Shown: piece by piece, positions 1 to 64,000 of the stretch
How the letters are laid out: the number at the start of each line of letters is the position of its first letter
Numbering within the stretch: position 1 is the first letter of the stretch
NCBI GenBank assembly: GCA_963674745.2
Contig: CAXXDV010000003.1
Location: 2,464,001 to 2,528,000, forward strand
Origin: Desulfosudaceae bacterium
GTDB taxonomy: Bacteria > Desulfobacterota > Desulfobacteria > Desulfobacterales > Desulfosudaceae
Direction: 5' to 3'
DNA length: 64,000 nt
Program-made: the position numbers and the translations under genes
Notes under the pieces: generated by a model
What the model was told of the DNA's origin: nothing
Database searches by the model: none
What the model saw: the letters and a program-made list of their open reading frames with translations, nothing else

Positions 1-1111
1 TTATCAGAATACCCGTCAGGGGCATATACATATAGCGATCAGCGATAAAAAACTCACCGACTTTGACGATACCGATAACCGGGACCAGTGTCCCCAGAAA
101 CCAGAACCATCCGGTGAGCAAATATCGCTGTCGCCGGGCAAGGCAGATAACACCGACCGTGATTGCTGCCAGGACAGCCACAGTAGTTATCAATATACCG
201 CTGTTCAACACCGGCATGGGATAAAACACGGTTAATGCACCGGGCCAGATGGATTTTTTCAAATACAGGGCATAAGCTGCCAGGACATGCGAAATCCTGG
301 ACATTAACGGAAACGACTCCGTAGATACCAATCCACCACCCTGTTGCTGCGCCACTACAGCGATGATAATACCGGCCAGACAAATCCCGAACAGCGGAAC
401 TTTTTCAATTACCAGTGTACGCCAGCGTCGAAAGCGGTGGCCACCGGACAAATCGCCGGATTCATGACCTGTATCACGGCATAACGGCCAGTAATCCAGC
501 AGCAGCAGCAAAAAAGGCAGGGTAACGATCATGGGCTTGGCCATAAGCCCCATTGCAAAGAACACAGCAACAGCCAGATATCGCCTCCACCCCGGAGAGC
601 GCCGGTATTCATCATAGGCCAGTATGGCCAGCAGCCAGAAGCCGACGCAAAGAAGCTCTTTTCGGCCCGAAACCCAGGCCACCGGTTCGACATGAAGGGG
701 ATGAAGGGCGAATAACAGCGAAATCACCCAGCTTTCCCAGAGACGCCCCGTAAGCCTCCGAAAACAAATAAAAACCATGGCGCTGTTAAACAGATGAAGC
801 AAAAGATTGGTCAGCAGGTATGCGCCGGGTTGGACACCGTAAAGTTCGGTATCCAACATGTAGGACAGCCAGGTCAAGGGGTGCCAGAACTCGGCTTTCA
901 TTGTCTGAAAAGCCCAGATAAAATTGTCCGGACTGAGCCCGGAAACAACCCTGTCGTTATCGAACACATAAAGAGAATCATCCAGAGAGACAAACACATG
1001 ATCCGCCAACTGGCGGTATAAATAAAACGTGACCGACAGGACCAGAAGCAGGAGCGCCGTTATCAACAGTTTCTCGTAAACCAGCTTCCGGATTTTGGCA
1101 TTTCTTGTCAT
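1..1111 (-). CDS. TMTC-like GT-C membrane glycosyltransferase (probably TPR-containing), runs off window start
   Basis: Not in ORF track (no stop in window). Manual translation from ATG 1111: MTRNAKIRKLVYEKLLITALLL...LDDSLYV...WHPLTWLSYMLD...ADRYMYMP; DD motif after TM1 and ADRYxYxP motif are typical of the family. Confidence 0.8.
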   Translation of the reverse strand, partial: MTRNAKIRKLVYEKLLITALLLLVLSVTFYLYRQLADHVFVSLDDSLYVFDNDRVVSGLSPDNFIWAFQTMKAEFWHPLTWLSYMLDTELYGVQPGAYLLTNLLLHLFNSAMVFICFRRLTGRLWESWVISLLFALHPLHVEPVAWVSGRKELLCVGFWLLAILAYDEYRRSPGWRRYLAVAVFFAMGLMAKPMIVTLPFLLLLLDYWPLCRDTGHESGDLSGGHRFRRWRTLVIEKVPLFGICLAGIIIAVVAQQQGGGLVSTESFPLMSRISHVLAAYALYLKKSIWPGALTVFYPMPVLNSGILITTVAVLAAITVGVICLARRQRYLLTGWFWFLGTLVPVIGIVKVGEFFIADRYMYMPLTGILI

Positions 1112-1122
1112 GAGTGAAAAAA

Positions 1123-2280
1123 TCATTCGATGATTGAATTAATAATTTCCGGTGGGATGTTGCCCACATACACCTCATCTTCGATTACGAAGCCGGGAGT
1201 GGCCGTCAGCCCCAATTGCAATGCGTCATGTATATCATTGGCCAGCAACGCTTTGAGCAACTGGCTTTTCAAGGCCCAGGCCAATTCGCGGGCATCCAGC
1301 CCCGATTTTTCGGCAATTTCTACCAGCGGCATGGCACCTCTGGGGATGCTGAACAACAGGTCATTCATTTCCCAGAACTTTTCTTTTTTCCCGGCATATA
1401 TCGCCATCAGCGCCATCTTTCCCGAACCGACGTGGAAAGGATCTTTGACAATAGGATTAAACTGATTGTCAAAGGGGAAATGCCGGTGAACAAGACGTAT
1501 CTTATCCGGATACGCTTCAACCATCTCTCTTAAATAGTAATGCATTTTCCGGCATTGAAAACAGAGGTAGTCGGAGTATTCTGTTATCGTCAGCTCCGGA
1601 TTTTCAGCACCGATCCAGGGATGACCGGTTTCGGTCAAACCATGGGGCAGGTCCTTATTTAAATGTTCGGGCGCAATTACCCAGTAGGGCGGTAAAAGGA
1701 AAATGACCAAAAGAGCGGAAAGGCCAAAAACAGATAATATCGTCTGGTGTCTCGGCAAGGCCATAAAAAAAACAAAATCCGAAACCAGCCCCCGCCAGAA
1801 ACGGTCAACGGAAAACCGGCGACGGATCAACCAGCAATAAAACAGTACTGCAAAATTAATCACATAGCTCACGATACACATGATGCAATAGCTGTGGATC
1901 AAATAATTGGAAATCATTGCCAGGATAATACTGTATATTGAATAAAAAGCAGAAATCACCATCAGCAACGTCCAGCCGGACTTATCCCGGCTTTTGTCGA
2001 AACCGGCAAAAAGGATCAATATCACCAGGAAAAGATAACCGATTACCCCCCATATGGGCACGGGTATGTTCAGAAAAACGGCATAGGGGCTCTGTGATAC
2101 CGTGTCACAGTTGATGGCTTTGGAAATAGCGCAGAAACTATCATATGAGATATCCGTATACACCCGGTGATGAGCGTAAGAGAGATAAATCGAATCAAAA
2201 AAACCCGCCAGCGCCAGCAACAGGACCGGCAGAAAATAAACATTGAACGGAAGCGGCTGGATGCGTCTTGTCTTGTTCAT
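1123..2280 (-). CDS. Vitamin K epoxide reductase (VKOR)-DsbA/thioredoxin fusion
   Basis: Loop Cys pair SFC...INCD, CIMC active site, TM helices; C-terminal DsbA-like domain with YLCFQC and TPGF cis-Pro loop. Confidence 0.88.
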   Translation of the reverse strand: MNKTRRIQPLPFNVYFLPVLLLALAGFFDSIYLSYAHHRVYTDISYDSFCAISKAINCDTVSQSPYAVFLNIPVPIWGVIGYLFLVILILFAGFDKSRDKSGWTLLMVISAFYSIYSIILAMISNYLIHSYCIMCIVSYVINFAVLFYCWLIRRRFSVDRFWRGLVSDFVFFMALPRHQTILSVFGLSALLVIFLLPPYWVIAPEHLNKDLPHGLTETGHPWIGAENPELTITEYSDYLCFQCRKMHYYLREMVEAYPDKIRLVHRHFPFDNQFNPIVKDPFHVGSGKMALMAIYAGKKEKFWEMNDLLFSIPRGAMPLVEIAEKSGLDARELAWALKSQLLKALLANDIHDALQLGLTATPGFVIEDEVYVGNIPPEIINSIIE

Positions 2281-4370
2281 TCCGGTAAAATTCCTTTTTC
2301 CTCGGCTTCCCGGGCAATGGCATAAAAAACCGTCTTGATGACCGGGGTCACCAAATTTTTCTCCACGGGAATTGTCTTGCCGGGTTCTGGCAATGTCTTT
2401 AACGTTTTAAAAATATCATAGACATCAAATTCAGAAAATAAAATCCGCGCGTATTGCTCTGCAGCCGATCGTTCACCTGCCCTGACGCTGTTTTCAATCA
2501 ACAACAGAAATGTCCGCATCTTCACCGGCTGCCGGAACTGGGCCAATTTATAAAACCATTCCGCCCGCGCGTATTCGCCGGTACGACTTAAGGCGGAGCC
2601 CGTGTAATATAATGTCAGGGGTGAATTATAAGGGTCCTTGATCAGGGCCTTCTGTAAAGAGGCCAGGGCTTTGTCGGGCAAATTCATCCACAGCAGGATA
2701 TATGCCTGCGTCTGATAATATTCCGCCCGGTCGTGTTCTCCTGAAAGGTGAAGCAACGATTCGATTTCGGCCAGCGCTTTTTGCCACTGGGCCGTTCTTG
2801 CCAGAAAACGGGCCAGATTATGCCTTGGTTTTAAAAAATTCGGATCCAGGTCGATGGCCTTCTGATAAGCCGTTTCAGCCTGAGCAAAATCGCCCAGCTC
2901 CATCAGCAATGTGCCGAGATTATCATACATTCTGGACCGAAAGTTGCGCCTGGGATGTTCCAGCGTGATGGCCTTTGTGAGCAATCTTACAGCCAGTTCT
3001 TTGTCCGCGAGCGTGCTTTGCTTTCCCCAGCCCAGGGCTGCGGCCAGATTATTGAGCGGCCCGGGCTGGTTCGGGGCTTTGCGGCTGGCATCATACCAGA
3101 GTGTCTCAATAGAACCCCAGGCACTGTTCCGTTCATAGGAAAACCGCCCCCAAAAAATGATCACCGACAGCAGACAAATTCCAACGGCCCAAAAAACCAG
3201 ACGATTACGCGATGCATACCGTTTAAGAAGATACAGAAAAACGGCTGTTACCGGCACAAAAAGAAATAAAGACGGAAGATAATTGCGGTGCTCAAAAATC
3301 AACTCCAGGGGAATAATGGTGGATTCTACGCTATGATTCACAAAATAGAAAAGTATGGCAAAAGCAAGCAGCGGGTAACGGCGGCGGACCGATACCGCCA
3401 TTACAACCAGTAAGCCAGTCAGCATGATAGCGGGAAATGTGGTCCAGGGGGAAAAAAGCGACCGGGACAACAGGACATCATGACTTATGGACAGCCGGGA
3501 CGGCAGGGGGTAAAATATCTGTGACAGATAGAACAAAACAATCCGGGGCTCCGTCAGGGTCCTTTCCAACAATGAAAACGGCCGGTCGCTATAACCTTTA
3601 AGAAAAAAAAGGATATCACCCTTTGCAAACATGACGACCCCGATGAGCCCGGCACCCAGAGCCAAACAACACAAGACCAGGTGAAAACGATGCCCGGCGC
3701 CATTTGTCCGTCGTCTTAAAAACAGTAATTCCAGAAAAAAGAGCACCACCGGAAACATAACGGCGTTCTCTTTTGAAAAAACAGCGCAGCAGAACATCAA
3801 TGCGGCCGGAAGGAAATACCACCGCCCGCATCCGCTCGAAGACAGCCTGGCCTTCAAATAGAAAAACATACCGGACACATAAAAAAGGGCGGCCATCTGG
3901 GCCATCCGCTGGACAATATAAGTAACCGTCTGGGTTTGTATGGGATTGACAGCCCACAACATGGCACTGATCAGAGAAACGAAAACAGCGTCATCAATTG
4001 AATACCGGCGACAGAGGGCGGGTGTTCGAAACAGTTGCAATATCGTCAGGTATAAGAAAAAAGCGGTCAGAACGTGTATCACAATGTTGACCAGGTGATA
4101 ACCGAAAGGATTATCTCTTCCGACAAACCAGTTCAGGGCAAAAGAGAAATTGGGCACCGGGCGATAAAACCGCTCTCTGCCGGCCTGGGTAAAAAACGTC
4201 TGGCGGACGGCATCGGCATCAAAGTCTGTCAGATGCAACTGCGGGTTGTAAAGAATATTGGGATGATCATCATACTGCCAGGGCGCATGAAGTGTGTTGG
4301 AATATATGGGGACAATCAGGCAGATCAAAAAGACCAGCACTGTCAGTAACCGGGGATGAGAAAATGACAT
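2277..4370 (-). CDS. TMTC-like GT-C membrane glycosyltransferase with C-terminal TPRs
   Basis: YDD, YRP, NPIQT..V.YIVQR, SKE, EHRNYLPS motifs; many TM segments; TPR helices. Confidence 0.82.
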   Translation of the reverse strand: MSFSHPRLLTVLVFLICLIVPIYSNTLHAPWQYDDHPNILYNPQLHLTDFDADAVRQTFFTQAGRERFYRPVPNFSFALNWFVGRDNPFGYHLVNIVIHVLTAFFLYLTILQLFRTPALCRRYSIDDAVFVSLISAMLWAVNPIQTQTVTYIVQRMAQMAALFYVSGMFFYLKARLSSSGCGRWYFLPAALMFCCAVFSKENAVMFPVVLFFLELLFLRRRTNGAGHRFHLVLCCLALGAGLIGVVMFAKGDILFFLKGYSDRPFSLLERTLTEPRIVLFYLSQIFYPLPSRLSISHDVLLSRSLFSPWTTFPAIMLTGLLVVMAVSVRRRYPLLAFAILFYFVNHSVESTIIPLELIFEHRNYLPSLFLFVPVTAVFLYLLKRYASRNRLVFWAVGICLLSVIIFWGRFSYERNSAWGSIETLWYDASRKAPNQPGPLNNLAAALGWGKQSTLADKELAVRLLTKAITLEHPRRNFRSRMYDNLGTLLMELGDFAQAETAYQKAIDLDPNFLKPRHNLARFLARTAQWQKALAEIESLLHLSGEHDRAEYYQTQAYILLWMNLPDKALASLQKALIKDPYNSPLTLYYTGSALSRTGEYARAEWFYKLAQFRQPVKMRTFLLLIENSVRAGERSAAEQYARILFSEFDVYDIFKTLKTLPEPGKTIPVEKNLVTPVIKTVFYAIAREAEEKGILPE

Positions 4371-4599
4371 GGTCCCCCTTCTTTAAAATCCTGAGATTTT
4401 TTCGCTCTCCGGGTTCCGGCGCCGGCCGGGTCAACCTGACACCATCATGTCAGCCCGAATAATAATACAAGCACCTTGCGGCCGGGATTTGTCTCTTGTA
4501 CCCCAAAATAATGATGCATTCGGGTTCGGCAGCAATGTTGATACCAACATTTATATCATAAAATTATAATATAAAAAACGCGGCCGATACAAATAAAAC

Positions 4600-4634
4600 A
4601 AAAAAGGGCGAGCCCGGGGGGCCCGCCCTTTTTT
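4600..4634. terminator. Intrinsic terminator downstream of pilA (likely bidirectional)
   Basis: AAAAAAGGGCGAGCCC...GCCCGCCCTTTTTT hairpin with A/T tracts on both sides. Confidence 0.8.
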
Positions 4635-4658
4635 ATTACTGAACGATTTGGAATAAAC

Positions 4659-5081
4659 TTAGAGGGACATCAGTTTGGTGTAGGTCAGGTTTGCATCGCC
4701 CCAGGCATTGCCGGCAGACGTCTGATAGTCAGACGGACATCTTGATGAGCCGTCAATAACCGTAATGGTAATGTTGATGTTGGGGTCATTAGCGGTAATA
4801 TCGGCTGTATTACCCGGGCTGCAGAAACCATTTGCCCAATCTCCATTTCCAGCAAGCTGGTTCGGCAGAAGGGTATGGTTCGGAATCGCAAAATGATCGC
4901 CAAGTGCAGCGGCAATATTATTGGCGTCTGATTCGGCCCGGCTGCAGAATGATTTATTCCTGTATGAAATGAAGTTCGGAATAGCGATGGCCGCCAGAAT
5001 ACCGATGATAGCGATAACGATCATCAGCTCGATCAATGTAAAACCCTGAGTGCCTCTGTTGATTTGAAGTTTACGTAACAT
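4659..5081 (-). CDS. pilA: Type IV major pilin
   Basis: G|FTLIELMIVIAIIGILAAIAIPNF prepilin motif; start moved to ATG 5081 behind AAGGAGG RBS. Confidence 0.93.
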   Translation of the reverse strand: MLRKLQINRGTQGFTLIELMIVIAIIGILAAIAIPNFISYRNKSFCSRAESDANNIAAALGDHFAIPNHTLLPNQLAGNGDWANGFCSPGNTADITANDPNINITITVIDGSSRCPSDYQTSAGNAWGDANLTYTKLMSL

Positions 5082-5295
5082 GTGTGCCTCCTTTGTTGAC
5101 CTTCGGTTAAATAAAAACGTTGCCAAAATTTTGTTAAGTACTTTTGTATTGCCTCCCTCCTTTCTTCCCCTGATTTATTCTCAGAAACGATCTTTTTCAC
5201 GGTTCAAATGGAACAATCTTTCAGGGATCAATGCTTTACAGTCCTTTTTGCTTTAACGCCTTTTTCTGCTTAATCGTTGTTCACAAAGATTTAAA

Positions 5296-5311
5296 AGCAA
5301 AAAAGATGCCA
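5296..5311 (-). promoter_or_regulatory. sigma54 -24/-12 promoter of pilA
   Basis: Minus strand TGGCATCTTTTTTGCT (GG-N10-GC), next to pilR. Confidence 0.82.
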
Positions 5312-5483
5312 CCTGATTGTTTGCCGCCCTTAAAAAGATAAAAGCCTTTGTTTTCTTAGTAAAAAAAACCAACCCGCCAATTTAAAAAGAACCGCTTAAC
5401 GGGAAAAACTGGATTTTAACGACAAATATTGTCAAGTTATACACAAAATTTGTCGTATCGCCCGCTCAACACAATCATTATTA

Positions 5484-6878
5484 TTAACGCTCCAGATCCA
5501 ATTTGTCAAGTCGATACCGGAAAGAGCGGGGACTTATACCAAGTAGTTCACAGGCCCGGTTTTTGTTTCCACCGCTGCATTCCAGGGCTTTTCTCAGGTA
5601 AGATCTTTCAATTTCCTGAAGGATATCATCAATTTGGACACCATTAACGACTTCATCCAGGTCAAAACGCCGACCGGGTACACCTTCAATCCAGCGACGC
5701 TTGTAGGTTGAAATCGACAGGCTTTCAGGCAGGATGATATTGGTTTCCGTCAAAGCGACGCTGCGTTCGATCAGGTTTTCCAGCTCCCGAACATTGCCGG
5801 GAAAATCATATTTTTCTAGCATATCGATTGCATAAGAGGATATTTTAACAACTGATTTACCGAATTCAGCCGAAAATTTGTCCAGGTAGTACTGGGCCAG
5901 CAACCGGATGTCGCTTTTTCGCTCTCTCAAGGGAGGAACCTTCAATTCAATGACATTCAACCGGTAAAACAGGTCTTCCCGGAAATTACCCGCAATGACC
6001 TCCTGCGCCAGGTTCTTGTTGGTGGCGGCAACAATACGGCTATCTACCACGATATCCTCGGTACCCCCGACCTGCTTGAAGACACCGTCCTGAACCACCC
6101 GCAACAGCTTAACCTGCAGCGGCAAACTCAATTCGCCGATTTCATCAAGAAAAATGGTTCCCATGTGGGCCAGGGTAAAAAGCCCTTTCTTGTCGTTGGA
6201 GGCGCCCGTAAAGGCCCCTTTCTTATGACCGAACAGCTCGCTTTCCATCAGGTTTTCCGGTATACCGCCGCAGTTGACGACGACAAAGGGCTTGTCAGCG
6301 CGGGCGCTCTCTTTGTGAATCGCTCTTGCGATCAACTCTTTACCGGTCCCGCTTTCACCGCTGATCAGCACCCGGGTTCTGGTTTTGGCGACCTGGCGGA
6401 TAAGCTTGTAAATGTACTGCATTTTGGGATGATCCCCGACAATCGTATTGAAAAACAGGGTACTTTCCAGGTTTTTGTCAATGGTCTTTTTTTCCTGCTC
6501 CACGGTCTTTAACCGCAGCGCGTTTACGATGGTCTGCTTCAGTTCATTGCTGTTCAGCGGCTTGGGAACAAAATCATATGCGCCCTCGTTCATGGCCTCA
6601 ACCGCCGTCTCTGTCGTCGCATATGCCGAAATCATGATCACCACTGTTTCGTGGTCCGCTTTTTTAGCCGCCTTTAACACTTCGATTCCCGATATGTCGC
6701 CAAGCCGGACATCACACAAAACAAGATCAAACCGGACCTCGGCAATCATGGAAACGGCCTTGCGACCGTCTTCGGCCAGTGACACCCGGTAGCCTTCCCG
6801 GGAGAGCATGACATCAAGCAGCTCCCGCATGCTTAATTCATCGTCAACAACCAGGATATGAGACTGTTTTTCAGTCAT
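5484..6878 (-). CDS. pilR: sigma54-dependent response regulator PilR
   Basis: REC + AAA+ (GESGTGKE, GAFTGA) + Fis HTH; directly upstream of pilA. Confidence 0.85.
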   Translation of the reverse strand: MTEKQSHILVVDDELSMRELLDVMLSREGYRVSLAEDGRKAVSMIAEVRFDLVLCDVRLGDISGIEVLKAAKKADHETVVIMISAYATTETAVEAMNEGAYDFVPKPLNSNELKQTIVNALRLKTVEQEKKTIDKNLESTLFFNTIVGDHPKMQYIYKLIRQVAKTRTRVLISGESGTGKELIARAIHKESARADKPFVVVNCGGIPENLMESELFGHKKGAFTGASNDKKGLFTLAHMGTIFLDEIGELSLPLQVKLLRVVQDGVFKQVGGTEDIVVDSRIVAATNKNLAQEVIAGNFREDLFYRLNVIELKVPPLRERKSDIRLLAQYYLDKFSAEFGKSVVKISSYAIDMLEKYDFPGNVRELENLIERSVALTETNIILPESLSISTYKRRWIEGVPGRRFDLDEVVNGVQIDDILQEIERSYLRKALECSGGNKNRACELLGISPRSFRYRLDKLDLER

Positions 6879-6903
6879 CGGCCTTCTCTCATTTTAAATT
6901 TGG

Positions 6904-8187
6904 TTACAGATTATCAAACACGACGCTGCCGCCGACCATGGTCAGCACTGCCCGGCCCTGCAATTCCCAACCGTCAAAAGGGGTATTTTTCCCCCGGGAA
7001 CGGAATTCACCTGTCTTGACCCGCCATTTTCGATCCAGATCGATAATGGTAATATCAGCCGCACCACCCTTTTTAAGGCCACTGGCCAGTCCCAGGATAC
7101 GGGCGGGAGCATTTGTCATGGTTTCCACCATACGACCCAGGGAAATCACGTTTTCGTTGACCAGCGACAGGGACAATCCCAACGAGGTTTCAAGGCCGCT
7201 GATACCGTTGGCCGCCAGATCGAACTCCACTTCTTTTTCCGTTACGGCATGCGGTGCATGATCACTGGCGATCACATCAATGGTGCCATCGGCCAGCCCC
7301 TCACGAACCGCTTCTCTGTCGGCTGACGACCGCAACGGGGGGTTCACCTTGGCGTCCGTATCATACTGTCCCACCGCCTCATCCGTCAGGGTAAAAAAAT
7401 GCGGCGCCGTCTCGGCCGTCACCGGGGCTCCGCGTCGCTTGGCCTCCCTGATGGCCTGCACGGACTCCTTGGTGCTTACGTGGGCAATATGCAGCGCGCC
7501 TCCCGTCAGTTCACATAAAGCAATGTCTCTCTGGACCATGACGCTTTCGGACGCATTGGGTATACCGGCCAATCCCAGTCGCGTTGCCGTCAGCCCTTCA
7601 TTCATGACACCGTTGGCCACCAGATCCAGCACCTCACAATGAGAAATAACCGGCAGGCCAAATCCCCGGGCGTATTCCAGCGCCCGGCGCATCAGCTGAT
7701 TGTTGGAAACCGGGTGACCGTCATCGGATACCGCCACGACTCCGGCTTCCTTCATCTCCGCGTATTCAGCCAGCTCTTTACCGGCTGACGCCCGGCTGAC
7801 AGCGCCGATCGGAAAAACCCTGACGCCGACATCACTTTTGGCCGCCTGAGACAGGATAAACCGGCAAATCTCAGCCCGGTCATTGACCGGGTCCGTGTTC
7901 GGCATGGGACAAACCGCCGTAAATCCGCCGCGGGCGGCCGCCAGGCATCCGCTGGCAATGGTTTCCTTGTATTCATAGCCCGGTTCCCTTAAATGCACGT
8001 GCATATCAATCAGGCCGGGCACGACGATCTTTCCTGCGGCTATGATCACCCGGGCTTCTTCCGCCGCCGGCGGGGACCCGGCAGCCGGATCAACGATATC
8101 AACAATCCGGCCTTCGGAAATATAAATATCAAACATACCATCCAGATGACCGGGGTCAACCACCCTGCCGCCTTTAATCACCACCAT
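6904..8187 (-). CDS. pyrC: Dihydroorotase
   Basis: DMHVHLREPG, KVNPPLR, SDHAPH; follows pyrB. Confidence 0.95.
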   Translation of the reverse strand: MVVIKGGRVVDPGHLDGMFDIYISEGRIVDIVDPAAGSPPAAEEARVIIAAGKIVVPGLIDMHVHLREPGYEYKETIASGCLAAARGGFTAVCPMPNTDPVNDRAEICRFILSQAAKSDVGVRVFPIGAVSRASAGKELAEYAEMKEAGVVAVSDDGHPVSNNQLMRRALEYARGFGLPVISHCEVLDLVANGVMNEGLTATRLGLAGIPNASESVMVQRDIALCELTGGALHIAHVSTKESVQAIREAKRRGAPVTAETAPHFFTLTDEAVGQYDTDAKVNPPLRSSADREAVREGLADGTIDVIASDHAPHAVTEKEVEFDLAANGISGLETSLGLSLSLVNENVISLGRMVETMTNAPARILGLASGLKKGGAADITIIDLDRKWRVKTGEFRSRGKNTPFDGWELQGRAVLTMVGGSVVFDNL

Positions 8188-9112
8188 CCCGCTGGCCTCC
8201 CAATACCAGATAAAACAACGCCATTCTCACCGCCACACCGTTTTCCACCTGATCCAGGATAACGGAATACTCCCCGTCAGCCACTTCCGGCGCGATTTCC
8301 ACGCCTCTGTTCAACGGACCGGGATGCATGATCAATACATCCGGACGGGCCTTTTTCAACCGTTCTGAAGTCAACCCGAAGGTTCTGGCATACTCACGCA
8401 AAGTGGAAAAAAGAAAACCCGCCTGCCGTTCTTTCTGGATTCTCAACATCATAATGGCATCCGCCTCGGCAATGGCTTCATCTACACTATACGTTACATC
8501 CACACCCAAAGATGAAATCCCGGAAGGCATCATCGTCGGCGGTGCCGCCACAACAACACTGGCCCCCATCTTTTTAAAGCCTTCAATATTCGAACGGGCC
8601 ACCCGGCTCCTGGCGATATCGCCGATAATAGCCAGCCGCAAGCCGCTGATATTTCCCCGTTTTTCCCTGACAGTCATCAGGTCGAGCAGGGCCTGGGTGG
8701 GATGCGCATGCATGCCGTCACCGGCGTTAATCACCGGCACCGCCACATTCCGGGCCAGTAAATAAGGCGCTCCTGCACTGGAATGACGTATAACAATGAT
8801 ATCCGGCGACATGGCCTCCAGGTTTTTAACCGTATCGATCAGGGTTTCGCCCTTGGTCATGCTGCTGCTGCCGGCGGTCAGCGACACCGCGTCGGCACTG
8901 AGGCGCTTGGCGGCGATATCAAATGAAACCTTGGTGCGGGTACTGGGTTCGTAAAAGAAGCTGACCACGGTTTTACCCCGCAGGGTTGGTACTTTTTTCA
9001 CGGCCCGCCTGGATATTTCCTTCATGTTCACGGCAGTATCCAGAATCAGGGAAATATCTTCGCGTGAAAGCGACTCCATATCCAGAATATGTTTTGTCGA
9101 CAACCCCCCCAT
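8174..9112 (-). CDS. pyrB: Aspartate carbamoyltransferase catalytic subunit
   Basis: FYEPSTRT, HPTQALLD, MHPGPLNRG. Confidence 0.96.
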   Translation of the reverse strand: MGGLSTKHILDMESLSREDISLILDTAVNMKEISRRAVKKVPTLRGKTVVSFFYEPSTRTKVSFDIAAKRLSADAVSLTAGSSSMTKGETLIDTVKNLEAMSPDIIVIRHSSAGAPYLLARNVAVPVINAGDGMHAHPTQALLDLMTVREKRGNISGLRLAIIGDIARSRVARSNIEGFKKMGASVVVAAPPTMMPSGISSLGVDVTYSVDEAIAEADAIMMLRIQKERQAGFLFSTLREYARTFGLTSERLKKARPDVLIMHPGPLNRGVEIAPEVADGEYSVILDQVENGVAVRMALFYLVLGGQRDGGD

Positions 9113-9122
9113 GACACGCCCC

Positions 9123-9767
9123 CTATCTTACGACATCACCGATTCTCGACCACCGGACGCGGCCGAGCGCTGAAGTCGATTGATCATTCCATGACCAGTA
9201 AATCAAAAACGCTTTTCCCCGGACGGCCTCTACGTCCAGAAAACCCCAAAACCGGCTGTCACTGCTGTTATCCCGGTTATCTCCCATCACAAACAGTTGA
9301 TTGTGCGGCACTTCGATCGGCCCGAACACATCCCTGACGGACTTAATCCGGGAATCTGTATGGATAACATAATCCTCCTCTAAAGGCTGTCCGTTGACAT
9401 AAAGTTTCTTGTTCATTACAGAGATGACGTCCCCGCCGACGCCGATGACCCGTTTGATATAGTCCTTATCGGGCTCATTGGGATACTTAAAAACGATGAC
9501 ATCCCCCCGTCGGGGCATTTTACCGGGCAGAAGGGGGAGCCTGAGAAAAGGAACGTCGAGGCCGTAAGCAAACTTGTTGACCAGAATATGATCCCCGATC
9601 TGAAGTGTGTTCATCATGGACCCGGAGGGGATTTTAAAGGCCTGTACGACAAACGTTCGAATAAACAGTGCCAGCAGCACGGCAATCAGTATGGCCTCCA
9701 CATTTTCCCGCCAGGCACTGACAGCAGGGCCGGCAGAGGCGGCTGTTATCCCCTTGCTTTTTGTCAA
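9123..9767 (-). CDS. lepB: Signal peptidase I
   Basis: IPSGSM, YIKRVIG, GDNRDNSSDSR; TTG start after AAGGAGG. Confidence 0.95.
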   Translation of the reverse strand: MTKSKGITAASAGPAVSAWRENVEAILIAVLLALFIRTFVVQAFKIPSGSMMNTLQIGDHILVNKFAYGLDVPFLRLPLLPGKMPRRGDVIVFKYPNEPDKDYIKRVIGVGGDVISVMNKKLYVNGQPLEEDYVIHTDSRIKSVRDVFGPIEVPHNQLFVMGDNRDNSSDSRFWGFLDVEAVRGKAFLIYWSWNDQSTSALGRVRWSRIGDVVR

Positions 9768-9809
9768 TTTAATACGCCTCCTTCATTTTATCTCCATGGT
9801 CCTTGCGCT

Positions 9810-11192
9810 TTAATCCGTCATGGCCTGCTGTATCAGGTCAAATCTGGCGCTGATATTGTTGTTTATCCATGATGCATCCCACCATTCAATGGGGTTGACG
9901 AAGGTTTCGTTGATGAGCATGCCGAAATGAAGATGGTCGCCACCGGCCAGCCCCGTCATGCCGGAACGACCGATAATGTCCCCTTTTTCCACGACCTGCC
10001 CGTCGGTTACGGCGATATGGCTGAGGTGGGAGTAAAGACTGAACAGCCCCAGCCCATGGTCAATAATAACCGTCCGGCCGTATATGCCGATGCTCCCGGT
10101 AAAGGCGATACGTCCTGCATTGGCGGCCGGTACCGGGGAGTTGGCTGTTGAGGCCAGGTCTACGCCCATATGCACCGCGTGATCAATGACCTTGCCCTTA
10201 TAAACATAACTGCGGCGGTCGGCAAACCCCGCTCTGGGGGCGGCATTGGGGAACCTCATGAATGTCCCCTGCCAGTACTTCCGGTTGTCCGACCGTCGGC
10301 ACAATGATCGAATCGTCTCGTTATTACTGGCGCGCATCTTGCTGTTGATCATCTTGAATTTATCAATCCCCTGCGCGCCCGCCTGGGAAACGTCAAATTC
10401 GGGCATTTTGGCGTTTAAAAATGAATCCGGTATGGTGATGCGGTCCTTGGCAAAGGATTTGGCCTTGATTAAATAATAAAACCCGGCCCGGGCAGTATTG
10501 CCCGCCTGATCGGTAACACTGACCAGCAGACGGGTATCGGCCGGCTGATCATAAGCCACCGCGAAAAACGCCAGGCAGATATTTTTGTCGGCAAACTGGC
10601 CGGCATAACCGGGGAAAAAATGATCACCGACCATGACGCCATGCACCATGTCCGGTTCAAATATCCGGTAAATAACCAGCCCCGCTCCGCCCTGGTTGAT
10701 ATAATGCTGACGGCTCAACACCTCAACTTCGGGTTTTTCGGTATCGATGACCACTTCTCTTTCAAGGTAGGTCCGGTTTCCTTTCAGAAACCCCGTCCAG
10801 GAGTAATCCTGAGCCAGTACCCGCAAGAGGACTTTTCCGTCCGGGACCCCCATCTTCTTCGGCTCCAGGCGGATATCAAACTGCCTGCTTCTAACCGCCT
10901 GCGCCCCGGCCCCGGCACCTGTAAAATCAGCCAGGACATGATCTTTCCCATCGGCCAGCAGGGTTACCGAGACGTTTTTCAGGCCACTTTTCTGATCGGC
11001 GACCCTGACGGAGAATTCCGACAAAACACCCATGGCCGGCGTAAGCCCGTCAAAAACGATTGTCGGGGCCTCTTTCTCCAGCCGGGGAAAACTCCAGACA
11101 GCAACAATGACGACAATCATCAGAATTAAGATCAGCAATATCCTTCCGGTTTTCTTTTTCACTCGTCCTGCCGTCACACGTACCCCCTTCAT
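9810..11192 (-). CDS. M23 family metallopeptidase with N-terminal membrane anchor
   Basis: HMGVD, YSHLS, HLHF zinc motifs; exact start uncertain. Confidence 0.88.
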   Translation of the reverse strand: MKGVRVTAGRVKKKTGRILLILILMIVVIVAVWSFPRLEKEAPTIVFDGLTPAMGVLSEFSVRVADQKSGLKNVSVTLLADGKDHVLADFTGAGAGAQAVRSRQFDIRLEPKKMGVPDGKVLLRVLAQDYSWTGFLKGNRTYLEREVVIDTEKPEVEVLSRQHYINQGGAGLVIYRIFEPDMVHGVMVGDHFFPGYAGQFADKNICLAFFAVAYDQPADTRLLVSVTDQAGNTARAGFYYLIKAKSFAKDRITIPDSFLNAKMPEFDVSQAGAQGIDKFKMINSKMRASNNETIRSLCRRSDNRKYWQGTFMRFPNAAPRAGFADRRSYVYKGKVIDHAVHMGVDLASTANSPVPAANAGRIAFTGSIGIYGRTVIIDHGLGLFSLYSHLSHIAVTDGQVVEKGDIIGRSGMTGLAGGDHLHFGMLINETFVNPIEWWDASWINNNISARFDLIQQAMTD

Positions 11193-11300
11193 CGTTAATT
11201 TTGGTCACTTTACCAAGCAAAATCTTCATATTCAAGGTTAAAATGTCCGACCCGGCTATCCTGATCCGGATATTTCAGTCGATGATTCAGGCCCGGAGGC

Positions 11301-11330
11301 TGAAATATCCGGGCGAACCCGGTTATTTCA
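11301..11330. repeat. Palindromic REP/MITE-end sequence
   Basis: TGAAATATCCGGG-CGAA-CCCGGTTATTTCA; same motif family as 25390-25693, 40768-40797 and 54509-54534. Confidence 0.55.
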
Positions 11331-11443
11331 CGAAAAGAGGTTTGCTTGACATTACCCGCCAGCCACGCTAGTAATAGTTCACGGCCAATATCGACTTTAA
11401 GGACATAAACACATAACGACTGAATCACCTGACCGGAATCTTC

Positions 11444-12265
11444 ATGACGGAAAAAATTTCAATAGGCGATATCTGTATCGGTAACAGCGCCCCGCTGATG
11501 CTCATTGCCGGGCCCTGCGTCATCGAGAATTACGATGCTGCTTTTCAGATCGCAGACTATTTAAAAACCGAAACCGATCGTTTAAACATTCCTTTTGTCT
11601 TCAAGGCCTCCTGCGACAAAGCCAATCGGACGTCAATCCATTCCTATCGTGGTCCGGGTATGGACAGCGGGCTGACCATCTTGAGAAAAATTAAAGAGGC
11701 ACTTGAGGTCCCCGTTATTTCCGATGTTCATCTCCCGGAACAGATTGATGCCGCCGCAGATGTACTTGATATCATCCAAATCCCGGCCTTCCTCTGCCGT
11801 CAAACGGATTTTATTGTTAAATCAGCCGCTTCTGGTCGGGCATTAAACATCAAAAAGGGCCAGTTTCTGGCGCCCTGGGACGTAAAAAACATTGTTGAAA
11901 AAGCAGCCTCGGCCGGCAACAGCCGAATCCTGATTACCGAACGGGGTTCCGTCTTCGGATATAACAACCTGGTGGTCGACTTCCGGGGAATTGCCATTAT
12001 GCAGAAAGAAACCGGGAAACCGGTGATCTTCGATGCCACCCACAGCGTCCAGCTGCCAGGCGGTGGCGGCAACCGTTCCGCAGGGCAACGCGACTTCGCG
12101 CCGATTCTGGCCCGGGCGGCTGTTGCCGCCGGAGCGGACGGTATTTTTATGGAAGTCCACCCGAACCCGGACAAAGCGCTGTGCGACGGACCGAACTCGC
12201 TCTACCTTGATTCCGTGCCAGACATTTTGAAAACCCTTTTGGCCATTCGGGCCGCCATACAGTAG
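11444..12265 (+). CDS. kdsA: KDO8P synthase
   Basis: AGPCVIE, KANRTS, QIPAFLCRQTD, DATHSVQ. Confidence 0.96.
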   Translation: MTEKISIGDICIGNSAPLMLIAGPCVIENYDAAFQIADYLKTETDRLNIPFVFKASCDKANRTSIHSYRGPGMDSGLTILRKIKEALEVPVISDVHLPEQIDAAADVLDIIQIPAFLCRQTDFIVKSAASGRALNIKKGQFLAPWDVKNIVEKAASAGNSRILITERGSVFGYNNLVVDFRGIAIMQKETGKPVIFDATHSVQLPGGGGNRSAGQRDFAPILARAAVAAGADGIFMEVHPNPDKALCDGPNSLYLDSVPDILKTLLAIRAAIQ

Positions 12266-12273
12266 ATATCCTT

Positions 12274-12801
12274 ATGACATCAAACCACCAGCCCCTCTTG
12301 ACCGACATCAGGCTCCTGCTGCTTGATGTTGATGGCGTCCTCACGGACGGCCGCATCACTTACACCGGAACGGATCAGGAGGCCAAGTCTTTTTGCGTTA
12401 AAGACGGCCTGGGCATTAAAATGCTGATCAACTCCGGTATCCAGGTCGCGATTGTAACCGGGAGGTCTTCCGAGGCGCTTCTAAGGCGTTGCCGGGAACT
12501 GGGCATTGACCTCGTCTATGACGGCGTCAGGGACAAGGGTGTCCTGCTGGATCAGATTTTGGCTGAAACAGGGGTTGCGTCGCCGCGGGAGGTGGCCTTT
12601 ATGGGCGACGATCTGCCGGATATTCCACTACTGAAAAAGATCGGCCTACCGATAGCGGTGGCCGACGCCCATCCGGAAGTGAAAAATGCGGCTGAATTAA
12701 TTACATCTGCCGAAGGCGGTCGTGGTGCCGTCAGAGAAGTCTGCGAAAAGATGCTTCACGCTCAGGATCTCTGGCGCCGGGCAACAGCTGCTTTTCTGTG
12801 A
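12274..12801 (+). CDS. kdsC: KDO8P phosphatase
   Basis: DVDGVLTDG HAD motif, GDDLPD, GGRGAVRE. Confidence 0.94.
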   Translation: MTSNHQPLLTDIRLLLLDVDGVLTDGRITYTGTDQEAKSFCVKDGLGIKMLINSGIQVAIVTGRSSEALLRRCRELGIDLVYDGVRDKGVLLDQILAETGVASPREVAFMGDDLPDIPLLKKIGLPIAVADAHPEVKNAAELITSAEGGRGAVREVCEKMLHAQDLWRRATAAFL

Positions 12802-12814
12802 GGTTTTTTCGTTG

Positions 12815-13378
12815 ATGACGCCTCGTAAACGCCTCCTTATTCCGGTCCTGCTGACGCTGTCAGCACTGAGTTTTTTTGCCTTTCTGGGCGGAAACGATCA
12901 CCATCAACAGGCCGATCCTGAAGTCGAAGCCGTTCGAACCGCCCCTGACATATCCCTTGAAGACATTAAAGAGACCTATATCGAAAAGGGCGAAAAAAAA
13001 TGGGTGCTGAAAGCGACTTCCGCCTGTTTATCCCGCAGCAGCGACCAGACCCGGGTCAGTGATATTGACATCTCCTTCTTCACTGCCGACGGCCGTTCTT
13101 TCCGGGTTACCGCCGATCGCGGACTGCTGTCGATGAACACGCGCAATGCGGAAGTTTCCGGAAATGTCATTATCCATCATCCGGTCTATAAAATGTATAC
13201 AGAGTCATTGCGTTATCGTGCCGAAAACCATATAATAATAAGTAATGAACCGGTCAGGATAGAAAGCGACTGGCTCCGGCTTGAGGGCGACCGCTTGCGG
13301 TTTGATCTAAATACAATGAAGGCCGAGCTGACCGGAAAGGTGGACGGTTTAATTAACGAAAAACTCACCCGGCATTGA
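12815..13378 (+). CDS. lptC: LPS export protein LptC
   Basis: N-terminal TM + beta-jellyroll-like sequence; position kdsC-lptC-lptA-lptB. Confidence 0.82.
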   Translation: MTPRKRLLIPVLLTLSALSFFAFLGGNDHHQQADPEVEAVRTAPDISLEDIKETYIEKGEKKWVLKATSACLSRSSDQTRVSDIDISFFTADGRSFRVTADRGLLSMNTRNAEVSGNVIIHHPVYKMYTESLRYRAENHIIISNEPVRIESDWLRLEGDRLRFDLNTMKAELTGKVDGLINEKLTRH

Positions 13379-13386
13379 TCCTGTTT

Positions 13387-13962
13387 ATGACGAATTCCAG
13401 AACGAATCTCACTTTCTCCTGGCGATCCACGGTCCGCACCCTGCTGTGGCTCCTGATAACGGCAGCGTTTTTTCCTATCATTCCGGTGACGGCGGCCGAA
13501 TTGGCAACTGCCGTAAATGATGTCGGCACGATTCACATCAGCGCCGATACGCTGACCGTTCCCGGAGGAGAGCAAAAGCAGGCGGTTTTCAGCGGCAATG
13601 TCCGCGCTGTGGGTGATCGGTTTGAAATTACCGCCGACCAGTTGAAAATCTTTTATCAACCGGCGTCAGATACAGCCGGTGATGCGCTTAACACCGGAAA
13701 CGCTTTAGAGAGAATTATCGCCACCGGCAATGTCGTGATTACTGCCGGAGAAAAAATTGCAAAGACACAAGAGGCTGTGTATGATAAAGAGCATCAGACA
13801 ATAACTTTAACCGGTGAACACTCGGTGGTTCAACAGAACAACAGCTATATTTCCGGTGCAAAAATTATTATGCACACGGATAGTGAAGCTGTCAGGGTGG
13901 AAAGCGACAGCGGCAAAAGGGTGAAAGCGTTTATCGAAGCGAGGGAAGTCAAAAACCAATAA
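13387..13962 (+). CDS. lptA: LPS transport periplasmic protein LptA
   Basis: Signal peptide, ISAD...FSGNV, ATGNV OstA-like motifs; synteny. Confidence 0.85.
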   Translation: MTNSRTNLTFSWRSTVRTLLWLLITAAFFPIIPVTAAELATAVNDVGTIHISADTLTVPGGEQKQAVFSGNVRAVGDRFEITADQLKIFYQPASDTAGDALNTGNALERIIATGNVVITAGEKIAKTQEAVYDKEHQTITLTGEHSVVQQNNSYISGAKIIMHTDSEAVRVESDSGKRVKAFIEAREVKNQ

Positions 13963-13981
13963 CTGCCCGGATATATCTGAA

Positions 13982-14704
13982 ATGACAGTATTTTCCTTGC
14001 ACGATCTACATAAAAATTATAACGGCAGGGCCGTGGTTGACGCGGTCAGCCTGGAACTGGCCAGCCATGAAGTCGTCGGCCTGCTGGGGCCCAACGGTGC
14101 CGGGAAAACCACGACTTTTTACATTTCCATCGGTATGATTCACGCGGACAGCGGCCGAATTCTGATCGATGAAAATGATATTACAGACATGCCCATGCAT
14201 TTACGGGCGCGCAAGGGGATCGGTTATCTGCCGCAGGAGGCCTCGGTATTTAAAAAGCTTTCGGTAGAGCAGAACATAAAAATCGTTCTTGAGTGCCTGA
14301 ACCACTCAAAAGCGGAACAAAACCGGCGAACCGATATGATTCTGGAAGAGATGGGTATCCATCATCTGGCCCGCCAACGGGCGAGCCAGCTCTCCGGAGG
14401 TGAAAGAAGACGGCTGGAAATCTCCAGGGTACTGGCCATCGATCCCGCTTTTATCCTGCTGGATGAGCCTTTTGCCGGTATCGATCCCCTGGCCATCGCC
14501 GACATTCAGAATATTATCTGTCACCTGACTGAACGAAAAATCGGTGTCATGATTTCCGACCACAATGTCAGAGAAACACTTGGCGTATGTGACCGGGCTT
14601 ATATTTTAAATAATGGAAAGGTCATTGAATCCGGAACACCGGAAGAAATCGCCGCCAGCGAAACAGCGCGGCGGATTTATCTGGGTTATGAATTCAAACT
14701 GTAA
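13982..14704 (+). CDS. lptB: LPS export ABC ATPase
   Basis: GPNGAGKTT, YLPQEAS, LSGGERRR, DEPFAGIDP. Confidence 0.95.
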   Translation: MTVFSLHDLHKNYNGRAVVDAVSLELASHEVVGLLGPNGAGKTTTFYISIGMIHADSGRILIDENDITDMPMHLRARKGIGYLPQEASVFKKLSVEQNIKIVLECLNHSKAEQNRRTDMILEEMGIHHLARQRASQLSGGERRRLEISRVLAIDPAFILLDEPFAGIDPLAIADIQNIICHLTERKIGVMISDHNVRETLGVCDRAYILNNGKVIESGTPEEIAASETARRIYLGYEFKL

Positions 14705-14715
14705 ATTTATAGAAG

Positions 14716-16146
14716 ATGGTACTTGATTTAAGACAACGACTGAAGTTAACCCAGCAGCTGGTGATGACACCACAGTTGCAGATGGCTATCCGTCTTTTGC
14801 AATTGAACCGGCTGGAACTGGTTGACGCCATTCAACAGGAACTGGCTGAAAATCCGGCCCTGGAAGAGGTGGTCGAGACCGATGCTGAAGAGAATGCCCA
14901 GGCCACAGCAGAGACCACCGTGGAATCCAACCCCGAAAAAGAGGTCTCAATAGAAGAAAAGATATCGGACCAGGTGGAATGGGAAAATTATTTAAATGAA
15001 TACAACTCGTACGGCGGGGTCCATTTCGAGTCCGAAGAAAAAGAACGTCTCCAGTTTGAATCCTTTACCGCCTCCCCCAAAACACTGAAAGACCATCTCC
15101 TGTGGCAGTTCCTGATGACATTGCCCGAGGAGGGAGAAGAACGCATCGCCAGCCTTATCATCGGCAATATTAATGATGATGGTTATCTCGAGTCGGATAT
15201 TGACGAAATCGCACGTGCCGCCTTGACGACTTCTGAGCGCGTCAGCGAAGTACTGTCGGTGATCAAAACATTCGACCCGCCCGGTGTCGGTGCGGAAACC
15301 CTGGCCGAATGTCTCCTGACCCAGTTAATTCATCTGGGCATAAACGACCCCGTCATCCGAAAAATTATCACGCATCACATCAAAGACCTGGAAAACAAAA
15401 ATTACAAAGCCATCACCAGGGCACTGAAGATCAGAATGGAAGACCTGCTTACCGCCATCAACATCATTAAGCGACTTGAACCGAAACCGGGTCGGCAGTT
15501 CAAGCAGGAGGAGCCCAGATATATCATTCCGGACATCTATGTCTATAAGTTTGAAGATGAGTTTATCATTATGCTCAATGATGATGATCTGCCCAGGCTG
15601 AATATCAACCCCTATTATCGTAAGGCCGTCCGCCGGAACTCGGGAACGCCCCGGGAAACAAAAGAGTATCTGCGGGAAAGAATACGGTCCGCTTCATGGC
15701 TGATCAAAAGTATCCAGCAACGTCGAAAGACAATCTATAACGTCATGCAAAGCATTTTAAAATTCCAGTTCGATTTTTTTGAACACGGCATCACCCATTT
15801 AAAGCCCATGATTCTTCGCGACGTTGCCGAGGATATCGGCATGCATGAATCAACCATCAGCCGGGTAACCACCAACAAATACGCTCATACCCCCCAGGGC
15901 GTGTTTGAATTAAAGTATTTCTTCAACAGTTCGATCAACCGGGTTGACGGGGAATCCATGGCATCCGCCAGTGTCCAGGATGCCATCAGGCAGATCATAA
16001 AAACCGAAAACCAGAAAAAGCCTTACAGCGATGATAAAATCGCCAAAATGCTGAAGGAGGCCAATATCGACATTGCACGACGAACAGTAACCAAGTACCG
16101 GGAGGCTCTGGGTATTCTACCGTCAACCAAACGCAAACAATATTAG
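14716..16146 (+). CDS. rpoN: RNA polymerase sigma-54
   Basis: Q/L-rich region I, HESTISR, ARRTVTKYR RpoN box. Confidence 0.97.
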   Translation: MVLDLRQRLKLTQQLVMTPQLQMAIRLLQLNRLELVDAIQQELAENPALEEVVETDAEENAQATAETTVESNPEKEVSIEEKISDQVEWENYLNEYNSYGGVHFESEEKERLQFESFTASPKTLKDHLLWQFLMTLPEEGEERIASLIIGNINDDGYLESDIDEIARAALTTSERVSEVLSVIKTFDPPGVGAETLAECLLTQLIHLGINDPVIRKIITHHIKDLENKNYKAITRALKIRMEDLLTAINIIKRLEPKPGRQFKQEEPRYIIPDIYVYKFEDEFIIMLNDDDLPRLNINPYYRKAVRRNSGTPRETKEYLRERIRSASWLIKSIQQRRKTIYNVMQSILKFQFDFFEHGITHLKPMILRDVAEDIGMHESTISRVTTNKYAHTPQGVFELKYFFNSSINRVDGESMASASVQDAIRQIIKTENQKKPYSDDKIAKMLKEANIDIARRTVTKYREALGILPSTKRKQY

Positions 16147-16155
16147 GAGGTTTCT

Positions 16156-16482
16156 ATGCAGGTATCTGTAACATTCAAAAATATCGATTCCTCAGATCAT
16201 CTGAAAGCCTTTGTCCAGGAAAAACTGACAAAATTTGACAAATTCTTTGACGGCCCGGCGGAAGCCAACATCATTCTCTCTGTGGAAAAGTTCAGAAACA
16301 TCGTGGAGGTCACCCTTTCCGGTGACCGACTGGTCATAAACGGCAAGGAAGAAACCGAAGACATGTATTCCGCCATCGACCTGGTTGTGGATAAACTTGA
16401 AAAACAGATCAAGAAGAATAAACAGAAAATAAAAAACCATCACCGGGCCAGTTCCAGGCGGAGCCCCAAAAGCGCGGAATAA
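16156..16482 (+). CDS. hpf: Ribosome hibernation promoting factor (short form)
   Basis: S30AE domain with DMYSAID; follows rpoN. Confidence 0.9.
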   Translation: MQVSVTFKNIDSSDHLKAFVQEKLTKFDKFFDGPAEANIILSVEKFRNIVEVTLSGDRLVINGKEETEDMYSAIDLVVDKLEKQIKKNKQKIKNHHRASSRRSPKSAE

Positions 16483-16491
16483 GAACGCAAC

Positions 16492-16660
16492 GGATAATGT
16501 GATTAGGTGGTTAGGTGGTTAAGTGATTATGTATCAAACACGGTATGTTCTGATGTGATTAACCATGACCAGCCTGCAGGGCAAGGTTTATATCTTTCAC
16601 GAAAAAAATACATAATAAAGCTTAAACACATAACCACTTAAACACTTAATCACATAATCA
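16492..16660. repeat. Inverted arrays of 8-bp tandem repeats
   Basis: TGATTAGG TGGTTAGG TGGTTAAG TGATTATG (16500-16531) and complementary CTTAAACA CATAACCA CTTAAACA CTTAATCA CATAATCA (16621-16660). Confidence 0.8.
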
Positions 16661-16827
16661 CCTTTTCTTCCTTCGATGACGGATGCTTCCGGGATCCAAT
16701 CGCCGCTTAAAGCATCCGGGCAACCCGATTTTTTATCCCCCATTTGACATCCTCCGATAAGTAACGTATCTTCTTGCCCCATGAATCTTTTATTACACGT
16801 GCGACACTGATATTTAAGGCGAAAAAA

Positions 16828-17286
16828 ATGAAACTACTTGATGTATTAAGAAAAGAAGCCATAATTTTAGGCCTCGAAGCCACAGATAAAAAAAGCGTGC
16901 TCGAAGAACTGACCATACCGGCCGCCGCTATTTCAAAAGTCGAGCACAGCCAGCTGGTACGGATGCTGATGGAGAGAGAGCGGCTCGGGACAACCGGCAT
17001 CGGCGGCGGCATCGCCATACCTCACGGCAAACTGAAAAGCCTGCCTTCAGAGATACTGTGCATGGGTATCAGCCAGAAAGGGGTTTCATTTGAAGCCATG
17101 GACGGAAAACCCGTCCATATCTTTTTTCTGCTGTTCACACCCGAAGGTGCCACTGAGCTCCACCTGATGCTGCTTTCACGCATATCGAAACTGTTGAAAA
17201 ATGGTATTTTCAAACAGCGGCTCCTGGACGCCCCCAATGCCGATACCATCCTGGATATTATTGAAGAATTTGATGAAGACGGTTAA
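16828..17286 (+). CDS. ptsN: PTS IIA-Ntr
   Basis: RERLGTTGIGGGIAIPH; start set at ATG 16828. Confidence 0.9.
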   Translation: MKLLDVLRKEAIILGLEATDKKSVLEELTIPAAAISKVEHSQLVRMLMERERLGTTGIGGGIAIPHGKLKSLPSEILCMGISQKGVSFEAMDGKPVHIFFLLFTPEGATELHLMLLSRISKLLKNGIFKQRLLDAPNADTILDIIEEFDEDG

Positions 17287-17349
17287 TCCGGTGATGTAAC
17301 AGCCGCTTTTTTGAACCCGAAAAAACAAAAAAACTACACTGAGCAGCAG

Positions 17350-18216
17350 ATGCAACACCTTGACATAAAAATCATCAGCGGCCTCTCTGGTTCGGGGAAA
17401 AGCACGGTGCTTGACGCGTTTGAAGACGCAGGTTTTTATTGTGTAGACAACATGCCGGTTACCCTCCTGCCGAAATTCCTTGAAATGCCTGTGGAAACAA
17501 CCGGCGGCGTATCCGGCCTGGCATTCGTCATGGATTTGCGGGAAAAGGATTTTCTTTCCGCCTGTCCGACGGTGTTTGAAGGGCTCAAGCAAAAACACTA
17601 TCAACTTGAAATCCTTTTTCTGGAAGCCGATGAAAAGGTCATCATCCAGCGTTACAGCCAGACCCGGCGGCACCATCCTTTGGCCAGGGATAAAGGCCTG
17701 GTAGACGCTATCAGAGAAGAACGCGTGCAACTGGACGGGCTCAGGCAGTCTGCCGACCGCATCATTGACACTTCCAGGCTGACGATTCACGATCTTAAAT
17801 CCTACATTTTCAAGACACTGCAAAAAAGCGAGTCCCGCCTGTCCATGCGGATACAGGTGCTCTCCTTTGGCTTTAAATACGGCGTACCCCACGATGCCGA
17901 TATGATCATGGACGTCAGATTCCTGCCCAACCCGTACTTTGACCCTGAATTGAAAAATCTTGACGGAAAATCACAAAAAGTCGATAATTATGTTTTAAAT
18001 AACAATACCGGTAAAGCGTTTATTACCCGTTTCCTGGAGATGGTCGACTTTTTATTGCCATTATACCGGGAGGAGCCAAAAGCATATTTAACCATCGCAA
18101 TCGGTTGTACCGGCGGCCTGCACAGAAGCGTCGCCGTCGCTGAAGCGGTTTATAAACATTTACATCAACAGGGGCAACCGGTCGAAATAACACACAGAAA
18201 TATTCGGCTGAGATAA
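17350..18216 (+). CDS. rapZ: RNase adapter RapZ (YvcJ/YhbJ)
   Basis: GLSGSGKS, SFGFKYG, DVRFLPNP, GCTGGLHRSV. Confidence 0.94.
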   Translation: MQHLDIKIISGLSGSGKSTVLDAFEDAGFYCVDNMPVTLLPKFLEMPVETTGGVSGLAFVMDLREKDFLSACPTVFEGLKQKHYQLEILFLEADEKVIIQRYSQTRRHHPLARDKGLVDAIREERVQLDGLRQSADRIIDTSRLTIHDLKSYIFKTLQKSESRLSMRIQVLSFGFKYGVPHDADMIMDVRFLPNPYFDPELKNLDGKSQKVDNYVLNNNTGKAFITRFLEMVDFLLPLYREEPKAYLTIAIGCTGGLHRSVAVAEAVYKHLHQQGQPVEITHRNIRLR

Positions 18217-18247
18217 TTTTAAAGATTCAATTTTCTGGGCAAACCAT

Positions 18248-18661
18248 ATGACAGGCATTCTAATCGTCACCCACCAGCGTCTCGGAGAAGCACTGATCGA
18301 AGCGGCCGAATTTGTACTGGGGTTTACCCCGGAAGGTGTCACCGCCGTTTCCATTGATCTGAACGAACCGGCTGAAACACTCAGGAAAAAGATAGAAAAC
18401 GGAATCAAAACCGTCAAGGGCCAAAACGGTGTCCTGATCCTGACCGATATGTTCGGCGGATCACCTTCCAACCTGAGCTATTCTTTTTTGGAAGAAGGCC
18501 GGGTGGAAGTCCTGTCCGGTGTTAATCTGCCCATCCTGCTAAAAGCCATCAGGGCCAGGCAGGATATCGTATTAAGCGAGTTAATCAAAGAAGTGGAAGT
18601 TTTCGGCAAAAAAAGCATATCCATAGCCAGCAGTATCTTAAAAGGGAATAAGCGTGCCTGA
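18248..18661 (+). CDS. PTS mannose/fructose-type EIIA
   Basis: ILIVTH, TDMFGGSPSN, SGVNLP. Confidence 0.9.
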   Translation: MTGILIVTHQRLGEALIEAAEFVLGFTPEGVTAVSIDLNEPAETLRKKIENGIKTVKGQNGVLILTDMFGGSPSNLSYSFLEEGRVEVLSGVNLPILLKAIRARQDIVLSELIKEVEVFGKKSISIASSILKGNKRA

Positions 18662-19127
18662 TGACCTGCGACCTCGCACAGCCGAAATTTCCAGGGCAAA
18701 CATCAGCACCGTTGCCTGTCTCGAACAACGCTGTTTTCAAACCCCATGGAGCCCGGCCGCCTGTGCCGCTGAAATAACCCACGGAAACGGCGGCGGGTTT
18801 GTCGCCACCTGCGACAACGGGGAAACGATTACCGGTTATATCTTTTACCGGATGATATTAGATGAAATGCATATCATGAAAATTGCCACGGCCCCCCGCT
18901 GGAGAAAGCATCATATCGCGACTGAATTGCTGCAAAAGACCATCACCCTGGCCCGGGAAAAAGGGTTGCGACGTTTATGTCTTGAAGTGCGGGCATCTAA
19001 CCTGCCCGCTATAAATTTATACCGGAAATTCGAGTTTACCCTTTCAGGGAAAAGGCCCCGGTATTATGATAATCATGAGGACGCGGTACTAATGACCAAA
19101 AACATTTTGGAGGATTTTCTGTCATGA
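18654..19127 (+). CDS. rimI: Ribosomal protein S18 alanine N-acetyltransferase
   Basis: F..PWS, LEVRASN..AI.LY, RPRYY...EDA. Confidence 0.88.
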   Translation: MPDDLRPRTAEISRANISTVACLEQRCFQTPWSPAACAAEITHGNGGGFVATCDNGETITGYIFYRMILDEMHIMKIATAPRWRKHHIATELLQKTITLAREKGLRRLCLEVRASNLPAINLYRKFEFTLSGKRPRYYDNHEDAVLMTKNILEDFLS

Positions 19128-20128
19128 CAACATCAATAGGCATTAATGGATTCGGCCGAATCGGCAGAATGGTTTTCAGGGCGGCTTTAGACAACCCGGA
19201 AGTAAACGTCGTTGCCATCAATGATCTGACCGACCCTGAAACCATTGCTTACCTGACCCTTCATGATTCGGTGCACGGTAATCTTGACGCCGATATCAAG
19301 GCCGGTGACAACGCGATTATCGTCAACGGCACGACTATCCCGGTGACGGCCATAAAAGACCCGGCCCAGCTGCACTGGAAAGAGTACGGCGTGGATATTG
19401 TCGCAGAATGTACCGGCCTTTTCAGGGACCGGGACACAGCGGCCAAACATCTTGAAGCCGGTGCCCGCAAAGTCATTATTTCCGCTCCGGCAAAAGGCCC
19501 TGACGCGACCATTGTCATGGGTGTAAATGATAATACCTACAATCCCAGAGAGCACCATATCGTCTCCAACGCATCCTGTACGACCAACTGCCTGGCCCCG
19601 GTGGCCAAGGTACTGCACGAACGGTTCGGCATCAAAGCAGGGTTGATGACCACAATCCACTCCTATACCGGTGATCAGCGACTGCTGGATTTTCCCCACA
19701 AGGACCTTCGCCGGGCCCGGGCCGCGGCCCTGTCCATGATACCGACCACAACCGGTGCCGCCAAAGCGGTGGCCCTGGTGCTTCCGGAACTGGCCGGAAA
19801 ACTGAACGGTCTGGCCATCCGGGTGCCGACGCCCAATGTTTCCATCGTGGATTTTGTGGCCACCCTGGACAAGACCGGCCTGACACCGCCCGACATCAAC
19901 CAGGCGTTAAAAGAAGCCTCGGAAAACGAGTTGGCCGGTTTCCTGGGTTACAGTGAAGCGCCGCTGGTATCCGTGGATTTAAACGGATGCCCCCTGTCTT
20001 CCATTGTCGATTCCCTGACAACGGATGTAGTTGATAACATGGTCAAAGTGTTGTCATGGTATGACAATGAAACCGGGTATTCCCATCGCATGGTGGATTT
20101 GGCCATCATGATGGGCAACCAGTTTTAA
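19124..20128 (+). CDS. gap: Glyceraldehyde-3-phosphate dehydrogenase type I
   Basis: GINGFGRIG, SNASCTTNC, WYDNE. Confidence 0.97.
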   Translation: MTTSIGINGFGRIGRMVFRAALDNPEVNVVAINDLTDPETIAYLTLHDSVHGNLDADIKAGDNAIIVNGTTIPVTAIKDPAQLHWKEYGVDIVAECTGLFRDRDTAAKHLEAGARKVIISAPAKGPDATIVMGVNDNTYNPREHHIVSNASCTTNCLAPVAKVLHERFGIKAGLMTTIHSYTGDQRLLDFPHKDLRRARAAALSMIPTTTGAAKAVALVLPELAGKLNGLAIRVPTPNVSIVDFVATLDKTGLTPPDINQALKEASENELAGFLGYSEAPLVSVDLNGCPLSSIVDSLTTDVVDNMVKVLSWYDNETGYSHRMVDLAIMMGNQF

Positions 20129-20139
20129 AGGAGAGAATA

Positions 20140-20895
20140 ATGACTCAACGTCGACCGCTCATTGCCGGGAACTGGAAAATGTTCAAAACCTGGCAGGAAG
20201 CGAAAAAAACGGCTGAACAGCTGGCTGAACGCGTGGCCGGAAAGACCGACCGGGATATCATGGTGGCACCGCAATCCACCGCGCTGGTACCGGTCTGCGA
20301 ATCATTGAAAAACACCAATATCGACGTCGGCGCCCAGAACCTGTTCTGGGAAGCCGAAGGTGCCTATACCGGAGAGATATCACCGGCCATGGTTACCGCC
20401 ACCGGTTGCCGGTATGTTATTATCGGCCATTCTGAACGCCGCCAGTACTTTGGTGAAACAGATGAGACCGTCAACAAGAAAATCAAAGCCGCCTGTTCGG
20501 CCGGACTCGTCCCTGTCATGTGTATCGGTGAAACCGAAGACGAGCGGGAAACAAAAAAAACCTTTTCCGTACTTGACAAACAGATTCAAAACGGGTTACA
20601 AGGCTTTGATTTAGACGAGTTAAAGGATCTGGTGCTGGCTTATGAGCCGGTCTGGGCGATCGGCACCGGCAAAACAGCCACCAGCAACCAGGCCCAGGAA
20701 GTTCACGCGTACGTCCGCAAGGCCATAGAGGCCCTGTTCGGCGCGTCCCTGGCGGATAGCATACGTATTCTGTACGGGGGCAGTGTAAAACCGGGCAACA
20801 TCGCGGAACTGATGCAAATGGAAGACATTGACGGCGCTCTGGTCGGCGGAGCCAGCCTGGACGCCGGTTCGTTTGCCGAAATTGTTAATTTTTGA
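20140..20895 (+). CDS. tpiA: Triosephosphate isomerase
   Basis: AGNWKM, GHSERR, AYEPVWAIGTG, VGGASL. Confidence 0.97.
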   Translation: MTQRRPLIAGNWKMFKTWQEAKKTAEQLAERVAGKTDRDIMVAPQSTALVPVCESLKNTNIDVGAQNLFWEAEGAYTGEISPAMVTATGCRYVIIGHSERRQYFGETDETVNKKIKAACSAGLVPVMCIGETEDERETKKTFSVLDKQIQNGLQGFDLDELKDLVLAYEPVWAIGTGKTATSNQAQEVHAYVRKAIEALFGASLADSIRILYGGSVKPGNIAELMQMEDIDGALVGGASLDAGSFAEIVNF

Positions 20896-20906
20896 CAGGA
20901 CGTTAA

Positions 20907-21254
20907 ATGAGTATATTGATAACCATAATCCACGTCATCGTCTGCATTCTGCTGATTGTCATCATCCTGCTCCAGGCGGGTAAAGGTGCCGGCATGGGAG
21001 CGGCATTCGGCGGAGGCGGCAGCCAGACGCTGTTCGGCAGTACCGGCGGCACGACCTTTTTAACCAAAATCACCACCGCCGTGGCCGTGATATTCATGCT
21101 GACCTGCCTCTCGCTGGCCTACATGTCGACCAATCAGCAGCCGAAGTCGATCGTGGCGGATGAGCCTGCTCCGGTAAGCCAGCCGGCCGAAGAAACCCCG
21201 GCCGCGCCCGCGGCAACGCCGGCCCCGGAAACCCCGGCTCAGCCATCAGAATAG
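20907..21254 (+). CDS. secG: Preprotein translocase SecG
   Basis: ILLQ.GKG.G..FGGG.SQT.FG, two TM helices, Pro/Ala tail. Confidence 0.93.
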   Translation: MSILITIIHVIVCILLIVIILLQAGKGAGMGAAFGGGGSQTLFGSTGGTTFLTKITTAVAVIFMLTCLSLAYMSTNQQPKSIVADEPAPVSQPAEETPAAPAATPAPETPAQPSE

Positions 21255-21263
21255 TCCCTTTGT

Positions 21264-21349
21264 GCCGAAGTGGTGGAACTTGGTAGACACGCTATCTTGA
21301 GGGGGTAGTGGGGCGACCCGTGCCGGTTCAAGTCCGGCCTTCGGCACCA
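21264..21349 (+). tRNA. tRNA-Leu (GAG)
   Basis: GCCGAAG...CTTCGGC-ACCA acceptor stem, anticodon arm CTATC-TTGAGGG-GGTAG, long variable arm, GGTTCAAGTCC T-arm. Confidence 0.95.
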
Positions 21350-21397
21350 TCATTTTTTTAATTATTTCAAATATCTATAATTCAGAAGCAACATTAA

Positions 21398-21427
21398 AGG
21401 GGACATAAAAGTGTCCCCTATTTTTTT
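21398..21427 (+). terminator. Intrinsic terminator after tRNA-Leu
   Basis: AGGGGACA-TAAAAG-TGTCCCCT followed by a T7 tract. Confidence 0.7.
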
Positions 21428-21570
21428 CTCGACACCAAGCAAAATACTGTTTAATTACAAAATATTACAGTGACTACAGAAAAGATATCGAGTCGCTTTT
21501 GTGAGCTCCAGTATCCATAACATTAGCTTCGGCACCGCATTTCCCCGTTATTATAACAAACTCTTTTAAA

Positions 21571-22749
21571 TCAAGCACTTTCAGATGCACGAACAGGAAG
21601 GAATGCTTGTATGAGGGATTTTCGAGCCCGCACCTTTCCACGTCTTCGCTCAACGAGATTCATTTTTGCCAAGGCATTTAGGTCACGCTGGAGCATCCTA
21701 TCTCCGGCTGTGGCATATAGCCTGGCAAGTGCCGGTGAGAGTTCATCAATTTCAGACACGTTAACCCAGTCATGACGTGAAAGCTCCAGCACGAGATCCC
21801 GCCGTCTTTTCTGAGTTGGAGAAGTCCTCTTCTCTTGAAAAGTTTCGTGGACGTAATTTTCCCAAGCAACGCTCATTTGATGTTGTCGAACGCCTTCAAT
21901 TTGTTCCCGCAGCCCGTCCAGAAATCCCTGAACGGCATACTTGATGAACGGCATAAGATCTCCACCCGCTTTACTTGTACGATCCAGTTCACGGTAATAT
22001 TTGGTTCTAGTCCTGTTGTAATGGTCACTAAGCAGATGAGCAGCAGGAAGCGGCAGGCCGCTCGAAAAGAGGATATGAAATTCTACCAGTCTCGCCGTTC
22101 GGCCATTACCGTCTCCAAAAGGATGAATCCAGGCCAGGTAGACATGTGCAACAATGGCTTTTATCAGTGCATACGGAATAATAAGTTCATCGTCAGGAGG
22201 GATGAAATCATCTCCATCCAGCCATTCACATAATTGTCCAAGAAGATAATCACAGTCTTCAGCGGGAGCGCCTCGATAGACATTCCCAACGACAACAGAA
22301 TGTCTTCTCAATTGCCCGGGCACTACGCCCTCATCAAGTTCCAATTTATGCAAAATCTGTTCGTTATATGACTCTATCTGCTTTTTACATAATCCGCCTT
22401 TGGTTAAAGTGTTGTTCATCAGGTTCTGTACTTCTGCGTTACAGACGGAGATAATGTTGTCTACTTCCTGTTTGAGGTATTCCTGCGAAGGAGGGAGTTG
22501 GAGCTTTCCCTCAAGATGCATTTGAACCTGCTCTTCACTGAGGGTATTACCTTCAATAGCGGTAGTCGCAAGAACACCTTTAGCCAAAAACACATGGTTG
22601 AGTTCCTTTGCAAATGCAGGCCGCAAAGGTATTCCAGACAGGTGCTCGCATTTTGATGTTATCTCACCCAATTGTAGCCACAGTCGGAAATCCGAGACAT
22701 CTACATTGAGTGAAAATCGAAGCCATGGATGTGTAGTTTTGTACTTCAT
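21571..22749 (-). CDS. Fic family protein with C-terminal HTH
   Basis: HPFGDGNGRTAR catalytic motif; TTAIEGN inhibitory-helix motif. Confidence 0.92.
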   Translation of the reverse strand: MKYKTTHPWLRFSLNVDVSDFRLWLQLGEITSKCEHLSGIPLRPAFAKELNHVFLAKGVLATTAIEGNTLSEEQVQMHLEGKLQLPPSQEYLKQEVDNIISVCNAEVQNLMNNTLTKGGLCKKQIESYNEQILHKLELDEGVVPGQLRRHSVVVGNVYRGAPAEDCDYLLGQLCEWLDGDDFIPPDDELIIPYALIKAIVAHVYLAWIHPFGDGNGRTARLVEFHILFSSGLPLPAAHLLSDHYNRTRTKYYRELDRTSKAGGDLMPFIKYAVQGFLDGLREQIEGVRQHQMSVAWENYVHETFQEKRTSPTQKRRRDLVLELSRHDWVNVSEIDELSPALARLYATAGDRMLQRDLNALAKMNLVERRRGKVRARKSLIQAFLPVRASESA

Positions 22750-23135
22750 AGCGTTAAATATAGACGATACACAGCCAATGTCAAGAATAATATTGCCGTA
22801 AATTGACTATTTATTATGACGTATATATAGAGACATTTAGTGACGGTATAAATATAAACAATAACATTCTAATATTAATTATAAATCATATTACTTTATA
22901 TGAGAATCAGCGTCTTATTAGTGATTTAATAAACACTATTTTCGATCTGAGTGGTAAGGGCTAACGAAGAAACGCCTAAAATATATTATGACCTGCCCCC
23001 AAGCCATACCCCGCTTGTGGTGAGAACTCTAATCCTACTTCCACGCTGCTGAACGATCACGTCCGGCATAGGGTAGTGTTTTACATTCAAGGCCTTAAAT
23101 TTTCAATCGGAGTAAAACAATATTCTTGAAAAAAA

Positions 23136-23309
23136 TATGCGGTAATATGCGATTATGCTGCCAGGGTGGTACAAAAACGCGTTTAATGTTTGAAAAACTC
23201 ACTTTAATTATACTAATTTATTGTTATCATTACATATTTTGATAATCCGGTCTTCGGCACCATTTTTATACAATATAAACAAGGAGTTATCCGTAAGGAT
23301 ACTCCTTTT
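23136..23309 (+). repeat. Direct repeat copy 1 (~170 bp) containing tRNA-Leu 3'-end att core at 23246-23262
   Basis: TATGCGGTAATATGCGATTATGC...TCCGGTCTTCGGCACCA...TATACAATATAAACAA; diverged copy at 25078-25250. Confidence 0.88.
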
Positions 23310-23319
23310 ACATCAGAGT

Positions 23320-23561
23320 CCATCACCATCCCAAAATCATGTTCTTTCCAGGGGTCATTATCAGGCGTAAAAACATCAAAGTTCCGGACCGCTGAAAGAA
23401 CCCGGTGAAAGGTTTGCTCGTCAAGATTTCTACCCCCCCCCTGTGTGAGCATCACCCTGCCCCCTTGAAACGTTTTTCTTAACTGGTCATTTAGAGATGC
23501 AATTGCTCTATGTTTCGGTTCCTTTTCCGGCCGATCAAAAGATTCATTTGGTTTTTTCCAT
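23320..23561 (-). pseudogene. DUF3768-like fragment
   Basis: IASLNDQLRKTFQGGRVMLTQG...VRNFDVFTPDNDPWKEHDFG; start appears frameshifted and the 3' end runs into the att repeat. Confidence 0.65.
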
Positions 23562-23658
23562 AAAGATTAAAAAAATGTTAAAAAACTGATCATCTGCATG
23601 AAACAGGTGGGGCACTATTGGACGCCTATAGCGGGTCAATTTTAAATGCCGATTGACA

Positions 23659-24882
23659 TCAAAGTTCTGAAAATGGCAGGGCTGAAACATTAGGGCCAAG
23701 TGGAAGGGTTGTATCTCCCGGGTGAATAACATATCCTGGTCCAGCCGTCGGCTCAAAATCTTTTTGAAATATTTTTATAGCCGACGCCATTGCCGGACGA
23801 GGTGTAGCAGACAGCTTAACTTCAATGGGTATAAGCCGTCCACCGGTATCCACCACAAGATCCACTTCTGTACCGGCTGTTGTTCTCCAGAAGTAAGTCT
23901 GTGGCTGAATTCCCTGATGCGTTAATGTTTTTATGACTTCAGAGATTACTGCGGTTTCCATGATCGCGCCGCCCATGGGACCGGTGGCCGCATGTTCCGG
24001 GTCTTTCAGTCCGACCAGATAGCAGAGTGTACCCACATCTGTAAAATAGACCTTTGGGGTCTTGACAAGCCTTTTTCCTACATTGGCATAGTAAGGGCGA
24101 AGCACAATTACCTGATAGGTCGCTTCGAGGACTGAGAGCCATGCCTTGGCTGTATTAACGGCAACACCAAGATCCCTGGCGATATCGGTCATATTCAGCA
24201 ACTGGGCGCTTCTGGCAGCCAGTGCCCTGAGAAAACTCTGAAACTGGGATAGATCGCCGACCTGCCTGAGCGTGCGGATGTCCCGCTCCAAATAAGTTTG
24301 AACGTAACTGGCATGCCAAAGATGAGTATCCCGACGGGGCTGGACGTTCAGTTCCGGATAATATCCCCTGAGAAAACATTTCCAGAGTTTGCGGTATGAC
24401 GTTTTTGATGAACCTGGAGGAGAAGATTTGGTTTCCCACGTTAAAGAACGTTCAGGCCGCGCTTCCGTTTCTCGTCGTGAAAATGGTAGAAGCCGCAATA
24501 TGGCGGCACGTCCGGCAAGCGATTCCGTCACTTGCTCCATAAGCAAAATATTCTGTGAGCCTGTCAGTAAATATTGACCGGCCCTATTTCGGTCGGCATC
24601 GATTTTTTCTTTTATGTATGGAAGCAGATCAGGAGCGTTTTGTATCTCATCGAAAATCACGGGAGGTGGATACATCTTCAGAAAAGCACGTGGATCTTCC
24701 CTGGCAGAGATTCCCACATCTGGTGGCTCAAGAGAAATATACTGGTATTGCTTGCCGAACAAATGTTGAAATAACGTTGTTTTTCCTGATTGACGCGGCC
24801 CGGTGAGAACTACTGCGGGAAATTCAGTGGCTGCGTTCTTAATGATCGGCTCCAGAGATCGTTTTATGTATGCTTGGCCCAT
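23659..24882 (-). CDS. AAA+ ATPase (AAA_14 + DUF4143)
   Basis: GPRQSGKTT, DEIQ, TYLERD, KTPKVYFTDVG, EVD...IEVK nuclease-like tail. Confidence 0.9.
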   Translation of the reverse strand: MGQAYIKRSLEPIIKNAATEFPAVVLTGPRQSGKTTLFQHLFGKQYQYISLEPPDVGISAREDPRAFLKMYPPPVIFDEIQNAPDLLPYIKEKIDADRNRAGQYLLTGSQNILLMEQVTESLAGRAAILRLLPFSRRETEARPERSLTWETKSSPPGSSKTSYRKLWKCFLRGYYPELNVQPRRDTHLWHASYVQTYLERDIRTLRQVGDLSQFQSFLRALAARSAQLLNMTDIARDLGVAVNTAKAWLSVLEATYQVIVLRPYYANVGKRLVKTPKVYFTDVGTLCYLVGLKDPEHAATGPMGGAIMETAVISEVIKTLTHQGIQPQTYFWRTTAGTEVDLVVDTGGRLIPIEVKLSATPRPAMASAIKIFQKDFEPTAGPGYVIHPGDTTLPLGPNVSALPFSEL

Positions 24883-25077
24883 TTTTTTCCTTTCGCATAC
24901 TTGATATTATGCATTTAAAATGCACAATATCAAGTAAAAATGTCCTCGCATAGTATTTAGGTGCCGCTATTTGAGAAAAAAAAGGATCCTGTGTGGCGAA
25001 AACCTTGCGCATACAGTCAACATAGAGAATATCATTATATCGATAGCTTATTACAAATCATGGGTACAATCTAAAAT

Positions 25078-25250
25078 TATGCGGTAATATGCGATTATGC
25101 GGCCAGGGTTGAACAAAAACTCGTTTAATGCTCGAAAAACCCGTCTTAATCACAGCAAATTTTTGTTATTACTATGTATTTTTATAATCCGGCCTTCGGC
25201 ACCAATTTTATACAATATAAACAAATAGTTATCAGTAAAGATGCGCCTTG
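25078..25250 (+). repeat. Direct repeat copy 2 containing exact 17-bp tRNA-Leu 3' end at 25188-25204
   Basis: TCCGGCCTTCGGCACCA identical to 21333-21349. Confidence 0.88.
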
Positions 25251-25389
25251 TTTTTGTTTCCCGGATGTTTCCCACTCCGAAATACCCCTTTAGGGTTTCC
25301 AAAAAACCATCAATTCAGCAACCGAAAAACGCCATTTCGCTGCGGCACTGTTTTCAGGGAGGGTTACACTTGAACCAACCCCCCAATTT

Positions 25390-25693
25390 TTAGCCCGAAT
25401 ATTTCACGCGTCGATTTGGCCCTTGGCCGCCTGGCCACACCCGCAAGGCGCAGGACGCGAAGCTGTAGTGAATCTAATGCGAGCAGCCTGCAACACAACG
25501 GATGGAGCCAAGGGCTCGGGGTCAAGGTGACTCGCCCGAAGGGTGAAAATTCTCGACATACAATTGGCGTAAAATTCATCAATCTGCTCATGACAATTTG
25601 TATTTTCAAAAAACGTCACCTTTTTTTGCAACAGTCTGTCTTTGATATAGATTTTTATCCATGTCGAAAATTTTCATGAAATATCCGGGTTAG
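25390..25693. mobile_element. MITE-like non-autonomous element
   Basis: Imperfect terminal inverted repeats TTAGCCCGAATATTTCACG / CATGAAATATCCGGGTTAG; no credible ORF inside. Confidence 0.55.
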
Positions 25694-25721
25694 AGGCACC
25701 CTTAATGTCTGCATCCATTTT

Positions 25722-25778
25722 TTCACAAAATGTCAAATCATATTCACATATGATCAATACATAGGTATTAAATATGGT
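25722..25778 (+). promoter_or_regulatory. Conserved island promoter/operator, copy 1
   Basis: TTCACAAAATGTCAAATCATA-TTCACATATGATCAATAC...TATGGT; 21-bp tandem repeat, -10-like hexamer at +51. Confidence 0.8.
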
Positions 25779-25868
25779 TTACGCTATTTATTCAAAGGGC
25801 CCTTTTTTCCCCTTTTTGAGAACTTCTGTCATGTGCTATTTTCTTTACAACCTGTTTTGAGGAAAACG

Positions 25869-26129
25869 ATGGAATATCAATCAAAGGCAACAGACCTTAT
25901 CAGAAACCGCTGTTCCTGGCGCAGTTTTGGCAGCAGGGCCGTAGAAACGGAAAAAAGAAAGAAACCGGCCGGCAGTGCGGATATGCAGCGCCTTGATATG
26001 GGGATCGCAATGTGTCATTTTGAGCTTGCCGCAGAAGAAGTGAACCTTGAGGGGGAATGGATCGAAACAAAACCGGCTTTGGCATTGCCCAAAAGATGCG
26101 AATATCTGGTGAGCTGGAAGGAAAATTGA
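25869..26129 (+). pseudogene. Internally deleted nitroreductase-family gene
   Basis: N-terminal LIRNRCSWRSF joined almost directly to C-terminal DMQRLDMGIAMCHFELAA; 86 aa, centre missing. Confidence 0.7.
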
Positions 26130-26168
26130 GCAGTACGGCAACAATGCCTGAACTTCGGGAGGAAAAAA

Positions 26169-28565
26169 ATGGCTTTAGAAAAAAAACATGTCGTCTGCAG
26201 CATGTGTGATCAGGCCTGCAGCCTGGAAGCCCATGTCAGGGACGGACGATTGGAAAAACTACGCGGGTTTTCAGACCACCTGATGATGCCCAAAACCATT
26301 TGCTGCAAACCGGTCTATGCCGCTGAATGGTATTACAATGAACACCGCCTGAAATATCCCTTGAAACGAACCGGAGAAAGAGGCAGCGGCCAGTGGACCC
26401 GCATCAGCTGGGACCAGGCCATGGATGAAATCGCGGCAAAGCTTCAAAAGGTGGTTGATCAACATGGGCCGGAAGCTTTTGCCTGCTCCACCTCGGATCA
26501 TAATCTCCAGATGGGCAGCGGCATGGTCCGGCGGTTCATGAACCTTTTGGGAAGCCCGAATTACATCAGCGGCGTAAGCCTTTGCCAGGGCAATACGGCT
26601 GCCGTCAACAGCATGACCTGCGGCGGTTATCCTTTTCCGGATTATGAACAGACCCGCTGTATGGTATTTTTCGGGCATAATCTCCGGCCGAATTCCTGGG
26701 CCGGCGAATACTATCGTCTGAAAGCGGCCAGGGCCAGAGGCGCCAGGCTGATTGTTCTGGACCCGAGAAAGAGTCATTGCGCTAAAATGGCCGACATTCA
26801 TCTGCCTTTGCGGGCAGGCACAGACGCGGCCATGTGCCTGGGCTGGATCAACGTTATTATTGAAGAAGAGCTGTACGAAAAGAAATTCGTATCCCGCTGG
26901 TGTGTGGGTTTTGATGAACTCAAAGAACGGGCCAAAGAATACCCGCTGGATCGGGTGTCCCAAATCACGGGGGTTCCCGCGAACCTGATCCGTGAGGCCG
27001 CCATCATGTATGCCACCAACACGCCGGCCATTATTCCCTGGACATGTGCTACCGACCAGCAGCTGAACAGCACTTCCGCCCTGCGCTGCCAGGCCATACT
27101 GCGGGCATTGACCAACAGCCTGAATGTTCCCGGAGGGGACGTCCTGGTCGACCCCAACAAGATGATCATATCCGAGTCGGAACTGGAACTCCACGAACGG
27201 CTGCCCCAGGAAAAAAAAGACCTGCAGCTGGGGGCAAAGGATTATCCGGTCATGACCTATTGGGGGCAGCAGGCCTTAAACGAGCCCCGGCGCAGGGTAT
27301 GGGGCCATCCCTACCGGAACCTGATGAAAGGCATGTACATGGCCCACCCTCCGGCTGTATTTAAAGCCATGCGGGAGGGCGTTCCCTACCCGGTAAAAGC
27401 CCTTTTCTCCATCGCCAACAACACCCTCATGTGCTACACCAACCAGCAGGGCATTTTCGAGGCCATTAAGAATCTTGACCTGTTTGTGGTCAATGACCTG
27501 TTCATGACGCCCACCGCCCAAATGGCCGACTACGTGCTTCCAGGCGACTGTTTTCTGGAACGGCCTGTCCTGTACAATTATCAGGAGTGGCTCAGTACCT
27601 ATTCGAGTTTCGAAAAAGCCGTTGAACCACCCGGTGAGTGCAGGGATGTGTATTATTTCCTGCGCGAACTGGCCGTGCGTATGGGCATGGAAGAACACTT
27701 CCCCTGGAAGAACGTTGAAGAACTTTACGAATGCCGGATCTCCGGGACCGGGCTTACCTGGAAGGCGCTTTCAAAAAACCTTCCTTTTCTAACGGCACCC
27801 GCTCCTCCAATGCCTCCCGGCGCAATGAAGCTTACCCTGAAACTCTTTTCCAAAATGGGCCTTTTGCCGTTATTAAGAAACGGTATGACTTCCATGTTGC
27901 GCCAACACCAGAAAACCCGGGAGTTTTTTGAACGCCGCGGCATGAAACGTATGGCCCGCCTTTTCAGGGATAATTTTGTGCTCGTTCCCTACCCGCACGA
28001 AAAACGGGGCTTTGCCACCCCCAGCGGGAAAGTGGAGCTGTATTCCAGTGTTTTGGAATCCATTGGCTGCGACCCGCTTCCCTACTGGAAGGAGATTTAT
28101 CCCCCGGACGAAAACCCGTCGGAAGAAGAATATCCGCTCCGCCTTTTTGTCGGCCTGCGTGAAGATGGATATTTTCTCTCTGCCGGACGCCATGTCAAAA
28201 AACTGCGCCAACGCAACCCCGAACCACAGGCCATGATGAATACCCAAACCGCCCGAAAATCCGGCATCAATGATGGTGACTGGATTTATGTGGAAACCGA
28301 CTGGGGCAGGACAAAAATGAAAGCACAGCTGAGCGAGGACATACAAAAGGACCTGGTCGGGGTCCGCCACGGATGGTGGAAGCCGGAAATGGCCCCTGGC
28401 ACCCCTGAACTCTGCGGGGCCTGGGATTACTCGGACGGCGTCCTGCTAAACGATGATCCGGCGTTTTTTGACCCGGAACAGGGCCTGCCCGACCTGCGCG
28501 GCGCCAGGAAGTGCCGGGTAATGCCGATGGAAAATTTGCCTGAAAAAGAGGAACAGCAGGCGTAA
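26169..28565 (+). CDS. Acetylene hydratase-like W/Mo-bisPGD enzyme (DMSO reductase family)
   Basis: KKHVVCSMCDQAC...ICCK [4Fe-4S] motif, RRFMNLLGSPN...CQGNTA, ATPSGKVELYSS, GLRED, DPEQGLPDLRG closely track the Pelobacter acetylenicus acetylene hydratase sequence as recalled; no Tat signal. Confidence 0.82.
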   Translation: MALEKKHVVCSMCDQACSLEAHVRDGRLEKLRGFSDHLMMPKTICCKPVYAAEWYYNEHRLKYPLKRTGERGSGQWTRISWDQAMDEIAAKLQKVVDQHGPEAFACSTSDHNLQMGSGMVRRFMNLLGSPNYISGVSLCQGNTAAVNSMTCGGYPFPDYEQTRCMVFFGHNLRPNSWAGEYYRLKAARARGARLIVLDPRKSHCAKMADIHLPLRAGTDAAMCLGWINVIIEEELYEKKFVSRWCVGFDELKERAKEYPLDRVSQITGVPANLIREAAIMYATNTPAIIPWTCATDQQLNSTSALRCQAILRALTNSLNVPGGDVLVDPNKMIISESELELHERLPQEKKDLQLGAKDYPVMTYWGQQALNEPRRRVWGHPYRNLMKGMYMAHPPAVFKAMREGVPYPVKALFSIANNTLMCYTNQQGIFEAIKNLDLFVVNDLFMTPTAQMADYVLPGDCFLERPVLYNYQEWLSTYSSFEKAVEPPGECRDVYYFLRELAVRMGMEEHFPWKNVEELYECRISGTGLTWKALSKNLPFLTAPAPPMPPGAMKLTLKLFSKMGLLPLLRNGMTSMLRQHQKTREFFERRGMKRMARLFRDNFVLVPYPHEKRGFATPSGKVELYSSVLESIGCDPLPYWKEIYPPDENPSEEEYPLRLFVGLREDGYFLSAGRHVKKLRQRNPEPQAMMNTQTARKSGINDGDWIYVETDWGRTKMKAQLSEDIQKDLVGVRHGWWKPEMAPGTPELCGAWDYSDGVLLNDDPAFFDPEQGLPDLRGARKCRVMPMENLPEKEEQQA

Positions 28566-28585
28566 ACATTTTTTTGGAGGCGTCC

Positions 28586-29401
28586 ATGACCCAGCGCTTT
28601 AAAGATAAAACAACCATAATTACCGGCGCGTCTTCAGGGATTGGCGCGTCTGCCGCCAGGCAGTTTATCATAGAGGGTGCCAATGTTGCCCTTATTGCCC
28701 GCAACAAAGACAATCTTGATAAAATAGTTGAGCAAATGGGCAGTGAAAAGGCCATTGCCATTTCTGCGGACGTCACGGATCTTGATAAAATGTCAGCCGT
28801 TCTTCAACAGGTGAAAAAACATTTCGGCGCCATTCACATACTGGTCAATAACGCCGGCTTCAACTCCAGGGGTCCGATAGACACCCGGCCGCTGGATGAA
28901 GTGCTGCACATAGTTGACCTGAACTTAAGGTCACCGATAGCGCTTACCAGGCTTGTACTGCCGCTAATAAAAGAAGCCGGAGCCGGAGCCGTGGTAAATG
29001 TCGCTTCGCTGGCGGGTCGATATCCCCTGCCGGATGAGGCGACCTACAGTGCAACAAAATTCGGGTTAAGGGCCTTTACCTATGCCCTGGCAGAAGAAAA
29101 CAGGGGGACAGGGGTGACGGTTTCCGTTGTCTCTCCCGGCCCGGTAGATACAGGGTTTATTATGGAAGATATTGATGACGTTCCGGACCTTGTTTTTTCA
29201 CAACCCATGAGTTCCCCCGAACAGATCGCCGCTGCTATTCTGGATTGCGCCTGTGACGGGAAGGTGGAAAGGGCAATACCCAGGTTAAGCGGTTATTTAA
29301 CCACAGCAGGTTATCTCTTTCCCGGCCTTCAGCGAAAGTTAAGGCCTATATTAAAAAGGAAAGGGCGTAAAAACAAGTTGAGATATAAGGCCAGGGCTTA
29401 A
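28586..29401 (+). CDS. SDR oxidoreductase
   Basis: TGASSGIG, NNAG, YSATK; ATG 28586 after GGAGG. Confidence 0.9.
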   Translation: MTQRFKDKTTIITGASSGIGASAARQFIIEGANVALIARNKDNLDKIVEQMGSEKAIAISADVTDLDKMSAVLQQVKKHFGAIHILVNNAGFNSRGPIDTRPLDEVLHIVDLNLRSPIALTRLVLPLIKEAGAGAVVNVASLAGRYPLPDEATYSATKFGLRAFTYALAEENRGTGVTVSVVSPGPVDTGFIMEDIDDVPDLVFSQPMSSPEQIAAAILDCACDGKVERAIPRLSGYLTTAGYLFPGLQRKLRPILKRKGRKNKLRYKARA

Positions 29402-29480
29402 TTATGGTTTACGTTGTTTGTTCAAATGCCCTTTCTTTTTAAACATTTACCCTTATCCTTTAAAAAAGTGTGGTTGAGTA

Positions 29481-29675
29481 ATGAACGCAGACAGCCTTAA
29501 CGGGTTGGTGGCTATTTTGCCGACACCATTTACCGATGACGGTAAAATCGACGAAAACGGTTTAAAGCGACTGGTCAGAGCCGCCATTAAGAAACAGCTT
29601 GATGGTGTTGTCGTTCTGGGAAGTAATGTAGCGTTTCCCTTGGCGGAGCCGCAATACATATGGAACCCGCTGTGA
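29481..29675 (+). pseudogene. Truncated 5' duplicate of the DapA-like aldolase gene
   Basis: 29479-29640 is nearly identical to 30341-30502, then diverges. Confidence 0.85.
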
Positions 29676-29766
29676 TGTCGGAACGACCAAGGAGAACGAA
29701 TATGATTGATTTTTGTAGTGGAAACAGCTATAAAGGCAATATGAAAAGGGTTTTACGGGGGTCGAC

Positions 29767-29955
29767 ATGAACATCAACAGAACAGTTAATAAATATAAGC
29801 TGGAAGAACAGCCCAGCGATTTCGCTTTCTGGCAAACCCGGCCATGCCAGGAACGAATTGCCGCTCTGGAAGAGATCCGCCGGGATTATCATGCCTGGAA
29901 ATACCATGTTGAGCCGGGATTTCATAGAGTTTATCGAATCGTTAAACAGTCATAG
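29767..29955 (+). CDS. Small hypothetical protein overlapping a nucleotidyltransferase gene (TA-like partner)
   Basis: 62 aa, D..FW......ERI.ALE.IR pattern; overlaps the next ORF. Confidence 0.6.
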   Translation: MNINRTVNKYKLEEQPSDFAFWQTRPCQERIAALEEIRRDYHAWKYHVEPGFHRVYRIVKQS

Positions 29956-30343
29956 CGTCCGTTATCTGGTGGTGGGCGGATATGCCGTGGCTTTTCACGG
30001 TTACCCCCGGTACACCAAGGATCTGGATGTCTGGATCGACCGGACCCCGGAGAACGCTGCTTGCCTTATGAAGGCGCTGACCGCCTTCGGGTTCGGCTCG
30101 GTTGGTCTCACAGTTGATGACTTTCTCCGGGAAGACTATGTCATTCAACTCGGATACCCGCCCAACCGTATCGACATCCTGACCAGCATCAAGGGGCTCG
30201 TGTTCGTTGAATGTTATGGCGCCGGAGTCCAGGAGGAAATCGGCGCTGTTACAGTCAACTTCATCGATATCGACAACCTGAAAAAAAACAAACAAGCCAG
30301 TGGCCGGCCCCAGGATCTGGCGGACATCGAAAATCTGAAATAA
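29906..30343 (+). CDS. Nucleotidyltransferase (DUF6036-like)
   Basis: YLVVGGYAV..HG..R.TKDLD, NK.ASGRPQD..D; start set at ATG 29906. Confidence 0.8.
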   Translation: MLSRDFIEFIESLNSHSVRYLVVGGYAVAFHGYPRYTKDLDVWIDRTPENAACLMKALTAFGFGSVGLTVDDFLREDYVIQLGYPPNRIDILTSIKGLVFVECYGAGVQEEIGAVTVNFIDIDNLKKNKQASGRPQDLADIENLK

Positions 30344-31314
30344 TGAATGTAGATAGCCTTAACGGGTTGGTGGCTATTTTGCCGACACCATTTACCGATG
30401 ACGGTAAAATCGACGAAAACGGTTTAAAGCAACTGGTCAGAGCCGCCATTGAGAAGCAGCTTGATGGTGTTGTCGTTCTGGGAAGTAATGCAGAGTTTCC
30501 CTATCTCCGTTTTGAAGAAAAAATACAGGTCATGGAAATTGCCGCTTCGGCAGCAAACGGAAAAATCCCTGTTATTGGTACGGCATCGGCCTGGAGTACA
30601 GATCAGGCGATTGATCTTGCAAAAGAGGCAAAAGCAGCAGGCTGCGATGCGCTTATGGCGGCGTTACCCGTTTATTTCAACCTTGACTTGAAAAATGTTG
30701 TGCACCATTTTAAATCCCTCACCAAAGCAATGGACCTGCCCGTTTATTACTACCATTTTCCTGATGTAACCGGTTTGAAAATACGGCCAAAAGACCTTGC
30801 CCGGATTGCGGAAATCGATGGCATTGTCGGGACAAAACTGACCGTTATGAACCGCCCGTTTTTAAAGAAAACGATTGACGCCACACGGCCTTATGACTGG
30901 AAAGTGTTTACCGGGGCATCATTGCTTCTTTATGACTGTCTCGAATTTGGTGGTGCCGGTGTGTTTTGTCCGATACCGCTTGTCGGGACTGAGGATGTCA
31001 GGATGTTATGGGACGCTTTTTCCTCGGGTGATTATAAAAAAGCAAAACAGATTCAGAAGAAACTGCTCAAAACGATCCCCCTGTTCACCGGTTCTTCACT
31101 GCCACCTGCAATTCTATCTCTCGGCTTTCAGTTTATGGTTCGACTGCCTTTTTTATCGGGCAAAAGACCTTTTGCCACTCACGGGTTATTGAAAGAAGCT
31201 TTGAGATTGCAGGGATATCTGGCCAGCAACAAAGTGAGAAGACCCCATGTTGAAGTCAGTCAGGCAGAGCAAAAGCTTGTTGAAAAAACACTGGCGTCGT
31301 TTGGGTGGCTATAG
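30343..31314 (+). CDS. DapA/NanA/HOGA family class I aldolase
   Basis: LPTPF, LGSNAEF, YYYHFP, GIVGTK Schiff-base Lys; true start ATG 30343. Confidence 0.85.
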   Translation: MNVDSLNGLVAILPTPFTDDGKIDENGLKQLVRAAIEKQLDGVVVLGSNAEFPYLRFEEKIQVMEIAASAANGKIPVIGTASAWSTDQAIDLAKEAKAAGCDALMAALPVYFNLDLKNVVHHFKSLTKAMDLPVYYYHFPDVTGLKIRPKDLARIAEIDGIVGTKLTVMNRPFLKKTIDATRPYDWKVFTGASLLLYDCLEFGGAGVFCPIPLVGTEDVRMLWDAFSSGDYKKAKQIQKKLLKTIPLFTGSSLPPAILSLGFQFMVRLPFLSGKRPFATHGLLKEALRLQGYLASNKVRRPHVEVSQAEQKLVEKTLASFGWL

Positions 31315-31345
31315 GAAGGGGACCGGGTCGGGCCAGGCGAATACA

Positions 31346-32506
31346 TTATGGAATCGGCGATAATTTTTCAATATAATCAGAATTTAATTTATTAATGTCA
31401 TTACACCCGATCAATGCCATTACCCGTTCCATTTCTTCTTTCAAGATCGAAAGCGCCCTGTCTACCCCTTTTTCTCCCCCGGCGGCCAATCCATATAAAT
31501 AGGCCCTGCCAATCATGCAGGCATCGGCGCCCAGGGCGATCGCTTTAATAATATCAGACCCTCTGGTAATGCCGCCGTCAATCAGTATCTCGAGTTGATC
31601 CTTTACGGCCTCTTTTACCTTTGGTAAAAGTTCTAAAGCCGTGGGGGCGCCGTCCAGCTGCCGGCCGCCATGATTCGATAACACGATGCCGCTGGCACCG
31701 ATATCAACGGCCTTTTTTGCATCTTCTACCGATTGTATTCCTTTTAAAAGGAAGGGGCCGTCACCCCAGTAGTCTTTTATTTCTCTGGCATCTTTCCATG
31801 AAACAGACGGATCGTACTGGCCATTAATTGTATCAACTACTTTTTGCACATCACCGCCATGGGGTAAATACCCGGTCATATTTCCCATAACCAGTTTGGG
31901 AGATGTTAAAAACCGGAATAACCATTCTGGTCTTGCGAGAGAGGATAAAACCATGTTTATTTTTAAGCGGGGGGTTCCATGACCGTGATGAATATCACGT
32001 TCTCTTTTACCCAGAACCGGTGAATCTACCGCTAAATAAATACCCTTGTACCCGGATGTTTTGCAGCGGTCTAAAAACCTGTACACCCAGTCCCTGTTAT
32101 GCCAGATATATATCTGAAAAAACAAGTCCCCGGTTGATACGGCTGCCGTATCTTCTATAGAAGTAGTAGAAACGGTTGACAGGGTATAGGGAATCTGGGC
32201 TTTACTGGCAGCTTTGACAACCGCTTGTTCGCCTTTATAGTGGAAGAGACGGGAAAATCCGGTAGGCGCCAGGATTACAGGCAGCGCGCTATCCCTGCCA
32301 TTTATCCTGGTTTGCAGGTTAATTGTCGTAACATCTTTCAATACGCTTGGCCGAAAACCATATGTTCTGAAAACCGAACTGTTCCGCTGCATTGTAATTT
32401 CATCTTCAGCCCCGCCGTCAATGTAGTCGAAAGTGATACGTGGAATACTTTTTTTGGCAAGAGTCCGTAAATCATTTATGGAAACACAACGATCAACATT
32501 TTTCAC
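31346..32506 (-). CDS. FMN-dependent alpha-hydroxy acid dehydrogenase/oxidase (LldD family)
   Basis: FDYIDGGAEDE, LAPTG, FQIY, SNHGGRQLD, DGGI.RG.D. Confidence 0.92.
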   Translation of the reverse strand: MKNVDRCVSINDLRTLAKKSIPRITFDYIDGGAEDEITMQRNSSVFRTYGFRPSVLKDVTTINLQTRINGRDSALPVILAPTGFSRLFHYKGEQAVVKAASKAQIPYTLSTVSTTSIEDTAAVSTGDLFFQIYIWHNRDWVYRFLDRCKTSGYKGIYLAVDSPVLGKRERDIHHGHGTPRLKINMVLSSLARPEWLFRFLTSPKLVMGNMTGYLPHGGDVQKVVDTINGQYDPSVSWKDAREIKDYWGDGPFLLKGIQSVEDAKKAVDIGASGIVLSNHGGRQLDGAPTALELLPKVKEAVKDQLEILIDGGITRGSDIIKAIALGADACMIGRAYLYGLAAGGEKGVDRALSILKEEMERVMALIGCNDINKLNSDYIEKLSPIP

Positions 32507-32523
32507 AGCCTGACTCCAGTTTT

Positions 32524-32730
32524 TTATTTATCTTTAATATCCTTTAATACTGAAAAAATGCCGCTGAAATAAGTCACTCCGACAAAAAACCACATAACAC
32601 ACAATCCGACAATACTTTTTAGTTCTTCTTTTGGAAATGGTTCCCAGACATGTGTTTCCCACATAAAGTATGTGATAATCGGGGTCGGAATGATGAATAA
32701 TAGAAACGGAATCAGGTACTTGAATTTCAT
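32524..32730 (-). CDS. Small membrane protein (2 TM)
   Basis: Two hydrophobic segments, AAGGA RBS, in operon. Confidence 0.55.
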   Translation of the reverse strand: MKFKYLIPFLLFIIPTPIITYFMWETHVWEPFPKEELKSIVGLCVMWFFVGVTYFSGIFSVLKDIKDK

Positions 32731-32885
32731 GCTAAAATCCTTTTTATTGGTTGTTTTCGTTGTCTTAGAATTTACGCGAGCGTGTCTTTGGCTGAAGAGG
32801 AGATCGTTTCATCAATCGTCAATGTCCCGGATTCATCTATTCTTCTCCGTGTCATCCATTGTGAGAATTACCGGGGGAATAATCT

Positions 32886-33500
32886 CTAACCTACATCAAT
32901 ACTTCTAAAGCCGCTTAACTTCTCCAGTCTTCCAAGAAAATGATAGGCAAACCCGAATGGTTTGAATCGAACACCCAGCATGCTGAAACTGATCAGCTCG
33001 ATAATTGTTTGGGTTTCAGAGAGTGTATCCATATAGGCAAAATCAACAGCAATAGGCCATGTTTGTATTTTCCCTCTTACCCAAGTGGGATACCCTGCTG
33101 CGTTCAAACTTTCCATTTCTTTATCAACATCTTTAACTAAGAGCCCCAGGTGCTGAGCCACTGTCCTGCCTTCAGGATCAAGGCTTTGCTTGTAAAAGTC
33201 TGAGCCTTCACCCGGCTCAAGAAGTTCGAGGTCAACCCCCTGATATTTGGCCAGACCGACCTTCCCGCGAAAGCTTCTCGGTGTACCGTGCTCATCCCAT
33301 CGCGCGAGGCTACCGGCTGAAATGAAAAACGGCCCGATTCCCATCATTTCAAGCCGTTTAGCAGCTTCTTCCACGTCTGGCACTACCAGGCCGAGTTGAT
33401 GTATTTGAGGCAGGCTGTGTTTCTCTCGAAATTCGGCTGCAAGGTTATTGACAGATTTTTTAAAGTTCTCTGCCGCAAGCAGGTCGTCTAAAAGCAACAT
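32886..33500 (-). CDS. VOC/glyoxalase-like (methylmalonyl-CoA epimerase-like) protein
   Basis: HQLGLVVPD, LELLEP, QHLGLLV, IIELI. Confidence 0.78.
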   Translation of the reverse strand: MLLLDDLLAAENFKKSVNNLAAEFREKHSLPQIHQLGLVVPDVEEAAKRLEMMGIGPFFISAGSLARWDEHGTPRSFRGKVGLAKYQGVDLELLEPGEGSDFYKQSLDPEGRTVAQHLGLLVKDVDKEMESLNAAGYPTWVRGKIQTWPIAVDFAYMDTLSETQTIIELISFSMLGVRFKPFGFAYHFLGRLEKLSGFRSIDVG

Positions 33501-33611
33501 TGGTTCCCCTAATTTTTTTTAGTCATTTATGGCGATATGCCCGGAAGCCCCCTGTTTCAGGCGAGAACAATTCATTCAGCAGGGTGTCGGTTGTCTCTTC
33601 TTCAGGGCCTA

Positions 33612-34646
33612 TTAATTTAGGTTCTCCAGAGTCCGGGCGATTATAATATTCACGACCCTGTCGTTTATTTCCCCTTCACTTATTACTAATTCATAGAGTT
33701 CCAGATCATCTATAAGCGCACTGATGAACTTTTCATCTGAAACCGCTTTTGCCAGTATCGTTTTGTCTTTACGGTCTGCAATATGGGTTTCAACAAGTTT
33801 GGCAAACATGGGAGTTTTAACGTATTTTTTTGTAATAGCCCTTGCTGTTTTCTTCGTGCCTTCTTTTGAAGGACCGGATTCAATTGCGATCATCATTAAC
33901 TCGTTATCTGAAGTAAGAAAATCAAGGATCGCTTCATCCTTATATGTCTGCTTTGCACGATTTCGTATGCTCGTTCGGGCCACGTCAATATTATCAGGAT
34001 GTAATGGGTCAGCATTATAATATTTATCGTTTTTAACAAATTCTTCCAGGTTTTCTAATATCTTGCGGGGGATCTTTGCCAGCTCACCATTCACCATAAA
34101 TGCTTTCAGGTTGCCCCCTGTTTCCAAATGGATGGAAAATATAACCTCGGTTTTATCATGGGCTTTATAAGACATGTTAATCTGTTGATACATTTTGGGA
34201 AGGCGCACATATTCCTCTTTATCCGGTATTTCAGGATCAGTAATGAGTTGTGATGTTGTCGTTATGTCACCGGTTTCAAGGGCAACAGAAGTCTTCGCAC
34301 TGATAATGGCATCCCGGTCATCTGCCGGCCAGGGGAAGTCCATGACCATGTACAGATCCATGTCATTCGAGTTGTATTGCCTGAGAACTTTTGAGCTTAT
34401 TACGCCATCCATCCATTCCTTCATTACCGGTGTGTCCCTAAGGACTGCACCGATCGCTGCCATGCTGGCATTGATAACTGCAGTGGCCTTGAATGCCTTG
34501 TATCTCGAGCCTTCAACATCTCGTGAGTAGGTTATGATACCATCATTATCTTTTTCAATTTCCCAATCAACAGCACCTGTTGCCGGCTGCAAAAGAAGCG
34601 CTAAGGTAAAACAAATGATACCTGTGTATACGCTTAAATTTTTCAT
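33612..34646 (-). CDS. Secreted START-domain lipid-binding protein
   Basis: Signal peptide; W.IEKDNDGI..YSR, KAFKA, W, FPWPADDRD START motifs; helical C-terminal extension. Confidence 0.75.
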   Translation of the reverse strand: MKNLSVYTGIICFTLALLLQPATGAVDWEIEKDNDGIITYSRDVEGSRYKAFKATAVINASMAAIGAVLRDTPVMKEWMDGVISSKVLRQYNSNDMDLYMVMDFPWPADDRDAIISAKTSVALETGDITTTSQLITDPEIPDKEEYVRLPKMYQQINMSYKAHDKTEVIFSIHLETGGNLKAFMVNGELAKIPRKILENLEEFVKNDKYYNADPLHPDNIDVARTSIRNRAKQTYKDEAILDFLTSDNELMMIAIESGPSKEGTKKTARAITKKYVKTPMFAKLVETHIADRKDKTILAKAVSDEKFISALIDDLELYELVISEGEINDRVVNIIIARTLENLN

Positions 34647-34704
34647 AATAGTTCCTTATACTTTTGTGTGGTGGTGCTGATCCTGAAGCAATGGCAGGGG
34701 GTTT

Positions 34705-35547
34705 CTATTTCATAGCTTTTTCGGGTAATCGGATTTTATTCATTACTAACCCTGTTATGATATAATTAAGCACCGGGCTCAGCCTTGACATGATATCCAT
34801 GAATTTCGCGTCCATCCCTACCATAAGTCTTTTTTTATTTTTAATTATCGCTCTTACGATCTTCTCCGCGCATTCTTCAGGTGTTGTTCTGAAAATAATA
34901 TCGGAAGACTTCACAAGATATTCTTTATTCATATTTTCATTAACACCCTTCACAAAACGCATATTTCTGGCAATATTGGTTTTAATCCCCCCGGGGTGAA
35001 CCGACGTGACATGAATGTTACTTGTCCTTAGTTCCTGGACCAGGGTCTCATTAAACCCCCTTACCGCGTATTTAGCACTGTTGTAGGGGCCGTTATGCGG
35101 GAAAGGCACCACGCCGTTAATACTCGAGATATTGACAATATTTGCTTCAGGGCGTTTCCTTAAATGCGGCAGAAACGCCTTGGTGCCATACACCACCCCC
35201 CAAAAAACAATGTTAAAACACCATTCAAAATTTTCATAAGAAATGTCTTCCAGGCTGTCGTGGACAGCTACGCCGGCATTATTGATGATAATATCAACCT
35301 GGCCGTGTTCATGCACAACATAATCAGCCCACTCAACCACCTGTTCTCTGTCTGATACATCGAGGGTAAACGTGCTGACCTTAATACCGCTTACTTTAAT
35401 CATATCAGCCGTCTTTTTCAGTTCATCTTCATTAATATCTGAAATAGCCAGATGGCACCCCCTGGCCGCAAGGTTTAACGCAAGGCACCGGCCGATTCCG
35501 GATCCGGCGCCTGTAATTGCCGCTACTTTATTCTTCAAGTTTTTCAT
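34705..35547 (-). CDS. SDR oxidoreductase
   Basis: TGAGSGIG, NNAG, YNSAK, HPGGI; ATG 35547 with AGGAG RBS. Confidence 0.9.
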   Translation of the reverse strand: MKNLKNKVAAITGAGSGIGRCLALNLAARGCHLAISDINEDELKKTADMIKVSGIKVSTFTLDVSDREQVVEWADYVVHEHGQVDIIINNAGVAVHDSLEDISYENFEWCFNIVFWGVVYGTKAFLPHLRKRPEANIVNISSINGVVPFPHNGPYNSAKYAVRGFNETLVQELRTSNIHVTSVHPGGIKTNIARNMRFVKGVNENMNKEYLVKSSDIIFRTTPEECAEKIVRAIIKNKKRLMVGMDAKFMDIMSRLSPVLNYIITGLVMNKIRLPEKAMK

Positions 35548-35569
35548 AATGCTATGGTTCTCCTTTTTT

Positions 35570-36610
35570 TTAAAGCAGCTTGTCACAGAGAAACGACACC
35601 TGGTCCTTGACGATGGTTTCGAAAAACTCGCCCACGTAGATGTCGAAATGGCCGGCGTCGTAAACGCGGACGTCCACGTTGGGCAGGCCTTTCGCAAAGT
35701 CGATGGTGGGACCGGCAGGGGCCACCGAGTCTTTGGAACTCACACAGATGAGGGCGGGACATTTGAGATGGCGCATGTATTTGCCCGGCACGTCGAGACC
35801 GATGCGCAGGGCGAATCTGCCCGCCACGCCATTGGCCGAATGCGTTCCTGTGGGCAGCCGCATGCTCCCCACGAACCGGGTCGTTTTCTCCTGTTCTTCA
35901 AAATCACCAAGTGAAACGTGGGCCGGCAGCTCGATGCGCTTGCTCGCGAAAAGTTTATAAAGTCTTGAGAGCTGCGCTGAAAATGTCGTGCCCGGCGGCA
36001 GCAGCGTGAGAATGCCTTTGACTACATCCGGCGCGGTCATTAATGCCGGTGTACCCGGAGTGCCCACGAGGGGTACGAGCAGCGGCTTGAACCCCACCCA
36101 GGCCATTAGCTGGTCGATGATGGCTATTGTACCGCTTCCCAGCATGCTCATAATTCCCAGTGCGCGCACCGAAGCGGGACCGCTCGTAAAAGGGCATTGG
36201 GAAATCACCGCGGCCACACCTCCGTCCTCGGCCCCCACCTTGATTACATGTCCTCCCGAAAAGGACGTGCCAAACAGGGCGATGCGCTCCGTGTCGATGA
36301 AAGACAGGGAGCGAGCGTATCTCAGCGCCGCGTGCCAGTCCTGCCGTTGCCGTTTGATGTCGAGCAGGTACCGGGGATTTCCCTCGCTGGAGCCGAAATG
36401 CCGATAGTCAAAAACAAGGGCCGCAAAACCCGCCTGGCTGAAACGCTCTGCATAGGCGTCCAACCGCATCTCGCGGATAGAGCCCAGGCCATGGGCCAAA
36501 ATAACCAGCGGCGCCCGCTCTATCCCCTCCGGGCGATAAAGCCAGGCGCTGCACCTAATTCCCAGGGATTCAAACGAAACATCTGTCCTGTTAAAGATAT
36601 GAGAAGACAT
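35570..36610 (-). CDS. Alpha/beta hydrolase
   Basis: AHG, FDYRHFG.S.G.PR, GTSFSGG nucleophile elbow, D and GHF. Confidence 0.85.
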   Translation of the reverse strand: MSSHIFNRTDVSFESLGIRCSAWLYRPEGIERAPLVILAHGLGSIREMRLDAYAERFSQAGFAALVFDYRHFGSSEGNPRYLLDIKRQRQDWHAALRYARSLSFIDTERIALFGTSFSGGHVIKVGAEDGGVAAVISQCPFTSGPASVRALGIMSMLGSGTIAIIDQLMAWVGFKPLLVPLVGTPGTPALMTAPDVVKGILTLLPPGTTFSAQLSRLYKLFASKRIELPAHVSLGDFEEQEKTTRFVGSMRLPTGTHSANGVAGRFALRIGLDVPGKYMRHLKCPALICVSSKDSVAPAGPTIDFAKGLPNVDVRVYDAGHFDIYVGEFFETIVKDQVSFLCDKLL

Positions 36611-36626
36611 GCGATCCCTCTTAAAA

Positions 36627-37451
36627 TTATTCCATCAATTTTTTAAATGCAGCGCCTGTCCACATAACCATTCTAATGGGAAAAATCCGGGAAGCCAGGT
36701 CCATCAGTCGGGCGTCTACGCCCACCATTATTCGTTTTTTATTTTTTTTTATGCCGGCAATAATGATCCTGGCGGCTTTTTCCGGTGAGGTTTTAGCGAT
36801 CCGTGAAAAATTCTCGGCAGCCCCGGCCTGATCCTGGCTGCCGGTTGCTGAGTGGTAGAAACGGGAGTTTGACACGATATTGGTGTTGATACCCCCGGGG
36901 TGAACGCTGCTGACATAAACGCCGGTACCGGCCAGTTCCTGCATCAGGGTTTCGCTGAAGGCCCGCACCGCATATTTAGACATGTTGTAAGGGCCGTTGT
37001 GGGAAAAGGGGATCATGCCGTTGATGCTGGAAATATTGACGATATGACCTTTTCCGCGTTTTTTCAGCAGGGGCAGAAAGGCCCGGGTGCCATACACAAC
37101 GCCCCACATGTTGATGTTGATGAGCCATTCAAAATCTTCGTAAGAGACGTTTTCAAGGGATTCAGTAACAGCGACCCCGGCGTTGTTGATAATCACGTCC
37201 ACTCCGCCGTGATGTGCCGCCGCGTCATCGGCATACCGGTACACCTGTTCCCGGTTTCCCGTGTCCACCAGGTGCGTGCTGATGGATGCGCTCAGCCCGC
37301 CGGCCATCCGGGCGGTTTCCTCGAGCCCTTTTTCGTTGATGTCCGACAACGCCAGCCGGCAGCCTTCCTGCGCCAGCCGCATGGCCAGCGCCCGGCCGAT
37401 CCCCGAACCCGCACCGGTAATGGCAACCACCTTGCTTTCCAGTGATTCCAT
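36627..37451 (-). CDS. SDR oxidoreductase (paralog of 34705-35547)
   Basis: TGAGSGIG, SSINGMIPFSHNGPYNMSK. Confidence 0.9.
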   Translation of the reverse strand: MESLESKVVAITGAGSGIGRALAMRLAQEGCRLALSDINEKGLEETARMAGGLSASISTHLVDTGNREQVYRYADDAAAHHGGVDVIINNAGVAVTESLENVSYEDFEWLININMWGVVYGTRAFLPLLKKRGKGHIVNISSINGMIPFSHNGPYNMSKYAVRAFSETLMQELAGTGVYVSSVHPGGINTNIVSNSRFYHSATGSQDQAGAAENFSRIAKTSPEKAARIIIAGIKKNKKRIMVGVDARLMDLASRIFPIRMVMWTGAAFKKLME

Positions 37452-37489
37452 CGTTTATCCTTCTCATTTATTATGTCTAGAGATTTATT

Positions 37490-38332
37490 TTAATTCTGCT
37501 CATGAGTCGATGTTAAATACATCTTAATATTTTCCGCCTTGGAATAAGTTCCATATAAAGGGATTCCTTGTGGTATAAGGTTTTTGCCTGGCTCAGCATC
37601 CCCAATCATAATTCGGATACTTCCTCTTATATTTGTCGTAGAAGGTTGCTTTTGATCTTTAGGATCAGTTCCAGGCCTTCCAGATACAGATCTCACAGTG
37701 ATAACCCTTGGCCCTATTGATGGCGGTTTAAGGAGGAAGAGGGGACCGTCCATTGGCCATTCTTGGGTTATCCATACAGGTGCTGGTATTTGTTCAGGTG
37801 TAAATTCAAGGCGGATTCTTGTTTGGCCCTTATCGACAACTTCTCCTGTCCAGGAATTTCCTGATTGCTTCAGCGTTACGCTATCAGCAAGATATTTGGG
37901 ATGCCCCATGGTACGTCCGGCCCAAACTGGTACCCACTTGCTTTCCGGCATCGTAAGACAATACCAGCCCGCTTCACCTTTATAGGAACATCGGATCTTA
38001 ATATATGCGAGTTGGTAAGGGGTGAGCGGCCATGGCCCGACCTCAATATTATCCAAAACACCTACCATTACCATGGGATGATCGGGCATATTAAATTGCT
38101 CAGGCAGAAGTTTTCTGTAAAGGGTTAAGTCTTTCGGTTCAACCAGAGCAGTTATATTTTGTTGTGCTCTAAAATTATTTTGCGTTGAAGCGGCCATATG
38201 CATAGCTTTTTCTGCAAGATCGCCTTCAATTATCGAATACTGCCCGTTGGCGGTACGATTGTAAAAGAAAATCGATAAACCTAACAATATAATCAAAGAA
38301 AGACATCCCATTACTAATAGCTTTTTTTTCAT
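37490..38332 (-). CDS. Acetoacetate decarboxylase-like superfamily protein with N-terminal anchor
   Basis: LRKLLP-like segment, Y...M, AGRTMGHPK Schiff-base Lys motif; N-terminal TM/signal. Confidence 0.65.
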   Translation of the reverse strand: MKKKLLVMGCLSLIILLGLSIFFYNRTANGQYSIIEGDLAEKAMHMAASTQNNFRAQQNITALVEPKDLTLYRKLLPEQFNMPDHPMVMVGVLDNIEVGPWPLTPYQLAYIKIRCSYKGEAGWYCLTMPESKWVPVWAGRTMGHPKYLADSVTLKQSGNSWTGEVVDKGQTRIRLEFTPEQIPAPVWITQEWPMDGPLFLLKPPSIGPRVITVRSVSGRPGTDPKDQKQPSTTNIRGSIRIMIGDAEPGKNLIPQGIPLYGTYSKAENIKMYLTSTHEQN

Positions 38333-38389
38333 TTTACTTGTCTCCTTTTTTATTAAATATAAAGAACGCCTGATTGAATCAATAACTAA

Positions 38390-38446
38390 ACCATATGTGA
38401 CCGCTAAGTATTGACCATATGTGAATATAATTTGACATTTTGTGAA
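38390..38446 (-). promoter_or_regulatory. Conserved island promoter/operator, copy 2
   Basis: Minus strand TTCACAAAATGTCAAATTATA-TTCACATATGGTCAATAC...TATGGT, facing the 38332 gene run. Confidence 0.8.
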
Positions 38447-38560
38447 AATATGAATTTAAAAAATACTGTGCGATACAGAAAAAGCATAAAGTACAAATGT
38501 TTATCGTGGGATTGATGCTGCGGAATACGGGAAGCGAGACGGGAGACGTTTGCAGGAACC

Positions 38561-39610
38561 CTAAAAGGAATGATTCTGCCGGTACTCACCGGGGGTAAAA
38601 CCCGTCCATTTTTTAAATGCCCGGTTAAACGCACTTTGCTCGGAGTAGCCGAGCAGGAATGTAATATCGATAATAGGTATGGGGGATTGTTCGAGCAGCT
38701 GTATGGCGTGCTCTCTTTTTACCTTATCCAGTATGTCCTGATATGTTACGCCTTCTTTGTTTAACTTGATCTGAAGGCTTCTTTTGCTCATGGCAAACTG
38801 ACCGGAAATGGTTTCTATGTCTGTCTTCCCGGAAAGCAAATTCTGAATGATGGCGGTTTCAACCTCTCCGGAAAACAGGTCTTCACGATATATCTTTTTT
38901 TGAAGTTTTTCAGCATATGACTTAAGCGTGTCGAGGATTTCAGCATTGGCGACCAGGACAGGAAGATCCAGATACTTTTTATTAAAGGTCATCTTATTTT
39001 CCGGCTGATTGAACAGCACGGGTATTTTAAAAATACGGTCATGCTCTTTCGTGTCTGTTGGAGACGCATGAATAAACTGAACGCTGTCAAGACTGATCTC
39101 TTCCCCGGTCAGGCGGGTTAACAGATTAATATAATATGCAAAATGGCCTTCAATAAATTGTCGAAGTTCATTCATATCGGTAATTTGATATTGCAATTCA
39201 AGAGACAGGGATGCAGTACTTCCTTTCTCGGAGAACACAGGTATGCATAAATCATGCATCAGGGGGTAATACTTGCAGAAATTGGTCAATGCTTCTCCAA
39301 GGGTTGGAGAGTTAAACGTGATCACATGCATGGCGTCCATAACATAATCGAATACTTCTCCTAGGTGCAGCCCTAAATCGGGGTCATGAATGAGATTCAG
39401 GAGTTCAGTTGCCAAATAGTGACACTTATGGGCGGGTAACCGCTCATTAGGGGCCTTAAGTATATCTGGATCAAAACCCATTCTTTTAAAAAATATCAAG
39501 GGATCAATACCAAACCTGTCTCCCTCCTTGATAAGTATATTAATAAAATCAACCGAAACACTCGGTTCTTTTATGGATCGGGTTCGGCTTTCAGTCAACT
39601 CATTCGACAT
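38561..39610 (-). CDS. AraC family regulator (OruR/Arabinose_bd_2 type)
   Basis: GLHLGE, SPTLGEAL, C-terminal LLGYSEQSAFNRAFKKWTGFTPGEYR; start set at ATG 39610. Confidence 0.92.
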   Translation of the reverse strand: MSNELTESRTRSIKEPSVSVDFINILIKEGDRFGIDPLIFFKRMGFDPDILKAPNERLPAHKCHYLATELLNLIHDPDLGLHLGEVFDYVMDAMHVITFNSPTLGEALTNFCKYYPLMHDLCIPVFSEKGSTASLSLELQYQITDMNELRQFIEGHFAYYINLLTRLTGEEISLDSVQFIHASPTDTKEHDRIFKIPVLFNQPENKMTFNKKYLDLPVLVANAEILDTLKSYAEKLQKKIYREDLFSGEVETAIIQNLLSGKTDIETISGQFAMSKRSLQIKLNKEGVTYQDILDKVKREHAIQLLEQSPIPIIDITFLLGYSEQSAFNRAFKKWTGFTPGEYRQNHSF

Positions 39611-39706
39611 ATTCGATCTCTTCTTGATGGCATGTTGGTCTGTTTTTCTAAAAATACGCCGCACTTATTATTTTCAGGATATCAATCTATATTTTAAATT
39701 CATTTT

Positions 39707-39763
39707 TTCACAAAATGTCAAATCTTATTCACATTTGGTCAATACACAGGGTTCAAATATGCT
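39707..39763 (+). promoter_or_regulatory. Conserved island promoter/operator, copy 3
   Basis: TTCACAAAATGTCAAATCTTA-TTCACATTTGGTCAATAC...TATGCT. Confidence 0.8.
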
Positions 39764-39943
39764 TTAGATTACTGATTCAACCTGACCTTTTTTAAAAGTA
39801 TTAAACAATTCATAAGCTTCAAACCAGGGCAAAAACAGGAAAACGGGAAAAAAATGAAGCCCATATCAACAGAAAAAACGCCTTTAACACAGAGCCGTTC
39901 GTAACGGCTGCTTGACGCTATAAAAGGATGGCGTCAGGCCCGG

Positions 39944-40744
39944 TTGAAAATCTGGCTGGATATGCATATCGTGGGAAGCCATTTAAGACGGTTGGGCCCT
40001 CTGAGAGTTACCATCGGCGGCGGTTCAATGTATCTGAGTCTGCCCTTGTTTCTGTTCGCTCACCTGGTGTTTATTGAACTGCTTTTAAACCGGATATTAA
40101 CGCCGTTACTGGGCCTTCAGAAGCTGAAAACAACCAATTACATCGTCCTCGACCGCCACCGGACAAAAGGGTTGTCCCGGTTTGACAAATTAAATTGTGT
40201 GTTTTGCGGCTATGCCAACGGTATTTCGGTATTATTGAACGAAAAAATCTGTCAACTTGCTGAACGCAAAAAAGAGCTGGGATCCTTTAGTCCATCATAC
40301 AACATTGTTTTGTTTATAATTGTGGCTGTCTTTCTGCCATTTATGGTAGTTGTGAAATTTGCAGGCATGAACATCATTTACGATATCCTTGTGTCACGTC
40401 CCCTTTACATGCATAGAACCCGGACAAAAGATATCAAGCGTAAAATTCTCAGCACCGGTTCTGCTGATATGTTTAATCAGAACACCTTATTTGATATGCT
40501 GATTCTTCATTCAAAAATAATCGTCATCAGGTTGATAGACGCGCTTGAGCAAATTGAATCAGCATGGTGCCCCCTGAAACATAAGAAAGTCGGAGAAAAC
40601 GTTAAGTATCCGTTACACCACCGGAACTTCTTTGAACCGGATGATCTTGAAGCCATGAGAAGTTCGCTTTATCTGAACGGCACTGTTTCAGACAAAAAAC
40701 CCCTGGTTGAAATTAAAAATCCCGCATATCCTTTAGACAGATAA
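39944..40744 (+). CDS. Hypothetical membrane protein with CxxC and WCPxKH motifs
   Basis: YIVLDRH..KLNCVFCGYANG and E..WCPLKH; TM segments; start uncertain. Confidence 0.65.
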   Translation: MKIWLDMHIVGSHLRRLGPLRVTIGGGSMYLSLPLFLFAHLVFIELLLNRILTPLLGLQKLKTTNYIVLDRHRTKGLSRFDKLNCVFCGYANGISVLLNEKICQLAERKKELGSFSPSYNIVLFIIVAVFLPFMVVVKFAGMNIIYDILVSRPLYMHRTRTKDIKRKILSTGSADMFNQNTLFDMLILHSKIIVIRLIDALEQIESAWCPLKHKKVGENVKYPLHHRNFFEPDDLEAMRSSLYLNGTVSDKKPLVEIKNPAYPLDR

Positions 40745-40767
40745 ACGCAGTTTCACGACTGCCCGAA

Positions 40768-40797
40768 CCCGCATATTTCATGAAATAACCGGGCTAA
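40768..40797. repeat. Palindromic REP / collapsed MITE ends
   Basis: CCCGCATATTTCATGAAATAACCGGGCTAA. Confidence 0.55.
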
Positions 40798-40833
40798 ATC
40801 CCGCATCTTCCCAGACTTTCTAAAGCTCATTTA

Positions 40834-40890
40834 TTCACAAAATGTCAAATCATATTCACATCTGGTCAATACTTAGAGCTCAAATATGTT
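40834..40890 (+). promoter_or_regulatory. Conserved island promoter/operator, copy 4
   Basis: TTCACAAAATGTCAAATCATA-TTCACATCTGGTCAATAC...TATGTT. Confidence 0.8.
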
Positions 40891-40943
40891 CTAGGGTAAT
40901 CATACAACCGAGCTTTTTTACAAATTGGAATAAGGAGAGCCTC

Positions 40944-41765
40944 ATGTTTAAAAACAAAACCATACTCATCACCGGCGGGTCATCCGGGCTTGGACTGGGG
41001 TTGGCTCAGGCACTTTTAGAAAGAGGCGCGCGCCTGATTCTTCTGGCCCGCACGCCAAAAAAACTGGAACAGGCAAAAGAGCGCCTGCTGAAAAACGTTC
41101 CCAACGGAAATGTAGATATCGTCCCCGTGGATGTAAGCGACCGCGAGACGTTGCACGAAGCGCTTGACGATGCTCTGAAAAGGCACCCCTCCCTGGACAT
41201 GGTCATCAACAATGCCGGGATATTAAGGGAAGGTTATTTTGAAAAACTGGCGGTAACGGATTTTGAAGAGATGTTCGGCGCCAACTACTTCGGCTGTCTA
41301 TATATAACGCGGATCACCCTGCCTTACTTGAAAAAATCCCGGGGCCGCCTGATCAACGTTGCATCTGTGGCGGGATTAACCGGCGGATTTGGACTTTCCG
41401 CATACGGCTCATCCAAATACGCGCTTGTTGGATTATCTGAAACATTACGCTGCGAACTAAAGCCACAGGGTGTTACCGTCCAGGTGGTATGCCCCCCGGA
41501 ATTTCTATCTCCCATGGTTGAGGAATTGGATACCTATCGGACACCGGAAAACCTGGCGCATACAATTATGATTCCCAGGCTGTCCCTGGATACTCTGGTG
41601 AAAGATACAGTAAAAGGCATTGAAAAAAACAAATTCAGGATTATCCCCGGCTGGCGGACACGATTGATGCTTCTCGGGGCGCAGCACTTTCCCGGTATCA
41701 GCCGTTTTTTTGCCGACCGGGTAATCAAAAAAGCCTATGTCGGTCCCGACCAGCATAATGGTTGA
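40944..41765 (+). CDS. SDR oxidoreductase (3-ketodihydrosphingosine reductase-like)
   Basis: ITGGSSGLG, NYFG, GLSAYGSSK, CPPEF.SP; ATG 40944 after AAGGAG. Confidence 0.85.
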   Translation: MFKNKTILITGGSSGLGLGLAQALLERGARLILLARTPKKLEQAKERLLKNVPNGNVDIVPVDVSDRETLHEALDDALKRHPSLDMVINNAGILREGYFEKLAVTDFEEMFGANYFGCLYITRITLPYLKKSRGRLINVASVAGLTGGFGLSAYGSSKYALVGLSETLRCELKPQGVTVQVVCPPEFLSPMVEELDTYRTPENLAHTIMIPRLSLDTLVKDTVKGIEKNKFRIIPGWRTRLMLLGAQHFPGISRFFADRVIKKAYVGPDQHNG

Positions 41766-41827
41766 AGCGCCCTCATCAGTCTAACGGAAAAGAGAACCAA
41801 AAGGGTTATATGATCTGGATATATACA

Positions 41828-41863
41828 GGGGATCTCTAAAAAAGCAATTTTTAGAGGTGCCTT
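41828..41863. repeat. Palindrome resembling collapsed IS/MITE ends
   Basis: GGGGATCTCTAAAAA-AGCAA-TTTTTAGAGGTGCCTT. Confidence 0.45.
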
Positions 41864-41897
41864 ACCGTTTTAATTACAAAAAGGAGATAAGATCACA

Positions 41898-42677
41898 ATG
41901 AAAACGGCACTCATTACCGGCGCGTCAAACGGCATTGGCCTTGAACTGGCCCGATTGTTTGCAAAAGACAAGATCAATGTCATTCTGGTCGCACGCAGTA
42001 AAGACAAATTGAACCGTATTGCCAGTGATTTTGAGCAGCAGTATGGCATCAAGGCGTTACCTGTCTCTGCCGACCTTTCCAGGCCCGGGTCGAGTCATGC
42101 GCTTTTTGAAGAAATCAGCCAGAACAATCATATGGATGTCGAGTTTCTTGTCAATAATGCCGGGGTTGGCATTTGCGGCACCATAAATGACACCAATATT
42201 GAACAAACATCAGCTATGCTTCAGCTCAATATGGTGAGCCTGGCGGAACTGACCATGCTGTTTCTGCCGGGGATGAAAAAAAAGAGAAGCGGTCGTATTT
42301 TAAATATCGGTTCTACTGCCGGTTATGTAATGCCTCACGGCTATGAAGTTGCCTATGCCGCAACAAAGTCCTTTGTGGTCAGCTTTTCAGAAGGCCTGCA
42401 TTTTGAACTGAAAGGGACGGGCGTTTCCTGTACCCATTTGAGCCCCGGCCCTACTCAAAGCAGTTTCTTTGACACGGCCGGTGCGAAAAGCGATGCCCGG
42501 TTACGGAACATGCTGATGGACACGAGGGTTGTGGCGCAAAAAGGGTACCGGGCAATGATGGCCGGGAAAAAGCACACGATCCCCGGCATTACCAATAAAG
42601 TGTTTGCATTTCTGGCCAGCCGGGTATCTCCATCTCGGAGACTGGTTTATACCTTATCCGGTGCGTTTGTAAAGTAG
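41898..42677 (+). CDS. SDR oxidoreductase
   Basis: TGASNGIG, NNAG, YAATK, PGPT. Confidence 0.9.
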   Translation: MKTALITGASNGIGLELARLFAKDKINVILVARSKDKLNRIASDFEQQYGIKALPVSADLSRPGSSHALFEEISQNNHMDVEFLVNNAGVGICGTINDTNIEQTSAMLQLNMVSLAELTMLFLPGMKKKRSGRILNIGSTAGYVMPHGYEVAYAATKSFVVSFSEGLHFELKGTGVSCTHLSPGPTQSSFFDTAGAKSDARLRNMLMDTRVVAQKGYRAMMAGKKHTIPGITNKVFAFLASRVSPSRRLVYTLSGAFVK

Positions 42678-42819
42678 TGCCCATCCAGAAATTGCTATTT
42701 TGCCCGATTTCTGTGTCAGGCTCAAATTTTAATCTTCGAAATACGACAAGTATTCCTCCGGTTAAAATTTTCGCCTTCCTTGAACTCGAACAAAATATCT
42801 AATCTCTTGACGGACACTA
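42675..42819. mobile_element. MITE-like element starting at the SDR stop codon
   Basis: Imperfect TIRs TAGTGCCCATCCAGAAATT / AATCTCTTGACGGACACTA. Confidence 0.6.
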
Positions 42820-42854
42820 AAAGGCCAGAGGGGCTGTTTATAGGAGAATAATCT

Positions 42855-43721
42855 ATGTCGCTATTGTTTGTCGAAGAATCTCATCATCCAGGTGTTCCCG
42901 AAATACAGCGTTTTGATGCCACGTCTGTTTATATTATGGTAAAGCGCCCTTCTTTCTCAGGAAGGGAACGGTTTAAAAAAAAATTGTTGTCCGGCTTTGT
43001 GGAACAGGTCAGGTCTGTTGGATCCGCTTTAAATTATACCGCATTTAAGCAGCATCATCTTGTCAGGAGCGGTGCGTTTGCCGCCATTTCCTATATTGCG
43101 ACTCGAAAGCACTTGAATGTCTCATTGCTGAGCCGCATCCGCGGCCTGACACCCCCGAAGCCGTATCATGTTTCCTTGTTTCCATATTATGACGCGGTGA
43201 TAGAATTTCAATTTGCCGACCGGTTGTCAAATAAACAGATAACAACGATCAAAGACCTTGCCCGTTATCTGGCCGGTAAGTGTAAACGGGTTTCCGTCAT
43301 GGAGAGTAATGTCCGCTATCAGGCATTCGACGATAAGAGCCCTGCCAATAAGAATCCTTTTCATATGGTGTTCATTTCACAGGAGCCATCTCATATTGCA
43401 CGTGAAAAAGCGCAAAAACACTGGATAAGTGATCATGCCGCTTTTGTCGTTAATCATGTCAAGTATACAAAAATGATACGCTATCGGATTTCCCATGCAA
43501 CCCTTGATAAAAAAAGCGCATTTGAAAACAGGTATGGCGGAATCGCGTTTGTAGAATTTAAAGGCCTGCCGGCTTTTATGCGTAACATGCTCAATCCCAA
43601 TGCGGTAAGGCTCAACAATTCAATCGTGCTGGATGAAATGAATTTATCGGCAGAGTCCAGAATTATGCTGATGAAAGAATACGATCTCGGGGCTAAAGGG
43701 AGCGGAAAGGAGGACACCTGA
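42855..43721 (+). CDS. EthD-like tandem-domain protein
   Basis: KRP..S...F, YDAVIE.F; HW...HA..V...RY.ISH, YGGIA.VEF, ..DE.N. Confidence 0.55.
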   Translation: MSLLFVEESHHPGVPEIQRFDATSVYIMVKRPSFSGRERFKKKLLSGFVEQVRSVGSALNYTAFKQHHLVRSGAFAAISYIATRKHLNVSLLSRIRGLTPPKPYHVSLFPYYDAVIEFQFADRLSNKQITTIKDLARYLAGKCKRVSVMESNVRYQAFDDKSPANKNPFHMVFISQEPSHIAREKAQKHWISDHAAFVVNHVKYTKMIRYRISHATLDKKSAFENRYGGIAFVEFKGLPAFMRNMLNPNAVRLNNSIVLDEMNLSAESRIMLMKEYDLGAKGSGKEDT

Positions 43722-43745
43722 TTCAGGCAAACAAGGGGGTACAGT

Positions 43746-44273
43746 ATGACTGAAGACGCAACCATGAACAATCAGAGCAGGCGATCGTTTTTCAAATCGA
43801 GTTTTAAAATGCTTACCGCCATTGGCCTGGGCGGAATATTTTACAGCGCTGCCAGATTTCTCGGTTCTGATTCGACTCCGGAGACAGGCCATAGCCATGC
43901 TTTTGGTGCCTTTCATCCGGACAATGAACGCATGACCGGATCAGGCGGCGGACTTCGCGCCTCAAAGGCCGCTGACGGTCGATATGAACTTGAGACTGAA
44001 TCCGTCCCCGCAGGCGTTGGCGCCGTTGTGTCTGCAGGAAGCCTGCCCATACTGGTAGTCCACGGGACGAACGGTTTCAGGGTATTTAACGCCACCTGCA
44101 CTCATCTTGGATGCCTTGTGAAATGGGATCCGGCGGCCAACATGTTCATCTGCCCCTGCCACGGCGGAAAATATGATGCAAACGGTCAGGTCATTGCCGG
44201 CCCACCTCCGAGTGCCCTTAAAGAACACACCGTTGCTGAAAAAGACGATATGATCAGAATTGCCATCACATGA
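43746..44273 (+). CDS. Rieske [2Fe-2S] protein with Tat anchor
   Basis: SRRSFFK, CTHLGC, CPCHG, GPPP. Confidence 0.93.
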   Translation: MTEDATMNNQSRRSFFKSSFKMLTAIGLGGIFYSAARFLGSDSTPETGHSHAFGAFHPDNERMTGSGGGLRASKAADGRYELETESVPAGVGAVVSAGSLPILVVHGTNGFRVFNATCTHLGCLVKWDPAANMFICPCHGGKYDANGQVIAGPPPSALKEHTVAEKDDMIRIAIT

Positions 44274-45517
44274 CAAAAAACATAATCGACACCTTTTTAA
44301 ACCGCGTTCGAGTCAGGCTGAAAGCAGCCGGTACTGTAAAAGCGCAGATTTTTTCCCGTTCCACCTTACAGCCGGAGAGCCGGCTTGATTACCTGGCCTA
44401 TTCCGGGACAGTCATTGCGGTACTGCTGGTGATTCAGTTTGCAACGGGCGTGCTGCTTTTACTTCATTATGAACCCTTTCCCTCGCGTGCGTTCTCATCT
44501 CTGCTGACCATCAGGAACGATGTTGAGTACGGACTGTTGTTTTCCAACCTTCATTCCGTGGGTTCCAAGCTGATTATACTGGTGATGTTTATTCACATGT
44601 TCAGGATTATGCTGGTTTCTGCCCACCGCGGCCCACGGTCCCCCCAGTGGTATGTCGGCGTTGGTCTCGCTTTTTTAATGCTTTTTACCGGTTTCTCCGG
44701 ATATCTTCTGCCCTGGTCCCAGCAGTCTTTCTGGGCCTGTGTTGTCGGTACCGAGTCGCTTCGCGTTTTTCCCGTCATTGGAAACACCGCCACATGGCTT
44801 CTACGGGGCGGTTCCGAAGTTAACGGCCTGACCCTGACCAGATTTTACTGGCTTCACATCACCCTGCTCCCCATTTCAATCATATACCTGGCATGGCTGC
44901 ACATAAAAATGGTCTGGAGAACAGGCGTGGCCGGGCCGGCAAAATCTTTTGCGGACGTGGCCACCGAAAATTGCGTGGGCTGCGGCAAATGCCGACAGGT
45001 CTGCTCGTTTAACGCGGTTTCCATGAAAGAGGATGGGGACAAAAAAGACAAACCGCTGATTGATCCTTCCAGATGCAATGGTTGCCGGGCCTGTGTGGAG
45101 GAATGCCCCAACGCCTGCATCTTCCTGTTCAAGGGAACAGAACCGTGCCGGTTGGAGCCCATATTTCCGGATAATATTGTCAGGAGAATGCTTGCGGTCT
45201 TCATTACAGTGGTAGTTCTTTTCGGATTTTCGTATTTCGGCCACGCTTTTCACAAGATCCCGGCCGACCCCATGCTGACACCGGAACGGATAAAGCCCGA
45301 CTGGTATTTCCTGGGGGCGTATCAATTCCTGAAAGCACTGCCAAGCGAAACCTGGGGGATACTGGCAATGCTGGCAATCTGTATCCTGATTGCGATTCTG
45401 CCGATTATTGACAAGTCAGGTTCCAGAAATCCCCGGCGTCGACCTGTATATATGCTGCTTGTTATTGGCGGTATTTCAGGGTTTATCATATTCACCTTCT
45501 GGGGATGGGTTTCCTGA
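44270..45517 (+). CDS. Cytochrome b (b6 + subunit IV fused) with inserted 2x[4Fe-4S] ferredoxin
   Basis: Four heme His, GYLLPW.Q.SFWA, CVGCGKCRQVC and CNGCRACVEECP, IKPDWYF (PEWY-type) motif. Confidence 0.9.
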   Translation: MTKNIIDTFLNRVRVRLKAAGTVKAQIFSRSTLQPESRLDYLAYSGTVIAVLLVIQFATGVLLLLHYEPFPSRAFSSLLTIRNDVEYGLLFSNLHSVGSKLIILVMFIHMFRIMLVSAHRGPRSPQWYVGVGLAFLMLFTGFSGYLLPWSQQSFWACVVGTESLRVFPVIGNTATWLLRGGSEVNGLTLTRFYWLHITLLPISIIYLAWLHIKMVWRTGVAGPAKSFADVATENCVGCGKCRQVCSFNAVSMKEDGDKKDKPLIDPSRCNGCRACVEECPNACIFLFKGTEPCRLEPIFPDNIVRRMLAVFITVVVLFGFSYFGHAFHKIPADPMLTPERIKPDWYFLGAYQFLKALPSETWGILAMLAICILIAILPIIDKSGSRNPRRRPVYMLLVIGGISGFIIFTFWGWVS

Positions 45518-45518
45518 C

Positions 45519-46316
45519 ATGAAAAAATATTTTTTCCTGCTATTCCTCCTGCTCGTCCTGGTTTCAAAAACAACGGCACAGGACAGATTATTTCTGCTCC
45601 AGGACAACTGCATTAAATGCCATCTGTGGTGCGAGACAAAAAGCGGCGAAAACTCGGTTGTCAAATGGAAAAGGAGCGTTCATTTCAGGCCGGATACCGC
45701 CTGCGCCGACTGCCATGGCGGCGATCGGCTTTTATATCTGGATTTTAAAGCCGGACACATGGGAATGCCTGACAGAAACCAATCAGTAGGGATGTGCGAA
45801 CAGTGTCATGAGCAGGCTGTACGTGATTTCATAGGCCGCAAGGTGTCGCAGACAAAAAACAATAAGTGCACGGTAAGCTGCGTTGACTGCCACGGGCATC
45901 ACCAGATTGAAAAACCGGATGCTCCGGCCATGTTCCAAAGAACCTGCCGTAAATGTCATTCTCCGGACAAAGCCGCCGCGATTGCAAACACGATACAAAA
46001 AACAGAATCCCGCCTGGCATTTGTTGAGGCGGAAATAAAGTCCCACGAAACATCCGGACTGCCGGTTCTGACCCCGAAGGAAATGCTGAAAGATATTCAA
46101 CGGCAGTATGCGCGGGGATTTCACAAAAATACGTTTTCAAAACAGGAACCGTTTCTGACTGGAGAATTGTCATATGCAATAGATGATCTTGAAGACCGTT
46201 TGGGCCGTTCAGCCCCGAACCAATGGCATATTCAGGGGTATATGGTCATAGCCTTTCTGGGCCTGATCTGTGTTTTGCTGACGGCCTACTTAGCGACCCT
46301 GAAAAAGAAAGAATAA
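45519..46316 (+). CDS. Pentaheme cytochrome c with signal peptide and C-terminal TM anchor
   Basis: CIKCH, CADCH, CEQCH, CVDCH, CRKCH; start ATG 45519. Confidence 0.88.
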   Translation: MKKYFFLLFLLLVLVSKTTAQDRLFLLQDNCIKCHLWCETKSGENSVVKWKRSVHFRPDTACADCHGGDRLLYLDFKAGHMGMPDRNQSVGMCEQCHEQAVRDFIGRKVSQTKNNKCTVSCVDCHGHHQIEKPDAPAMFQRTCRKCHSPDKAAAIANTIQKTESRLAFVEAEIKSHETSGLPVLTPKEMLKDIQRQYARGFHKNTFSKQEPFLTGELSYAIDDLEDRLGRSAPNQWHIQGYMVIAFLGLICVLLTAYLATLKKKE

Positions 46317-46335
46317 AAAATTTGGGAGGAAAATC

Positions 46336-46674
46336 ATAAACGACACATGCCAAGACAAGACAAACTGCCCCTGGACAGGAAGGATCGCCCTGATCCTCGC
46401 CCTTGTTGCTGTTTTTATGGCGTTTAAGGCCGGGCATTCCTCAAAAATCAACGCCATAACCAGCATCAATGAGATGATAACGGACAAGGTCGTACCCCAG
46501 ATGGCCAGGGCCACCGAAAGGGATGTCATCGGCCATATCTACGATCTGAAACGGACCATGGTTACCCTTGAGGAGATAAAGGAGACCACGGCCAACGAGG
46601 ACGTCAAAGCCATGGTGGACAAAATCCGCAAGGACATTGAGGAACTTAACGTCAAACTCTTTGTGCATGAATAG
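46336..46674 (+). CDS. Small single-TM coiled-coil protein (probable ATA start)
   Basis: GGAGGA RBS 5 nt before an in-frame ATA at 46336, which adds TM segment RIALILALVAVF to the 46417 ORF. Confidence 0.6.
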   Translation: MNDTCQDKTNCPWTGRIALILALVAVFMAFKAGHSSKINAITSINEMITDKVVPQMARATERDVIGHIYDLKRTMVTLEEIKETTANEDVKAMVDKIRKDIEELNVKLFVHE

Positions 46675-46679
46675 GGGGT

Positions 46680-48545
46680 ATGGCCATGCCTGATAAGGAC
46701 AAGCCGGAAAACATTTTCCAAAAACCGATCAACCGCCGTAATTTTTTAAAAATAAGCGCTGCCGCAGCAGCGGCCGGCGTAATGGGGCCCGGACTTTCAG
46801 GCTGTGCCCCGGAGATTTACCGGGGCCATTACCCGGATGTGCCCGAAAACCATGTCTCGCTTTCGCCCAACGGGAAAAGTGTGCTCATCCTGGGCGGTGG
46901 TTTCGGCGGCATGCACGCGGCCTGCGAACTGCTTGACCGGGGTTTTGAAGTCACGATTATCGAAAAATCAAGCATGCTCGGGGGAAAACTCAAGAGTTGG
47001 CGGGATCCCGGGTTCGGCATCCCGCCCACGGATGATCCCAACTGGAAGGGATATCCCAGGGATCACGGTGCGCACGCGGTGTGGGGGTTTTACAACAACC
47101 TGAGAGAATTCATGGGCAGACACGGCTATAAACTGGCGACCTTCCCCCGGGAATCCACCATGTACAATTTTCTGGATAAAGACGGTTCCCAGGCTGTCAT
47201 GGGTTCTGCACCCACATGGCCCGGCCCCCTGGCAAATCTTCAAAGAGGCCTTGAGACAAAACATGCCATTGAAAAATTAACCGGAGAAGATCCGGGCGCC
47301 ATGCTGTACATGAACAAAATCTTTGGCTTTGACTATGAGAGCAAGAAGCAGCGGGCCTATCTGGACAGCATTTCTTTTCCCGAGTGGGCGCGACTGGTAG
47401 GCATACCGGACAAGCTGATTTATAAGTTCTTCGGTCCCACGTCTGAAATGGCCATGTTCGACCACATCGATAACACCAGCGCGCTCTATATGCTGACAAC
47501 GCTGAGCCTGGGCTCGGGCAGTTATAGGGACATGTGCGTTGATATTTTCACCCACCCTCCCGGCGAAACCTATGCCGAGCCCATTGAGCGCTACATCCTG
47601 GCCAAAGGCGGAAAGATCATTTATGACATGCCGGTCATCAAGGTCAATCATGACGGCAGAAAGATTAAGAGCGTCCTTGCCGGTGATGAAAATTTTGTCC
47701 CGGGTGTGAAAAACTGGAAATGTAATGTCTGCGGATCAACCTTTCCTTCGCCGGCCAAGCCGTTCAGATGCCCGGTATGCGGTGCCCCCATTACCCAGAT
47801 CAGGGCCCTGTCTTCAGGCCCGCCTAAAGAATACCTGGCGGATTATTATGTGGTTGCCATGGACACGCCCGGCGCCAAACAGGTGGTGGCAAAATCGGGG
47901 CTGCTGGGGGACACCTATTTTGACAATATCATGAAGCTGGATGCGACCGGCGTCTATGTTGTCAATTTATGGTATGCCGACTGCAATGCATGGGAGCGCC
48001 GTTTTCCCAAACATGGTGATTTTTTCGCTTCCGGATTCAAGTTTCTGGGCATCACGCTCAACTGGGCGGTTTCTCGAAAATCCAAAGACGGACAAGACAG
48101 ACAATACCTTGTACCGGATTATCAGGGCAAAAACATCAACGTGATTGAAACCCAGATAGCCAATACCGAGCGGGTGGAGAACAAATCAGACGAAGAAATC
48201 GCCCGGCTGGTTCACGAGGAGTTATTGTGCGTGATGCCGGATTTACCCGTGCCGACGGATTTTTATGTCAACCGGTGGGACACCTATTCACCCCAGCGGA
48301 CCGGGTACGAGGCCCTGCGACCCGATATTCAGAGCCCGGTAGACAACCTGTTTTTCATCGGCGACTGGGTTCTGACAAACCATGAAAGCGTTTATATGGA
48401 GAAAACCAACGTGGCCTCAAAAATGGTGACCAACCTGTTACTGGACAAGATCGGACAAAAACAGGGCCGTATGAAAATACTGAAAAGCGGCGATCCCGAC
48501 CTTACGATGAGGGTACTCAAAGCGTTAAACAATCCATACCCGTAA
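46680..48545 (+). CDS. Tat-exported lipoprotein FAD oxidoreductase, CrtU/zeta-carotene desaturase-like, with rubredoxin-like insert
   Basis: NRRNFLK Tat motif, LSGC lipobox, GGGFGG...LGGK, HGAHAVWGFYNNL, CNVC-x12-CPVC, NLFFIGDWV..YMEK. Confidence 0.8.
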   Translation: MAMPDKDKPENIFQKPINRRNFLKISAAAAAAGVMGPGLSGCAPEIYRGHYPDVPENHVSLSPNGKSVLILGGGFGGMHAACELLDRGFEVTIIEKSSMLGGKLKSWRDPGFGIPPTDDPNWKGYPRDHGAHAVWGFYNNLREFMGRHGYKLATFPRESTMYNFLDKDGSQAVMGSAPTWPGPLANLQRGLETKHAIEKLTGEDPGAMLYMNKIFGFDYESKKQRAYLDSISFPEWARLVGIPDKLIYKFFGPTSEMAMFDHIDNTSALYMLTTLSLGSGSYRDMCVDIFTHPPGETYAEPIERYILAKGGKIIYDMPVIKVNHDGRKIKSVLAGDENFVPGVKNWKCNVCGSTFPSPAKPFRCPVCGAPITQIRALSSGPPKEYLADYYVVAMDTPGAKQVVAKSGLLGDTYFDNIMKLDATGVYVVNLWYADCNAWERRFPKHGDFFASGFKFLGITLNWAVSRKSKDGQDRQYLVPDYQGKNINVIETQIANTERVENKSDEEIARLVHEELLCVMPDLPVPTDFYVNRWDTYSPQRTGYEALRPDIQSPVDNLFFIGDWVLTNHESVYMEKTNVASKMVTNLLLDKIGQKQGRMKILKSGDPDLTMRVLKALNNPYP

Positions 48546-48687
48546 ACCGGGATGGCACAGTTAGGGCTATGAATAGATTTCCGGACGATTTCCGAGGTCA
48601 GTATATCTAATTCAATCTATTAACAGCGAAAATTAGTCAACTAACAAAGGCTCATTTTTGATTCTTAACATATTTACAGGGGGGATT

Positions 48688-49530
48688 ATGCTTACAGTAG
48701 ATTGGGCCTGGACGTATGCTTTTGGCGCAGGATTCGCGGCCTGCGCGGCAAGACAACTGAAAAAAGAAGAAAAACCGTTTGACAACCAGTGGTATGTTTT
48801 TACGCTTACTTTTTTTTCGGTTTTTTTCGTACCCGCATGTGTTTACCTCTTATGGGAACATCCCCAATGGGAAAGCGCGCAGCTGGCCAAAACGTTTACT
48901 GACCTGCCTGCCTGGCTGGTGACCGGTTATGCGGTCACCAATGTCACGCAGGGGATCCTGGGCTTTTGGGTTTCATTCAAACTGATTAAAAAAGGGAATT
49001 ACTACGCCGCCCACGCCAACTGGATGGCCGCCTGGATCCTCATGTGGTTCCTCGCTTTCTGCGGATGGGATTGTACCGGCTACCAGCGTTGGCTTTATGA
49101 CATGAGTGTAAACAACGGTCAATACTGGACACCCGGCACACACATGGGTGTCCGATTTTTCTATGCCAGCAAGATCTGGTGGACACTGGTGGTCATGGGG
49201 ATCTTTTTCGTCCCCATGCTGATTCACGGCTCTGTCAGCTTCGTCCGCAACGGCTTTAAGGAAGACCCATCCATTCCAGCCGGAACTGCCCCCGGCCCCA
49301 TCAGGATCCTGGCTGTTGTTTTTGGCGCACAATATGTTGTCTGCCTGGGGCTGGCAATCCTGGCCACGCTGTGCGTCATGGGCTTACGGAACCTGACCGG
49401 CAGTACGCTGACCGGTTACCTCATTGGCGTTCCGCTTTTTTCTATAGCAACCTACGTTCTGCTTTTCAGAAGGGGCATGCCCATGAACTTAATTGCCAGG
49501 CAATTGTATGTTAAAGAACCGGGGGAATAG
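48688..49530 (+). CDS. Multi-pass membrane protein of unknown function
   Basis: About 7 TM segments, Trp-rich; VD..W.YA.GAGFA..A.RQL N-terminus; ATG 48688. Confidence 0.7.
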   Translation: MLTVDWAWTYAFGAGFAACAARQLKKEEKPFDNQWYVFTLTFFSVFFVPACVYLLWEHPQWESAQLAKTFTDLPAWLVTGYAVTNVTQGILGFWVSFKLIKKGNYYAAHANWMAAWILMWFLAFCGWDCTGYQRWLYDMSVNNGQYWTPGTHMGVRFFYASKIWWTLVVMGIFFVPMLIHGSVSFVRNGFKEDPSIPAGTAPGPIRILAVVFGAQYVVCLGLAILATLCVMGLRNLTGSTLTGYLIGVPLFSIATYVLLFRRGMPMNLIARQLYVKEPGE

Positions 49531-49713
49531 CTGCTTGCTGACAGGTCCGAAATAGTAAAAAACCTGTTCCATTTTTTTGAGGTAGGTCTCAGGAGGGCAC
49601 TAGCATGTATGATATAGAGTATATGTACGAAATAAAATATTTAAATATACTATATATAATGCCCGGGCACCATTTATCATGACAAGACACTGTATTTAAA
49701 TGCTATTTCTGTG

Positions 49714-49729
49714 TGGCACAGATATTGCT
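49714..49729 (+). promoter_or_regulatory. sigma54 promoter
   Basis: TGGCACAGATATTGCT, near-consensus GG-N10-GC. Confidence 0.85.
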
Positions 49730-49812
49730 ATTAAGCACTTAATCAGCTTCGACCGTTTCGGTTTTAAAACGCATATCGTAACAACACTATTTTGGGGAAG
49801 GACGAAAAGATC

Positions 49813-51876
49813 ATGAAAGAAAACGTTTTCAGAAGAATGGTAATCCTTACATTTATTACCCTGACATTGCTGTTTCAATCAGCCGCTGTATTTGCAGTTG
49901 CCCCACCACCCCCGCCCCCGACCTATACCCTGACCGTCAACAACGGCAGTGGTGACGGGGCTTATCCGGCTGATGCGGCAATCAATATTGTTGCCGATGC
50001 AGCTCCGGCCGGCCAGGTGTTTGACCGCTGGGAAGTCGTTTCCGGAGGCGCCCGTATCGCTTCTGTCCGGGTTGCCAGCACCACCGTTACGATGCCGTCA
50101 AATAATGCCACTGTGACCGCGACATACATTGAACCGCAACCGCTTGATTTCAGCTGCCACCCCTATTCCCTGTCAACCTGCGCCATGCCGTACCCGAACG
50201 ACCTTTTTACGCCTGAAGAGATGACAGCTACCTTTTCAGAAGATCTTTTGTCACAGCTCCCTGAAAGTCTATTTCCAACAACCATTCTAAAAGACCGCGA
50301 TGGCTGGTCACCGGTAACGGCCGTATTATTTGAGGTACCCTATAAAATAAACGAATGTGCGCTCCCGCTCAATGGGGATAATGTTCTGAAGGTATTTGAC
50401 ATGGACGACCCCTATGCACCGCCTGTTCCTGTCAGGGTTCGACTCAGCCAGCCTGCCGAAGTAGAGAAGCAAAACTGGCAGATATTGAACCCGGGAGCAA
50501 AGACCCACCAGGTGATTGAAGCATTTCCGCGATCCCGCTTCCCCTTCGGGCACCGGATGGCGGCCGTGCTGACCACCGCCCTGAAGGCAGCCGACGGTAC
50601 CATCCCCACAGCGCCGGAGATACCCGAAGCATATGAAGGCCTGGCCTACGAACTGGCGGGTCGCGGCGTTGATCCGGGTACCATTTTATCCTTGACCGAG
50701 TTTACCATTGCCACGGAAGAAAACACCACCGGCAAGCTGTTTGATATGATCGATGTTATAGAAAATCAGGGTCATCCTGTCAAAGACCTTAAAATAGAAA
50801 GATGGTTAGGCCTGGATGTTGATACAGTCGTGAGAGGCAAAGTCCGCCTGACCAGTTTTCGTGATCTGAATGGCGATGGCATGGTTCACTTTGAAGCGGG
50901 AGATACCGGTAAAGAATACTGGGCTGATTTTGACCTCTTTTTTCCCTCTGAAGCCGATTGGGGGTCGGTGCCTGTCTGTATATACGGACACGGGCTGGAT
51001 GGGGATAAGGAAACAGCTGTTGTCTTCGCGGAATTAAATGCCGATGAAGGGATAGCCACATTGGCCATTGACTGGCCCAACCACGGTACCCGTTCATCAA
51101 AAGACGGCGGTCAAATGAAAACGCTGTTTGCCCCTGAAACCGTAAGTTTTATTACCGGCATGGCCGTTCAGGGTGTTCTTGATTTCCATTCTGTGATGGC
51201 CGCCATACGGGGCAGCCTTGCGGACCTGGACGTGATGCCGCCGCATGAGTGGTATAACTCCTTGAGGCCGGGATATGGCAGGCCGGATATTGATACAGAC
51301 AGGATATATTATATGGGCACCTCCCTGGGCGGTGTTTTCGGGAGCGGCTATGTCGGCAGTGCCACCGGCCTTGACGGCGCTTTTCTGCAGGTCTCCGGCG
51401 TGGGTATTATGCGGACACTGGCGCTTTCCGGCCTGTATGAAAGTATGGGATTTTACAAGATGGTGCCCATGGGCGCCACCCCTTCTGAAACGGCACTTCT
51501 CTTTAACTATGTGCAGAACATCGTGGATGTGGCCGATGGCGCCAACCTGATCCACAATATTCAGGATCCGAATGTCGGCGGGCAGAAAACACCGCTGGTG
51601 GTCCAGTATGGCCTGCATGACAGTATTGTTCACAATGACTCGTCTGAGGCAATGGCTGAAATCGCGGGCCTTAAACAGGTTCCGCCCGTTTGGAGAGACT
51701 TGGCTTATATCCCGAACACATGTGACGATGACGCTCCTTTTGCCCTTGTCCAGGGTACTTGGCCGGTCCCGTCCATTGAGGTTCTTGGACTTGACCTGGC
51801 GATGATCCAGCACATCTCCTTTCTTACACCCAGCGCGCTGTACTATTACGAGAACTGGCTGGCAAATATAAAGTAG
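49813..51876 (+). CDS. Secreted lipase-like alpha/beta hydrolase with Pro-rich linker and bacterial-repeat domain
   Basis: Signal peptide, PPPPPP, YTLTVNNGSG repeat domain, PYPND, DGWSP, HGL, IDWPNHG, GTSLGG, D..V.N, H. Confidence 0.75.
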   Translation: MKENVFRRMVILTFITLTLLFQSAAVFAVAPPPPPPTYTLTVNNGSGDGAYPADAAINIVADAAPAGQVFDRWEVVSGGARIASVRVASTTVTMPSNNATVTATYIEPQPLDFSCHPYSLSTCAMPYPNDLFTPEEMTATFSEDLLSQLPESLFPTTILKDRDGWSPVTAVLFEVPYKINECALPLNGDNVLKVFDMDDPYAPPVPVRVRLSQPAEVEKQNWQILNPGAKTHQVIEAFPRSRFPFGHRMAAVLTTALKAADGTIPTAPEIPEAYEGLAYELAGRGVDPGTILSLTEFTIATEENTTGKLFDMIDVIENQGHPVKDLKIERWLGLDVDTVVRGKVRLTSFRDLNGDGMVHFEAGDTGKEYWADFDLFFPSEADWGSVPVCIYGHGLDGDKETAVVFAELNADEGIATLAIDWPNHGTRSSKDGGQMKTLFAPETVSFITGMAVQGVLDFHSVMAAIRGSLADLDVMPPHEWYNSLRPGYGRPDIDTDRIYYMGTSLGGVFGSGYVGSATGLDGAFLQVSGVGIMRTLALSGLYESMGFYKMVPMGATPSETALLFNYVQNIVDVADGANLIHNIQDPNVGGQKTPLVVQYGLHDSIVHNDSSEAMAEIAGLKQVPPVWRDLAYIPNTCDDDAPFALVQGTWPVPSIEVLGLDLAMIQHISFLTPSALYYYENWLANIK

Positions 51877-51906
51877 TATGCTTACCGTTGATTGAGCGTG
51901 ATGAGC

Positions 51907-51950
51907 AAAACAATGGCCGTGGCAATTATGCCACGGCCATTTGTTTTTTT
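51907..51950 (+). terminator. Intrinsic terminator
   Basis: AATGGCCGTGGCA-ATTA-TGCCACGGCCATT followed by a T tract. Confidence 0.85.
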
Positions 51951-51992
51951 ACCGTTTTTCAGCCCTTACGTACTCGTAATAAGTATGAATCA

Positions 51993-52133
51993 TGATGGCA
52001 AAGTAAAAAGTTCAAGATCAAGGCGCCGCAAGTCCTGAGGAATGCAGCGTACTTATATGTACGTGAAATTCCGAAGGGTGCAGCGCAACGCAGCCCGCCG
52101 CCTTGCGGCATTGGACTTTTTACGAAGCCATCA
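51993..52133. mobile_element. MITE/REP-like element
   Basis: TIRs TGATGGCAAAGTAAAAAGT / ACTTTTTACGAAGCCATCA, 141 bp, no ORF. Confidence 0.7.
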
Positions 52134-52136
52134 GCC

Positions 52137-54227
52137 TTACCTCTTCCAGCCGTAAGGGATACCCAGTTTTTTCATTTTGCTGCGGAGCGTATTGGGTTTT
52201 ATCTGCAGCAGTTCGGCGGCGCCCCCGGGGCCTGCCACTTTTCCATGGGAAAGGGTCAGCGCCTTGTTTATGTGCCTGATAGTGGCTTCTTCCAAACCCG
52301 GGAAATCATCGTCCTGGCTGCCATTTTCCGGGGTGTTTTTATCAGGAGACTGCTGGAAGACATTTTCAAACGATAAGGGCCTTCCCATGCTCAGGATCAG
52401 TTCCCTTTCGATCACATTTTCCAGCTCGCGAACGTTGCCCGGCCACTCATATTCGGTCAATCGCCTCATGGCGCCCGGTGTCAAAGACGGCTTTTCGTGC
52501 AGATTCAGCTCACGGGATCTCTTTTCAATGAAATGATCCACGAGAGCCGGGATATCAGCACGCCTTGCCCGAAGGGGTGGGATTCTGATGGGGAAAACGT
52601 TCAGGCGGAACCACAAATCCTCCCGGAACTCCCTGGATGCAACCAGTTCCTCGAGATTGCGGTGGGTGGCGGCAATGATGCGGATGTTGACCGGTATGGT
52701 GTCCTTCCCGCCGACACGTTGAATAACTTTATGTTCAATCACCCGGAGCAGGCGGACCTGAACCGGGGGAGGCAGTTCCCCGATCTCATCCAGAAAGACG
52801 GTTCCGTTACTGGCCCTTTCAAAGTGGCCTTTTTTCAGGTTTGTTGCGCCGGTAAAGGCCCCTTTTTCGTGGCCGAACAGTTCGCTGTCCACAAGGGTAT
52901 CCGGGATGGCGCCGCAATTGACCTTAATCAAGGGGGCGTCTTTGCGTGAAGATTCCAGGTGAATATAATTTGCCACCACCTCCTTGCCAACACCGGTTTC
53001 GCCCAGCAGCAATACGGGACTGTCCTGCCCGGCAACGAGGCGGGCGTTGTCCACAACCCCTTTCAGGCCAAGGCCGGCCCCGACTATGGTCTGATTCAGA
53101 TTATCCTTCAGTTCTTCGTGCAGGTTTTTATTTTCAGCTTCAATGATGTTCTTCAGCCGGATGACCTCACGGTGTTTGATATTGTTTGAAAGGGCCAGAA
53201 CGAAAGGATCATGGAGCATTTCAAAAAGCTTTTTGTGCTCTGCTTTGTAGCGACCCTTTCCTTCCAGCCCTACCAGCGCAATACCCACAAGCTTTTTCTT
53301 GTGAATGAGGGGCATGGCAATAAGCGAAAAGTCATTTCCGAATATTTTGGTATGTTGATGTGCTACAGGGTGGCGTTCGGGATTGTTTATTATAAGTGTT
53401 TTAGGAGGGTCCCCAACACCCATGAATTGGGGGTCTTCCGAGACATTCAGGACCGGGAGAAGGGAATCCAGCTTTGAAAAAAAGAAGCCATAGTGCTCGG
53501 CCAGCACACGTTCTGACTGCAATTCCGGCTCTGTCTGCCAGACATGGAGCACGTCCGCAGGCAAAAACCGGCTGAGGTATTGAGCGCAATGCGTGACCCC
53601 GGTTTTAAGGTCTAAATGGCCGCACAACCGCCGTGTGACCTGTCGGAAGAATTCGTTTTTATCAGCCACGGGCTCTTTTTGGGAAGGGTGAAGCTTTTTC
53701 CTGTCGTAATCTTTAATGAGTGCGTCCGCCACCAGTTGAAGGGGCTCTCTCACAGGCGTGAGCAGGCGGGTGTGTTCTTCCGTGAATTTATCCTTTTCGT
53801 CAGCGATGATCATTGCGTTGGCATAAGAACCCTCAGCGTTTTTGAAAATAATATACACGGCTGACCAGTCAAACAATCTGGCACGTTCAGAGATTGACGT
53901 CCCGACGATGTCCCTTTCCGGATGATTTATAACCCAGATATCGGGGTTGTCGGCACTGCATGCCAGGTCAATTATCTCCTGGGGTTGTTCGTACATGAAA
54001 TTTGTTTTTTCCGCCCCTGTGCTCACGGCCTGGGCGATAATCCTGACCAGGCGAAGATCATGATGATTATGAAAGATGCTTATTTTCGTCAGAGGAGCGA
54101 ATTCTGAAATATAGTTGAAAATATCAAAAAGCGCTTCTTCGATGTTGCCCTCTTCCAGGACACGCCGCCTGACCTTATTCAATAATTGATCGGAATCCAT
54201 TTTTATCATCGGTGAGTGCTCATCCAT
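52137..54227 (-). CDS. sigma54 enhancer-binding protein with tandem GAF-like sensor domains
   Basis: Internally repeated N-terminal domain (INHPERD / INNPERH), [22 protein letters not shown], Fis HTH. Confidence 0.92.
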
Positions 54228-54452
54228 AACTTCAAAATATCATAAATGCGTTTTTCTAAACTCTGTCAGGAATCCCTTCCTGCTTTTGGAAATGACTGCA
54301 AAGGCAATTTCAACTTTAAGATTTCAAAGCCCGCGTCAATTTCCAAGTATCATATAAAAAACATATACGAAATACAATATCATCATGCACTTTATTTCGT
54401 ATTCCCTCACCATATATTAAGATAATAATTTGTATTATATCGTTTTTTTTGT

Positions 54453-54468
54453 TGGCACAGAGAATGCT
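54453..54468 (+). promoter_or_regulatory. sigma54 promoter
   Basis: TGGCACAGAGAATGCT (GG-N10-GC), divergent from the EBP gene. Confidence 0.82.
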
Positions 54469-54578
54469 CTATAGTTTTAAATTAATTAGCGCCGCCGTGC
54501 CGGCTCAAGCCCGGTTATTTCATGAAATATCGGCCAGGGCGCTCAAGACAATCAGCACCAACGAAGAAGGGGGAAAGA

Positions 54579-55649
54579 ATGGAGAAAACAAGAATGGTAA
54601 GTAAAATCATGGTACTGTCATTACTAACCCTGTTTATGCTTGCTCAGTCAGCCATTGTTTTTGGATCGGCCCCGCCGCCGCCTGCACCTACCGGCACCGT
54701 TGAACAACCGGCCACAGGATATGGCTCAAACGGCCCGTATGGCGTCGGCCACAAATCTTTCTGTAACACCAGGGACTTGACCAAGAAAGTGCACATTTTT
54801 TATCCGATTGGCGCAACCCCGGCACCAACGATATTCTTTTCTCATGGTTATACGGGCAGCGACCCGAAATTCTATCAGGCAATGATCGATCATTTTGTCA
54901 GCAACGGGTATTCTGTGGTTTTTCCAAATACGGGTGAAATTGGAATCGTCATATATCCACTCTGGGTTTTTCATACCTACGAGCTTTTCTGGCACGGAAT
55001 GGAACAGGCCGCCAGAAATTACAGCCATCTGATCGACACGGATAAAGTCGGGTTCATCGGGCATTCATTGGGTGCCGGCGCAGTCCCATGGCTTTGCTAT
55101 AAGGGGGCGCAAGAGGGCTGGGGAGACGAAGGGCTATTCATGATTCAATGCGCGCCATGGTACACGTATAATATGAGTGATTGTGAACTGGCCAGCTTTC
55201 CTCCCCACACTAAATATCTGTGCATGAATTATGAAGACGATACAACCAATGACCACCGGATGGGTATCGATATATTTAATCATATAAACATTACCGACCC
55301 GGAAAAAGATTATATCCTGTATCACAGCAGTTCAAATTGTTCTGCCAGCATGGCAGCAGATCACAATTTAATCGTCAGCGAGGATAATGATGGCCCATGC
55401 CTAGATGGCCTGGATTATTATTCGTGGCGGCATATGGATGCCTTAGCCGATTATGCATTTACAGGCAGCCCCGAAGCCTGGGAGATCGCCCTTGGAAATA
55501 ACAGCGATGCCCAAAGATACATGGGGGAATGGACATGTGACGGAACACCTGCAAGAAAGTGCAGCGTAACCGATTACCCGGTCCCATCTAAAGACCAGAC
55601 AGCATATTTGTTCTGGTGGTCCGGTATTTTAAATCCAAGAAATTATTAA
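54579..55649 (+). CDS. Secreted cutinase/chlorophyllase-like alpha/beta hydrolase
   Basis: Signal peptide + PPPP, GPYGV, HGYTG, GHSLG, APW, Cys-rich; ATG 54579. Confidence 0.75.
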   Translation: MEKTRMVSKIMVLSLLTLFMLAQSAIVFGSAPPPPAPTGTVEQPATGYGSNGPYGVGHKSFCNTRDLTKKVHIFYPIGATPAPTIFFSHGYTGSDPKFYQAMIDHFVSNGYSVVFPNTGEIGIVIYPLWVFHTYELFWHGMEQAARNYSHLIDTDKVGFIGHSLGAGAVPWLCYKGAQEGWGDEGLFMIQCAPWYTYNMSDCELASFPPHTKYLCMNYEDDTTNDHRMGIDIFNHINITDPEKDYILYHSSSNCSASMAADHNLIVSEDNDGPCLDGLDYYSWRHMDALADYAFTGSPEAWEIALGNNSDAQRYMGEWTCDGTPARKCSVTDYPVPSKDQTAYLFWWSGILNPRNY

Positions 55650-55688
55650 TGAAAAGATAAAAACGCTGATAATCAAAGGAGAAAAGTT

Positions 55689-57035
55689 ATGATTGAATTC
55701 AGCAGAATACGGTTTGGTTTGGTTTTTGCCGTTGTTTTTTGTGTGTTGTTGAGCGGTTGCAAAATCAGCGGTAATGTCAGGGATAACGGGGTTGGTTTAC
55801 AAGGCATCACCGTTACCCTTACCGGCAAGCCGGACAGGCCGACCAATATTGATCATCTCATCACAACAACGGATAGTCGCGGATACTTTGAGTTTGATGA
55901 AATACCGGATGGAGATTATATCGTTACGCCTTCAAAAGAGGGAATGATCTTTGAACCACCACAGCGAAAAGTCTTCTTAACCAATAAAGAACCAGAAGAG
56001 AACCTGACCTTTGAAGCGATCAAAAGCTCGGGCCCCATGAATTTCTACTATGGCAACCTGCATAGCCACTCGAGCTATTCAGATGGTGAGGGTACAGCAG
56101 CCCAGGCTTTTGCCTGGGCAAGGGATAAAGCCGGGCTCGATTTTTATGCCATCACAGATCATGCTTTCATGTTGGTCCACGATACCAACATCGATTTTAA
56201 CCTGGTTGATGAATGGGCTGATGTCAAAAGACAGGCCGATATTTTTTCGCAACAGGATGTATTTGTCGGCATCATCGGCTTTGAATGGAGTCACCCTTTA
56301 CTGGGGCATGTATGTGTTTATGGAACAGAAGATTATACCACTTTTCTCTTAACCGGTGATATGTATTGGTTCTACAGGTGGCTGGCGGAACGGCCCGAAG
56401 CCCTGGCCCAGTTCAATCACCCCGGAAGAGAACCATTGAAATTCAATTGTTTTGCCCTTGAAACAGACGTCCAGGATAATATGTGCGCCCTTGAAACCGG
56501 GAATAAGGATGTCGGCAATAATGACGAAGAATACCTGAACTATTATCACGAGGTGCTTGATAAAGGCTGGAAGGTCGCCCCCACCAGCAACCAGGACAAT
56601 CACAGCCTGGCAACAAATTCTCACCGCACCGTAGTGATTGCACGGGAACTCAGCCGTGATGGAATTTCAGAAGCCATGCGGTCACGCCGCATGTATTCAT
56701 CCGACGATCCCAACATAAAGATTACATATCACTATCAAGACAAATGGATGGGATCGGAAATCGCGGTTGACGCCGCCGCCGTCACGCTCACCATAAACAT
56801 CGAAGACGATGAGCCCATTACCAAAGTTCAACTGATTACCAACGGGGGAAGAATTATTCAGGAAATAACCCCGGCAGCAGGGCAGACAGCCGTGTCCTGG
56901 AATCCGACCGTGATGCTGGGCGGGACAGAATGCTATTTTTATGTTCAGGTTACCGAACAAAATGAGCTTGATGATGATGAGGGCAACACCGAGCAAATTG
57001 CGGTTTCAGCCCCTTTATGGTTCACGCCTATCTAA
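55689..57035 (+). CDS. Lipoprotein, CehA/McbA-like PHP metallohydrolase with N-terminal prealbumin-like domain
   Basis: LSGC lipobox, GNLHSHSSYSDG, ITDH, GFEWS, GH, NHP, DNH. Confidence 0.8.
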   Translation: MIEFSRIRFGLVFAVVFCVLLSGCKISGNVRDNGVGLQGITVTLTGKPDRPTNIDHLITTTDSRGYFEFDEIPDGDYIVTPSKEGMIFEPPQRKVFLTNKEPEENLTFEAIKSSGPMNFYYGNLHSHSSYSDGEGTAAQAFAWARDKAGLDFYAITDHAFMLVHDTNIDFNLVDEWADVKRQADIFSQQDVFVGIIGFEWSHPLLGHVCVYGTEDYTTFLLTGDMYWFYRWLAERPEALAQFNHPGREPLKFNCFALETDVQDNMCALETGNKDVGNNDEEYLNYYHEVLDKGWKVAPTSNQDNHSLATNSHRTVVIARELSRDGISEAMRSRRMYSSDDPNIKITYHYQDKWMGSEIAVDAAAVTLTINIEDDEPITKVQLITNGGRIIQEITPAAGQTAVSWNPTVMLGGTECYFYVQVTEQNELDDDEGNTEQIAVSAPLWFTPI

Positions 57036-57057
57036 TTGTCAATAACCGGTTTAGCAA

Positions 57058-57095
57058 AGGAAAAAGGGCGATGCCAGGCACCGCCCTTTTTTTCC
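57058..57095. terminator. Intrinsic terminator
   Basis: AAAAAGGGCG...CGCCCTTTTTTT. Confidence 0.75.
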
Positions 57096-57103
57096 CTATC
57101 AAT

Positions 57104-57481
57104 ATGACACGGAAACCAATCCGGCAAAAAACCAGATGCATTACCCAGTACGGGATGATTGCCGTTTGTGAAAACCATCCGATGTTTATCGGAGAGGTTC
57201 TTGATATCAGCGCGGAAGGTATGGCCATCAAATGCTTTATTAAACCTGTTGTTAAGCACCGGAACAGGCGTATCCGTCTGATGGGGCCTAAAGGAATAAA
57301 AATTGAGGATATTCCCGCAGAAATCGTATATATTTCAAAAACACCTTTTATTCCTGCCAATAACAAGCAGGATAAAGATCGTTTCTATCGGGTAGGTATA
57401 CGTTTAGCGCCAAAAACAGGACAGGCAGATAAAATCCATCAATTGATTGACGTGATCAGAAAAATGGGCATACCGTCATAA
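57104..57481 (+). CDS. PilZ-domain protein
   Basis: RQKTR (RxxxR) and DISAEG (DxSxxG) motifs. Confidence 0.65.
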   Translation: MTRKPIRQKTRCITQYGMIAVCENHPMFIGEVLDISAEGMAIKCFIKPVVKHRNRRIRLMGPKGIKIEDIPAEIVYISKTPFIPANNKQDKDRFYRVGIRLAPKTGQADKIHQLIDVIRKMGIPS

Positions 57482-57485
57482 CGGA

Positions 57486-58712
57486 ATGTCGAAACGGTAC
57501 AAACCAATGAGCAGAGAAAACTACAAACTGTTTTCTGAGGGTCGGTTAGGCGGCCTGTCTGTCAAAAATCGCCTGGTCCGATCGGCTACGTATGAGGCGT
57601 GTGCTACTGACGCCGGAAGCGTGACCGAAAAGATGCTCTGCTTGTACAAAGACCTGGCCGCAGGAGGGGTTGGGACGATTATCACCGGTCACATGGCGGT
57701 CTGTCTTTCCGGCAGGGCGATGCCCCGGCAAACCTGCATTCACTCCGATGCTTTTATTGACGACCTGGCCCGGTTGGCTGAAGCGGTTCATAATCAGGGC
57801 GATAACTGCAAGGTGATCGCGCAGTTAAGCCATTGCGGCAGGCAGGTGACCCATCACAACCATGAGGCTGAATGTGTCGGGCCGTCCGAAGTGCCCAGTC
57901 CCCTCCTCAGAAAACAGTGCCGGAAGCTCACCACTAAAGAAGTTAAAAAGGTTATTCAGGACTTCGCAGCGGGTATTGAGCGGGTCAAAAAGGCAGGCTT
58001 TGATGGGGTTCAGCTGCACGCAGCCCACGGCTGGCTGTTGAGTTCGTTTATGTCTCCCTACACAAACCGCCGTAAAGATGAGTACGGCGGTTCTTTAAAA
58101 AACAGGACAAGAATCGTCCGGGAAATTGCGGCCTCGGCCCGAAAAAAAACAGGCGACTTTCCTTTGCTTATCAAGATAAACGCAACCGATTATATAGATG
58201 GCGGGATCAGCGAGAATACTTTTCCGGAACTGGCCCGGGAAGTAAAAGCCTCTGGATTCGACGCCATTGAGGTAAGCGGCGGCATGTGGGATTGCCTTGT
58301 CCGCACAGAAGCGGAACTCGGATTTCGGCCGATGCCCATACCTGAAGCCCACACCAGAATAAGCAGCCCCGAAAAGCAATCCTATTTTTCTAAGGCGGTT
58401 GAATCGCTCCATCTCGACAAACCGGTCATCCTGGTCGGGGGAAACAGAAATGCAGACCGCCTGGAAGAACTGTTGCAAACCAGCGCTGTTGACTTTATTT
58501 CTCTATCCAGACCGTTGATTTCAGAGCCGGATTTGCCCAGGCGCTGGCTTGAAGGAAAAGGCAGTCCCGGCACGGATTGTGTCTCATGCAATTCATGCCT
58601 TCAGACGATATCCGCCGGGGGCAGCCTCGAATGCATGCTTAAACAAAACCGGATTAAACAGGAAATCGTCAGGCGCTTTGCTCCAAAACTCTGGAAATTC
58701 TTATTGAAGTAA
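57486..58712 (+). CDS. NADH:flavin oxidoreductase (Old Yellow Enzyme family)
   Basis: KNRLVRSAT, QLSHCG, FDGVQLHAAHGWLL, NRR.DEYGG, CVSCNSC. Confidence 0.92.
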   Translation: MSKRYKPMSRENYKLFSEGRLGGLSVKNRLVRSATYEACATDAGSVTEKMLCLYKDLAAGGVGTIITGHMAVCLSGRAMPRQTCIHSDAFIDDLARLAEAVHNQGDNCKVIAQLSHCGRQVTHHNHEAECVGPSEVPSPLLRKQCRKLTTKEVKKVIQDFAAGIERVKKAGFDGVQLHAAHGWLLSSFMSPYTNRRKDEYGGSLKNRTRIVREIAASARKKTGDFPLLIKINATDYIDGGISENTFPELAREVKASGFDAIEVSGGMWDCLVRTEAELGFRPMPIPEAHTRISSPEKQSYFSKAVESLHLDKPVILVGGNRNADRLEELLQTSAVDFISLSRPLISEPDLPRRWLEGKGSPGTDCVSCNSCLQTISAGGSLECMLKQNRIKQEIVRRFAPKLWKFLLK

Positions 58713-58821
58713 AAAATTGCGGCACGACTTTAATATCTCCCGGATTACCTTTAATGCCCCGACCGCGCAAATTTCTTCCGGTACTCCCCGGGGTTAATCC
58801 AGTCCTTTTTACATTTGTTTT

Positions 58822-58878
58822 TTCACAAATTGTCAAATCATATTCACTTATGGTCAATACATAGCGCTCAGATATGGT
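58822..58878 (+). promoter_or_regulatory. Conserved island promoter/operator, copy 5
   Basis: TTCACAAATTGTCAAATCATA-TTCACTTATGGTCAATAC...TATGGT. Confidence 0.8.
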
Positions 58879-59099
58879 TTAGCCTAATCATTCAGCAGGG
58901 CCATTTATCGACAAATTGGAATAAGCAAAACCCGGTATGAGTAAAAGATAACGGCGGAACTGATGGCCACCCATCAGTTCAGACTTAAAATTATCGTTCC
59001 ATGGTGGAAGTCAATATGAACAAGGGAGAGCATAAGGCCATGAAGACAATCGTGGCCTTTTAATCGTAAAATTCATGAATATAAAAAGGAATTATTGTC

Positions 59100-59453
59100 A
59101 TGAGGTTAAAGATTCTACTGTTGGGCCTGTACTGGTTGCTCTGGTTTTCTTCCAAGACCAACGCCTCTTTTAAGCAGTTTATCCGCAAGGCCAAGGTCCG
59201 GTTTATGATCCGGACAGAAGACGGTCGGTATGCCCGGCTGTTTGTGTTCGACCAGGGCAAAGTCACCACTGCCGTGGGCCCGGACCATCCTTTTGACGCG
59301 GCCCTGACCTGGAAGGACGCCAAAACAGCTTTTTCCACTATGTTAAAGCAGAACATGGAGGCGTTTTTCTACGCTGCCGCAGACGGAAAACTGAGAATAG
59401 AGGGGATGCCTGTGTATGCCCAGTGGTTTGATGCGGCGATGAAGCATATCTGA
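59100..59453 (+). CDS. SCP2-like (sterol carrier) small protein
   Basis: G.V....D..L.W.D...A...GKLRIEG pattern. Confidence 0.6.
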   Translation: MRLKILLLGLYWLLWFSSKTNASFKQFIRKAKVRFMIRTEDGRYARLFVFDQGKVTTAVGPDHPFDAALTWKDAKTAFSTMLKQNMEAFFYAAADGKLRIEGMPVYAQWFDAAMKHI

Positions 59454-59500
59454 AAATTCCATATTTAATCATCACAGATAAGAGAGAAGAGGAGAGTCAC

Positions 59501-61168
59501 ATGTCAAAGATGTCCGGCGGTCACCTGGTGGCAAAGTATCTGAAAGAAGCAGAAAGCATAACCCACGTGTTCACCCTGTCAGGTGGCCACATTGAGGCCA
59601 TCCTGGACGGCATGACCGAGTACAACATCACCGCCATCGATGTCCGCCATGAACAGGTTGCCGCCATGATGGCCCATGCCTGGTCGGTTTATACCAATAC
59701 ACCCGGCGTCTGCCTGGTCACGGCCGGGCCGGGGTTCACCAATGCCCTCACCGGCATCGTCAATGCCCACCTGGAAAATGTTCCCCTGGTGGTGCTTTGC
59801 GGCCGGCATCCCATCCGGGACGATCTGAAAGGTGCCCTGCAGGAGATGAATCAGATCGACATGGTCAAGCCCGTTACCAAGTGGAGTGCCACCTGTTATG
59901 ATGTCCGGCGCATACCCGAATATCTGTCCATTGCCTTTCGACAGGCCACCATGGGGCGGCCCGGCCCGGTTTTTCTGGAGCTGCCGCCGGATATCCTGTT
60001 TGCTGAAATCGACAGCAGCAGTGCGTCCATACTTCCCAGGCGAAAGCACAAAACCGCAGTTCAGCCGGTAGCAAACGACCTGGAAGCTGCCGCCCGAATC
60101 ATCAACAGCGCTAAAAAGCCGGTTTTTCTGGGGGGCAGCGGCATTGGTTTGAGTGATTGCGGTCCGGCTATGCAGGCGTTTATTGAAAAAACCGGCATTC
60201 CTTTCGGCTTGATCAACTACGGCCGGGGGATGCTGCCGGATGATCATCCGCTTTCCTTGAGCGAAAGCGGGTTTACGGGCATTGCTTCGGGCCTGCCGGT
60301 GGCCGATGTTGTTGTCGCCGCGGGTGTCCGGTTCAACTGGGTGATGCAGTCGGGACAGCTGTTCCCGGATGCGAAGGTTGTCAGGATCGACATCGATCCC
60401 CATGAGCTTGATCGCAACCAGACCGCCACAGTCGGGCTGGAAGGCGACGCCGGGGTAGTGCTGGATCAGCTGCTGCCGCTGGTGGAAAAAAAAGACCATA
60501 CCGAATGGGTGGATACCTTCAAGCGGGCTTCGGCCGCCTTCATGGTCACGGAACTTGAGAAACGGCAGAAACCGTCCGACCCCATTCATCCCTCGCGCCT
60601 GGTGGAACAGGTCATGAGTGTGTTCGGCACTGATGCCTATTATGTGGCTGACGGCGGTGACACCACCTATTACGGCCTGTCCGGGTTTTCTTCCGTCCAC
60701 CGGGCAGGTGTTCTTATCCCTGCCGGCGGCCTGCTGGGCTGTCTCGGTACCGGTATCCCGTTCGCCCTGGCCGCGAAACTGGCCCATCCGGACAAGCCGG
60801 TCATTGTGCTGAACGGGGACGGTTCCTTTGGATTCAACGGCATGGAATTTGACACGGCCGTGCGCCACAATATTCCCATTATCTGTGTGGTCAATAATGA
60901 CTGTGCCTGGGGTATGATCAAACACGCCCAGGAAATCAGCCTGGGCCATGACCGTTGCACCTGCACTGATCTGGGAATGCGTCATTATGAAAAAATGGTG
61001 GAAGGCCTGGGCGGTTACGGTGAACTGGTCACCAAAGACGAGGAGATCGTTCCCGCTCTTAAGCGGGCCGCGGCATCCGGAAAACCGGCCTGCATCAACG
61101 TGGTCACCGATCCGACCGTGACCAGCCAGGCCACCATCATGTTTTATCAGAGTTTTGGTGAGTTGTAA
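59501..61168 (+). CDS. TPP-dependent enzyme, 2-hydroxyacyl-CoA lyase/IlvG-like
   Basis: GGHLVA..L...VFTLSGGHI, RHEQ, TAGPG.TN, GDGSFGFNGMEF...NN. Confidence 0.85.
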   Translation: MSKMSGGHLVAKYLKEAESITHVFTLSGGHIEAILDGMTEYNITAIDVRHEQVAAMMAHAWSVYTNTPGVCLVTAGPGFTNALTGIVNAHLENVPLVVLCGRHPIRDDLKGALQEMNQIDMVKPVTKWSATCYDVRRIPEYLSIAFRQATMGRPGPVFLELPPDILFAEIDSSSASILPRRKHKTAVQPVANDLEAAARIINSAKKPVFLGGSGIGLSDCGPAMQAFIEKTGIPFGLINYGRGMLPDDHPLSLSESGFTGIASGLPVADVVVAAGVRFNWVMQSGQLFPDAKVVRIDIDPHELDRNQTATVGLEGDAGVVLDQLLPLVEKKDHTEWVDTFKRASAAFMVTELEKRQKPSDPIHPSRLVEQVMSVFGTDAYYVADGGDTTYYGLSGFSSVHRAGVLIPAGGLLGCLGTGIPFALAAKLAHPDKPVIVLNGDGSFGFNGMEFDTAVRHNIPIICVVNNDCAWGMIKHAQEISLGHDRCTCTDLGMRHYEKMVEGLGGYGELVTKDEEIVPALKRAAASGKPACINVVTDPTVTSQATIMFYQSFGEL

Positions 61169-61204
61169 GCAGTTCATATATACATGACGCCTGGAGGACG
61201 AGAC

Positions 61205-62032
61205 ATGCCGGGAGTAAAAGATTTGCGGGATAAGGTGGTGGTGGTGACCGGCGCCGGCAGCGGGATCGGCCGTGCTACGGCCAATGCTTTTGCCGGTGAA
61301 AAGGCCAGGCTGGTGATTGCCGACATCAACCGGGAACGGCTGGACGATACGGAAAAGGAACTACAGGAAAAGGGTGTTCAGGTATCGATCTTTGAAATTG
61401 ATGTTTCTGACAAGTCACAGGTGGCCGATCTGGCGCAGTTCACCCTGGATACATACGGCCGGGTGGACATTATTCATAACAATGCCGGAATCGGCTGGGG
61501 CGGCCCCATGGAAGTTTATCCCCTGGAAAACTGGGAGAAGATTGTGGGGGTCAATTTCTGGAGCGTGGTTTACGGGGTGCATTATTTTTTACCGCATCTG
61601 ATCAGGCAGCGCTCGGGTCATATCGTCAATACCTCCAGCGCGGCCGGTTACTGGGGGGGGCCTGGTTTGAGCGCCTACACCGCCACCAAGCACGCCATTG
61701 TCGGCCTTTCAGATGTGCTGCGTGCGGAAGTCCGGCGATACAATATCGGCGTTTCCACCATTTGCCCTGGGATTATCAAGACCAGCATCGTGCATGACGG
61801 CAAACAGACGTTGCTGCCGACCGCCAAGCTTGACCAGAAAAATATGGCTGCGTTTTACGACCGTTTCGGCTGGTCTCCGGACCGGGTGGCCCGGGCAGTG
61901 ATAAAAGCGGTCAAAAAAAACCGGGGACTGGTGCCTGCCGGGCCGGAAGCCTGGCTGATGTGGTATTCCAAGCGGCTTTCCGAAACCGCCTATAACCTTT
62001 TTCTGCGGTTCGGTGCCCGGACCGCCTGGTAA
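61205..62032 (+). CDS. SDR oxidoreductase
   Basis: TGAGSGIG, NNAG, YTATK, CPG; ATG 61205 after GGAGG. Confidence 0.9.
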   Translation: MPGVKDLRDKVVVVTGAGSGIGRATANAFAGEKARLVIADINRERLDDTEKELQEKGVQVSIFEIDVSDKSQVADLAQFTLDTYGRVDIIHNNAGIGWGGPMEVYPLENWEKIVGVNFWSVVYGVHYFLPHLIRQRSGHIVNTSSAAGYWGGPGLSAYTATKHAIVGLSDVLRAEVRRYNIGVSTICPGIIKTSIVHDGKQTLLPTAKLDQKNMAAFYDRFGWSPDRVARAVIKAVKKNRGLVPAGPEAWLMWYSKRLSETAYNLFLRFGARTAW

Positions 62033-62239
62033 TCAGGGCAGCCTGTTCGATAGGTGTAGCGGAGGGCTTCACAGGCTGTCCAATAACTCAGAACATTCGT
62101 CATTCCTGGCCCAAAAAGCGTCCAGCGTCCTGGCAATGCCTGAAGAAACGCACCCTTTTTCCGCTAAAATAACAATGTCCACCATGATTCACCTTTTATA
62201 TCGCCGAATGTTTTTTTTGACATGAAATATGTCAATCTC

Positions 62240-62736
62240 TCCCCTTTTGAGAACTTCTGTCATGGGCTATTTTTTTACAACCTGTTTTGAGGAGGGATGC
62301 GATGGACTATCAATCAAAGGTGACAGACCTTATCAGAAACCGCTGTTCCTGGCGCAGTTTTGGGGACCGGGCCGTAGAAACGGAAAAAAGAAAGAAACAG
62401 AACCGGATTTAGCATTGCCCAAAAGATGTGAGTATCTGGTGAGCTGGAAGGGGATTTGAACAGTACGGCGACAATGCCTGAACTTCGGGAGCAAGAAAAA
62501 ATGCCTTTGGAAAAAAAACATGTCGTATGCAGCATGTGTGATCAGGCCTGCAGTCTGGAAACGCATGCCAGGGACGGACGGTTGGAAAAACTGCGCGGGT
62601 TTGCAGACCATCTGTTGATGCCCAAGACCATTTGCTGCAAACCCGGGGAGGCTGCTAAATGGTTTTACAATGAACATCGCCTGCTATACCCCTTGAAACG
62701 AACCGGAGAAAGAGGCAGCGGTATGGTCAGGCGGTT
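62240..62736 (+). pseudogene. Decayed duplicate of 25808-26536 (nitroreductase remnant + 5' part of the acetylene hydratase-like gene)
   Basis: Clear nucleotide similarity; MPLEKKHVVCSMCDQAC at 62501; two internal deletions; truncated. Confidence 0.9.
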
Positions 62737-62954
62737 ATCCGTTTCCAGATCAAGGAAAGGCATCTATATTAAAAGGGAATAAACCCTTTTTGACCTTAAA
62801 ACGGGCCTTCTAAGCTGTTCCTTTGTCTGGCTCACGCCTTGAGACTATTTTTAAGCCCCCAAAAGCCCCTTATAAGTCGGTTTTCCCCTCATTTTTTGAT
62901 ATATTTCATCAACTTTTCAAAACGTTAGCCTGGTCCGACCCTGAAAGGGGCCTG

Positions 62955-63221
62955 TCCCGGACCTGATCCGGGAAAGAAGATCCGCTATTGTATCCCAAGT
63001 GCCAGGGGCAAATGAAAATCATCAGTTTTATCGAAGAGCAGGCCGTCATCAAACAGATACTGCAACATCTGGGATTGTGGGAAATCCGCAACACCGGCCC
63101 GCCGCCAACCCCGAACCTGAATATTGTCCGGGAACTGACGTATCAGCCGATGCCTGATCAGGTATCGGCTGATGACGGGTTCTTTTCTCAGGTTCCCGAT
63201 TATGGCTACTGGGCTGAATAA
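62955..63221 (+). mobile_element. IS91-family transposase C-terminal remnant
   Basis: DPLLYPKCQGQMKIISFIEEQAVIKQILQHLGLW, typical of the C-terminal zinc-ribbon segment of IS91-like transposases; preceded by palindrome TCCCGGA-CCTGA-TCCGGGA. Confidence 0.65.
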
Positions 63222-64000
63222 TCCCAAAATCCTCCAGCCGGGTGACCACAGCAGAGCGGACTCAAAAATCCCGTTTTTTTCTTTATTTTTCACTGCCCTG
63301 ACATTTTTTCTGTTTTTTTTATCTCTTTGATAATGTTCTGTCGAACCCCGCCTGAAGGCTTCGTCAACATGTGGTGACCTCACAAACATTGACACACAAG
63401 ACCGATCTTGCTATAGATAATGGCCATAAAAGCAAGTTCTTATCCCTAATAGGTGTTGACAAACTCCTCCAGTTTATTTTACTTTCCTTCATAGTCTTTA
63501 CCCCGAACATTGTTTTAAACGGCCGTTTTTTTTAACTCCCAGCGAGAAAGGACGCCCCTTTTTCTCACAGCAATCTGTGGAAAGTTTAGTTAAATAAATT
63601 ATGTCTGTTCCCCGGAAGGCCAGCAATACACCTGAAAAACTTCCAGCAGGCGACTTACAGCTTGTTTTTTCGCTTTTTTTTATGGGGCTGGGATATGCCC
63701 TCCTCTCATTCTGTCTCTTCAGGATGCTCTGTTTTATAAACTTCAGCGCGCCCTTTTTCGTTCTTTATATAGGGATAGGATTCCCTGCCGGTGCGTTACT
63801 TGTTTCTTTTTTCATCCGCGACCTTTATACCGGCTTAAAGCTCGTCATTATGGCACTCCCTCTTGCTTCCGCCGGAGTCCTTGCTGTTGGTGTGCTGGCG
63901 ACCTCATTGTGGGGCAACGCGTTAGAGCAAATTTCTTTAGATGTTAATTTCTCCCTTCTGTTTCTCGCAATAGTGGGGGTATCCATCATCTCTATTCCCT

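Follow-up and report, generated by a model that had tools for sequence, protein, structure and literature searches.

A repeated promoter cassette, probably read by the island's own AraC-family regulators, in a Desulfosudaceae genome

Results

Copies of the repeat and the genes that they face

The window that we analyzed is a 64,000-nucleotide stretch of a Desulfosudaceae genome in which a preliminary description had noted five copies of a promoter-like repeat and ascribed them to an AraC-type regulon. All five copies were found at the positions and on the strands first noted (Table 1), and the spacing then described held in each of them, with a second TTCAC 21 bp and a TATG(G/C/T)T hexamer 51 bp from the first base. 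Five is the count for the window; the genome holds seven, as a matrix built from the five copies and applied to both strands of the entire 5,546,839-base sequence returned seven matches of 66.7-83.6 bits, two of them beyond the window end, and the next non-overlapping match scored 15.6 bits. A 38-bp version of the matrix separated the copies (56.2-59.7) from the next match in the same genome (21.8), and a loosened version of the original pattern occurred exactly seven times. The seven copies were confined to 63 kb and each was oriented to a gene start, with no random scatter over the genome. Each consists of two 15-bp boxes, TTCAC-N5-RTCAA, 21 bp apart. The bare core TTCAC-N16-TTCAC is not rare (13 occurrences in the genome vs ~7.7 expected), and the signal sits in the full tandem. 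Scanning metagenome contigs for the exact tandem gave no matches.

Six of the seven copies had an RBS-led start codon 111-378 bases from the first base of the copy; the frame faced by copy 3 lacked a clear RBS. Several copies stood just 91-115 bases from the start codon. Consensus promoter and terminator scans gave counts near chance and did not settle the operon ends.

Table 1. Features of the island. Positions are window coordinates, except those that begin with G000:C3; box and hexamer positions within a copy are counted from its first base.
Feature	Position	Strand	Remarks
Promoter copy 1	25722..25785	+	Box 1, 1-15; box 2, 22-36; likely -10 TACGCT, 25780-25785; predicted +1 ~25792
Nitroreductase gene remnant, 86 codons	25869..26129	+	Internal deletion; frame intact in G007 (285 codons)
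Acetylene-hydratase-like Mo/W enzyme	26169..28565	+	PDB 2e7z, E 8e-215
SDR, inserted nucleotidyltransferase-like frame, DHDPS-family lyase	28574..31314	+	Same order in G002
Acetoacetate-decarboxylase-like, SDR, alpha/beta hydrolase, SDR, START, glyoxalase-like, FMN alpha-hydroxy-acid dehydrogenase	31346..38332	-	Run behind copy 2
Promoter copy 2	38383..38446	-	Shortly beyond araC1 3' end; 59-64 TAGTTA, without the last T; predicted +1 ~38376
AraC1	38561..39610	-	PF12625 ligand-binding domain and double HTH
Promoter copy 3	39707..39770	+	Back-to-back with araC1, whose ATG is 97 bp away; likely -10 TAGATT, 39765-39770; predicted +1 ~39777
266-codon frame	39944..40744	+	Faced by copy 3; no Pfam match
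Promoter copy 4	40834..40897	+	Likely -10 TAGGGT, 40892-40897; predicted +1 ~40904
SDR, second SDR, EthD-like protein	40944..43721	+	True start of first SDR, 40944
Rieske, cytochrome b with 4Fe-4S, multiheme-cytochrome-c-like, TAT flavoenzyme, membrane protein	43746..49530	+	Same strand as copy 4
Promoter copy 5	58822..58885	+	Likely -10 TAGCCT, 58880-58885; predicted +1 ~58892
SCP2-like protein, TPP enzyme closest to 2-hydroxyacyl-CoA lyases, SDR	59100..62032	+	SCP2 label is an Atlas lead only
AraC2, AraC1 paralog (78% identical)	G000:C3:2536640-2537695		Beyond the window
Extra promoter copy	G000:C3:2537766	+	Beyond the window; 73766 in window numbering
Extra promoter copy	G000:C3:2552443	+	Beyond the window; 88443 in window numbering

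Behind copy 1, the nitroreductase remnant precedes an operon that opens with the acetylene-hydratase-like gene. Relative to 2e7z, the encoded enzyme keeps the N-terminal Cys motif, the Asp that we take to be catalytic and the Cys of the MCIG stretch, has Gln for the Ile that follows and carries an insert of ~70 aa (we presume the roles of the compared residues). With the insert and the changed residue beside a conserved Cys, acetylene is only a candidate substrate. The genes at 28574..31314 are likely the distal part of the copy-1 unit. Part of the copy-2 run was also found behind a copy in the related genome G002. The first SDR and the EthD-like gene behind copy 4 are duplicated behind copy 7 and correspond to one open frame in G002; a reading of this SDR as a ketosphinganine reductase was dropped for lack of support from the PDB. 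The Rieske/cytochrome b run has no motif site of its own and had no match in the stretches around the motif sites of relatives. One of the copies beyond the window precedes a glycyl radical enzyme.

AraC-family regulators encoded in the island

The C-terminal double HTH of AraC1 matched PF12833 (E 3e-17) and PF00165 (E 6e-8), both above cut-off, and its N-terminal domain matched PF12625 (E 8e-35), a domain that SphR, VqsM and CdpR carry. AraC1 and AraC2 are the only PF12625 proteins encoded in the whole genome; both genes lie in the island, and each is back-to-back with one motif copy. Against the NCBIfam equivalogs AraC1 fell below every cut-off (QhpR, 193.6 vs 250; GliR, 178.8 vs 570; CypR, 91 vs 500), and its closest solved structures were VirS (PDB 8rcx, E 4e-17, residues 33-345) and PDB 5chh (E 4e-16, residues 166-345). 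An AraC-family protein is the likely regulator of the copies, with AraC1 and AraC2 both candidates.

The motif in close relatives and at distant araC loci

The motif was present in four of 13 family genomes, three of which also encode a close AraC. G002 has an AraC 83% identical and three motif copies, G010 one 74% identical and two copies, and both repeat the back-to-back arrangement of araC and copy, at 70-71 bp. The DNA-binding domain is nearly invariant across the four AraC proteins. The hydratase-like gene is the target retained most widely: in G002, G007 and G010, too, a motif copy precedes it. In G007 (one contig, 99% complete) this copy equals copy 1 across 42 bases, and a close AraC was not found there: the best protein match, a PF12625 protein, was 28% identical, there was no DNA match, and neither of its two HTH_18 genes is an ortholog. 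The single matches that G006, G013, G556 and G593 gave, with 2-3 mismatches, were discounted as probable chance; L024 and L027 scored below 22 with the matrix. Among 180 loci scanned, the sole new match was a diverged copy at locus L141, facing away from a 52%-identical araC. L040, where a close araC is reduced to its C-terminal half, had no motif site.

We also scanned distant araC loci (tblastn bits of at least 150) with a matrix of positions 1-36 of the seven copies, at a score of at least 3. At 16 of the 28 loci a tandem lay on the strand facing away from araC; the opposite strand gave 2 of 28, each set of downstream windows 1 of 26, and the other gene starts in the genome 37 of 2992. The remaining 12 loci had no tandem at this threshold. 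Period 21 was preferred, as periods of 19, 20, 22 and 23 gave 2-5 of 28. Around weaker araC relatives the tandem lay upstream in only 1/38 and 5/55 cases and the downstream windows were positive in 18/38 and 15/53; these are tandems placed after araC, not noise. The pattern is kept next to araC genes of 30-52% identity. Related tandems accompany araC in Desulfobacterota, in Bacillota, in Bacteroidota and in a cyanobacterium. In a phylum sample AraC relatives at E 1e-55 (~34-36% identical) occurred in 5 of 400 other genomes. Since the close copies share common descent and several of the distant loci are kin, these counts overstate independence.

Position of the -10 element

The hexamer TATGNT at motif positions 52-57, first proposed as the -10 element, is present as described, yet the comparative evidence places the -10 more probably at TAnnnT in positions 59-64. 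Across the 13 close copies these six positions carry 2.0, 2.0, 0.54, 0.24, 0.51 and 1.38 bits of information, and TAnnnT occurs at 59-64 in 11 and at 52-57 in 10 of them. Of 22 distant matches, 10 have a TAnnnT that begins at 58/59 and one has it at 51/52, vs three and three among 37 background matches, and the diverged copy of L141 has TAGATT at 59-64 and AATGGG at 52-57. A -10 at 59-64 puts the boxes at -70/-56 and -49/-35 and the +1 about 7 nt past the hexamer, which is ~7 nt downstream of the start site predicted earlier. If this position, favored by comparison, is the right one, the near box would end at about -35.

An arrangement that we regard as unlikely keeps the same AraC and the TATGNT -10, with TGGTCA (30-35) as the -35 and a 16-bp spacer. 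It would account for the nearly invariant TATG at 52-55 and for copy 6, which has a perfect TATAAT at 52-57. Its near box would cover the whole -35 (-42 to -28), so that AraC would have to repress, or activate unusually, whereas published AraC-family sites, in the accessible part of PMC4514859, end at about -36/-35; the distant matches and L141, which retains only the 59-64 hexamer, also speak against it. A consensus sigma-70 scan detected no copy as a promoter on its own strand, as is expected of activator-dependent promoters.

Origin and conservation of the copies

Judged by alignment, the copies are homologous cassettes of ~110 bp that spread by duplication and did not evolve independently. 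They can be aligned across ~77-125 bases at 74-86%, two pairs sit inside duplicated blocks (80% and 85%), and gene remnants lie near the copies. Such features, like the orphan site in G007, would also be expected if no shared regulator acted today and the likeness were a mere trace of recent duplication or shuffling, the copies being dead promoters or products of a recombination hub. We consider this very unlikely, as divergence is far lower in the boxes than at silent sites or in the spacers. For the AraC1/AraC2 pair, 43 of 108 four-fold sites differ, compared with 0 of 30 box positions; for the SDR pair the counts are 25 of 125 and 1 of 30; and the pairwise difference is 1.4% in the A/B cores vs 43% at positions 43-51. 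Moreover, each copy faces a gene start, and the pattern persists beside the divergent araC genes described above.

Regulators other than the island's AraC proteins

It is likewise highly improbable that the boxes are read by a regulator encoded elsewhere, either a CRP/FNR-like protein on quasi-palindromic boxes or an OmpR/PhoB-like protein on the 10-11-bp sub-repeat. The boxes do read TT(C/G)AC-N5-GT(C/G)AA, which presumably resembles FNR and Pho boxes, and an outside regulator would explain why G007 keeps a site without an AraC ortholog. However, there are no tandem copies outside the 63 kb, no such regulator is among the annotated frames of the region, and three of the four motif-bearing family genomes have a close AraC.

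That the boxes are upstream activating sequences for the region's three NifA-like sigma-54 activators is scarcely credible: close relatives of these activators in G002, G007 and G010 fit the motif distribution better than AraC does, G007 included, and each box is an imperfect palindrome, but a scan with what we take to be the -24/-12 consensus, up to 260 bases from each of the 13 copies, found no site with up to 2 mismatches and just one with 3, which falls in the nitroreductase remnant, the -24/-12 sites at 49714, 54453, 66815 and 85464 precede other exported-protein genes, the short distances of several copies from the start codon are unfavorable, and the related tandem accompanies araC genes across phyla.

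Discussion

We conclude that the repeat is very probably a ligand-inducible promoter cassette for the island's own AraC-family dimer (AraC1 and/or AraC2), with a weak promoter whose -10 would lie at 59-64. The AraC regulon of the preliminary description finds good support in the comparative evidence, with a moved -10, two paralogs and seven sites, and a duplication origin for the copies. As we picture it, a dimer of AraC1 and/or AraC2 would bind both boxes, which form direct repeats two helical turns apart in all 13 close copies, each monomer contacting an A box (TTCAC) and, one helical turn away, a B box (RTCAA). The near box, at the predicted -49/-35, would touch the -35 region (AATACA, 18-bp spacer), and the bound protein would recruit RNA polymerase to the weak promoter. 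Expression of araC1 and araC2 may in addition be repressed from the copies that stand back-to-back with them, and the ligand of the PF12625 domain would be a lipophilic compound.

Duplication of the cassette would have placed one switch over the acetylene-hydratase-like enzyme, the SDRs, the hydroxyacyl-CoA-lyase-like enzyme and the glycyl radical enzyme, and over the decarboxylase/hydrolase/hydroxy-acid-dehydrogenase run, suggesting that the regulon was assembled by copying a promoter-leader cassette before new genes. The enzymes that it would switch are unstudied and probably lipid-processing, and the host is probably sulfate-reducing; that all of them act on one substrate is a guess. We advance only tentatively a wider proposal, which may well be wrong: an anaerobic pathway, so far undescribed, that acts on a lipophilic and probably unsaturated substrate. 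The W/Mo acetylene-hydratase-like enzyme would add water, the product would be processed by the SDRs, the hydroxyacyl-CoA-lyase-like enzyme and a glycyl radical enzyme of a new kind, and the AraC ligand would name the substrate. In that proposal the site belongs to a cross-phylum PF12625 AraC pattern (a variable A box with RTCAA as the B box, a 21-bp period and a core promoter element from position 58-59 on) that would allow regulons to be predicted.

The control mechanism itself is of a textbook kind. What the site adds is that one likely sensor is tied to several orphan enzymes of anaerobic metabolism, namely a relative of acetylene hydratase, a glycyl radical enzyme that is unclassified and an enzyme like hydroxyacyl-CoA lyases, so that a cassette-based reporter could reveal the inducer and hence the likely substrate. 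The related tandem beside araC genes across phyla is also a candidate binding rule for a large, little-studied subfamily.

The papers listed by literature searches on acetylene hydratase and on AraC regulons in Desulfobacterales included none on this motif or island. The putative target enzyme is like acetylene hydratase (2e7z) in its Cys motif and Asp and differs from it by the insert and the Ile-to-Gln change. VirS and 5chh are the best solved relatives of AraC1, yet are distant and uninformative on the island site or ligand. SphR, GliR (PA3027), VqsM and CdpR of Pseudomonas aeruginosa are AraC-type activators with 15-bp sites, and GliR, which is among the best NCBIfam matches of AraC1, albeit below cut-off, activates glycerolipid genes; SphR binds sphingosine and recognizes 15-bp direct-repeat half-sites 6-8 bp apart in three promoters (available parts of PMC3900636 and PMC8151288). 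The sites of these four, as given there, are GC-rich, whereas the island sites are AT-rich. Closest in layout are MekR/PmekA, XylS/Pm and MtlR/PmtlE, whose sites, according to the portions of PMC4514859 and PMC5481539 at hand, are pairs of 15-bp direct repeats that contain A and B sub-boxes, have a 21-22-bp period and end at the -35 region; the blocks of MtlR lie at -72/-58 and -50/-36 (PMC4514859). The MekR site described there, CACC-N5-CTTCAA-N6-CACC-N5-CTTCAA, shares the TCAA ending and the 6-bp gap of the island boxes, and MtlR has an A-tract after the first repeat, like island box 1. These three systems, as far as those portions describe them, differ from the island in box sequence, in phylum and in serving one promoter rather than seven dispersed putative sites.

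Promoter copies and their target genes

The five promoter copies proposed in the preliminary description are present at their places, and a matrix built from them and run over the whole 5.55-Mb genome recovered seven (66.7-83.6 bits; next independent match 15.6), all within 63 kb, the last two beyond the window end. Each consists of box 1 (TTCAC AAAWT GTCAA, positions 1-15 from the first base), a 6 bp gap and box 2 (TTCAC N5 RTCAA, 22-36), with conserved TAC(A/T)TA, TATG and then TAnnnT stretches 3' of box 2. On the opposite strand of box 1, positions 10-15 form a perfect TTGACA in 13/13 copies; beside araC this could serve as the -35 of araC's own promoter, and no conserved -10 follows it in the 13 copies.

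Promoter copies, the genes they face and other features (window numbering unless prefixed; G000, this genome; C3, its contig; G002, a motif-bearing family genome; L, fetched loci)
Feature	Position	Description
Copy 1	25722(+)	86-codon nitroreductase remnant, then acetylene-hydratase-like enzyme (PDB 2e7z match, E 8e-215), SDR, DHDPS-family lyase
Copy 2	38446(-)	acetoacetate-decarboxylase-like, SDR, hydrolase, SDR, START, glyoxalase-like, FMN hydroxy-acid dehydrogenase genes
Copy 3	39707(+)	266-codon frame, no assigned function
Copy 4	40834(+)	SDR from 40944, SDR, EthD-like protein; then Rieske, cyt b, cyt c-like, flavoenzyme genes
Copy 5	58822(+)	SCP2-like protein, TPP enzyme, SDR
Copy 6	C3:2537766	906-aa glycyl radical enzyme and activase, L001:12143-15888 (G000:C3:2538143-2541888)
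Copy 7	C3:2552443	paralogs of copy-4 SDR and EthD-like genes
AraC1	38561-39610(-)	
AraC2	G000:C3:2536640-2537695	paralog of AraC1
tRNA-Leu(GAG)	21264-21349	
tRNA-Leu repeat	25188-25204	17 bases of the tRNA 3' end
DHDPS duplication	29479-30502	DHDPS 5' end duplicated over 162 bases, around nucleotidyltransferase-like frame; missing from G002, where SDR lies directly 5' of DHDPS
Redox run	43746-49530	Rieske, 4Fe-4S-carrying cytochrome b, multiheme-cytochrome-like protein, TAT flavoenzyme with weak HpnE/carotene-desaturase likeness
Second, truncated copy	62241-62721	nitroreductase remnant and 5' end of hydratase-like gene; without promoter copy
Repeated element	62982-63450	~330-470 bases, at least 7 genome copies, three in this region
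HipA-like kinase	L001:7537-9124	with HTH partner; between copies 5 and 6
Sigma-54 promoter matches	49714, 54453, 66815 (G000:C3 2530815), 85464 (G000:C3 2549464)	precede exported lipase-like genes and genes of unknown function
SDR/EthD-like frame	L121:16479-18119 (G002:C4)	single 546-codon frame; two genes in G000

The EthD-like protein behind copy 4 has an Atlas match of 0.92, with EthD on 50% of members, and the redox genes downstream, for which the relatives' fetched stretches held no match, may be co-transcribed with the copy-4 SDR/EthD genes but are only candidates for this. For the copy-5 SCP2-like protein there was no Pfam match, and SCP2 is found on 28% of members of its fourth Atlas match; the TPP enzyme is closest to 2-hydroxyacyl-CoA lyases. 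The copy-6 glycyl radical enzyme carries a long insert, has glycerol and diol dehydratases as best PDB matches and fell under every NCBIfam subfamily cut-off. The substrate is probably lipophilic, judging by the presence of START, SCP2-like and lyase-like genes and by what SphR and GliR bind.

The tRNA-Leu repeat brackets Fic and DUF4143 genes, and the stretch from the tRNA gene to the repeat is likely a small integrated element. The regulon starts directly after the repeat, which therefore does not bound it.

Duplication of the cassette

All seven copies align over ~77-125 bases, several of them as far as and including the RBS region. Two blocks are duplicates of each other in each case: copy 3 plus araC1 and copy 6 plus araC2 (80% over 1223 bases), and copy 4 plus its SDR gene and copy 7 plus its own (85% over 1001 bases). 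The copies stem from one duplicated cassette and are not five independent sites. Despite this origin the boxes have been kept: they differ at 0/30 positions in the araC pair and 1/30 in the SDR pair, versus 43/108 and 25/125 four-fold sites, respectively. Over all pairs, divergence is 1.4% in the A/B cores and 43% at positions 43-51. In relatives, where the arrangement differs, the cassette stands ahead of the hydratase-like gene, the SDR/EthD pair and the decarboxylase run, the hydratase-like gene being tail-to-tail with araC in locus L142 and genome G010.

AraC as the likely regulator

Of the genome's four HTH_18 genes, two carry PF12625. These, AraC1 and AraC2 (78% identical), both lie inside the island that holds all copies, AraC1 back-to-back with copy 3 and AraC2 with copy 6. 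AraC1 passed the family domain cut-offs and none of the named equivalog models. The motif is carried by 4 of 13 family genomes, exactly those with the hydratase-like gene (G000, G002, G007 and G010), and the pattern matched in six of 401 genomes of the order, two of them by single 3-mismatch matches. G002 and G010 each have a close AraC (74-83%), there too back-to-back with a copy.

Since the family genomes are kin, more distant relatives were examined. Among 180 loci the matrix gave only one new match, on a metagenome contig: a diverged tandem that points away from an araC of 52% identity and lies 14 bases from that frame's likely ATG. We then used a half-site matrix of positions 1-36 of the seven copies on 131 araC-relative loci (121 scored; 10 short or duplicate loci skipped). 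With tblastn bits of at least 150, 16/28 loci reached a score of 3 or more on the strand that points away from araC, compared with 2/28 on the opposite strand, 1/26 in each of the downstream windows and 2-5/28 at other periods; the genome's other gene starts attained this score in 37/2992 cases. The consensus in distant loci is roughly T(T/G)CGC-N5-RTCAA.

For weaker relatives the upstream signal was gone (1/38 and 5/55), and a period-21 tandem occurred directly after araC on araC's own strand in 37/123 loci, mostly Bacteroidota and close kin (controls: 2-7 at other periods, 3 on the opposite strand). Copy 2 is likewise placed after araC1. In Bacteroidota loci L048-L115 the tandem GGCGT-AAAAT-GTCAA-N6-GTCTT-TAAGT-GTCAA just 3' of araC is followed by a -7-like box and, in many cases, by a small ~120-codon frame, an arrangement that reads as a conserved AraC regulon.

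The main result against AraC as regulator comes from G007: this closed genome keeps the site intact yet lacks an AraC ortholog (best relative just 28%). As its module is ~90% identical in DNA to that of G000 and adjoins a frame that we take to resemble a transposase, the orphan site would be explained if part of the island was acquired recently or araC was lost recently; alternatively, the distant PF12625 protein of G007 may cross-read the site. The region's sigma-54 activators were first favoured as readers of the copies because the other three genomes with the motif all carry close relatives of them, but were rejected on promoter placement, since the sigma-54 promoters precede other genes, which encode exported proteins, and lie behind 0/13 copies. 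Those sites are interleaved with three NifA-like activators, with which they appear to form a second regulon. An AraC-type regulon of an ordinary kind is the well-supported reading.

Position of the -10 element

The preliminary description put the -10 at TATGNT, 52-57; distant loci favour 59-64. Of the 13 close copies, 10 carry TAnnnT at 52-57 and 11 carry it at 59-64, and the TA at 59-60 is invariant with three middle letters free to vary, as expected of a sigma-70 -10. The distant-locus matrix carried no information past position 36, and TAnnnT started at 58/59 in 10/22 distant matches and at 51/52 in 1/22 (background: 3/37 each). A perfect TATAAT at 52-57 in copy 6 and a possible -35, TGGTCA at 30-35, speak for the upstream hexamer, which is nonetheless rather unlikely against a strongly favoured -10 at 59-64.

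Only one of the 37 downstream (after-araC) matches has TAnnnT at 58/59; 35/37 have AnnTTTG at 59-65, which fits the Flavobacterium/Bacteroides -7 box TAnnTTTG, starting at 58 (PMC7641319). Their support is weaker because a further TAnnnT starts at 66 in 27 of them.

Comparison with known systems

Among the papers listed by the literature search, with subscription journals mostly outside its coverage, none was on the motif or island. The promoter map is corrected here at its probable -10, and the target enzymes are unstudied. Taking position 59 as -12 would place the boxes at -70/-56 and -49/-35. The MtlR blocks are at -72/-58 and -50/-36, with XylS and MekR given equal distance (PMC4514859), and the XylS target is described as a pair of 15-bp direct repeats containing A and B boxes (PMC5481539). 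The architecture is the same as in the XylS, MekR, MtlR and SphR promoters (for SphR, PMC3900636), and GliR, VqsM and CdpR likewise have 15-bp sites (PMC8151288).

Follow-up and report, generated by a model that had tools for sequence, protein, structure and literature searches.

A cluster of about 37 kb, at positions 25722..62736 of a 64,000-nt stretch of DNA analysed in full (the window), is a genuine, co-regulated and recently assembled catabolic island of accessory character. Its best explanation, in which we place about even confidence, is an AraC- and sigma-54-controlled accessory island, grown by accretion, for the anaerobic catabolism of a hydrophobic ester-type compound by way of an acetylene-hydratase (AH)-family hydratase. 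Anaerobic degradation of a hydrophobic, ester-linked substrate is plausible; cutin acids, sphingoid bases, polyacetylenes and carotenoids are guesses at what it might be. Five operator cassettes, together with two sigma-54 promoters that share an upstream motif, tie most of the genes into two regulatory modules and thus into one functional unit. A first-pass annotation had read the cluster as a catabolic island; the functional unit, the accessory origin, the plausibly anaerobic host and the division of the proteins into exported and cytoplasmic ones bear this out, whereas conservation of the full gene set does not.

Boundaries and genomic setting

Both boundaries are natural ones and agree with the 37-kb extent proposed at first pass: position 25722 marks where the leftmost of the five identical operator sites starts, and position 62736 lies just beyond a truncated second copy of the initial ~0.5 kb of the cluster (Table 1). 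A leader, the remnant of a nitroreductase-like ORF (25833-26129) and about 76 codons from the start of the AH-like gene make up the left copy of this flanking repeat. In the right copy, which has a 103-nt deletion and no operator upstream of it, a second AH-like gene is represented by its truncated 5' end (ORF 62456-62782). Another direct repeat, of 162 nt, brackets g04, and the aldolase gene g05 takes its 5' end from the second copy.

The cluster adjoins a tRNA-Leu integration site. A repeat search and alignment found the 3' 18-20 nt of the tRNA gene again at 23244-23263 and 25186-25205, and these repeats bound two ~1.9-kb islets directly to the left of the cluster, containing a Fic protein and a DUF4143 ATPase (Pfam). 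GC3 is a mosaic, 17 of the 30 cluster genes lying below and seven above the range of 10 core genes, and it swings from 0.36 to 0.68 inside single operons, which indicates that the genes differ in origin and may not make up one coherent pathway. The tRNA-Leu gene with its repeated 3' ends, the flanking repeats, this mosaic and the transposases beside homologues elsewhere support an island-like accessory origin. The RpoN encoded in the window shares 71-82% identity with proteins of Thermodesulfobacteriota and Desulfosudaceae and the housekeeping flank is similar to Desulfosudaceae, suggesting a Desulfosudaceae-like host, presumably sulfate-reducing, for which an anaerobic lifestyle is plausible.

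Table 1. Features of the cluster and of the adjoining DNA (positions in the window).
Feature	Coordinates	Strand	Remarks
tRNA-Leu(GAG)	21264..21349	+	ARAGORN
Cassette P1	25699..25806; operator 25722-25757	+	
Flanking direct repeat, left copy	25810..26395	+	repeat search
g02, AH-family bis-MGD/[4Fe-4S] enzyme, 798 aa	26169..28565	+	Pfam and structure-database match
g03, SDR	28574..29401	+	Pfam
162-nt direct repeat	29479-29640 and 30341-30502 (29479..30502)	+	95% identical
g04, weak nucleotidyltransferase-like ORF	29858-30343	+	Pfam
g05, DHDPS/N-acetylneuraminate-lyase-family class I aldolase	30343..31314	+	Pfam; longest ORF begins 30211, likely start M45
g06, FMN-dependent alpha-hydroxy-acid dehydrogenase (LldD-like)	31346..32506	-	
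g07, VOC (Glyoxalase_4) protein	32886..33500	-	Pfam
g08, START-domain protein	33612..34646	-	putative N-terminal signal peptide
g09, SDR	34705..35547	-	paralogue of g11, 54% aa identity
g10, alpha/beta hydrolase	35570..36610	-	partial, below-cutoff match to UilS lactonase family
g11, SDR	36627..37451	-	Pfam
g12, acetoacetate-decarboxylase-fold (ADC-like) protein	37490..38332	-	putative N-terminal signal/anchor
Cassette P2	38386-38482; operator 38411..38446	-	facing g12
g13, AraC-family regulator	38561..39610	-	Arabinose_bd and HTH_18; longest ORF extends to 39664
Cassette P3	39684-39791; operator 39707..39742	+	facing g14
g14, membrane protein	39944..40744	+	without known family
Cassette P4	40811-40918; operator 40834..40869	+	
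g15, SDR	40944..41765	+	conserved core
g16, SDR	41898..42677	+	
g17, tandem ferredoxin-like (EthD-related) protein	42855..43721	+	conserved core
g18 Rieske (TAT motif), g19 cytochrome b, g20 pentahaem cytochrome c	43746..46316	+	g20: five CxxCH motifs, likely start 45519
g21, putative TAT-signal flavoprotein	46680..48545	+	lipobox
g22, polytopic membrane protein	48658..49530	+	without known family
18-mer and perfect sigma-54 -24/-12 site	49623..49729 (18-mer 49623-49640; site 49714-49729)	+	
g23, putatively exported lipase-like protein	49813..51876	+	weak VolA/Pla-1 match, InlB B-repeat
g24, sigma-54 enhancer-binding protein	52137..54227	-	AAA+ domain; weak GAF
18-mer and sigma-54 -24/-12 site, 1 mismatch	54363..54468 (18-mer 54363-54380; site 54453-54468)	+	
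g25, g26, g27, g28	54579..58712	+	
Cassette P5	58799-58906; operator 58822..58857	+	
g29, g30, g31	59100..62032	+	Pfam
g31, SDR	61184-62032	+	
Flanking repeat, right copy	62241..62726	+	~90% identity to 25810-26395

Two regulatory modules

Five copies of a ~100-nt promoter cassette, each with a common 36-bp direct-repeat operator, occur in the cluster. The operator has five matches against 0.00 expected (100 shuffles), all of them within 25.7-58.9 kb and each facing a downstream gene. Aligned cassettes yielded neither a conserved RNA fold (-3.8 kcal/mol, 0 compensatory pairs) nor an Rfam match, so the element acts as DNA; they contain no consensus sigma-70 promoter. With its two 15-bp direct repeats, 21 bp apart, the operator is most likely the target of g13, whose gene diverges from P3 about 100 nt away. 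Acting as an activator on P1-P5, g13 would turn on five units: the AH-like, SDR and aldolase genes (P1), the ADC-like through VOC genes, possibly with the FMN dehydrogenase (P2), membrane protein g14 (P3), two SDRs and g17 with the Rieske, cytochrome b, pentahaem cytochrome and flavoprotein genes (P4), and the SCP2-like, ThDP-enzyme and SDR genes (P5).

Activator-dependent catabolic operons of the AraC/XylS type are the general class with which this module can be compared. Common to both are an N-terminal ligand-type domain with a C-terminal double HTH in the regulator, two direct-repeat half-sites two helical turns apart, of which the proximal one adjoins a poor -35 region, and a regulator gene divergent from its target promoter. 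Unlike those operons, the cluster has five whole ~100-nt cassettes across 33 kb and a second, sigma-54-dependent layer.

In this second layer, the single perfect -24/-12 match lies 84 nt ahead of the g23 start codon and a match with one mismatch 111 nt ahead of the g25 start, on either side of the enhancer-binding protein gene g24. Taken together, sigma-54-like matches are no more numerous than chance predicts (32 against 35.5 expected); the 18-mer common to both sites, ~90 nt upstream of each, has two matches against 0.01 expected. From this arrangement we infer that g24 would activate both promoters, that of the exported lipase-like g23, which is followed by a terminator hairpin (51907-51946), and that of the operon g25-g28.

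Gene content and proposed function

A Pfam scan of 37 ORFs between 25.8 and 64 kb (E<=1e-3) assigned at least one family to 27 of them, and most of what the first-pass annotation had named was recovered: six SDRs, a class I aldolase, a VOC protein, an alpha-hydroxy-acid dehydrogenase, an OYE ene-reductase (g28, beside the small protein g27) and a W/Mo hydratase-like enzyme. The HACL-like TPP lyase g30 is nearest to 2-hydroxyacyl-CoA lyases, oxalyl-CoA decarboxylases and benzaldehyde lyase, its best solved relatives being an actinobacterial 2-hydroxyacyl-CoA lyase (2e-78) and benzaldehyde lyase (2e-71). The ADC fold of g12, a member of a rare family with invariant Lys146 and Arg55, is backed by a predicted structure (AF2 pLDDT 84; Foldseek to ADC 3bgt, E 9e-13). 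As to the two lipid carriers, the START match of g08 holds (31.2 bits, cutoff 22), whereas the SCP2 match of g29, a small, putatively exported protein (59100-59453), falls below the cutoff (E 0.084). The announced membrane redox complex comprises the Rieske protein, a cytochrome b fused to a 2x[4Fe-4S] and a subunit-IV-like part, the pentahaem cytochrome and g21, an HpnE/zeta-carotene-desaturase-like flavoprotein that belongs to the amine-oxidase/phytoene-desaturase family and bears a Cys4 rubredoxin-like insert.

The secreted esterases/lipases correspond to hydrolase families that were found, among them g25, a putatively exported alpha/beta hydrolase with weak cutinase/PETase-like matches, and g26, a putative lipoprotein of the CehA/McbA-type PHP metallohydrolases (117.7 bits, cutoff 80). 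N-termini judged by eye suggest signal peptides or lipoboxes for the START and ADC-like proteins, both large hydrolases, the PHP hydrolase and the flavoprotein. In keeping with the earlier claim, acyl-CoA ligase, beta-oxidation and canonical oxygenase families gave no match in the Pfam scan. The cluster has no CoA ligase or transferase gene to serve the HACL-type enzyme, and no transporter of known family. The VOC and tandem ferredoxin-like proteins have folds that also include O2-using enzymes.

Exported hydrolases would free a hydrophobic alcohol or acid from the ester-type substrate, and the START, SCP2-like and ADC-fold proteins would handle it in the periplasm, where the pentahaem cytochrome and the Rieske/cytochrome b module would connect the TAT-exported flavoprotein to the quinone pool for electron exchange. 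In the cytoplasm, a molecule larger than acetylene would be hydrated by the AH-family enzyme at an unsaturated carbon-carbon bond; adjustment of the oxidation state would fall to the SDRs and the ene-reductase, and cleavage of carbon-carbon bonds to the ThDP lyase and pyruvate-type class I aldolase. The predicted division between exported (hydrolases, START, flavoprotein) and cytoplasmic (hydratase, SDR, lyase) proteins fits the catabolism of a hydrophobic ester. In line with the first-pass annotation, which knew of none, no described pathway matched the cluster in the literature searched.

By sequence, g02 is related to the tungsten enzyme acetylene hydratase but modified: its pocket has been remodelled and is more polar. 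Its best solved relative is the enzyme of Syntrophotalea (Pelobacter) acetylenica (2E7Z, E 8e-215), which has the same family and domain order; both appear to be cytoplasmic and single-subunit, g02 having no TAT signal. Common to the two are the [4Fe-4S] cysteines, Asp13, Lys48, the metal ligand Cys141, Trp179 and Trp293 (residue roles as far as described in PMC12096430 and PMC7970554), and C9/C12/D13/C16/C46/K48/C141/W179/W293 are retained in 40/40 relatives. An ordinary acetylene hydratase, in a cluster for growth on acetylene, would account for this very strong similarity and for the catalytic Asp13, Cys141 and Lys48. Near the active site, however, Q15/H111/Q140/F462 occupy positions 14/113/142/472 of the Pelobacter enzyme (I14Q, I113H, I142Q, W472F), whose Ile/Ile/Ile/Trp pattern occurs in 0 of the 40 closest relatives of g02, and 68 residues (543-610) are inserted after 542. 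These changes and the setting in a lipid-type catabolic regulon, whereas the acetylene hydratase gene stands alone, indicate that the substrate is probably not acetylene; the exported hydrolases, carriers and SDRs would also be superfluous for its use, and we consider growth on acetylene very improbable.

Speaking against the proposed hydration, AH relatives with other chemistry include catechol dehydroxylases (PMC7028382) and an ergothioneine synthase (PMC9516567), as far as these descriptions go. The molybdenum dehydroxylases of Eggerthella and Gordonibacter are bis-MGD enzymes, with candidates collected at a >30% identity threshold, and their closest characterised homologue is acetylene hydratase, so that the AH clade hosts other chemistries (PMC7028382, in its account of these enzymes). 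As for differences, g02 scores E 8e-215 against acetylene hydratase, and the FeS and anchor partners that many dehydroxylases have are not found adjacent to g02.

Conservation, known systems and alternative readings

When 40 window proteins were compared by tblastn with 14 loci, each chosen for its AH-like homologue, other cluster genes turned up in one locus (L002), where just three are shared: homologues of the AraC regulator (74% identity), g15 (89%) and g17 (80%), with the operator, at one substitution, between the divergent AraC and g15 homologues. The other 13 loci have neither the operator nor the regulator, nor the full gene set beside the hydratase homologue, so the co-occurrence anticipated at first pass holds for a four-gene core only; this conserved core, defined by sequence comparison, is the AH-like gene, AraC, SDR g15 and g17, with the operator. 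The ADC-like g12 has no close relative among 185,579 representative genomes, and transposases adjoin AH-like genes in three loci (L001, L003 and L010).

These transposases, the restricted synteny, the GC3 mosaic and the internal scars (the 162-nt duplication round g04, the nitroreductase remnant, the truncated AH copy) would also suit accessory genes that accumulated as a patchwork at a tRNA-linked hot spot, sharing copied cassettes yet serving several unrelated substrates or detoxification tasks, with no single pathway. We find this rather unlikely, since the identical operator in five cassettes implies selection for common control, the cluster has two separate regulators within it and the exported/cytoplasmic split is coherent. 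Improbable in our view is a respiratory membrane module in which the TAT flavoprotein is the terminal reductase for an unsaturated organic acceptor, quinol-fed through Rieske/cytochrome b and the pentahaem cytochrome, while the other genes prepare the acceptor. In its favour, Rieske/cytochrome b complexes usually pass electrons from quinol to cytochrome c, saturases are among the members of the phytoene-desaturase family, and the genes for the flavoprotein, the cytochrome and the bc module lie side by side in one orientation; yet a 364-nt gap with an 85-codon ORF splits g20 from g21, the periplasmic organic-acceptor reductases known to us are of the FAD_binding_2 and not the amine-oxidase family, and the direction of electron flow is itself inferred. 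Quite improbable, finally, is that the cluster acts not in the degradation of an external compound but in the modification or synthesis of the cell's own lipids or of a secondary metabolite. The ADC-fold enzymes MppR and Sbi00515 and tandem ferredoxin-like proteins (anthrone-oxidase-like, PenE) act in natural-product chemistry, one SDR is weakly similar to mycolate reductase and the flavoprotein resembles HpnE and carotenoid desaturases, but Pfam found no PKS, NRPS, terpene or fatty-acid synthase in the cluster, and three exported hydrolases with substrate-type regulators (AraC with a ligand domain, sigma-54 enhancer-binding protein) are typical of catabolism.

Anaerobic steroid degradation in denitrifiers acts on a hydrophobic substrate without O2 and employs SDRs, an ene-reductase, a Mo enzyme, a flavoprotein dehydrogenase and sterol-carrier-type domains, all of which have counterparts in the island. 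As a candidate pathway it was rejected: Pfam found no type-II DMSO-reductase alpha-beta-gamma hydroxylase, xanthine-oxidase-type hydratase or FAD_binding_2 dehydrogenase. Desulfococcus biacutus, a sulfate reducer that belongs to the same order, possesses an acetone-inducible gene cluster A that serves O2-independent ketone handling and contains a ThDP enzyme, an SDR and a B12 enzyme; as far as its description goes, this cluster shares with the island a COG0028-type ThDP enzyme beside an SDR, whereas the island has no B12 mutase (PMC4103992). As an accessory catabolic island, the cluster would have grown by accretion round its four-gene core, new blocks being placed under copies of the same promoter.

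Gene content and limits of the island

Examination of the 37 open reading frames (ORFs) listed between 25.8 and 64 kb, all scanned against Pfam and 35 of them also against NCBIfam, attributed at least one Pfam family at E≤1e-3 to 27. The enzyme classes named in the first-pass annotation were all present. The island carries six SDRs (Pfam), one bis-MGD Mo/W enzyme, one DHDPS-family aldolase, one FMN-dependent alpha-hydroxy-acid dehydrogenase and one VOC protein, as well as a single START protein, ADC-like protein, AraC regulator and sigma-54 activator. A Rieske protein, a cytochrome b fused to two [4Fe-4S] motifs, a cytochrome c with five CxxCH motifs and a TAT-signal flavoprotein of the amine-oxidase/HpnE/zeta-carotene-desaturase type are also encoded, together with alpha/beta hydrolases, an OYE ene-reductase, a ThDP enzyme and a CehA/McbA-type metallohydrolase scoring above the curated NCBIfam cutoff. 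The SCP2 carrier proposed earlier was not confirmed: the small exported protein concerned, g29, gave a weak match only (E 0.084) and has no BLASTP similarity to the true SCP2 protein of L010, a related locus in another genome. The stated lack of acyl-CoA ligase, beta-oxidation and canonical oxygenase genes held, with no such Pfam family among the 37 ORFs. N-termini judged by eye revealed a signal peptide or lipobox in the START and ADC-like proteins, both large hydrolases and the PHP hydrolase, a TAT motif plus lipobox in the flavoprotein g21, and no export signal in the Mo/W enzyme g02.

The RpoN protein encoded in the flank shares 82% identity with that of a Thermodesulfobacteriota MAG, 74% with a Desulfosudaceae MAG and 71% with Desulfosudis oleivorans, which supports an anaerobic, sulfate-reducer-like host. 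The flanking housekeeping block (pyrBC, kdsA, lptCAB, rpoN, hpf, ptsN, rapZ, gap, tpiA, secG) stops at a tRNA-Leu gene, the 3' 18-20 nt of which are repeated twice downstream. These att-like repeats delimit two ~1.9-kb islets only, not the 37-kb cluster, which begins directly past them. The islets lie in tandem and contain no integrase gene; at the end of each stand a repeated tRNA 3' end and a ~115-nt stretch common to both. A tRNA gene with att-like repeats of its 3' end thus adjoins the region, as in genomic islands, and no integrase or transposase family was detected with Pfam at 21-64 kb. Both boundaries proposed for the island stand, the left one at the first operator and the right one just beyond a flanking repeat. 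The left copy of this repeat consists of a leader, a nitroreductase-like remnant and ~76 codons of the Mo/W gene; the right copy has ~90% identity and a 103-nt deletion, and is followed by unrelated sequence.

The third-position GC content (GC3) of 10 core genes ranges from 0.556 to 0.642. Among 30 cluster genes, 17 fall under and 7 over this range, forming a mosaic in which GC3 leaps even within single operons (0.363 for the ADC-like gene g12 vs 0.655 for the adjoining SDR gene g11). A 162-nt duplication within the first operon looks like an insertion scar. Other features of the island and its flank are collected with their coordinates in the table.

Coordinates of features in the window and in related loci (prefixed by locus)
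Position	Feature	Remark
1-21254	housekeeping genes	
1123-2280	fused VKOR-thioredoxin/DsbA protein	in housekeeping flank; adjoins long TPR protein
14716-16146	rpoN	
21350-25205	two tandem islets	
21571-22749	Fic-domain protein	minus strand; in one islet
23244-23263; 25186-25205	tRNA-Leu 3'-end repeats	
23659-24882	AAA/DUF4143 ATPase	minus strand; in the other islet
25671; 40775; 54517	12-nt palindrome ATTTCATGAAAT	GC-rich flanks
25722	left island boundary	
25810-26395; 62241-62726	flanking repeat	left; right
29479-30502	aldolase 5' end, duplicated	95% identity; brackets small nucleotidyltransferase-like ORF (DUF6036, weak)
32524-32730	hydrophobic 68-codon ORF, unannotated	gap between VOC and FMN-dehydrogenase genes
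40920-40941; 58911-58932; L002:2870-2897	leader ATTGGAATAAG(G/C)A	downstream of P4; P5; L002 cassette
46417-46674	85-codon ORF, unannotated	operon gap directly ahead of flavoprotein gene
49714	sigma-54 -24/-12 match, perfect	84 nt upstream of likely g23 start
49813-49930; 54579-54700	N-termini of g23; g25	
54453	sigma-54 -24/-12 match, one mismatch	111 nt upstream of likely g25 start
59100-59453	g29	
62736	right island boundary	
L001:5-1186; L003:4491-4889; L010:12397-12795 and 14032-14436	transposases (IS91-type, ISL3, rve)	beside AH-like genes
L002:4723-10814	second, unrelated Mo enzyme (23% identity); pair of class-III aminotransferases; amidohydrolase	past core
L010:9210-9773	true SCP2-domain protein, E 3.6e-14	Actinobacteria MAG; directly upstream of AH-like gene

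The acetylene hydratase-like enzyme and other proteins

The closest solved relative of g02 in a search of PDB sequences is acetylene hydratase (AH) 2E7Z (E 8e-215, 719 bits), followed by thiosulfate reductase (6e-69), and the protein contains the Pfam domains Molybdop_Fe4S4, Molybdopterin and Molydop_binding. Residues were read from the pairwise alignment and from an alignment of 40 proteins. Residues C10, C13, C17 and C45 correspond to the [4Fe-4S] motif Cys9/12/16/46, in agreement with the fold, and C139, D14 and K47 to Cys141, Asp13 and Lys48, the last of which has a catalytic role in acetylene hydratase. Excerpts of PMC12096430 give Cys141 as a metal ligand and Asp13 as catalytic. All 40 aligned proteins retain the four cluster cysteines, Asp13, Lys48, Cys141, Trp179 and Trp293.

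The pocket of g02 departs from this pattern. A hydrophobic ring of six residues (Ile14, Ile113, Ile142, Trp179, Trp293, Trp472) was reportedly described by Seiffert in 2007, and five of the six, namely Ile113, Ile142 and the three Trp, are placed near the active site in the part of PMC7970554 consulted. The g02 residues are Q15, H111, Q140, W177, W291 and F462, so that only two of the six are retained. Positions 14, 113, 142 and 472 are Ile/Ile/Ile/Trp in Pelobacter vs Gln/His/Gln/Phe in g02 and a 93%-identical relative, the other eight long members having Leu, Tyr or His, Met or Phe, and Phe; all ten long members, g02 included, have a 67-68-residue insertion in common. None of the 40 aligned proteins has the Pelobacter pattern. 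Acetylene is an unlikely substrate of g02. Hydratase chemistry is likely but not certain, because AH relatives with other chemistry exist, as excerpts of PMC7028382 and PMC9516567 indicate. The family is large, with 2962 relatives at E≤1e-50 among 8000 candidates scored. To our knowledge, acetylene hydratase is its sole characterised hydratase.

Putative functions were sought for several other proteins. Of 367 word-sharing candidates scored for the ADC-like g12 (from 5.8 billion clusters), 15 are homologues at E≤1e-3, the best at 93% identity and the rest at ≤54%, most of them with lipoprotein-type N-termini and all with Lys146 and Arg55. The predicted g12 model (pLDDT 84) has structural matches in acetoacetate decarboxylase, MppR and the Sbi00515 aldolase-dehydratase; the PDB sequence search gave no match for g12 or for the exported lipase-like g23. 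Atlas matches of the membrane protein g14 were unnamed membrane proteins only. For g17, 26 representatives were found at E≤1e-3 among 1.84 billion; an EthD match occurs in 4 of the 13 relatives scanned (3 at E≤1e-4), and one relative is fused to a SnoaL domain. The g17 model (pLDDT 90) is a predicted tandem ferredoxin-like fold resembling, at 6-12% identity, anthrone-oxidase-like proteins, bacterial chalcone isomerase and the chlorite-dismutase/DyP group, and such a protein could use O2. The ThDP enzyme g30 matches 2-hydroxyacyl-CoA lyase (2e-78) and benzaldehyde lyase (2e-71) in the PDB, with oxalyl-CoA decarboxylases scoring similarly, and reaches 341 bits against the NCBIfam HACL model, under the cutoff of 600. 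Since Pfam detected no CoA-activating gene nearby at 25.8-64 kb, g30 is as likely to be an acyloin-type lyase as a CoA-dependent one. The exported hydrolase g25 has weak cutinase/PETase-like matches.

Promoter cassettes, sigma-54 module and related loci

Repeat search and alignment revealed a ~100-nt element present five times in the window (cassettes P1-P5), with the core TTCACA-N4-GTCAA-N5-ATTCAC-N3-TG-N-TCAA (five mismatch-free matches vs 0.00 expected in 100 shuffles). All five operators lie within the cluster and face g02, g12, g14, g15 and g29. Each consists of two 15-bp direct-repeat half-sites, 21 bp apart, the proximal one adjoining a region without a good -35 hexamer, an arrangement typical of AraC/XylS-dependent promoters. 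The regulator g13 combines a ligand domain (Arabinose_bd, 7.7e-35) with an AraC-type double HTH (HTH_18, 3.1e-17), and both this architecture and the repeated operator upstream of target units are those of an AraC/XylS regulon. We infer that the cassettes are controlled by binding of g13. A shared 5' RNA element or riboswitch was rejected: Rfam gave no match in the window, and RNAalifold on six cassettes yielded -3.8 kcal/mol with no compensatory pairs. No consensus sigma-70 promoter was listed in the cassettes (30 in the region vs 26.6 expected). P4, P5 and the cassette of locus L002 have a downstream leader in common, which suggests that P5 derived by copying of the g15 promoter along with its leader. 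The palindrome occurs three times (0.40 expected), twice upstream of AraC-type operators and once past the sigma-54 promoter, ahead of the g25 start.

A second regulatory module, that of the exported hydrolases, sits inside the same cluster as the AraC-type units. The site upstream of g23 is the only perfect sigma-54 match of the window, and both predicted promoters flank the divergent activator g24 (Sigma54_activat, 8e-66). Sigma-54-like matches overall are not above chance (32 vs 35.5 expected); the same 18-mer lies ~90 nt upstream of both sites (two matches vs 0.01 expected). An enhancer-binding protein with an AAA+ domain, -24/-12 promoters, upstream sites and rpoN, the components of a sigma-54 operon, were thus all found. 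The hydrolases g23 and g25 have no mutual blastp match at E≤1e-3, yet they begin with closely similar signal peptides, each leading into a poly-proline linker.

An alignment of the long AH-like subfamily led to 14 related loci, all in MAGs of several phyla, against which 40 window proteins were searched with tblastn. The best AH-like segments are 89% (Thermodesulfobacteriota), 85% (Spirochaetota), 84% (Syntrophaceae) and 72% (Actinomycetota) identical. The expected conservation of the cluster was borne out in one locus, L002, for a four-gene core, but not in the other 13, which share the AH-like gene only. L002 contains, in order, the AH-like gene, an opposite-strand AraC homologue (74%), an operator with one substitution and homologues of the SDR g15 (89%) and g17 (80%), followed by unrelated genes; L002 thus has only this compact core, coupled there to different accessory genes. 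The window retains this order with extra blocks between and beyond the core genes, three of which each lie behind their own copy of the cassette. The exact operator core was absent from the 14 loci and, at ≤5 substitutions, an operator was found in L002 alone; operator and regulator thus co-occur there and are both missing from the remaining 13. A search for loci with g12 in a 185,579-species genome set gave 18 stretches fitting the pattern, none encoding a relative, and hence no locus. Transposase genes or fragments adjoin the AH-like genes in L001, L003 and L010; together with AH-like proteins 72-89% identical across phyla, this suggests that the subfamily spread horizontally. The SCP2-domain neighbour in L010 is an independent hint that the subfamily handles hydrophobic substrates.

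Possible roles of the island

Mosaic composition and poor synteny keep alive the view that the cluster is a patchwork. For the five AraC-type units, co-regulation and hence a common purpose best account for the shared operators. We consider the island a real feature, probably inducible and catabolic, built around a new AH subfamily; its substrate, the order of steps and the direction in which electrons flow are all inferred. The claim that it matches no characterised pathway was upheld by literature searches, which show none with this gene set. The anaerobic benzene "Magic" cluster (PMC13101534, PMC13416013) was set aside, its gene sets being unrelated; acetylene hydratase is mentioned once in PMC13416013, and once in PMC13101534 among the references. 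The closest parallels are acetylene hydratase, the ThDP-enzyme/SDR pair of the Desulfococcus biacutus acetone module (as described in part of PMC4103992), and anaerobic steroid catabolism, the defining enzymes of which are however missing from the island.

A specific proposal, which we rate as very improbable, is an O2-independent route into acetylenic lipids or pigments that arrive in anoxic sediment, such as acetylenic algal xanthophylls or polyacetylenic fatty esters. Delivery of the molecule would fall to exported esterases and START-type carriers, and the periplasmic desaturase-like flavoprotein would act on its chain. The new AH subfamily would hydrate a triple bond, internal or substituted, and the resulting conjugated ketone would open the chain to cleavage through hydration, retro-aldol and ThDP reactions. 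If true, this would be a second physiological substrate class for the tungsten/molybdenum hydratase family and the first anaerobic pathway for acetylenic lipids or pigments.

O2-free attack by strict anaerobes on hydrophobic non-aromatic natural products is poorly mapped, and new W/Mo enzyme chemistry is suggested by an AH subfamily whose pocket differs and which is set in an inducible catabolic regulon. The copies of the cassette provide an example of regulon growth through one re-used promoter, and five identical operators with an adjacent regulator offer a practical handle that puts the substrate within experimental reach.

Follow-up and report, generated by a model that had tools for sequence, protein, structure and literature searches.

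Does the open reading frame at 26169..28565 of a 64,000-nt stretch of Desulfosudaceae DNA (the window, whose positions are used throughout) encode an acetylene hydratase, or an enzyme of the same subfamily that acts on another substrate? Acetylene hydratase (AH; EC 4.2.1.112) of Pelobacter/Syntrophotalea acetylenica is a tungsten-dependent enzyme that hydrates acetylene to acetaldehyde and needs strong reduction, and its mechanism is still disputed. To our knowledge, it is the only non-redox enzyme among the known molybdenum and tungsten enzymes and, of the thousands of sequences in its subfamily, the only one that has been characterised. The substrate of the AH-like enzyme would show the role of this subfamily beyond acetylene, and a second AH-family reaction would provide a test bed for the mechanistic proposals.

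The gene and its two principal motifs are as follows.

26169..28565, plus strand: gene (P0001) for an AH-like Mo/W-bis-MGD [4Fe-4S] enzyme of the AH subfamily, 798 aa
26196..26219 (aa 10-17), plus strand: CSMCDQAC, with cluster residues C10, C13 and C17, the catalytic-type Asp14, and Gln15 where AH has Ile14
26580..26597 (aa 138-143), plus strand: LCQGNT, with the metal-ligand Cys139, and Gln140 where AH has Ile142

The frame is open from its ATG, and the product carries the Fe4S4 (PF04879), Molybdopterin (PF00384) and Molydop_binding (PF01568) domains of Pfam in the same order as AH. The fourth cluster Cys and a Lys follow as C45-x-K47, with NSW at 175-177, IPW at 289-291, ATPSGK at 616-621 and GLRED at 662-666, and every motif quoted in the first-pass annotation of this DNA is present in the translation. 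No Tat motif or signal was found at the N-terminus of the translation, and a domain search of the neighbours found no Fe-S or cytochrome b partner gene beside the AH-like gene; AH likewise has neither signal peptide nor partner subunit. The AH-like protein is a predicted cytoplasmic enzyme.

Among solved structures, AH (2e7z) is the best relative (E 8e-215, 718.8 bits; next PDB match 6.3e-69, 236 bits). Residues were mapped by HMMER alignment to chain 2e7z_A, in which chain index + 3 gives the AH numbering. The alignment spans query residues 5-542 and 611-779, and has no large gaps in the AH-specific stretch that joins domains II and III (query about 325-395). AH C9, C12, D13 and C16 pair with C10, C13, D14 and C17, and AH C46 and K48 pair with C45 and K47, so that the two proteins share the [4Fe-4S] Cys motif with its Asp and the Lys after the fourth Cys. 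They also share the Cys metal ligand, since AH M140-C141-I142 (MCIGNT) pairs with L138-C139-Q140 (LCQGNT); the Cys139 column is invariant in 78/78 aligned sequences. AH W179, W293 and F611 pair with W177, W291 and F669. AH W472 pairs with Q472, and W474, two residues on, matches the family-consensus Trp in a loop that is 2 residues longer than in AH; two or three of the pocket Trp are common to both. Asp13 is essential in AH (PMC6013536), and Cys141 and Asp13 are described as hallmarks of the AH subfamily, whose other members are called uncharacterised (PMC12096430).

The residues aligned with the AH substrate pocket differ between the two proteins. The hydrophobic ring of the AH pocket consists, reportedly according to Seiffert's work of 2007, of Ile14, Ile113 and Ile142. 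All three are replaced here, by Gln15, His111 and Gln140. Two Ile-to-Gln changes had been proposed earlier, and both are real: I14/Q15 and I142/Q140 are paired in the HMMER alignment, which adds His111 at I113. Gln15, His111 and Gln140 would line the substrate pocket, making it more polar than that of AH. Ile113 and Ile142 are placed near the AH active site (PMC7970554, PMC6013536), and an Ile-to-Ala mutant of the AH pocket lost most of its activity (PMC6013536). Ethylene, cyanide, nitriles and substituted acetylenes are not substrates of AH (PMC6013536).

The Gln/His/Gln triad is rare, occurring in 2/120 stored homologues and in a same-genus orthologue; the Ile/Ile/Ile triad of AH is found in 0/120. 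The orthologue of genome G007 and the homologue P0004 have Gln/His/Met, and the remaining members of the insert-bearing clade described below have Leu, then Tyr or His, then Met or Phe. The remodelled pocket of the first-pass annotation is supported, with a shift towards polar residues, and its Gln/His/Gln form is confined to the closest relatives. Since the triad differs even between orthologues, it may not be a strict specificity determinant.

These observations bear on whether the enzyme is a genuine acetylene hydratase, in which the pocket changes and the insert would be neutral lineage variation. We consider this quite unlikely, even though similarity to AH is very strong, every catalytic-type residue is kept, the protein takes an AH-proximal place in the tree, and published HMM surveys would label such sequences AH (PMC7858054). 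Polar residues occupy all three pocket Ile positions, and a single Ile-to-Ala change in the AH pocket already cuts activity markedly (PMC6013536). Moreover, the operon showed no gene for acetaldehyde dehydrogenase or for any other step of acetylene fermentation, and the co-regulated short-chain dehydrogenases (SDRs), ADC-like, ThDP and glycyl-radical enzymes do not make up a C2 pathway. Given the replacement of the three isoleucines, the substrate is most likely not acetylene.

The position of the protein within its family was assessed with bit scores and trees. An alignment to AH and a tree had been suggested as a check on the AH assignment, and they place the protein inside the AH subfamily (719 bits to AH vs 236). 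By sequence comparison, it is a variant within the AH subfamily of the DMSO-reductase (MopB) superfamily. The next best solved and curated relative is PsrA/PhsA (polysulfide/thiosulfate reductase, 2vpw), which shares the superfamily fold and the Cys metal ligand; the top NCBIfam model is PhsA, which scores 311 bits where its cut-off is 694. Unlike the AH-like protein, PsrA is Tat-exported, membrane-bound via partner subunits and redox-active, and its second cluster Cys is not followed by an Asp. MES, the ergothioneine synthase that depends on metallopterin, is the only other biochemically studied AH-related enzyme (PMC9516567). It was rejected as a close relative: its metallopterin module is fused to a cysteine desulfurase and is only 27% identical to AH, which makes it far more distant than the AH-like protein (PMC9516567).

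Uncharacterised AH-subfamily proteins of about 720-750 aa with CxxCDxxC are widespread in Bradyrhizobium, Parvibaculaceae, other aerobes and anaerobe MAGs. Like the AH-like protein, they have the Asp, Cys and Lys and are encoded by stand-alone genes without electron-transfer subunits. In contrast, they lack the insert, their commonest triad is Ile/Trp/Ala (77/120), and the genes found next to them are usually MobA-like or code for HxlR or TetR regulators. The Asp, the metal-ligand Cys and the Lys are kept in all of the 120 nearest homologues compared, so these residues, correctly read in the first-pass annotation, are family-wide and do not single out the AH-like gene. Farther out, the motif becomes scarce: of the 43 best 50%-cluster representatives that were inspected, 5 have CxxCDxxC, the first four included, and after these it drops away. 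Two pattern scans of metagenomes with the AH N-terminal motif returned 0 loci and then 12 loci, none of them AH; in 3 of these 12 loci, the motif lies inside ORFs and corresponds to ETF-QO-like ferredoxin motifs.

Proteins with the insert form a clade of their own, which is newly defined here by sequence. This clade is monophyletic with support of 100 in two trees, from which the insert columns were excluded by a 50%-fill filter. It shares a larger clade (support 98-99) with an insert-free group, the one whose score against AH is the highest (P0014, 838 bits); the trees do not contain AH itself, and nearness to AH was judged from bit scores against 2e7z.

27810..27986 (about aa 548-606, ~59 aa), plus strand: clade-specific insert

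The limits of the insert come from BLASTP against P0014, the nearest insert-free homologue, and they agree with the location of 27781-28005 given earlier. In the HMMER alignment, the corresponding gap covers query residues 543-610 (27795-27998) between AH chain positions 539 and 548, and AH has 8 residues where the AH-like protein has its cationic ~59-aa insert. The insert lies in the linker between the Molybdopterin and Molydop_binding domains, is about 59-60 aa long, and is flanked by '...APPP' before and 'PYPHEKxGFATPSGK' after. It is carried by 12/121 sequences, with a net charge of +7 to +11 in 12/12, while 108/121 sequences are insert-free and have 22-25 residues at this site. The segment had been described as basic and amphipathic, and this holds: residues 543-610 contain 13 K+R vs 3 D+E (net charge about +10), and nowhere in the protein is the helical hydrophobic moment higher than in the insert, where it reaches 0.69 (aa 589). 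No 19-aa window is of transmembrane-grade hydrophobicity (best Kyte-Doolittle mean 1.03), and no Pfam family matched the insert, either in the whole protein or searched alone. For the membrane association proposed in the first-pass annotation, the sequence thus offers a cationic amphipathic stretch and no transmembrane segment. Such an insert may attach the enzyme to an anionic surface, be it a membrane or a partner, or may form a lid over the access tunnel. In the Atlas, its look-alikes are domain V fragments of DmsA and NarG (score 0.90, ~100/256 features), which we take as a lead only. With the catalytic set kept, the pocket isoleucines changed to Gln/His/Gln and a defined insert added, the protein appears to be a natural specificity variant, and the polar pocket together with the 60-residue basic segment suggests that it probably hydrates another unsaturated compound.

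The genes around the AH-like gene were then compared across genomes.

25833..26129, plus strand: TM1586-type nitroreductase-like remnant; of the 285 residues of the G007 orthologue, it retains 1-36 and 231-285
28574..29401, plus strand: SDR gene, likely start ATG 28587, preceded by GGAGG
29479..30502, plus strand: inserted segment with 162-nt direct repeats at its ends (95% identical) and a DUF6036-like ORF
30343..31314, plus strand: DHDPS/pyruvate-aldolase-family gene, start inferred from the 323-aa G002 orthologue (listed ORF begins 30211)
62292..62782, plus strand: truncated second copy (pseudogene fragment), comprising the nitroreductase remnant and the first ~74 AH-like codons

The SDR starts 21 nt past the AH-like stop and is therefore probably co-transcribed with it, and the inserted segment parts the SDR from the DHDPS-like gene. 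It had been proposed that the enzyme's product feeds the adjacent SDR and aldolase. The linkage does not extend beyond the genus: it is found in this genome and in one same-genus genome, where it is broken by about 3.9 kb, and SDR and DHDPS-like genes lie beside the AH-like gene in 0/9 of the insert-clade loci first compared. More generally, the immediate neighbours of the AH-like gene vary between lineages.

Almost all other enzymes of the DMSO-reductase family are redox enzymes, and the AH-like protein could likewise be an anaerobic hydroxylase, dehydroxylase or reductase whose [4Fe-4S] cluster exchanges electrons with a soluble flavoprotein or ferredoxin. Two sets of neighbours hint at such chemistry. 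In G007, an intact nitroreductase-family flavoprotein gene overlaps the start of the orthologue and is its sole co-transcribed partner, and in three Actinomycetota loci, a gene for a 2x[4Fe-4S] protein follows the AH-like gene. A recent review also proposes internal redox steps even for AH (PMC12096430). However, the nitroreductase gene has decayed here (PF14512 at 24 bits, below cut-off, compared with 7.7e-30 for the intact G007 gene) while the AH-like gene stays under purifying selection, and a tblastn search with the G007 protein found a nitroreductase-like gene adjoining the AH-like gene in G007 only, among 82 loci. The subfamily-specific Asp, scarce among the cluster representatives inspected, is also kept. 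We regard a redox function as rather unlikely. As a general partner, the nitroreductase-like protein was rejected, since it is limited to G007 and to remnants in this genome; the 2x[4Fe-4S] protein was set aside as well, being confined to the three Actinomycetota loci, with many paralogues in this genome (G000) but none near the gene. No Fe-S or cytochrome b partner was found among 116 flanking ORFs at 29 loci of the wider subfamily.

The remnants raise a further question, namely whether the gene is itself decaying, without current function, in a rearranging island. The region containing it begins after a tRNA-Leu, deletion has left no more than a remnant of the upstream gene, the operon is interrupted downstream by an insertion of 862 nt, and the truncated second copy (89-91% DNA identity, then divergent) lies 36 kb away. 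Nevertheless, the frame of 798 codons is unbroken and lacks none of the key residues, a good ribosome-binding site is present, and dN/dS is 0.21-0.25 against three orthologues, indicating purifying selection. Three RNA libraries, which come from three studies, contain contigs of 236-270 nt that match the gene at 98-99% identity, a weak hint only, because DNA carry-over is possible. Decay is thus highly improbable.

Upstream of the AH-like operon, a pattern search identified an operator-like element that recurs across the window.

25722..25757, plus strand: 36-nt operator-like element upstream of the AH-like operon
31346..38332, minus strand: seven-gene operon behind an operator copy at 38411-38446 (minus strand)
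38561..39664, minus strand: AraC-family regulator (Arabinose_bd + HTH_18); its operator copy, on the divergent side, lies 43 nt upstream at 39707-39742
40834..40869, plus strand: operator copy before two SDR genes (40842-41765, 41898-42677)
58822..58857, plus strand: operator copy before a 117-aa ORF, a ThDP enzyme (59501-61168) and an SDR (61184-62032)

The element consists of two 15-nt half-sites, TTCAC-N5-GTCAA, arranged as a direct repeat at 21 nt start to start, and the copy at 25722..25757 is part of about 108 nt of conserved sequence (25699-25806). The full pattern has 5 copies in the window, with 0 expected in 100 shuffles, and 7 copies in the whole genome (G000), where the reversed control gives 0. 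In 4/4 genomes having the orthologue, the AH-like operon is preceded by a copy, and 4/4 AraC homologue genes have one 26-72 nt upstream. AraC/XylS-type activators bind direct-repeat operators two helical turns apart (the araI/AraC paradigm); here too, the regulator combines Arabinose_bd and HTH_18, the half-sites are direct at 21-nt spacing, and the candidate operator is found immediately upstream both of the target promoters and of the gene for the regulator itself. No GG-N10-GC type sigma-54 motif was found in the element when read by eye, and no Moco riboswitch or other Rfam family was found in the 64-kb window. Judged by the shared candidate operator, the AH-like operon is probably a member of an AraC-type regulon, and this SDR-rich regulon is a further difference from AH.

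Seven operator-preceded operons fall in a region of about 63 kb, with genes that include SDRs and a glycyl-radical enzyme. The seven-gene operon encodes, in order, an ADC-like protein, an SDR, an alpha/beta-hydrolase, a second SDR, a START-domain protein, a glyoxalase-like protein and an FMN-dependent 2-hydroxyacid dehydrogenase. A sequence search of the PDB found no relative of the ADC-like protein. In G002, the same operator accompanies hydrolase, ADC-like, SDR and FMN_dh genes. The shared candidate operator thereby gives a concrete list of co-regulated genes for deducing the pathway.

Taken together, we lean, by a modest degree of confidence, towards a stand-alone cytoplasmic AH-subfamily hydratase under AraC-type control, with a substrate that is most likely not acetylene. 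Such an enzyme would carry a single [4Fe-4S] cluster, would hold its W- or Mo-bis-MGD cofactor through Cys139, and would retain the AH second-shell set (Asp14, Lys47, Trp177, Trp291, Trp474). It would add water as AH does, without net redox change, the metal-bound water and the Asp acting on an unsaturated bond in the pocket above the metal. The substrate would be a larger or hydrogen-bonding unsaturated compound. Transcription would be driven by the AraC-type activator via the 21-nt-spaced candidate operator, together with operons encoding SDRs, the ADC-like protein, the 2-hydroxyacid dehydrogenase, the ThDP enzyme and the glycyl-radical enzyme. A bolder version, which we hold as a minority view, is that this is the first AH-family enzyme with a second substrate, a W/Mo hydratase of a polar or lipid-like alkyne, allene or enol-type compound in an AraC-controlled anaerobic pathway, whose insert docks to the membrane or a lipid carrier or gates a tunnel. 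That pathway would further draw on a ThDP lyase, a glycyl-radical eliminase of a novel kind and many SDRs.

Two further features of the regulon were recorded. The AraC regulator matches the NCBIfam models QhpR, GliR and CypR, all below their cut-offs, and a second AraC paralogue outside the window is 78% identical to it and has the same operator arrangement. Lipid-binding proteins of the START and SCP2 types are encoded in this regulon and next to an orthologue from Actinomycetota.

The AH-like gene (window 26169-28565, + strand) runs uninterrupted for 798 codons, with an ATG start and a GGGAGG box ~7 nt 5' of it. Its product, P0001, carries the three Pfam domains of a bis-MGD enzyme, Fe4S4 (aa 7-47), Molybdopterin (aa 60-502) and Molydop_binding (aa 663-741), and its N-terminus (MALEKKHVVC...) has no twin-arginine signal. 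The best solved-structure match is AH, the acetylene hydratase of Pelobacter/Syntrophotalea acetylenica (PDB 2e7z; E 8e-215, 718.8 bits), followed by polysulfide/thiosulfate reductase (6.3e-69, 236 bits). Twenty-seven NCBIfam models match P0001, none at its curated cut-off (top model PhsA, 311 bits vs 694). Residue-by-residue alignment to 2e7z bore out every motif quoted in the first-pass annotation, as well as the proposed replacement of two pocket isoleucines by glutamine. It also revealed two differences absent from that annotation: a histidine at a third isoleucine position and a glutamine paired with AH W472, with the family-consensus Trp, W474, two residues on. In AH, I14, I113 and I142 make up the hydrophobic ring of the pocket.

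Residues of AH (2e7z) and their counterparts in P0001
AH C9/C12/D13/C16, P0001 C10/C13/D14/C17: cluster Cys and Asp
AH C46/K48, P0001 C45/K47: fourth cluster Cys and Lys
AH M140-C141-I142, P0001 L138-C139-Q140: metal-ligand Cys region, with pocket Ile I142 = Q140
AH I14, P0001 Q15: pocket Ile
AH I113, P0001 His111: third pocket Ile
AH W179 and W293, P0001 W177 and W291: Trp pair
AH W472, P0001 Q472: Trp
AH F611, P0001 F669: Phe

A word-indexed search with P0001 returned 2962 proteins at E <= 1e-50 among 8000 scored candidates, and the best 120 of those 2962 are all AH-like and ~720-810 aa long. An exhaustive search of 50%-identity representatives returned 17256 proteins at E <= 1e-3, of which 1843 reach E <= 1e-30. 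Of the best 43 representatives inspected, P0122-P0125 and P0131 (five in all) have CxxCDxxC; the majority of the remainder have another residue at the Asp position or lack the motif, and bit scores fall from 641 to 526 at the border of the motif-bearing representatives. This pattern indicates that the Asp marks a distinct subfamily, as a 2025 review also states (PMC12096430). Asp, cluster cysteines, Lys and ligand Cys are kept in 120/120 AH-like homologues (fragment P0012 excluded), so their retention, noted at first pass, holds for P0001 but does not distinguish it.

Two trees were built, with FastTree (62 rows) and a quick IQ-TREE search (37 rows), insert columns being dropped from both by a 50%-fill filter. 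In both trees, homologues with a ~59-aa basic insert form a single clade (support 100), are joined by the insert-free P0013-17, P0020/22 and P0066/92 (support 99 and 98), and stand apart from a large clade of Bradyrhizobium, Maricurvus and Parvibaculaceae proteins. The trees were made without AH itself, which two motif scans of metagenomes did not turn up, and nearness to it was gauged by bit score against 2e7z: 838 for P0014 of the insert-free sister group, 719 for P0001, 713 for P0008 of the insert clade, 710 and 706 for P0062 and P0037 of the large clade, and 646 and 607 for the basal representatives P0122 and P0124. These scores place P0001 within the AH subfamily, in its AH-proximal part yet outside AH's nearest group; the membership claimed earlier is upheld by alignment to 2e7z, Asp motif and scores alike. 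The P. acetylenicus enzyme was the only one of its kind isolated, according to a 2021 enrichment study (PMC7858054). Among the matches listed, no paper since 2023 naming the enzyme announces a newly characterised AH-family member in its title, and the literature searched describes neither the insert clade nor the operator presented below.

At the three AH isoleucine positions, I-I-I occurs in 0/120 homologues. The large clade is mostly I-W-A (77/120 homologues), and insert-clade triads are mostly L-Y-M (6) or L-H-M (2). Q-H-Q is confined to P0001, its 93%-identical relative P0002 and the orthologue in the same-genus genome G002; Q-H-M is found in P0004 and in the 89%-identical orthologue of G007, a complete sister-genus genome. 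This distribution indicates that the polar pocket is a recent, lineage-specific state, one that the insert clade as a whole does not share. PMC6013536 reports that an AH mutant with a pocket Ile changed to Ala lost most activity, and that ethylene, cyanide, nitriles and substituted acetylenes are not accepted by AH. The mutant's loss and AH's narrow range argue for a pocket that determines specificity, and for a P0001 substrate other than acetylene. That P0001 is a true acetylene hydratase is distinctly unlikely, as both its pocket and its genomic context speak against it. The most economical reading, which we slightly favour, is AH-type non-redox hydration of a substrate other than acetylene, in which metal-bound water and Asp14 would add water without redox change.

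Neighbourhoods in the wider subfamily were surveyed across 116 flanking ORFs at 29 loci of the large clade (L016-L080). None of the 116 encodes an Fe-S or cytochrome electron-transfer subunit, and no acetaldehyde-pathway gene was seen beside the AH-like genes at these loci. Recurrent neighbours are divergent HxlR (8/29) or TetR (8/29) regulators, MobA-like (7/29), alpha/beta-hydrolase (6/29) and metallo-beta-lactamase-fold genes (6/29); AH-like genes of aerobic Proteobacteria stand alone. That P0001 is a redox enzyme with a soluble partner, which we consider unlikely, is hinted at by other lineages, where nitroreductase-like and ferredoxin-like genes lie nearby. A 2x[4Fe-4S] protein is encoded 3' of the AH-like gene at three Actinomycetota loci (L011, L014, L015). 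Actinomycetota loci also carry a GntR/FCD regulator and an SCP2-like gene, which is a remnant in L014 and intact in L015 (9210-9773), directly 5' of the orthologue.

Upstream of the AH-like gene, the ORF at 25833-26129 (+) is what deletion has left of a TM1586-type nitroreductase-like gene (residues 1-36 and 231-285); in G007 an intact 285-aa gene overlaps the orthologue start. A second, heavily deleted copy at 62292-62782 comprises the remnant and some 74 codons from the start of the AH-like gene, at 89-91% DNA identity; the ORF after it has no Pfam match, and its product may be the C-terminus of an IS91-type transposase. Decay of the AH-like gene itself is highly improbable, as its whole-gene dN/dS of 0.21-0.25 (four comparisons) indicates that it is maintained despite the decay of its upstream partner. 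In each of three RNA libraries, from as many studies, a single contig of 236-270 nt matches the gene at 98-99% identity, at best a weak hint of expression.

Downstream, an SDR gene starts at 28587, behind GGAGG and 21 nt after the AH-like stop, so the two are probably co-transcribed. A DHDPS-family gene comes next, now set off from the SDR by 862 nt of inserted DNA with a DUF6036-like ORF. This insertion is bracketed by 162-nt direct repeats (29479-29640 and 30341-30502, 95% identical); the DHDPS-like gene truly begins with the second of them, and the first is therefore a duplicated gene start. In G002, a 3.9-kb HEPN-containing insertion stands between the AH-like gene and the SDR (94%), DHDPS-like gene (92%) and fragment of an FMN dehydrogenase that come after it. 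Adjoining genes otherwise vary from locus to locus. At loci L012 and L083 an AraC-type regulator, 74-83% identical to that of window 38561-39664 (-), lies directly 3' of the AH-like gene, followed in L012 by an SDR.

A candidate operator of 36-38 nt, with the half-site TTCAC-N5-GTCAA repeated directly 21 nt apart, precedes the AH-like operon. The window holds five copies (0 expected in shuffles) and the 5.5-Mb genome seven, all inside ~63 kb; the reversed control gave 0.

Copies of the candidate operator and the genes behind them
Copy 1, window 25722: remnant, AH-like and SDR operon
Copy 2, window 38411 (-): (-) operon of ADC-like, SDR, hydrolase, SDR, START, glyoxalase-like and FMN-dependent 2-hydroxyacid dehydrogenase genes
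Copy 3, window 39707: 266-aa ORF adjoining the AraC gene
Copy 4, window 40834: two SDR genes
Copy 5, window 58822: 117-aa ORF, ThDP enzyme, SDR
Copy 6, G000:C3:2537767, beyond the window: 906-aa glycyl-radical enzyme and activase, adjoining a second AraC paralogue (78% identical)
Copy 7, G000:C3:2552444: another SDR

The element lies 5' of the AH-like operon in all four orthologue-carrying genomes (G000, this genome, and G002, G007 and G010), and 26-72 nt 5' of the 4/4 AraC homologue genes found. A 21-nt direct-repeat layout is typical of AraC-family activators, and we infer that the AraC regulator may bind this putative regulon operator. G007 has a single copy, that of the AH-like operon, and no AraC homologue at E <= 1e-40. 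The first-pass annotation had the hydratase product feed the adjacent SDR and aldolase; co-regulation lends the SDR link some support, whereas neither the SDR nor the DHDPS-like gene stands beside the AH-like gene at any of nine insert-clade loci compared. The glycyl-radical enzyme, followed by its activase (G000:C3:2538143-2541888; L097 10143-13888), belongs to the PFL2/glycerol-dehydratase family, under all NCBIfam equivalog cut-offs; among PDB entries it is closest to B12-independent glycerol and diol dehydratases (412 bits), and an internal ~120 aa is unmatched by family models. With the START-domain gene of the co-regulated operon (window 33612-34646) and the SCP2-like gene of L015, lipid-carrier-type proteins occur in two independent contexts.

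Insert length was read from a MAFFT alignment (121 sequences) as the number of residues that separate query positions 535 and 618: 83-84 in 12, 22-25 in 108, and 46 in P0092 alone. By BLASTP against insert-free P0014, the insert runs from '...APAPP' to 'PYPHEKRGFATPSGK' (~aa 548-606), in the linker from the Molybdopterin to the Molydop_binding domain; between flanking aligned blocks this linker has 8 residues in AH, ~22 in PsrA and ~43 in FdhF. The insert matches no Pfam family and contains no transmembrane-grade hydrophobic stretch. Its net charge is +10 in P0001 (+7 to +11 in 12/12 members; remainder of P0001 -7), and the helical amphipathicity of P0001 peaks within it (moment 0.69 at aa 589), so its description as basic and amphipathic stands. 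It evolves ~2x faster than the rest (mean pairwise identity 0.38 vs 0.75, 45 pairs; dN/dS 0.27-0.60 vs the whole-gene range), yet length, charge, hydrophobic periodicity and a few positions (PP, GLL, E..E..G, A, D) are conserved. Membrane association, as proposed at first pass, is one possible reading, beside a tunnel lid and a partner-docking surface.

Orthologues of at least 89% identity occur in 3/12 other same-family genomes and in 0/28 same-order genomes searched, two of which have 41-42% homologues. Insert-clade members are found in MAGs labelled Thermodesulfobacteriota, Syntrophaceae, Spirochaetota and Actinomycetota. Against the Spirochaetota-labelled copy (L009), dS is only 0.40 (own-family copies 0.24-0.27), which suggests recent horizontal transfer or a mis-binned contig. 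In G007, the module (L105, G007:C1, 8549-11960) comprises only operator, intact nitroreductase-like gene and AH-like gene, and lies between restriction-modification genes. In the window, a possible island border is formed by tRNA-Leu (GAG; 21264-21349), directly behind secG, with Fic, a DUF4143 ATPase between 177-nt repeats (23131/25073, 83% identical) and then the AH-like region 3' of it. No Rfam family passed its gathering threshold anywhere in the window, that of tRNA-Leu included. Finally, 43746-48545, 3' of SDR genes, is an unusual bc-type module encoding a Rieske protein, a fusion of cytochrome b with a 2x[4Fe-4S] domain, a multihaem cytochrome c and a flavoprotein with a Tat signal, which is amine-oxidase/phytoene-desaturase-like and carries a rubredoxin-like insert.
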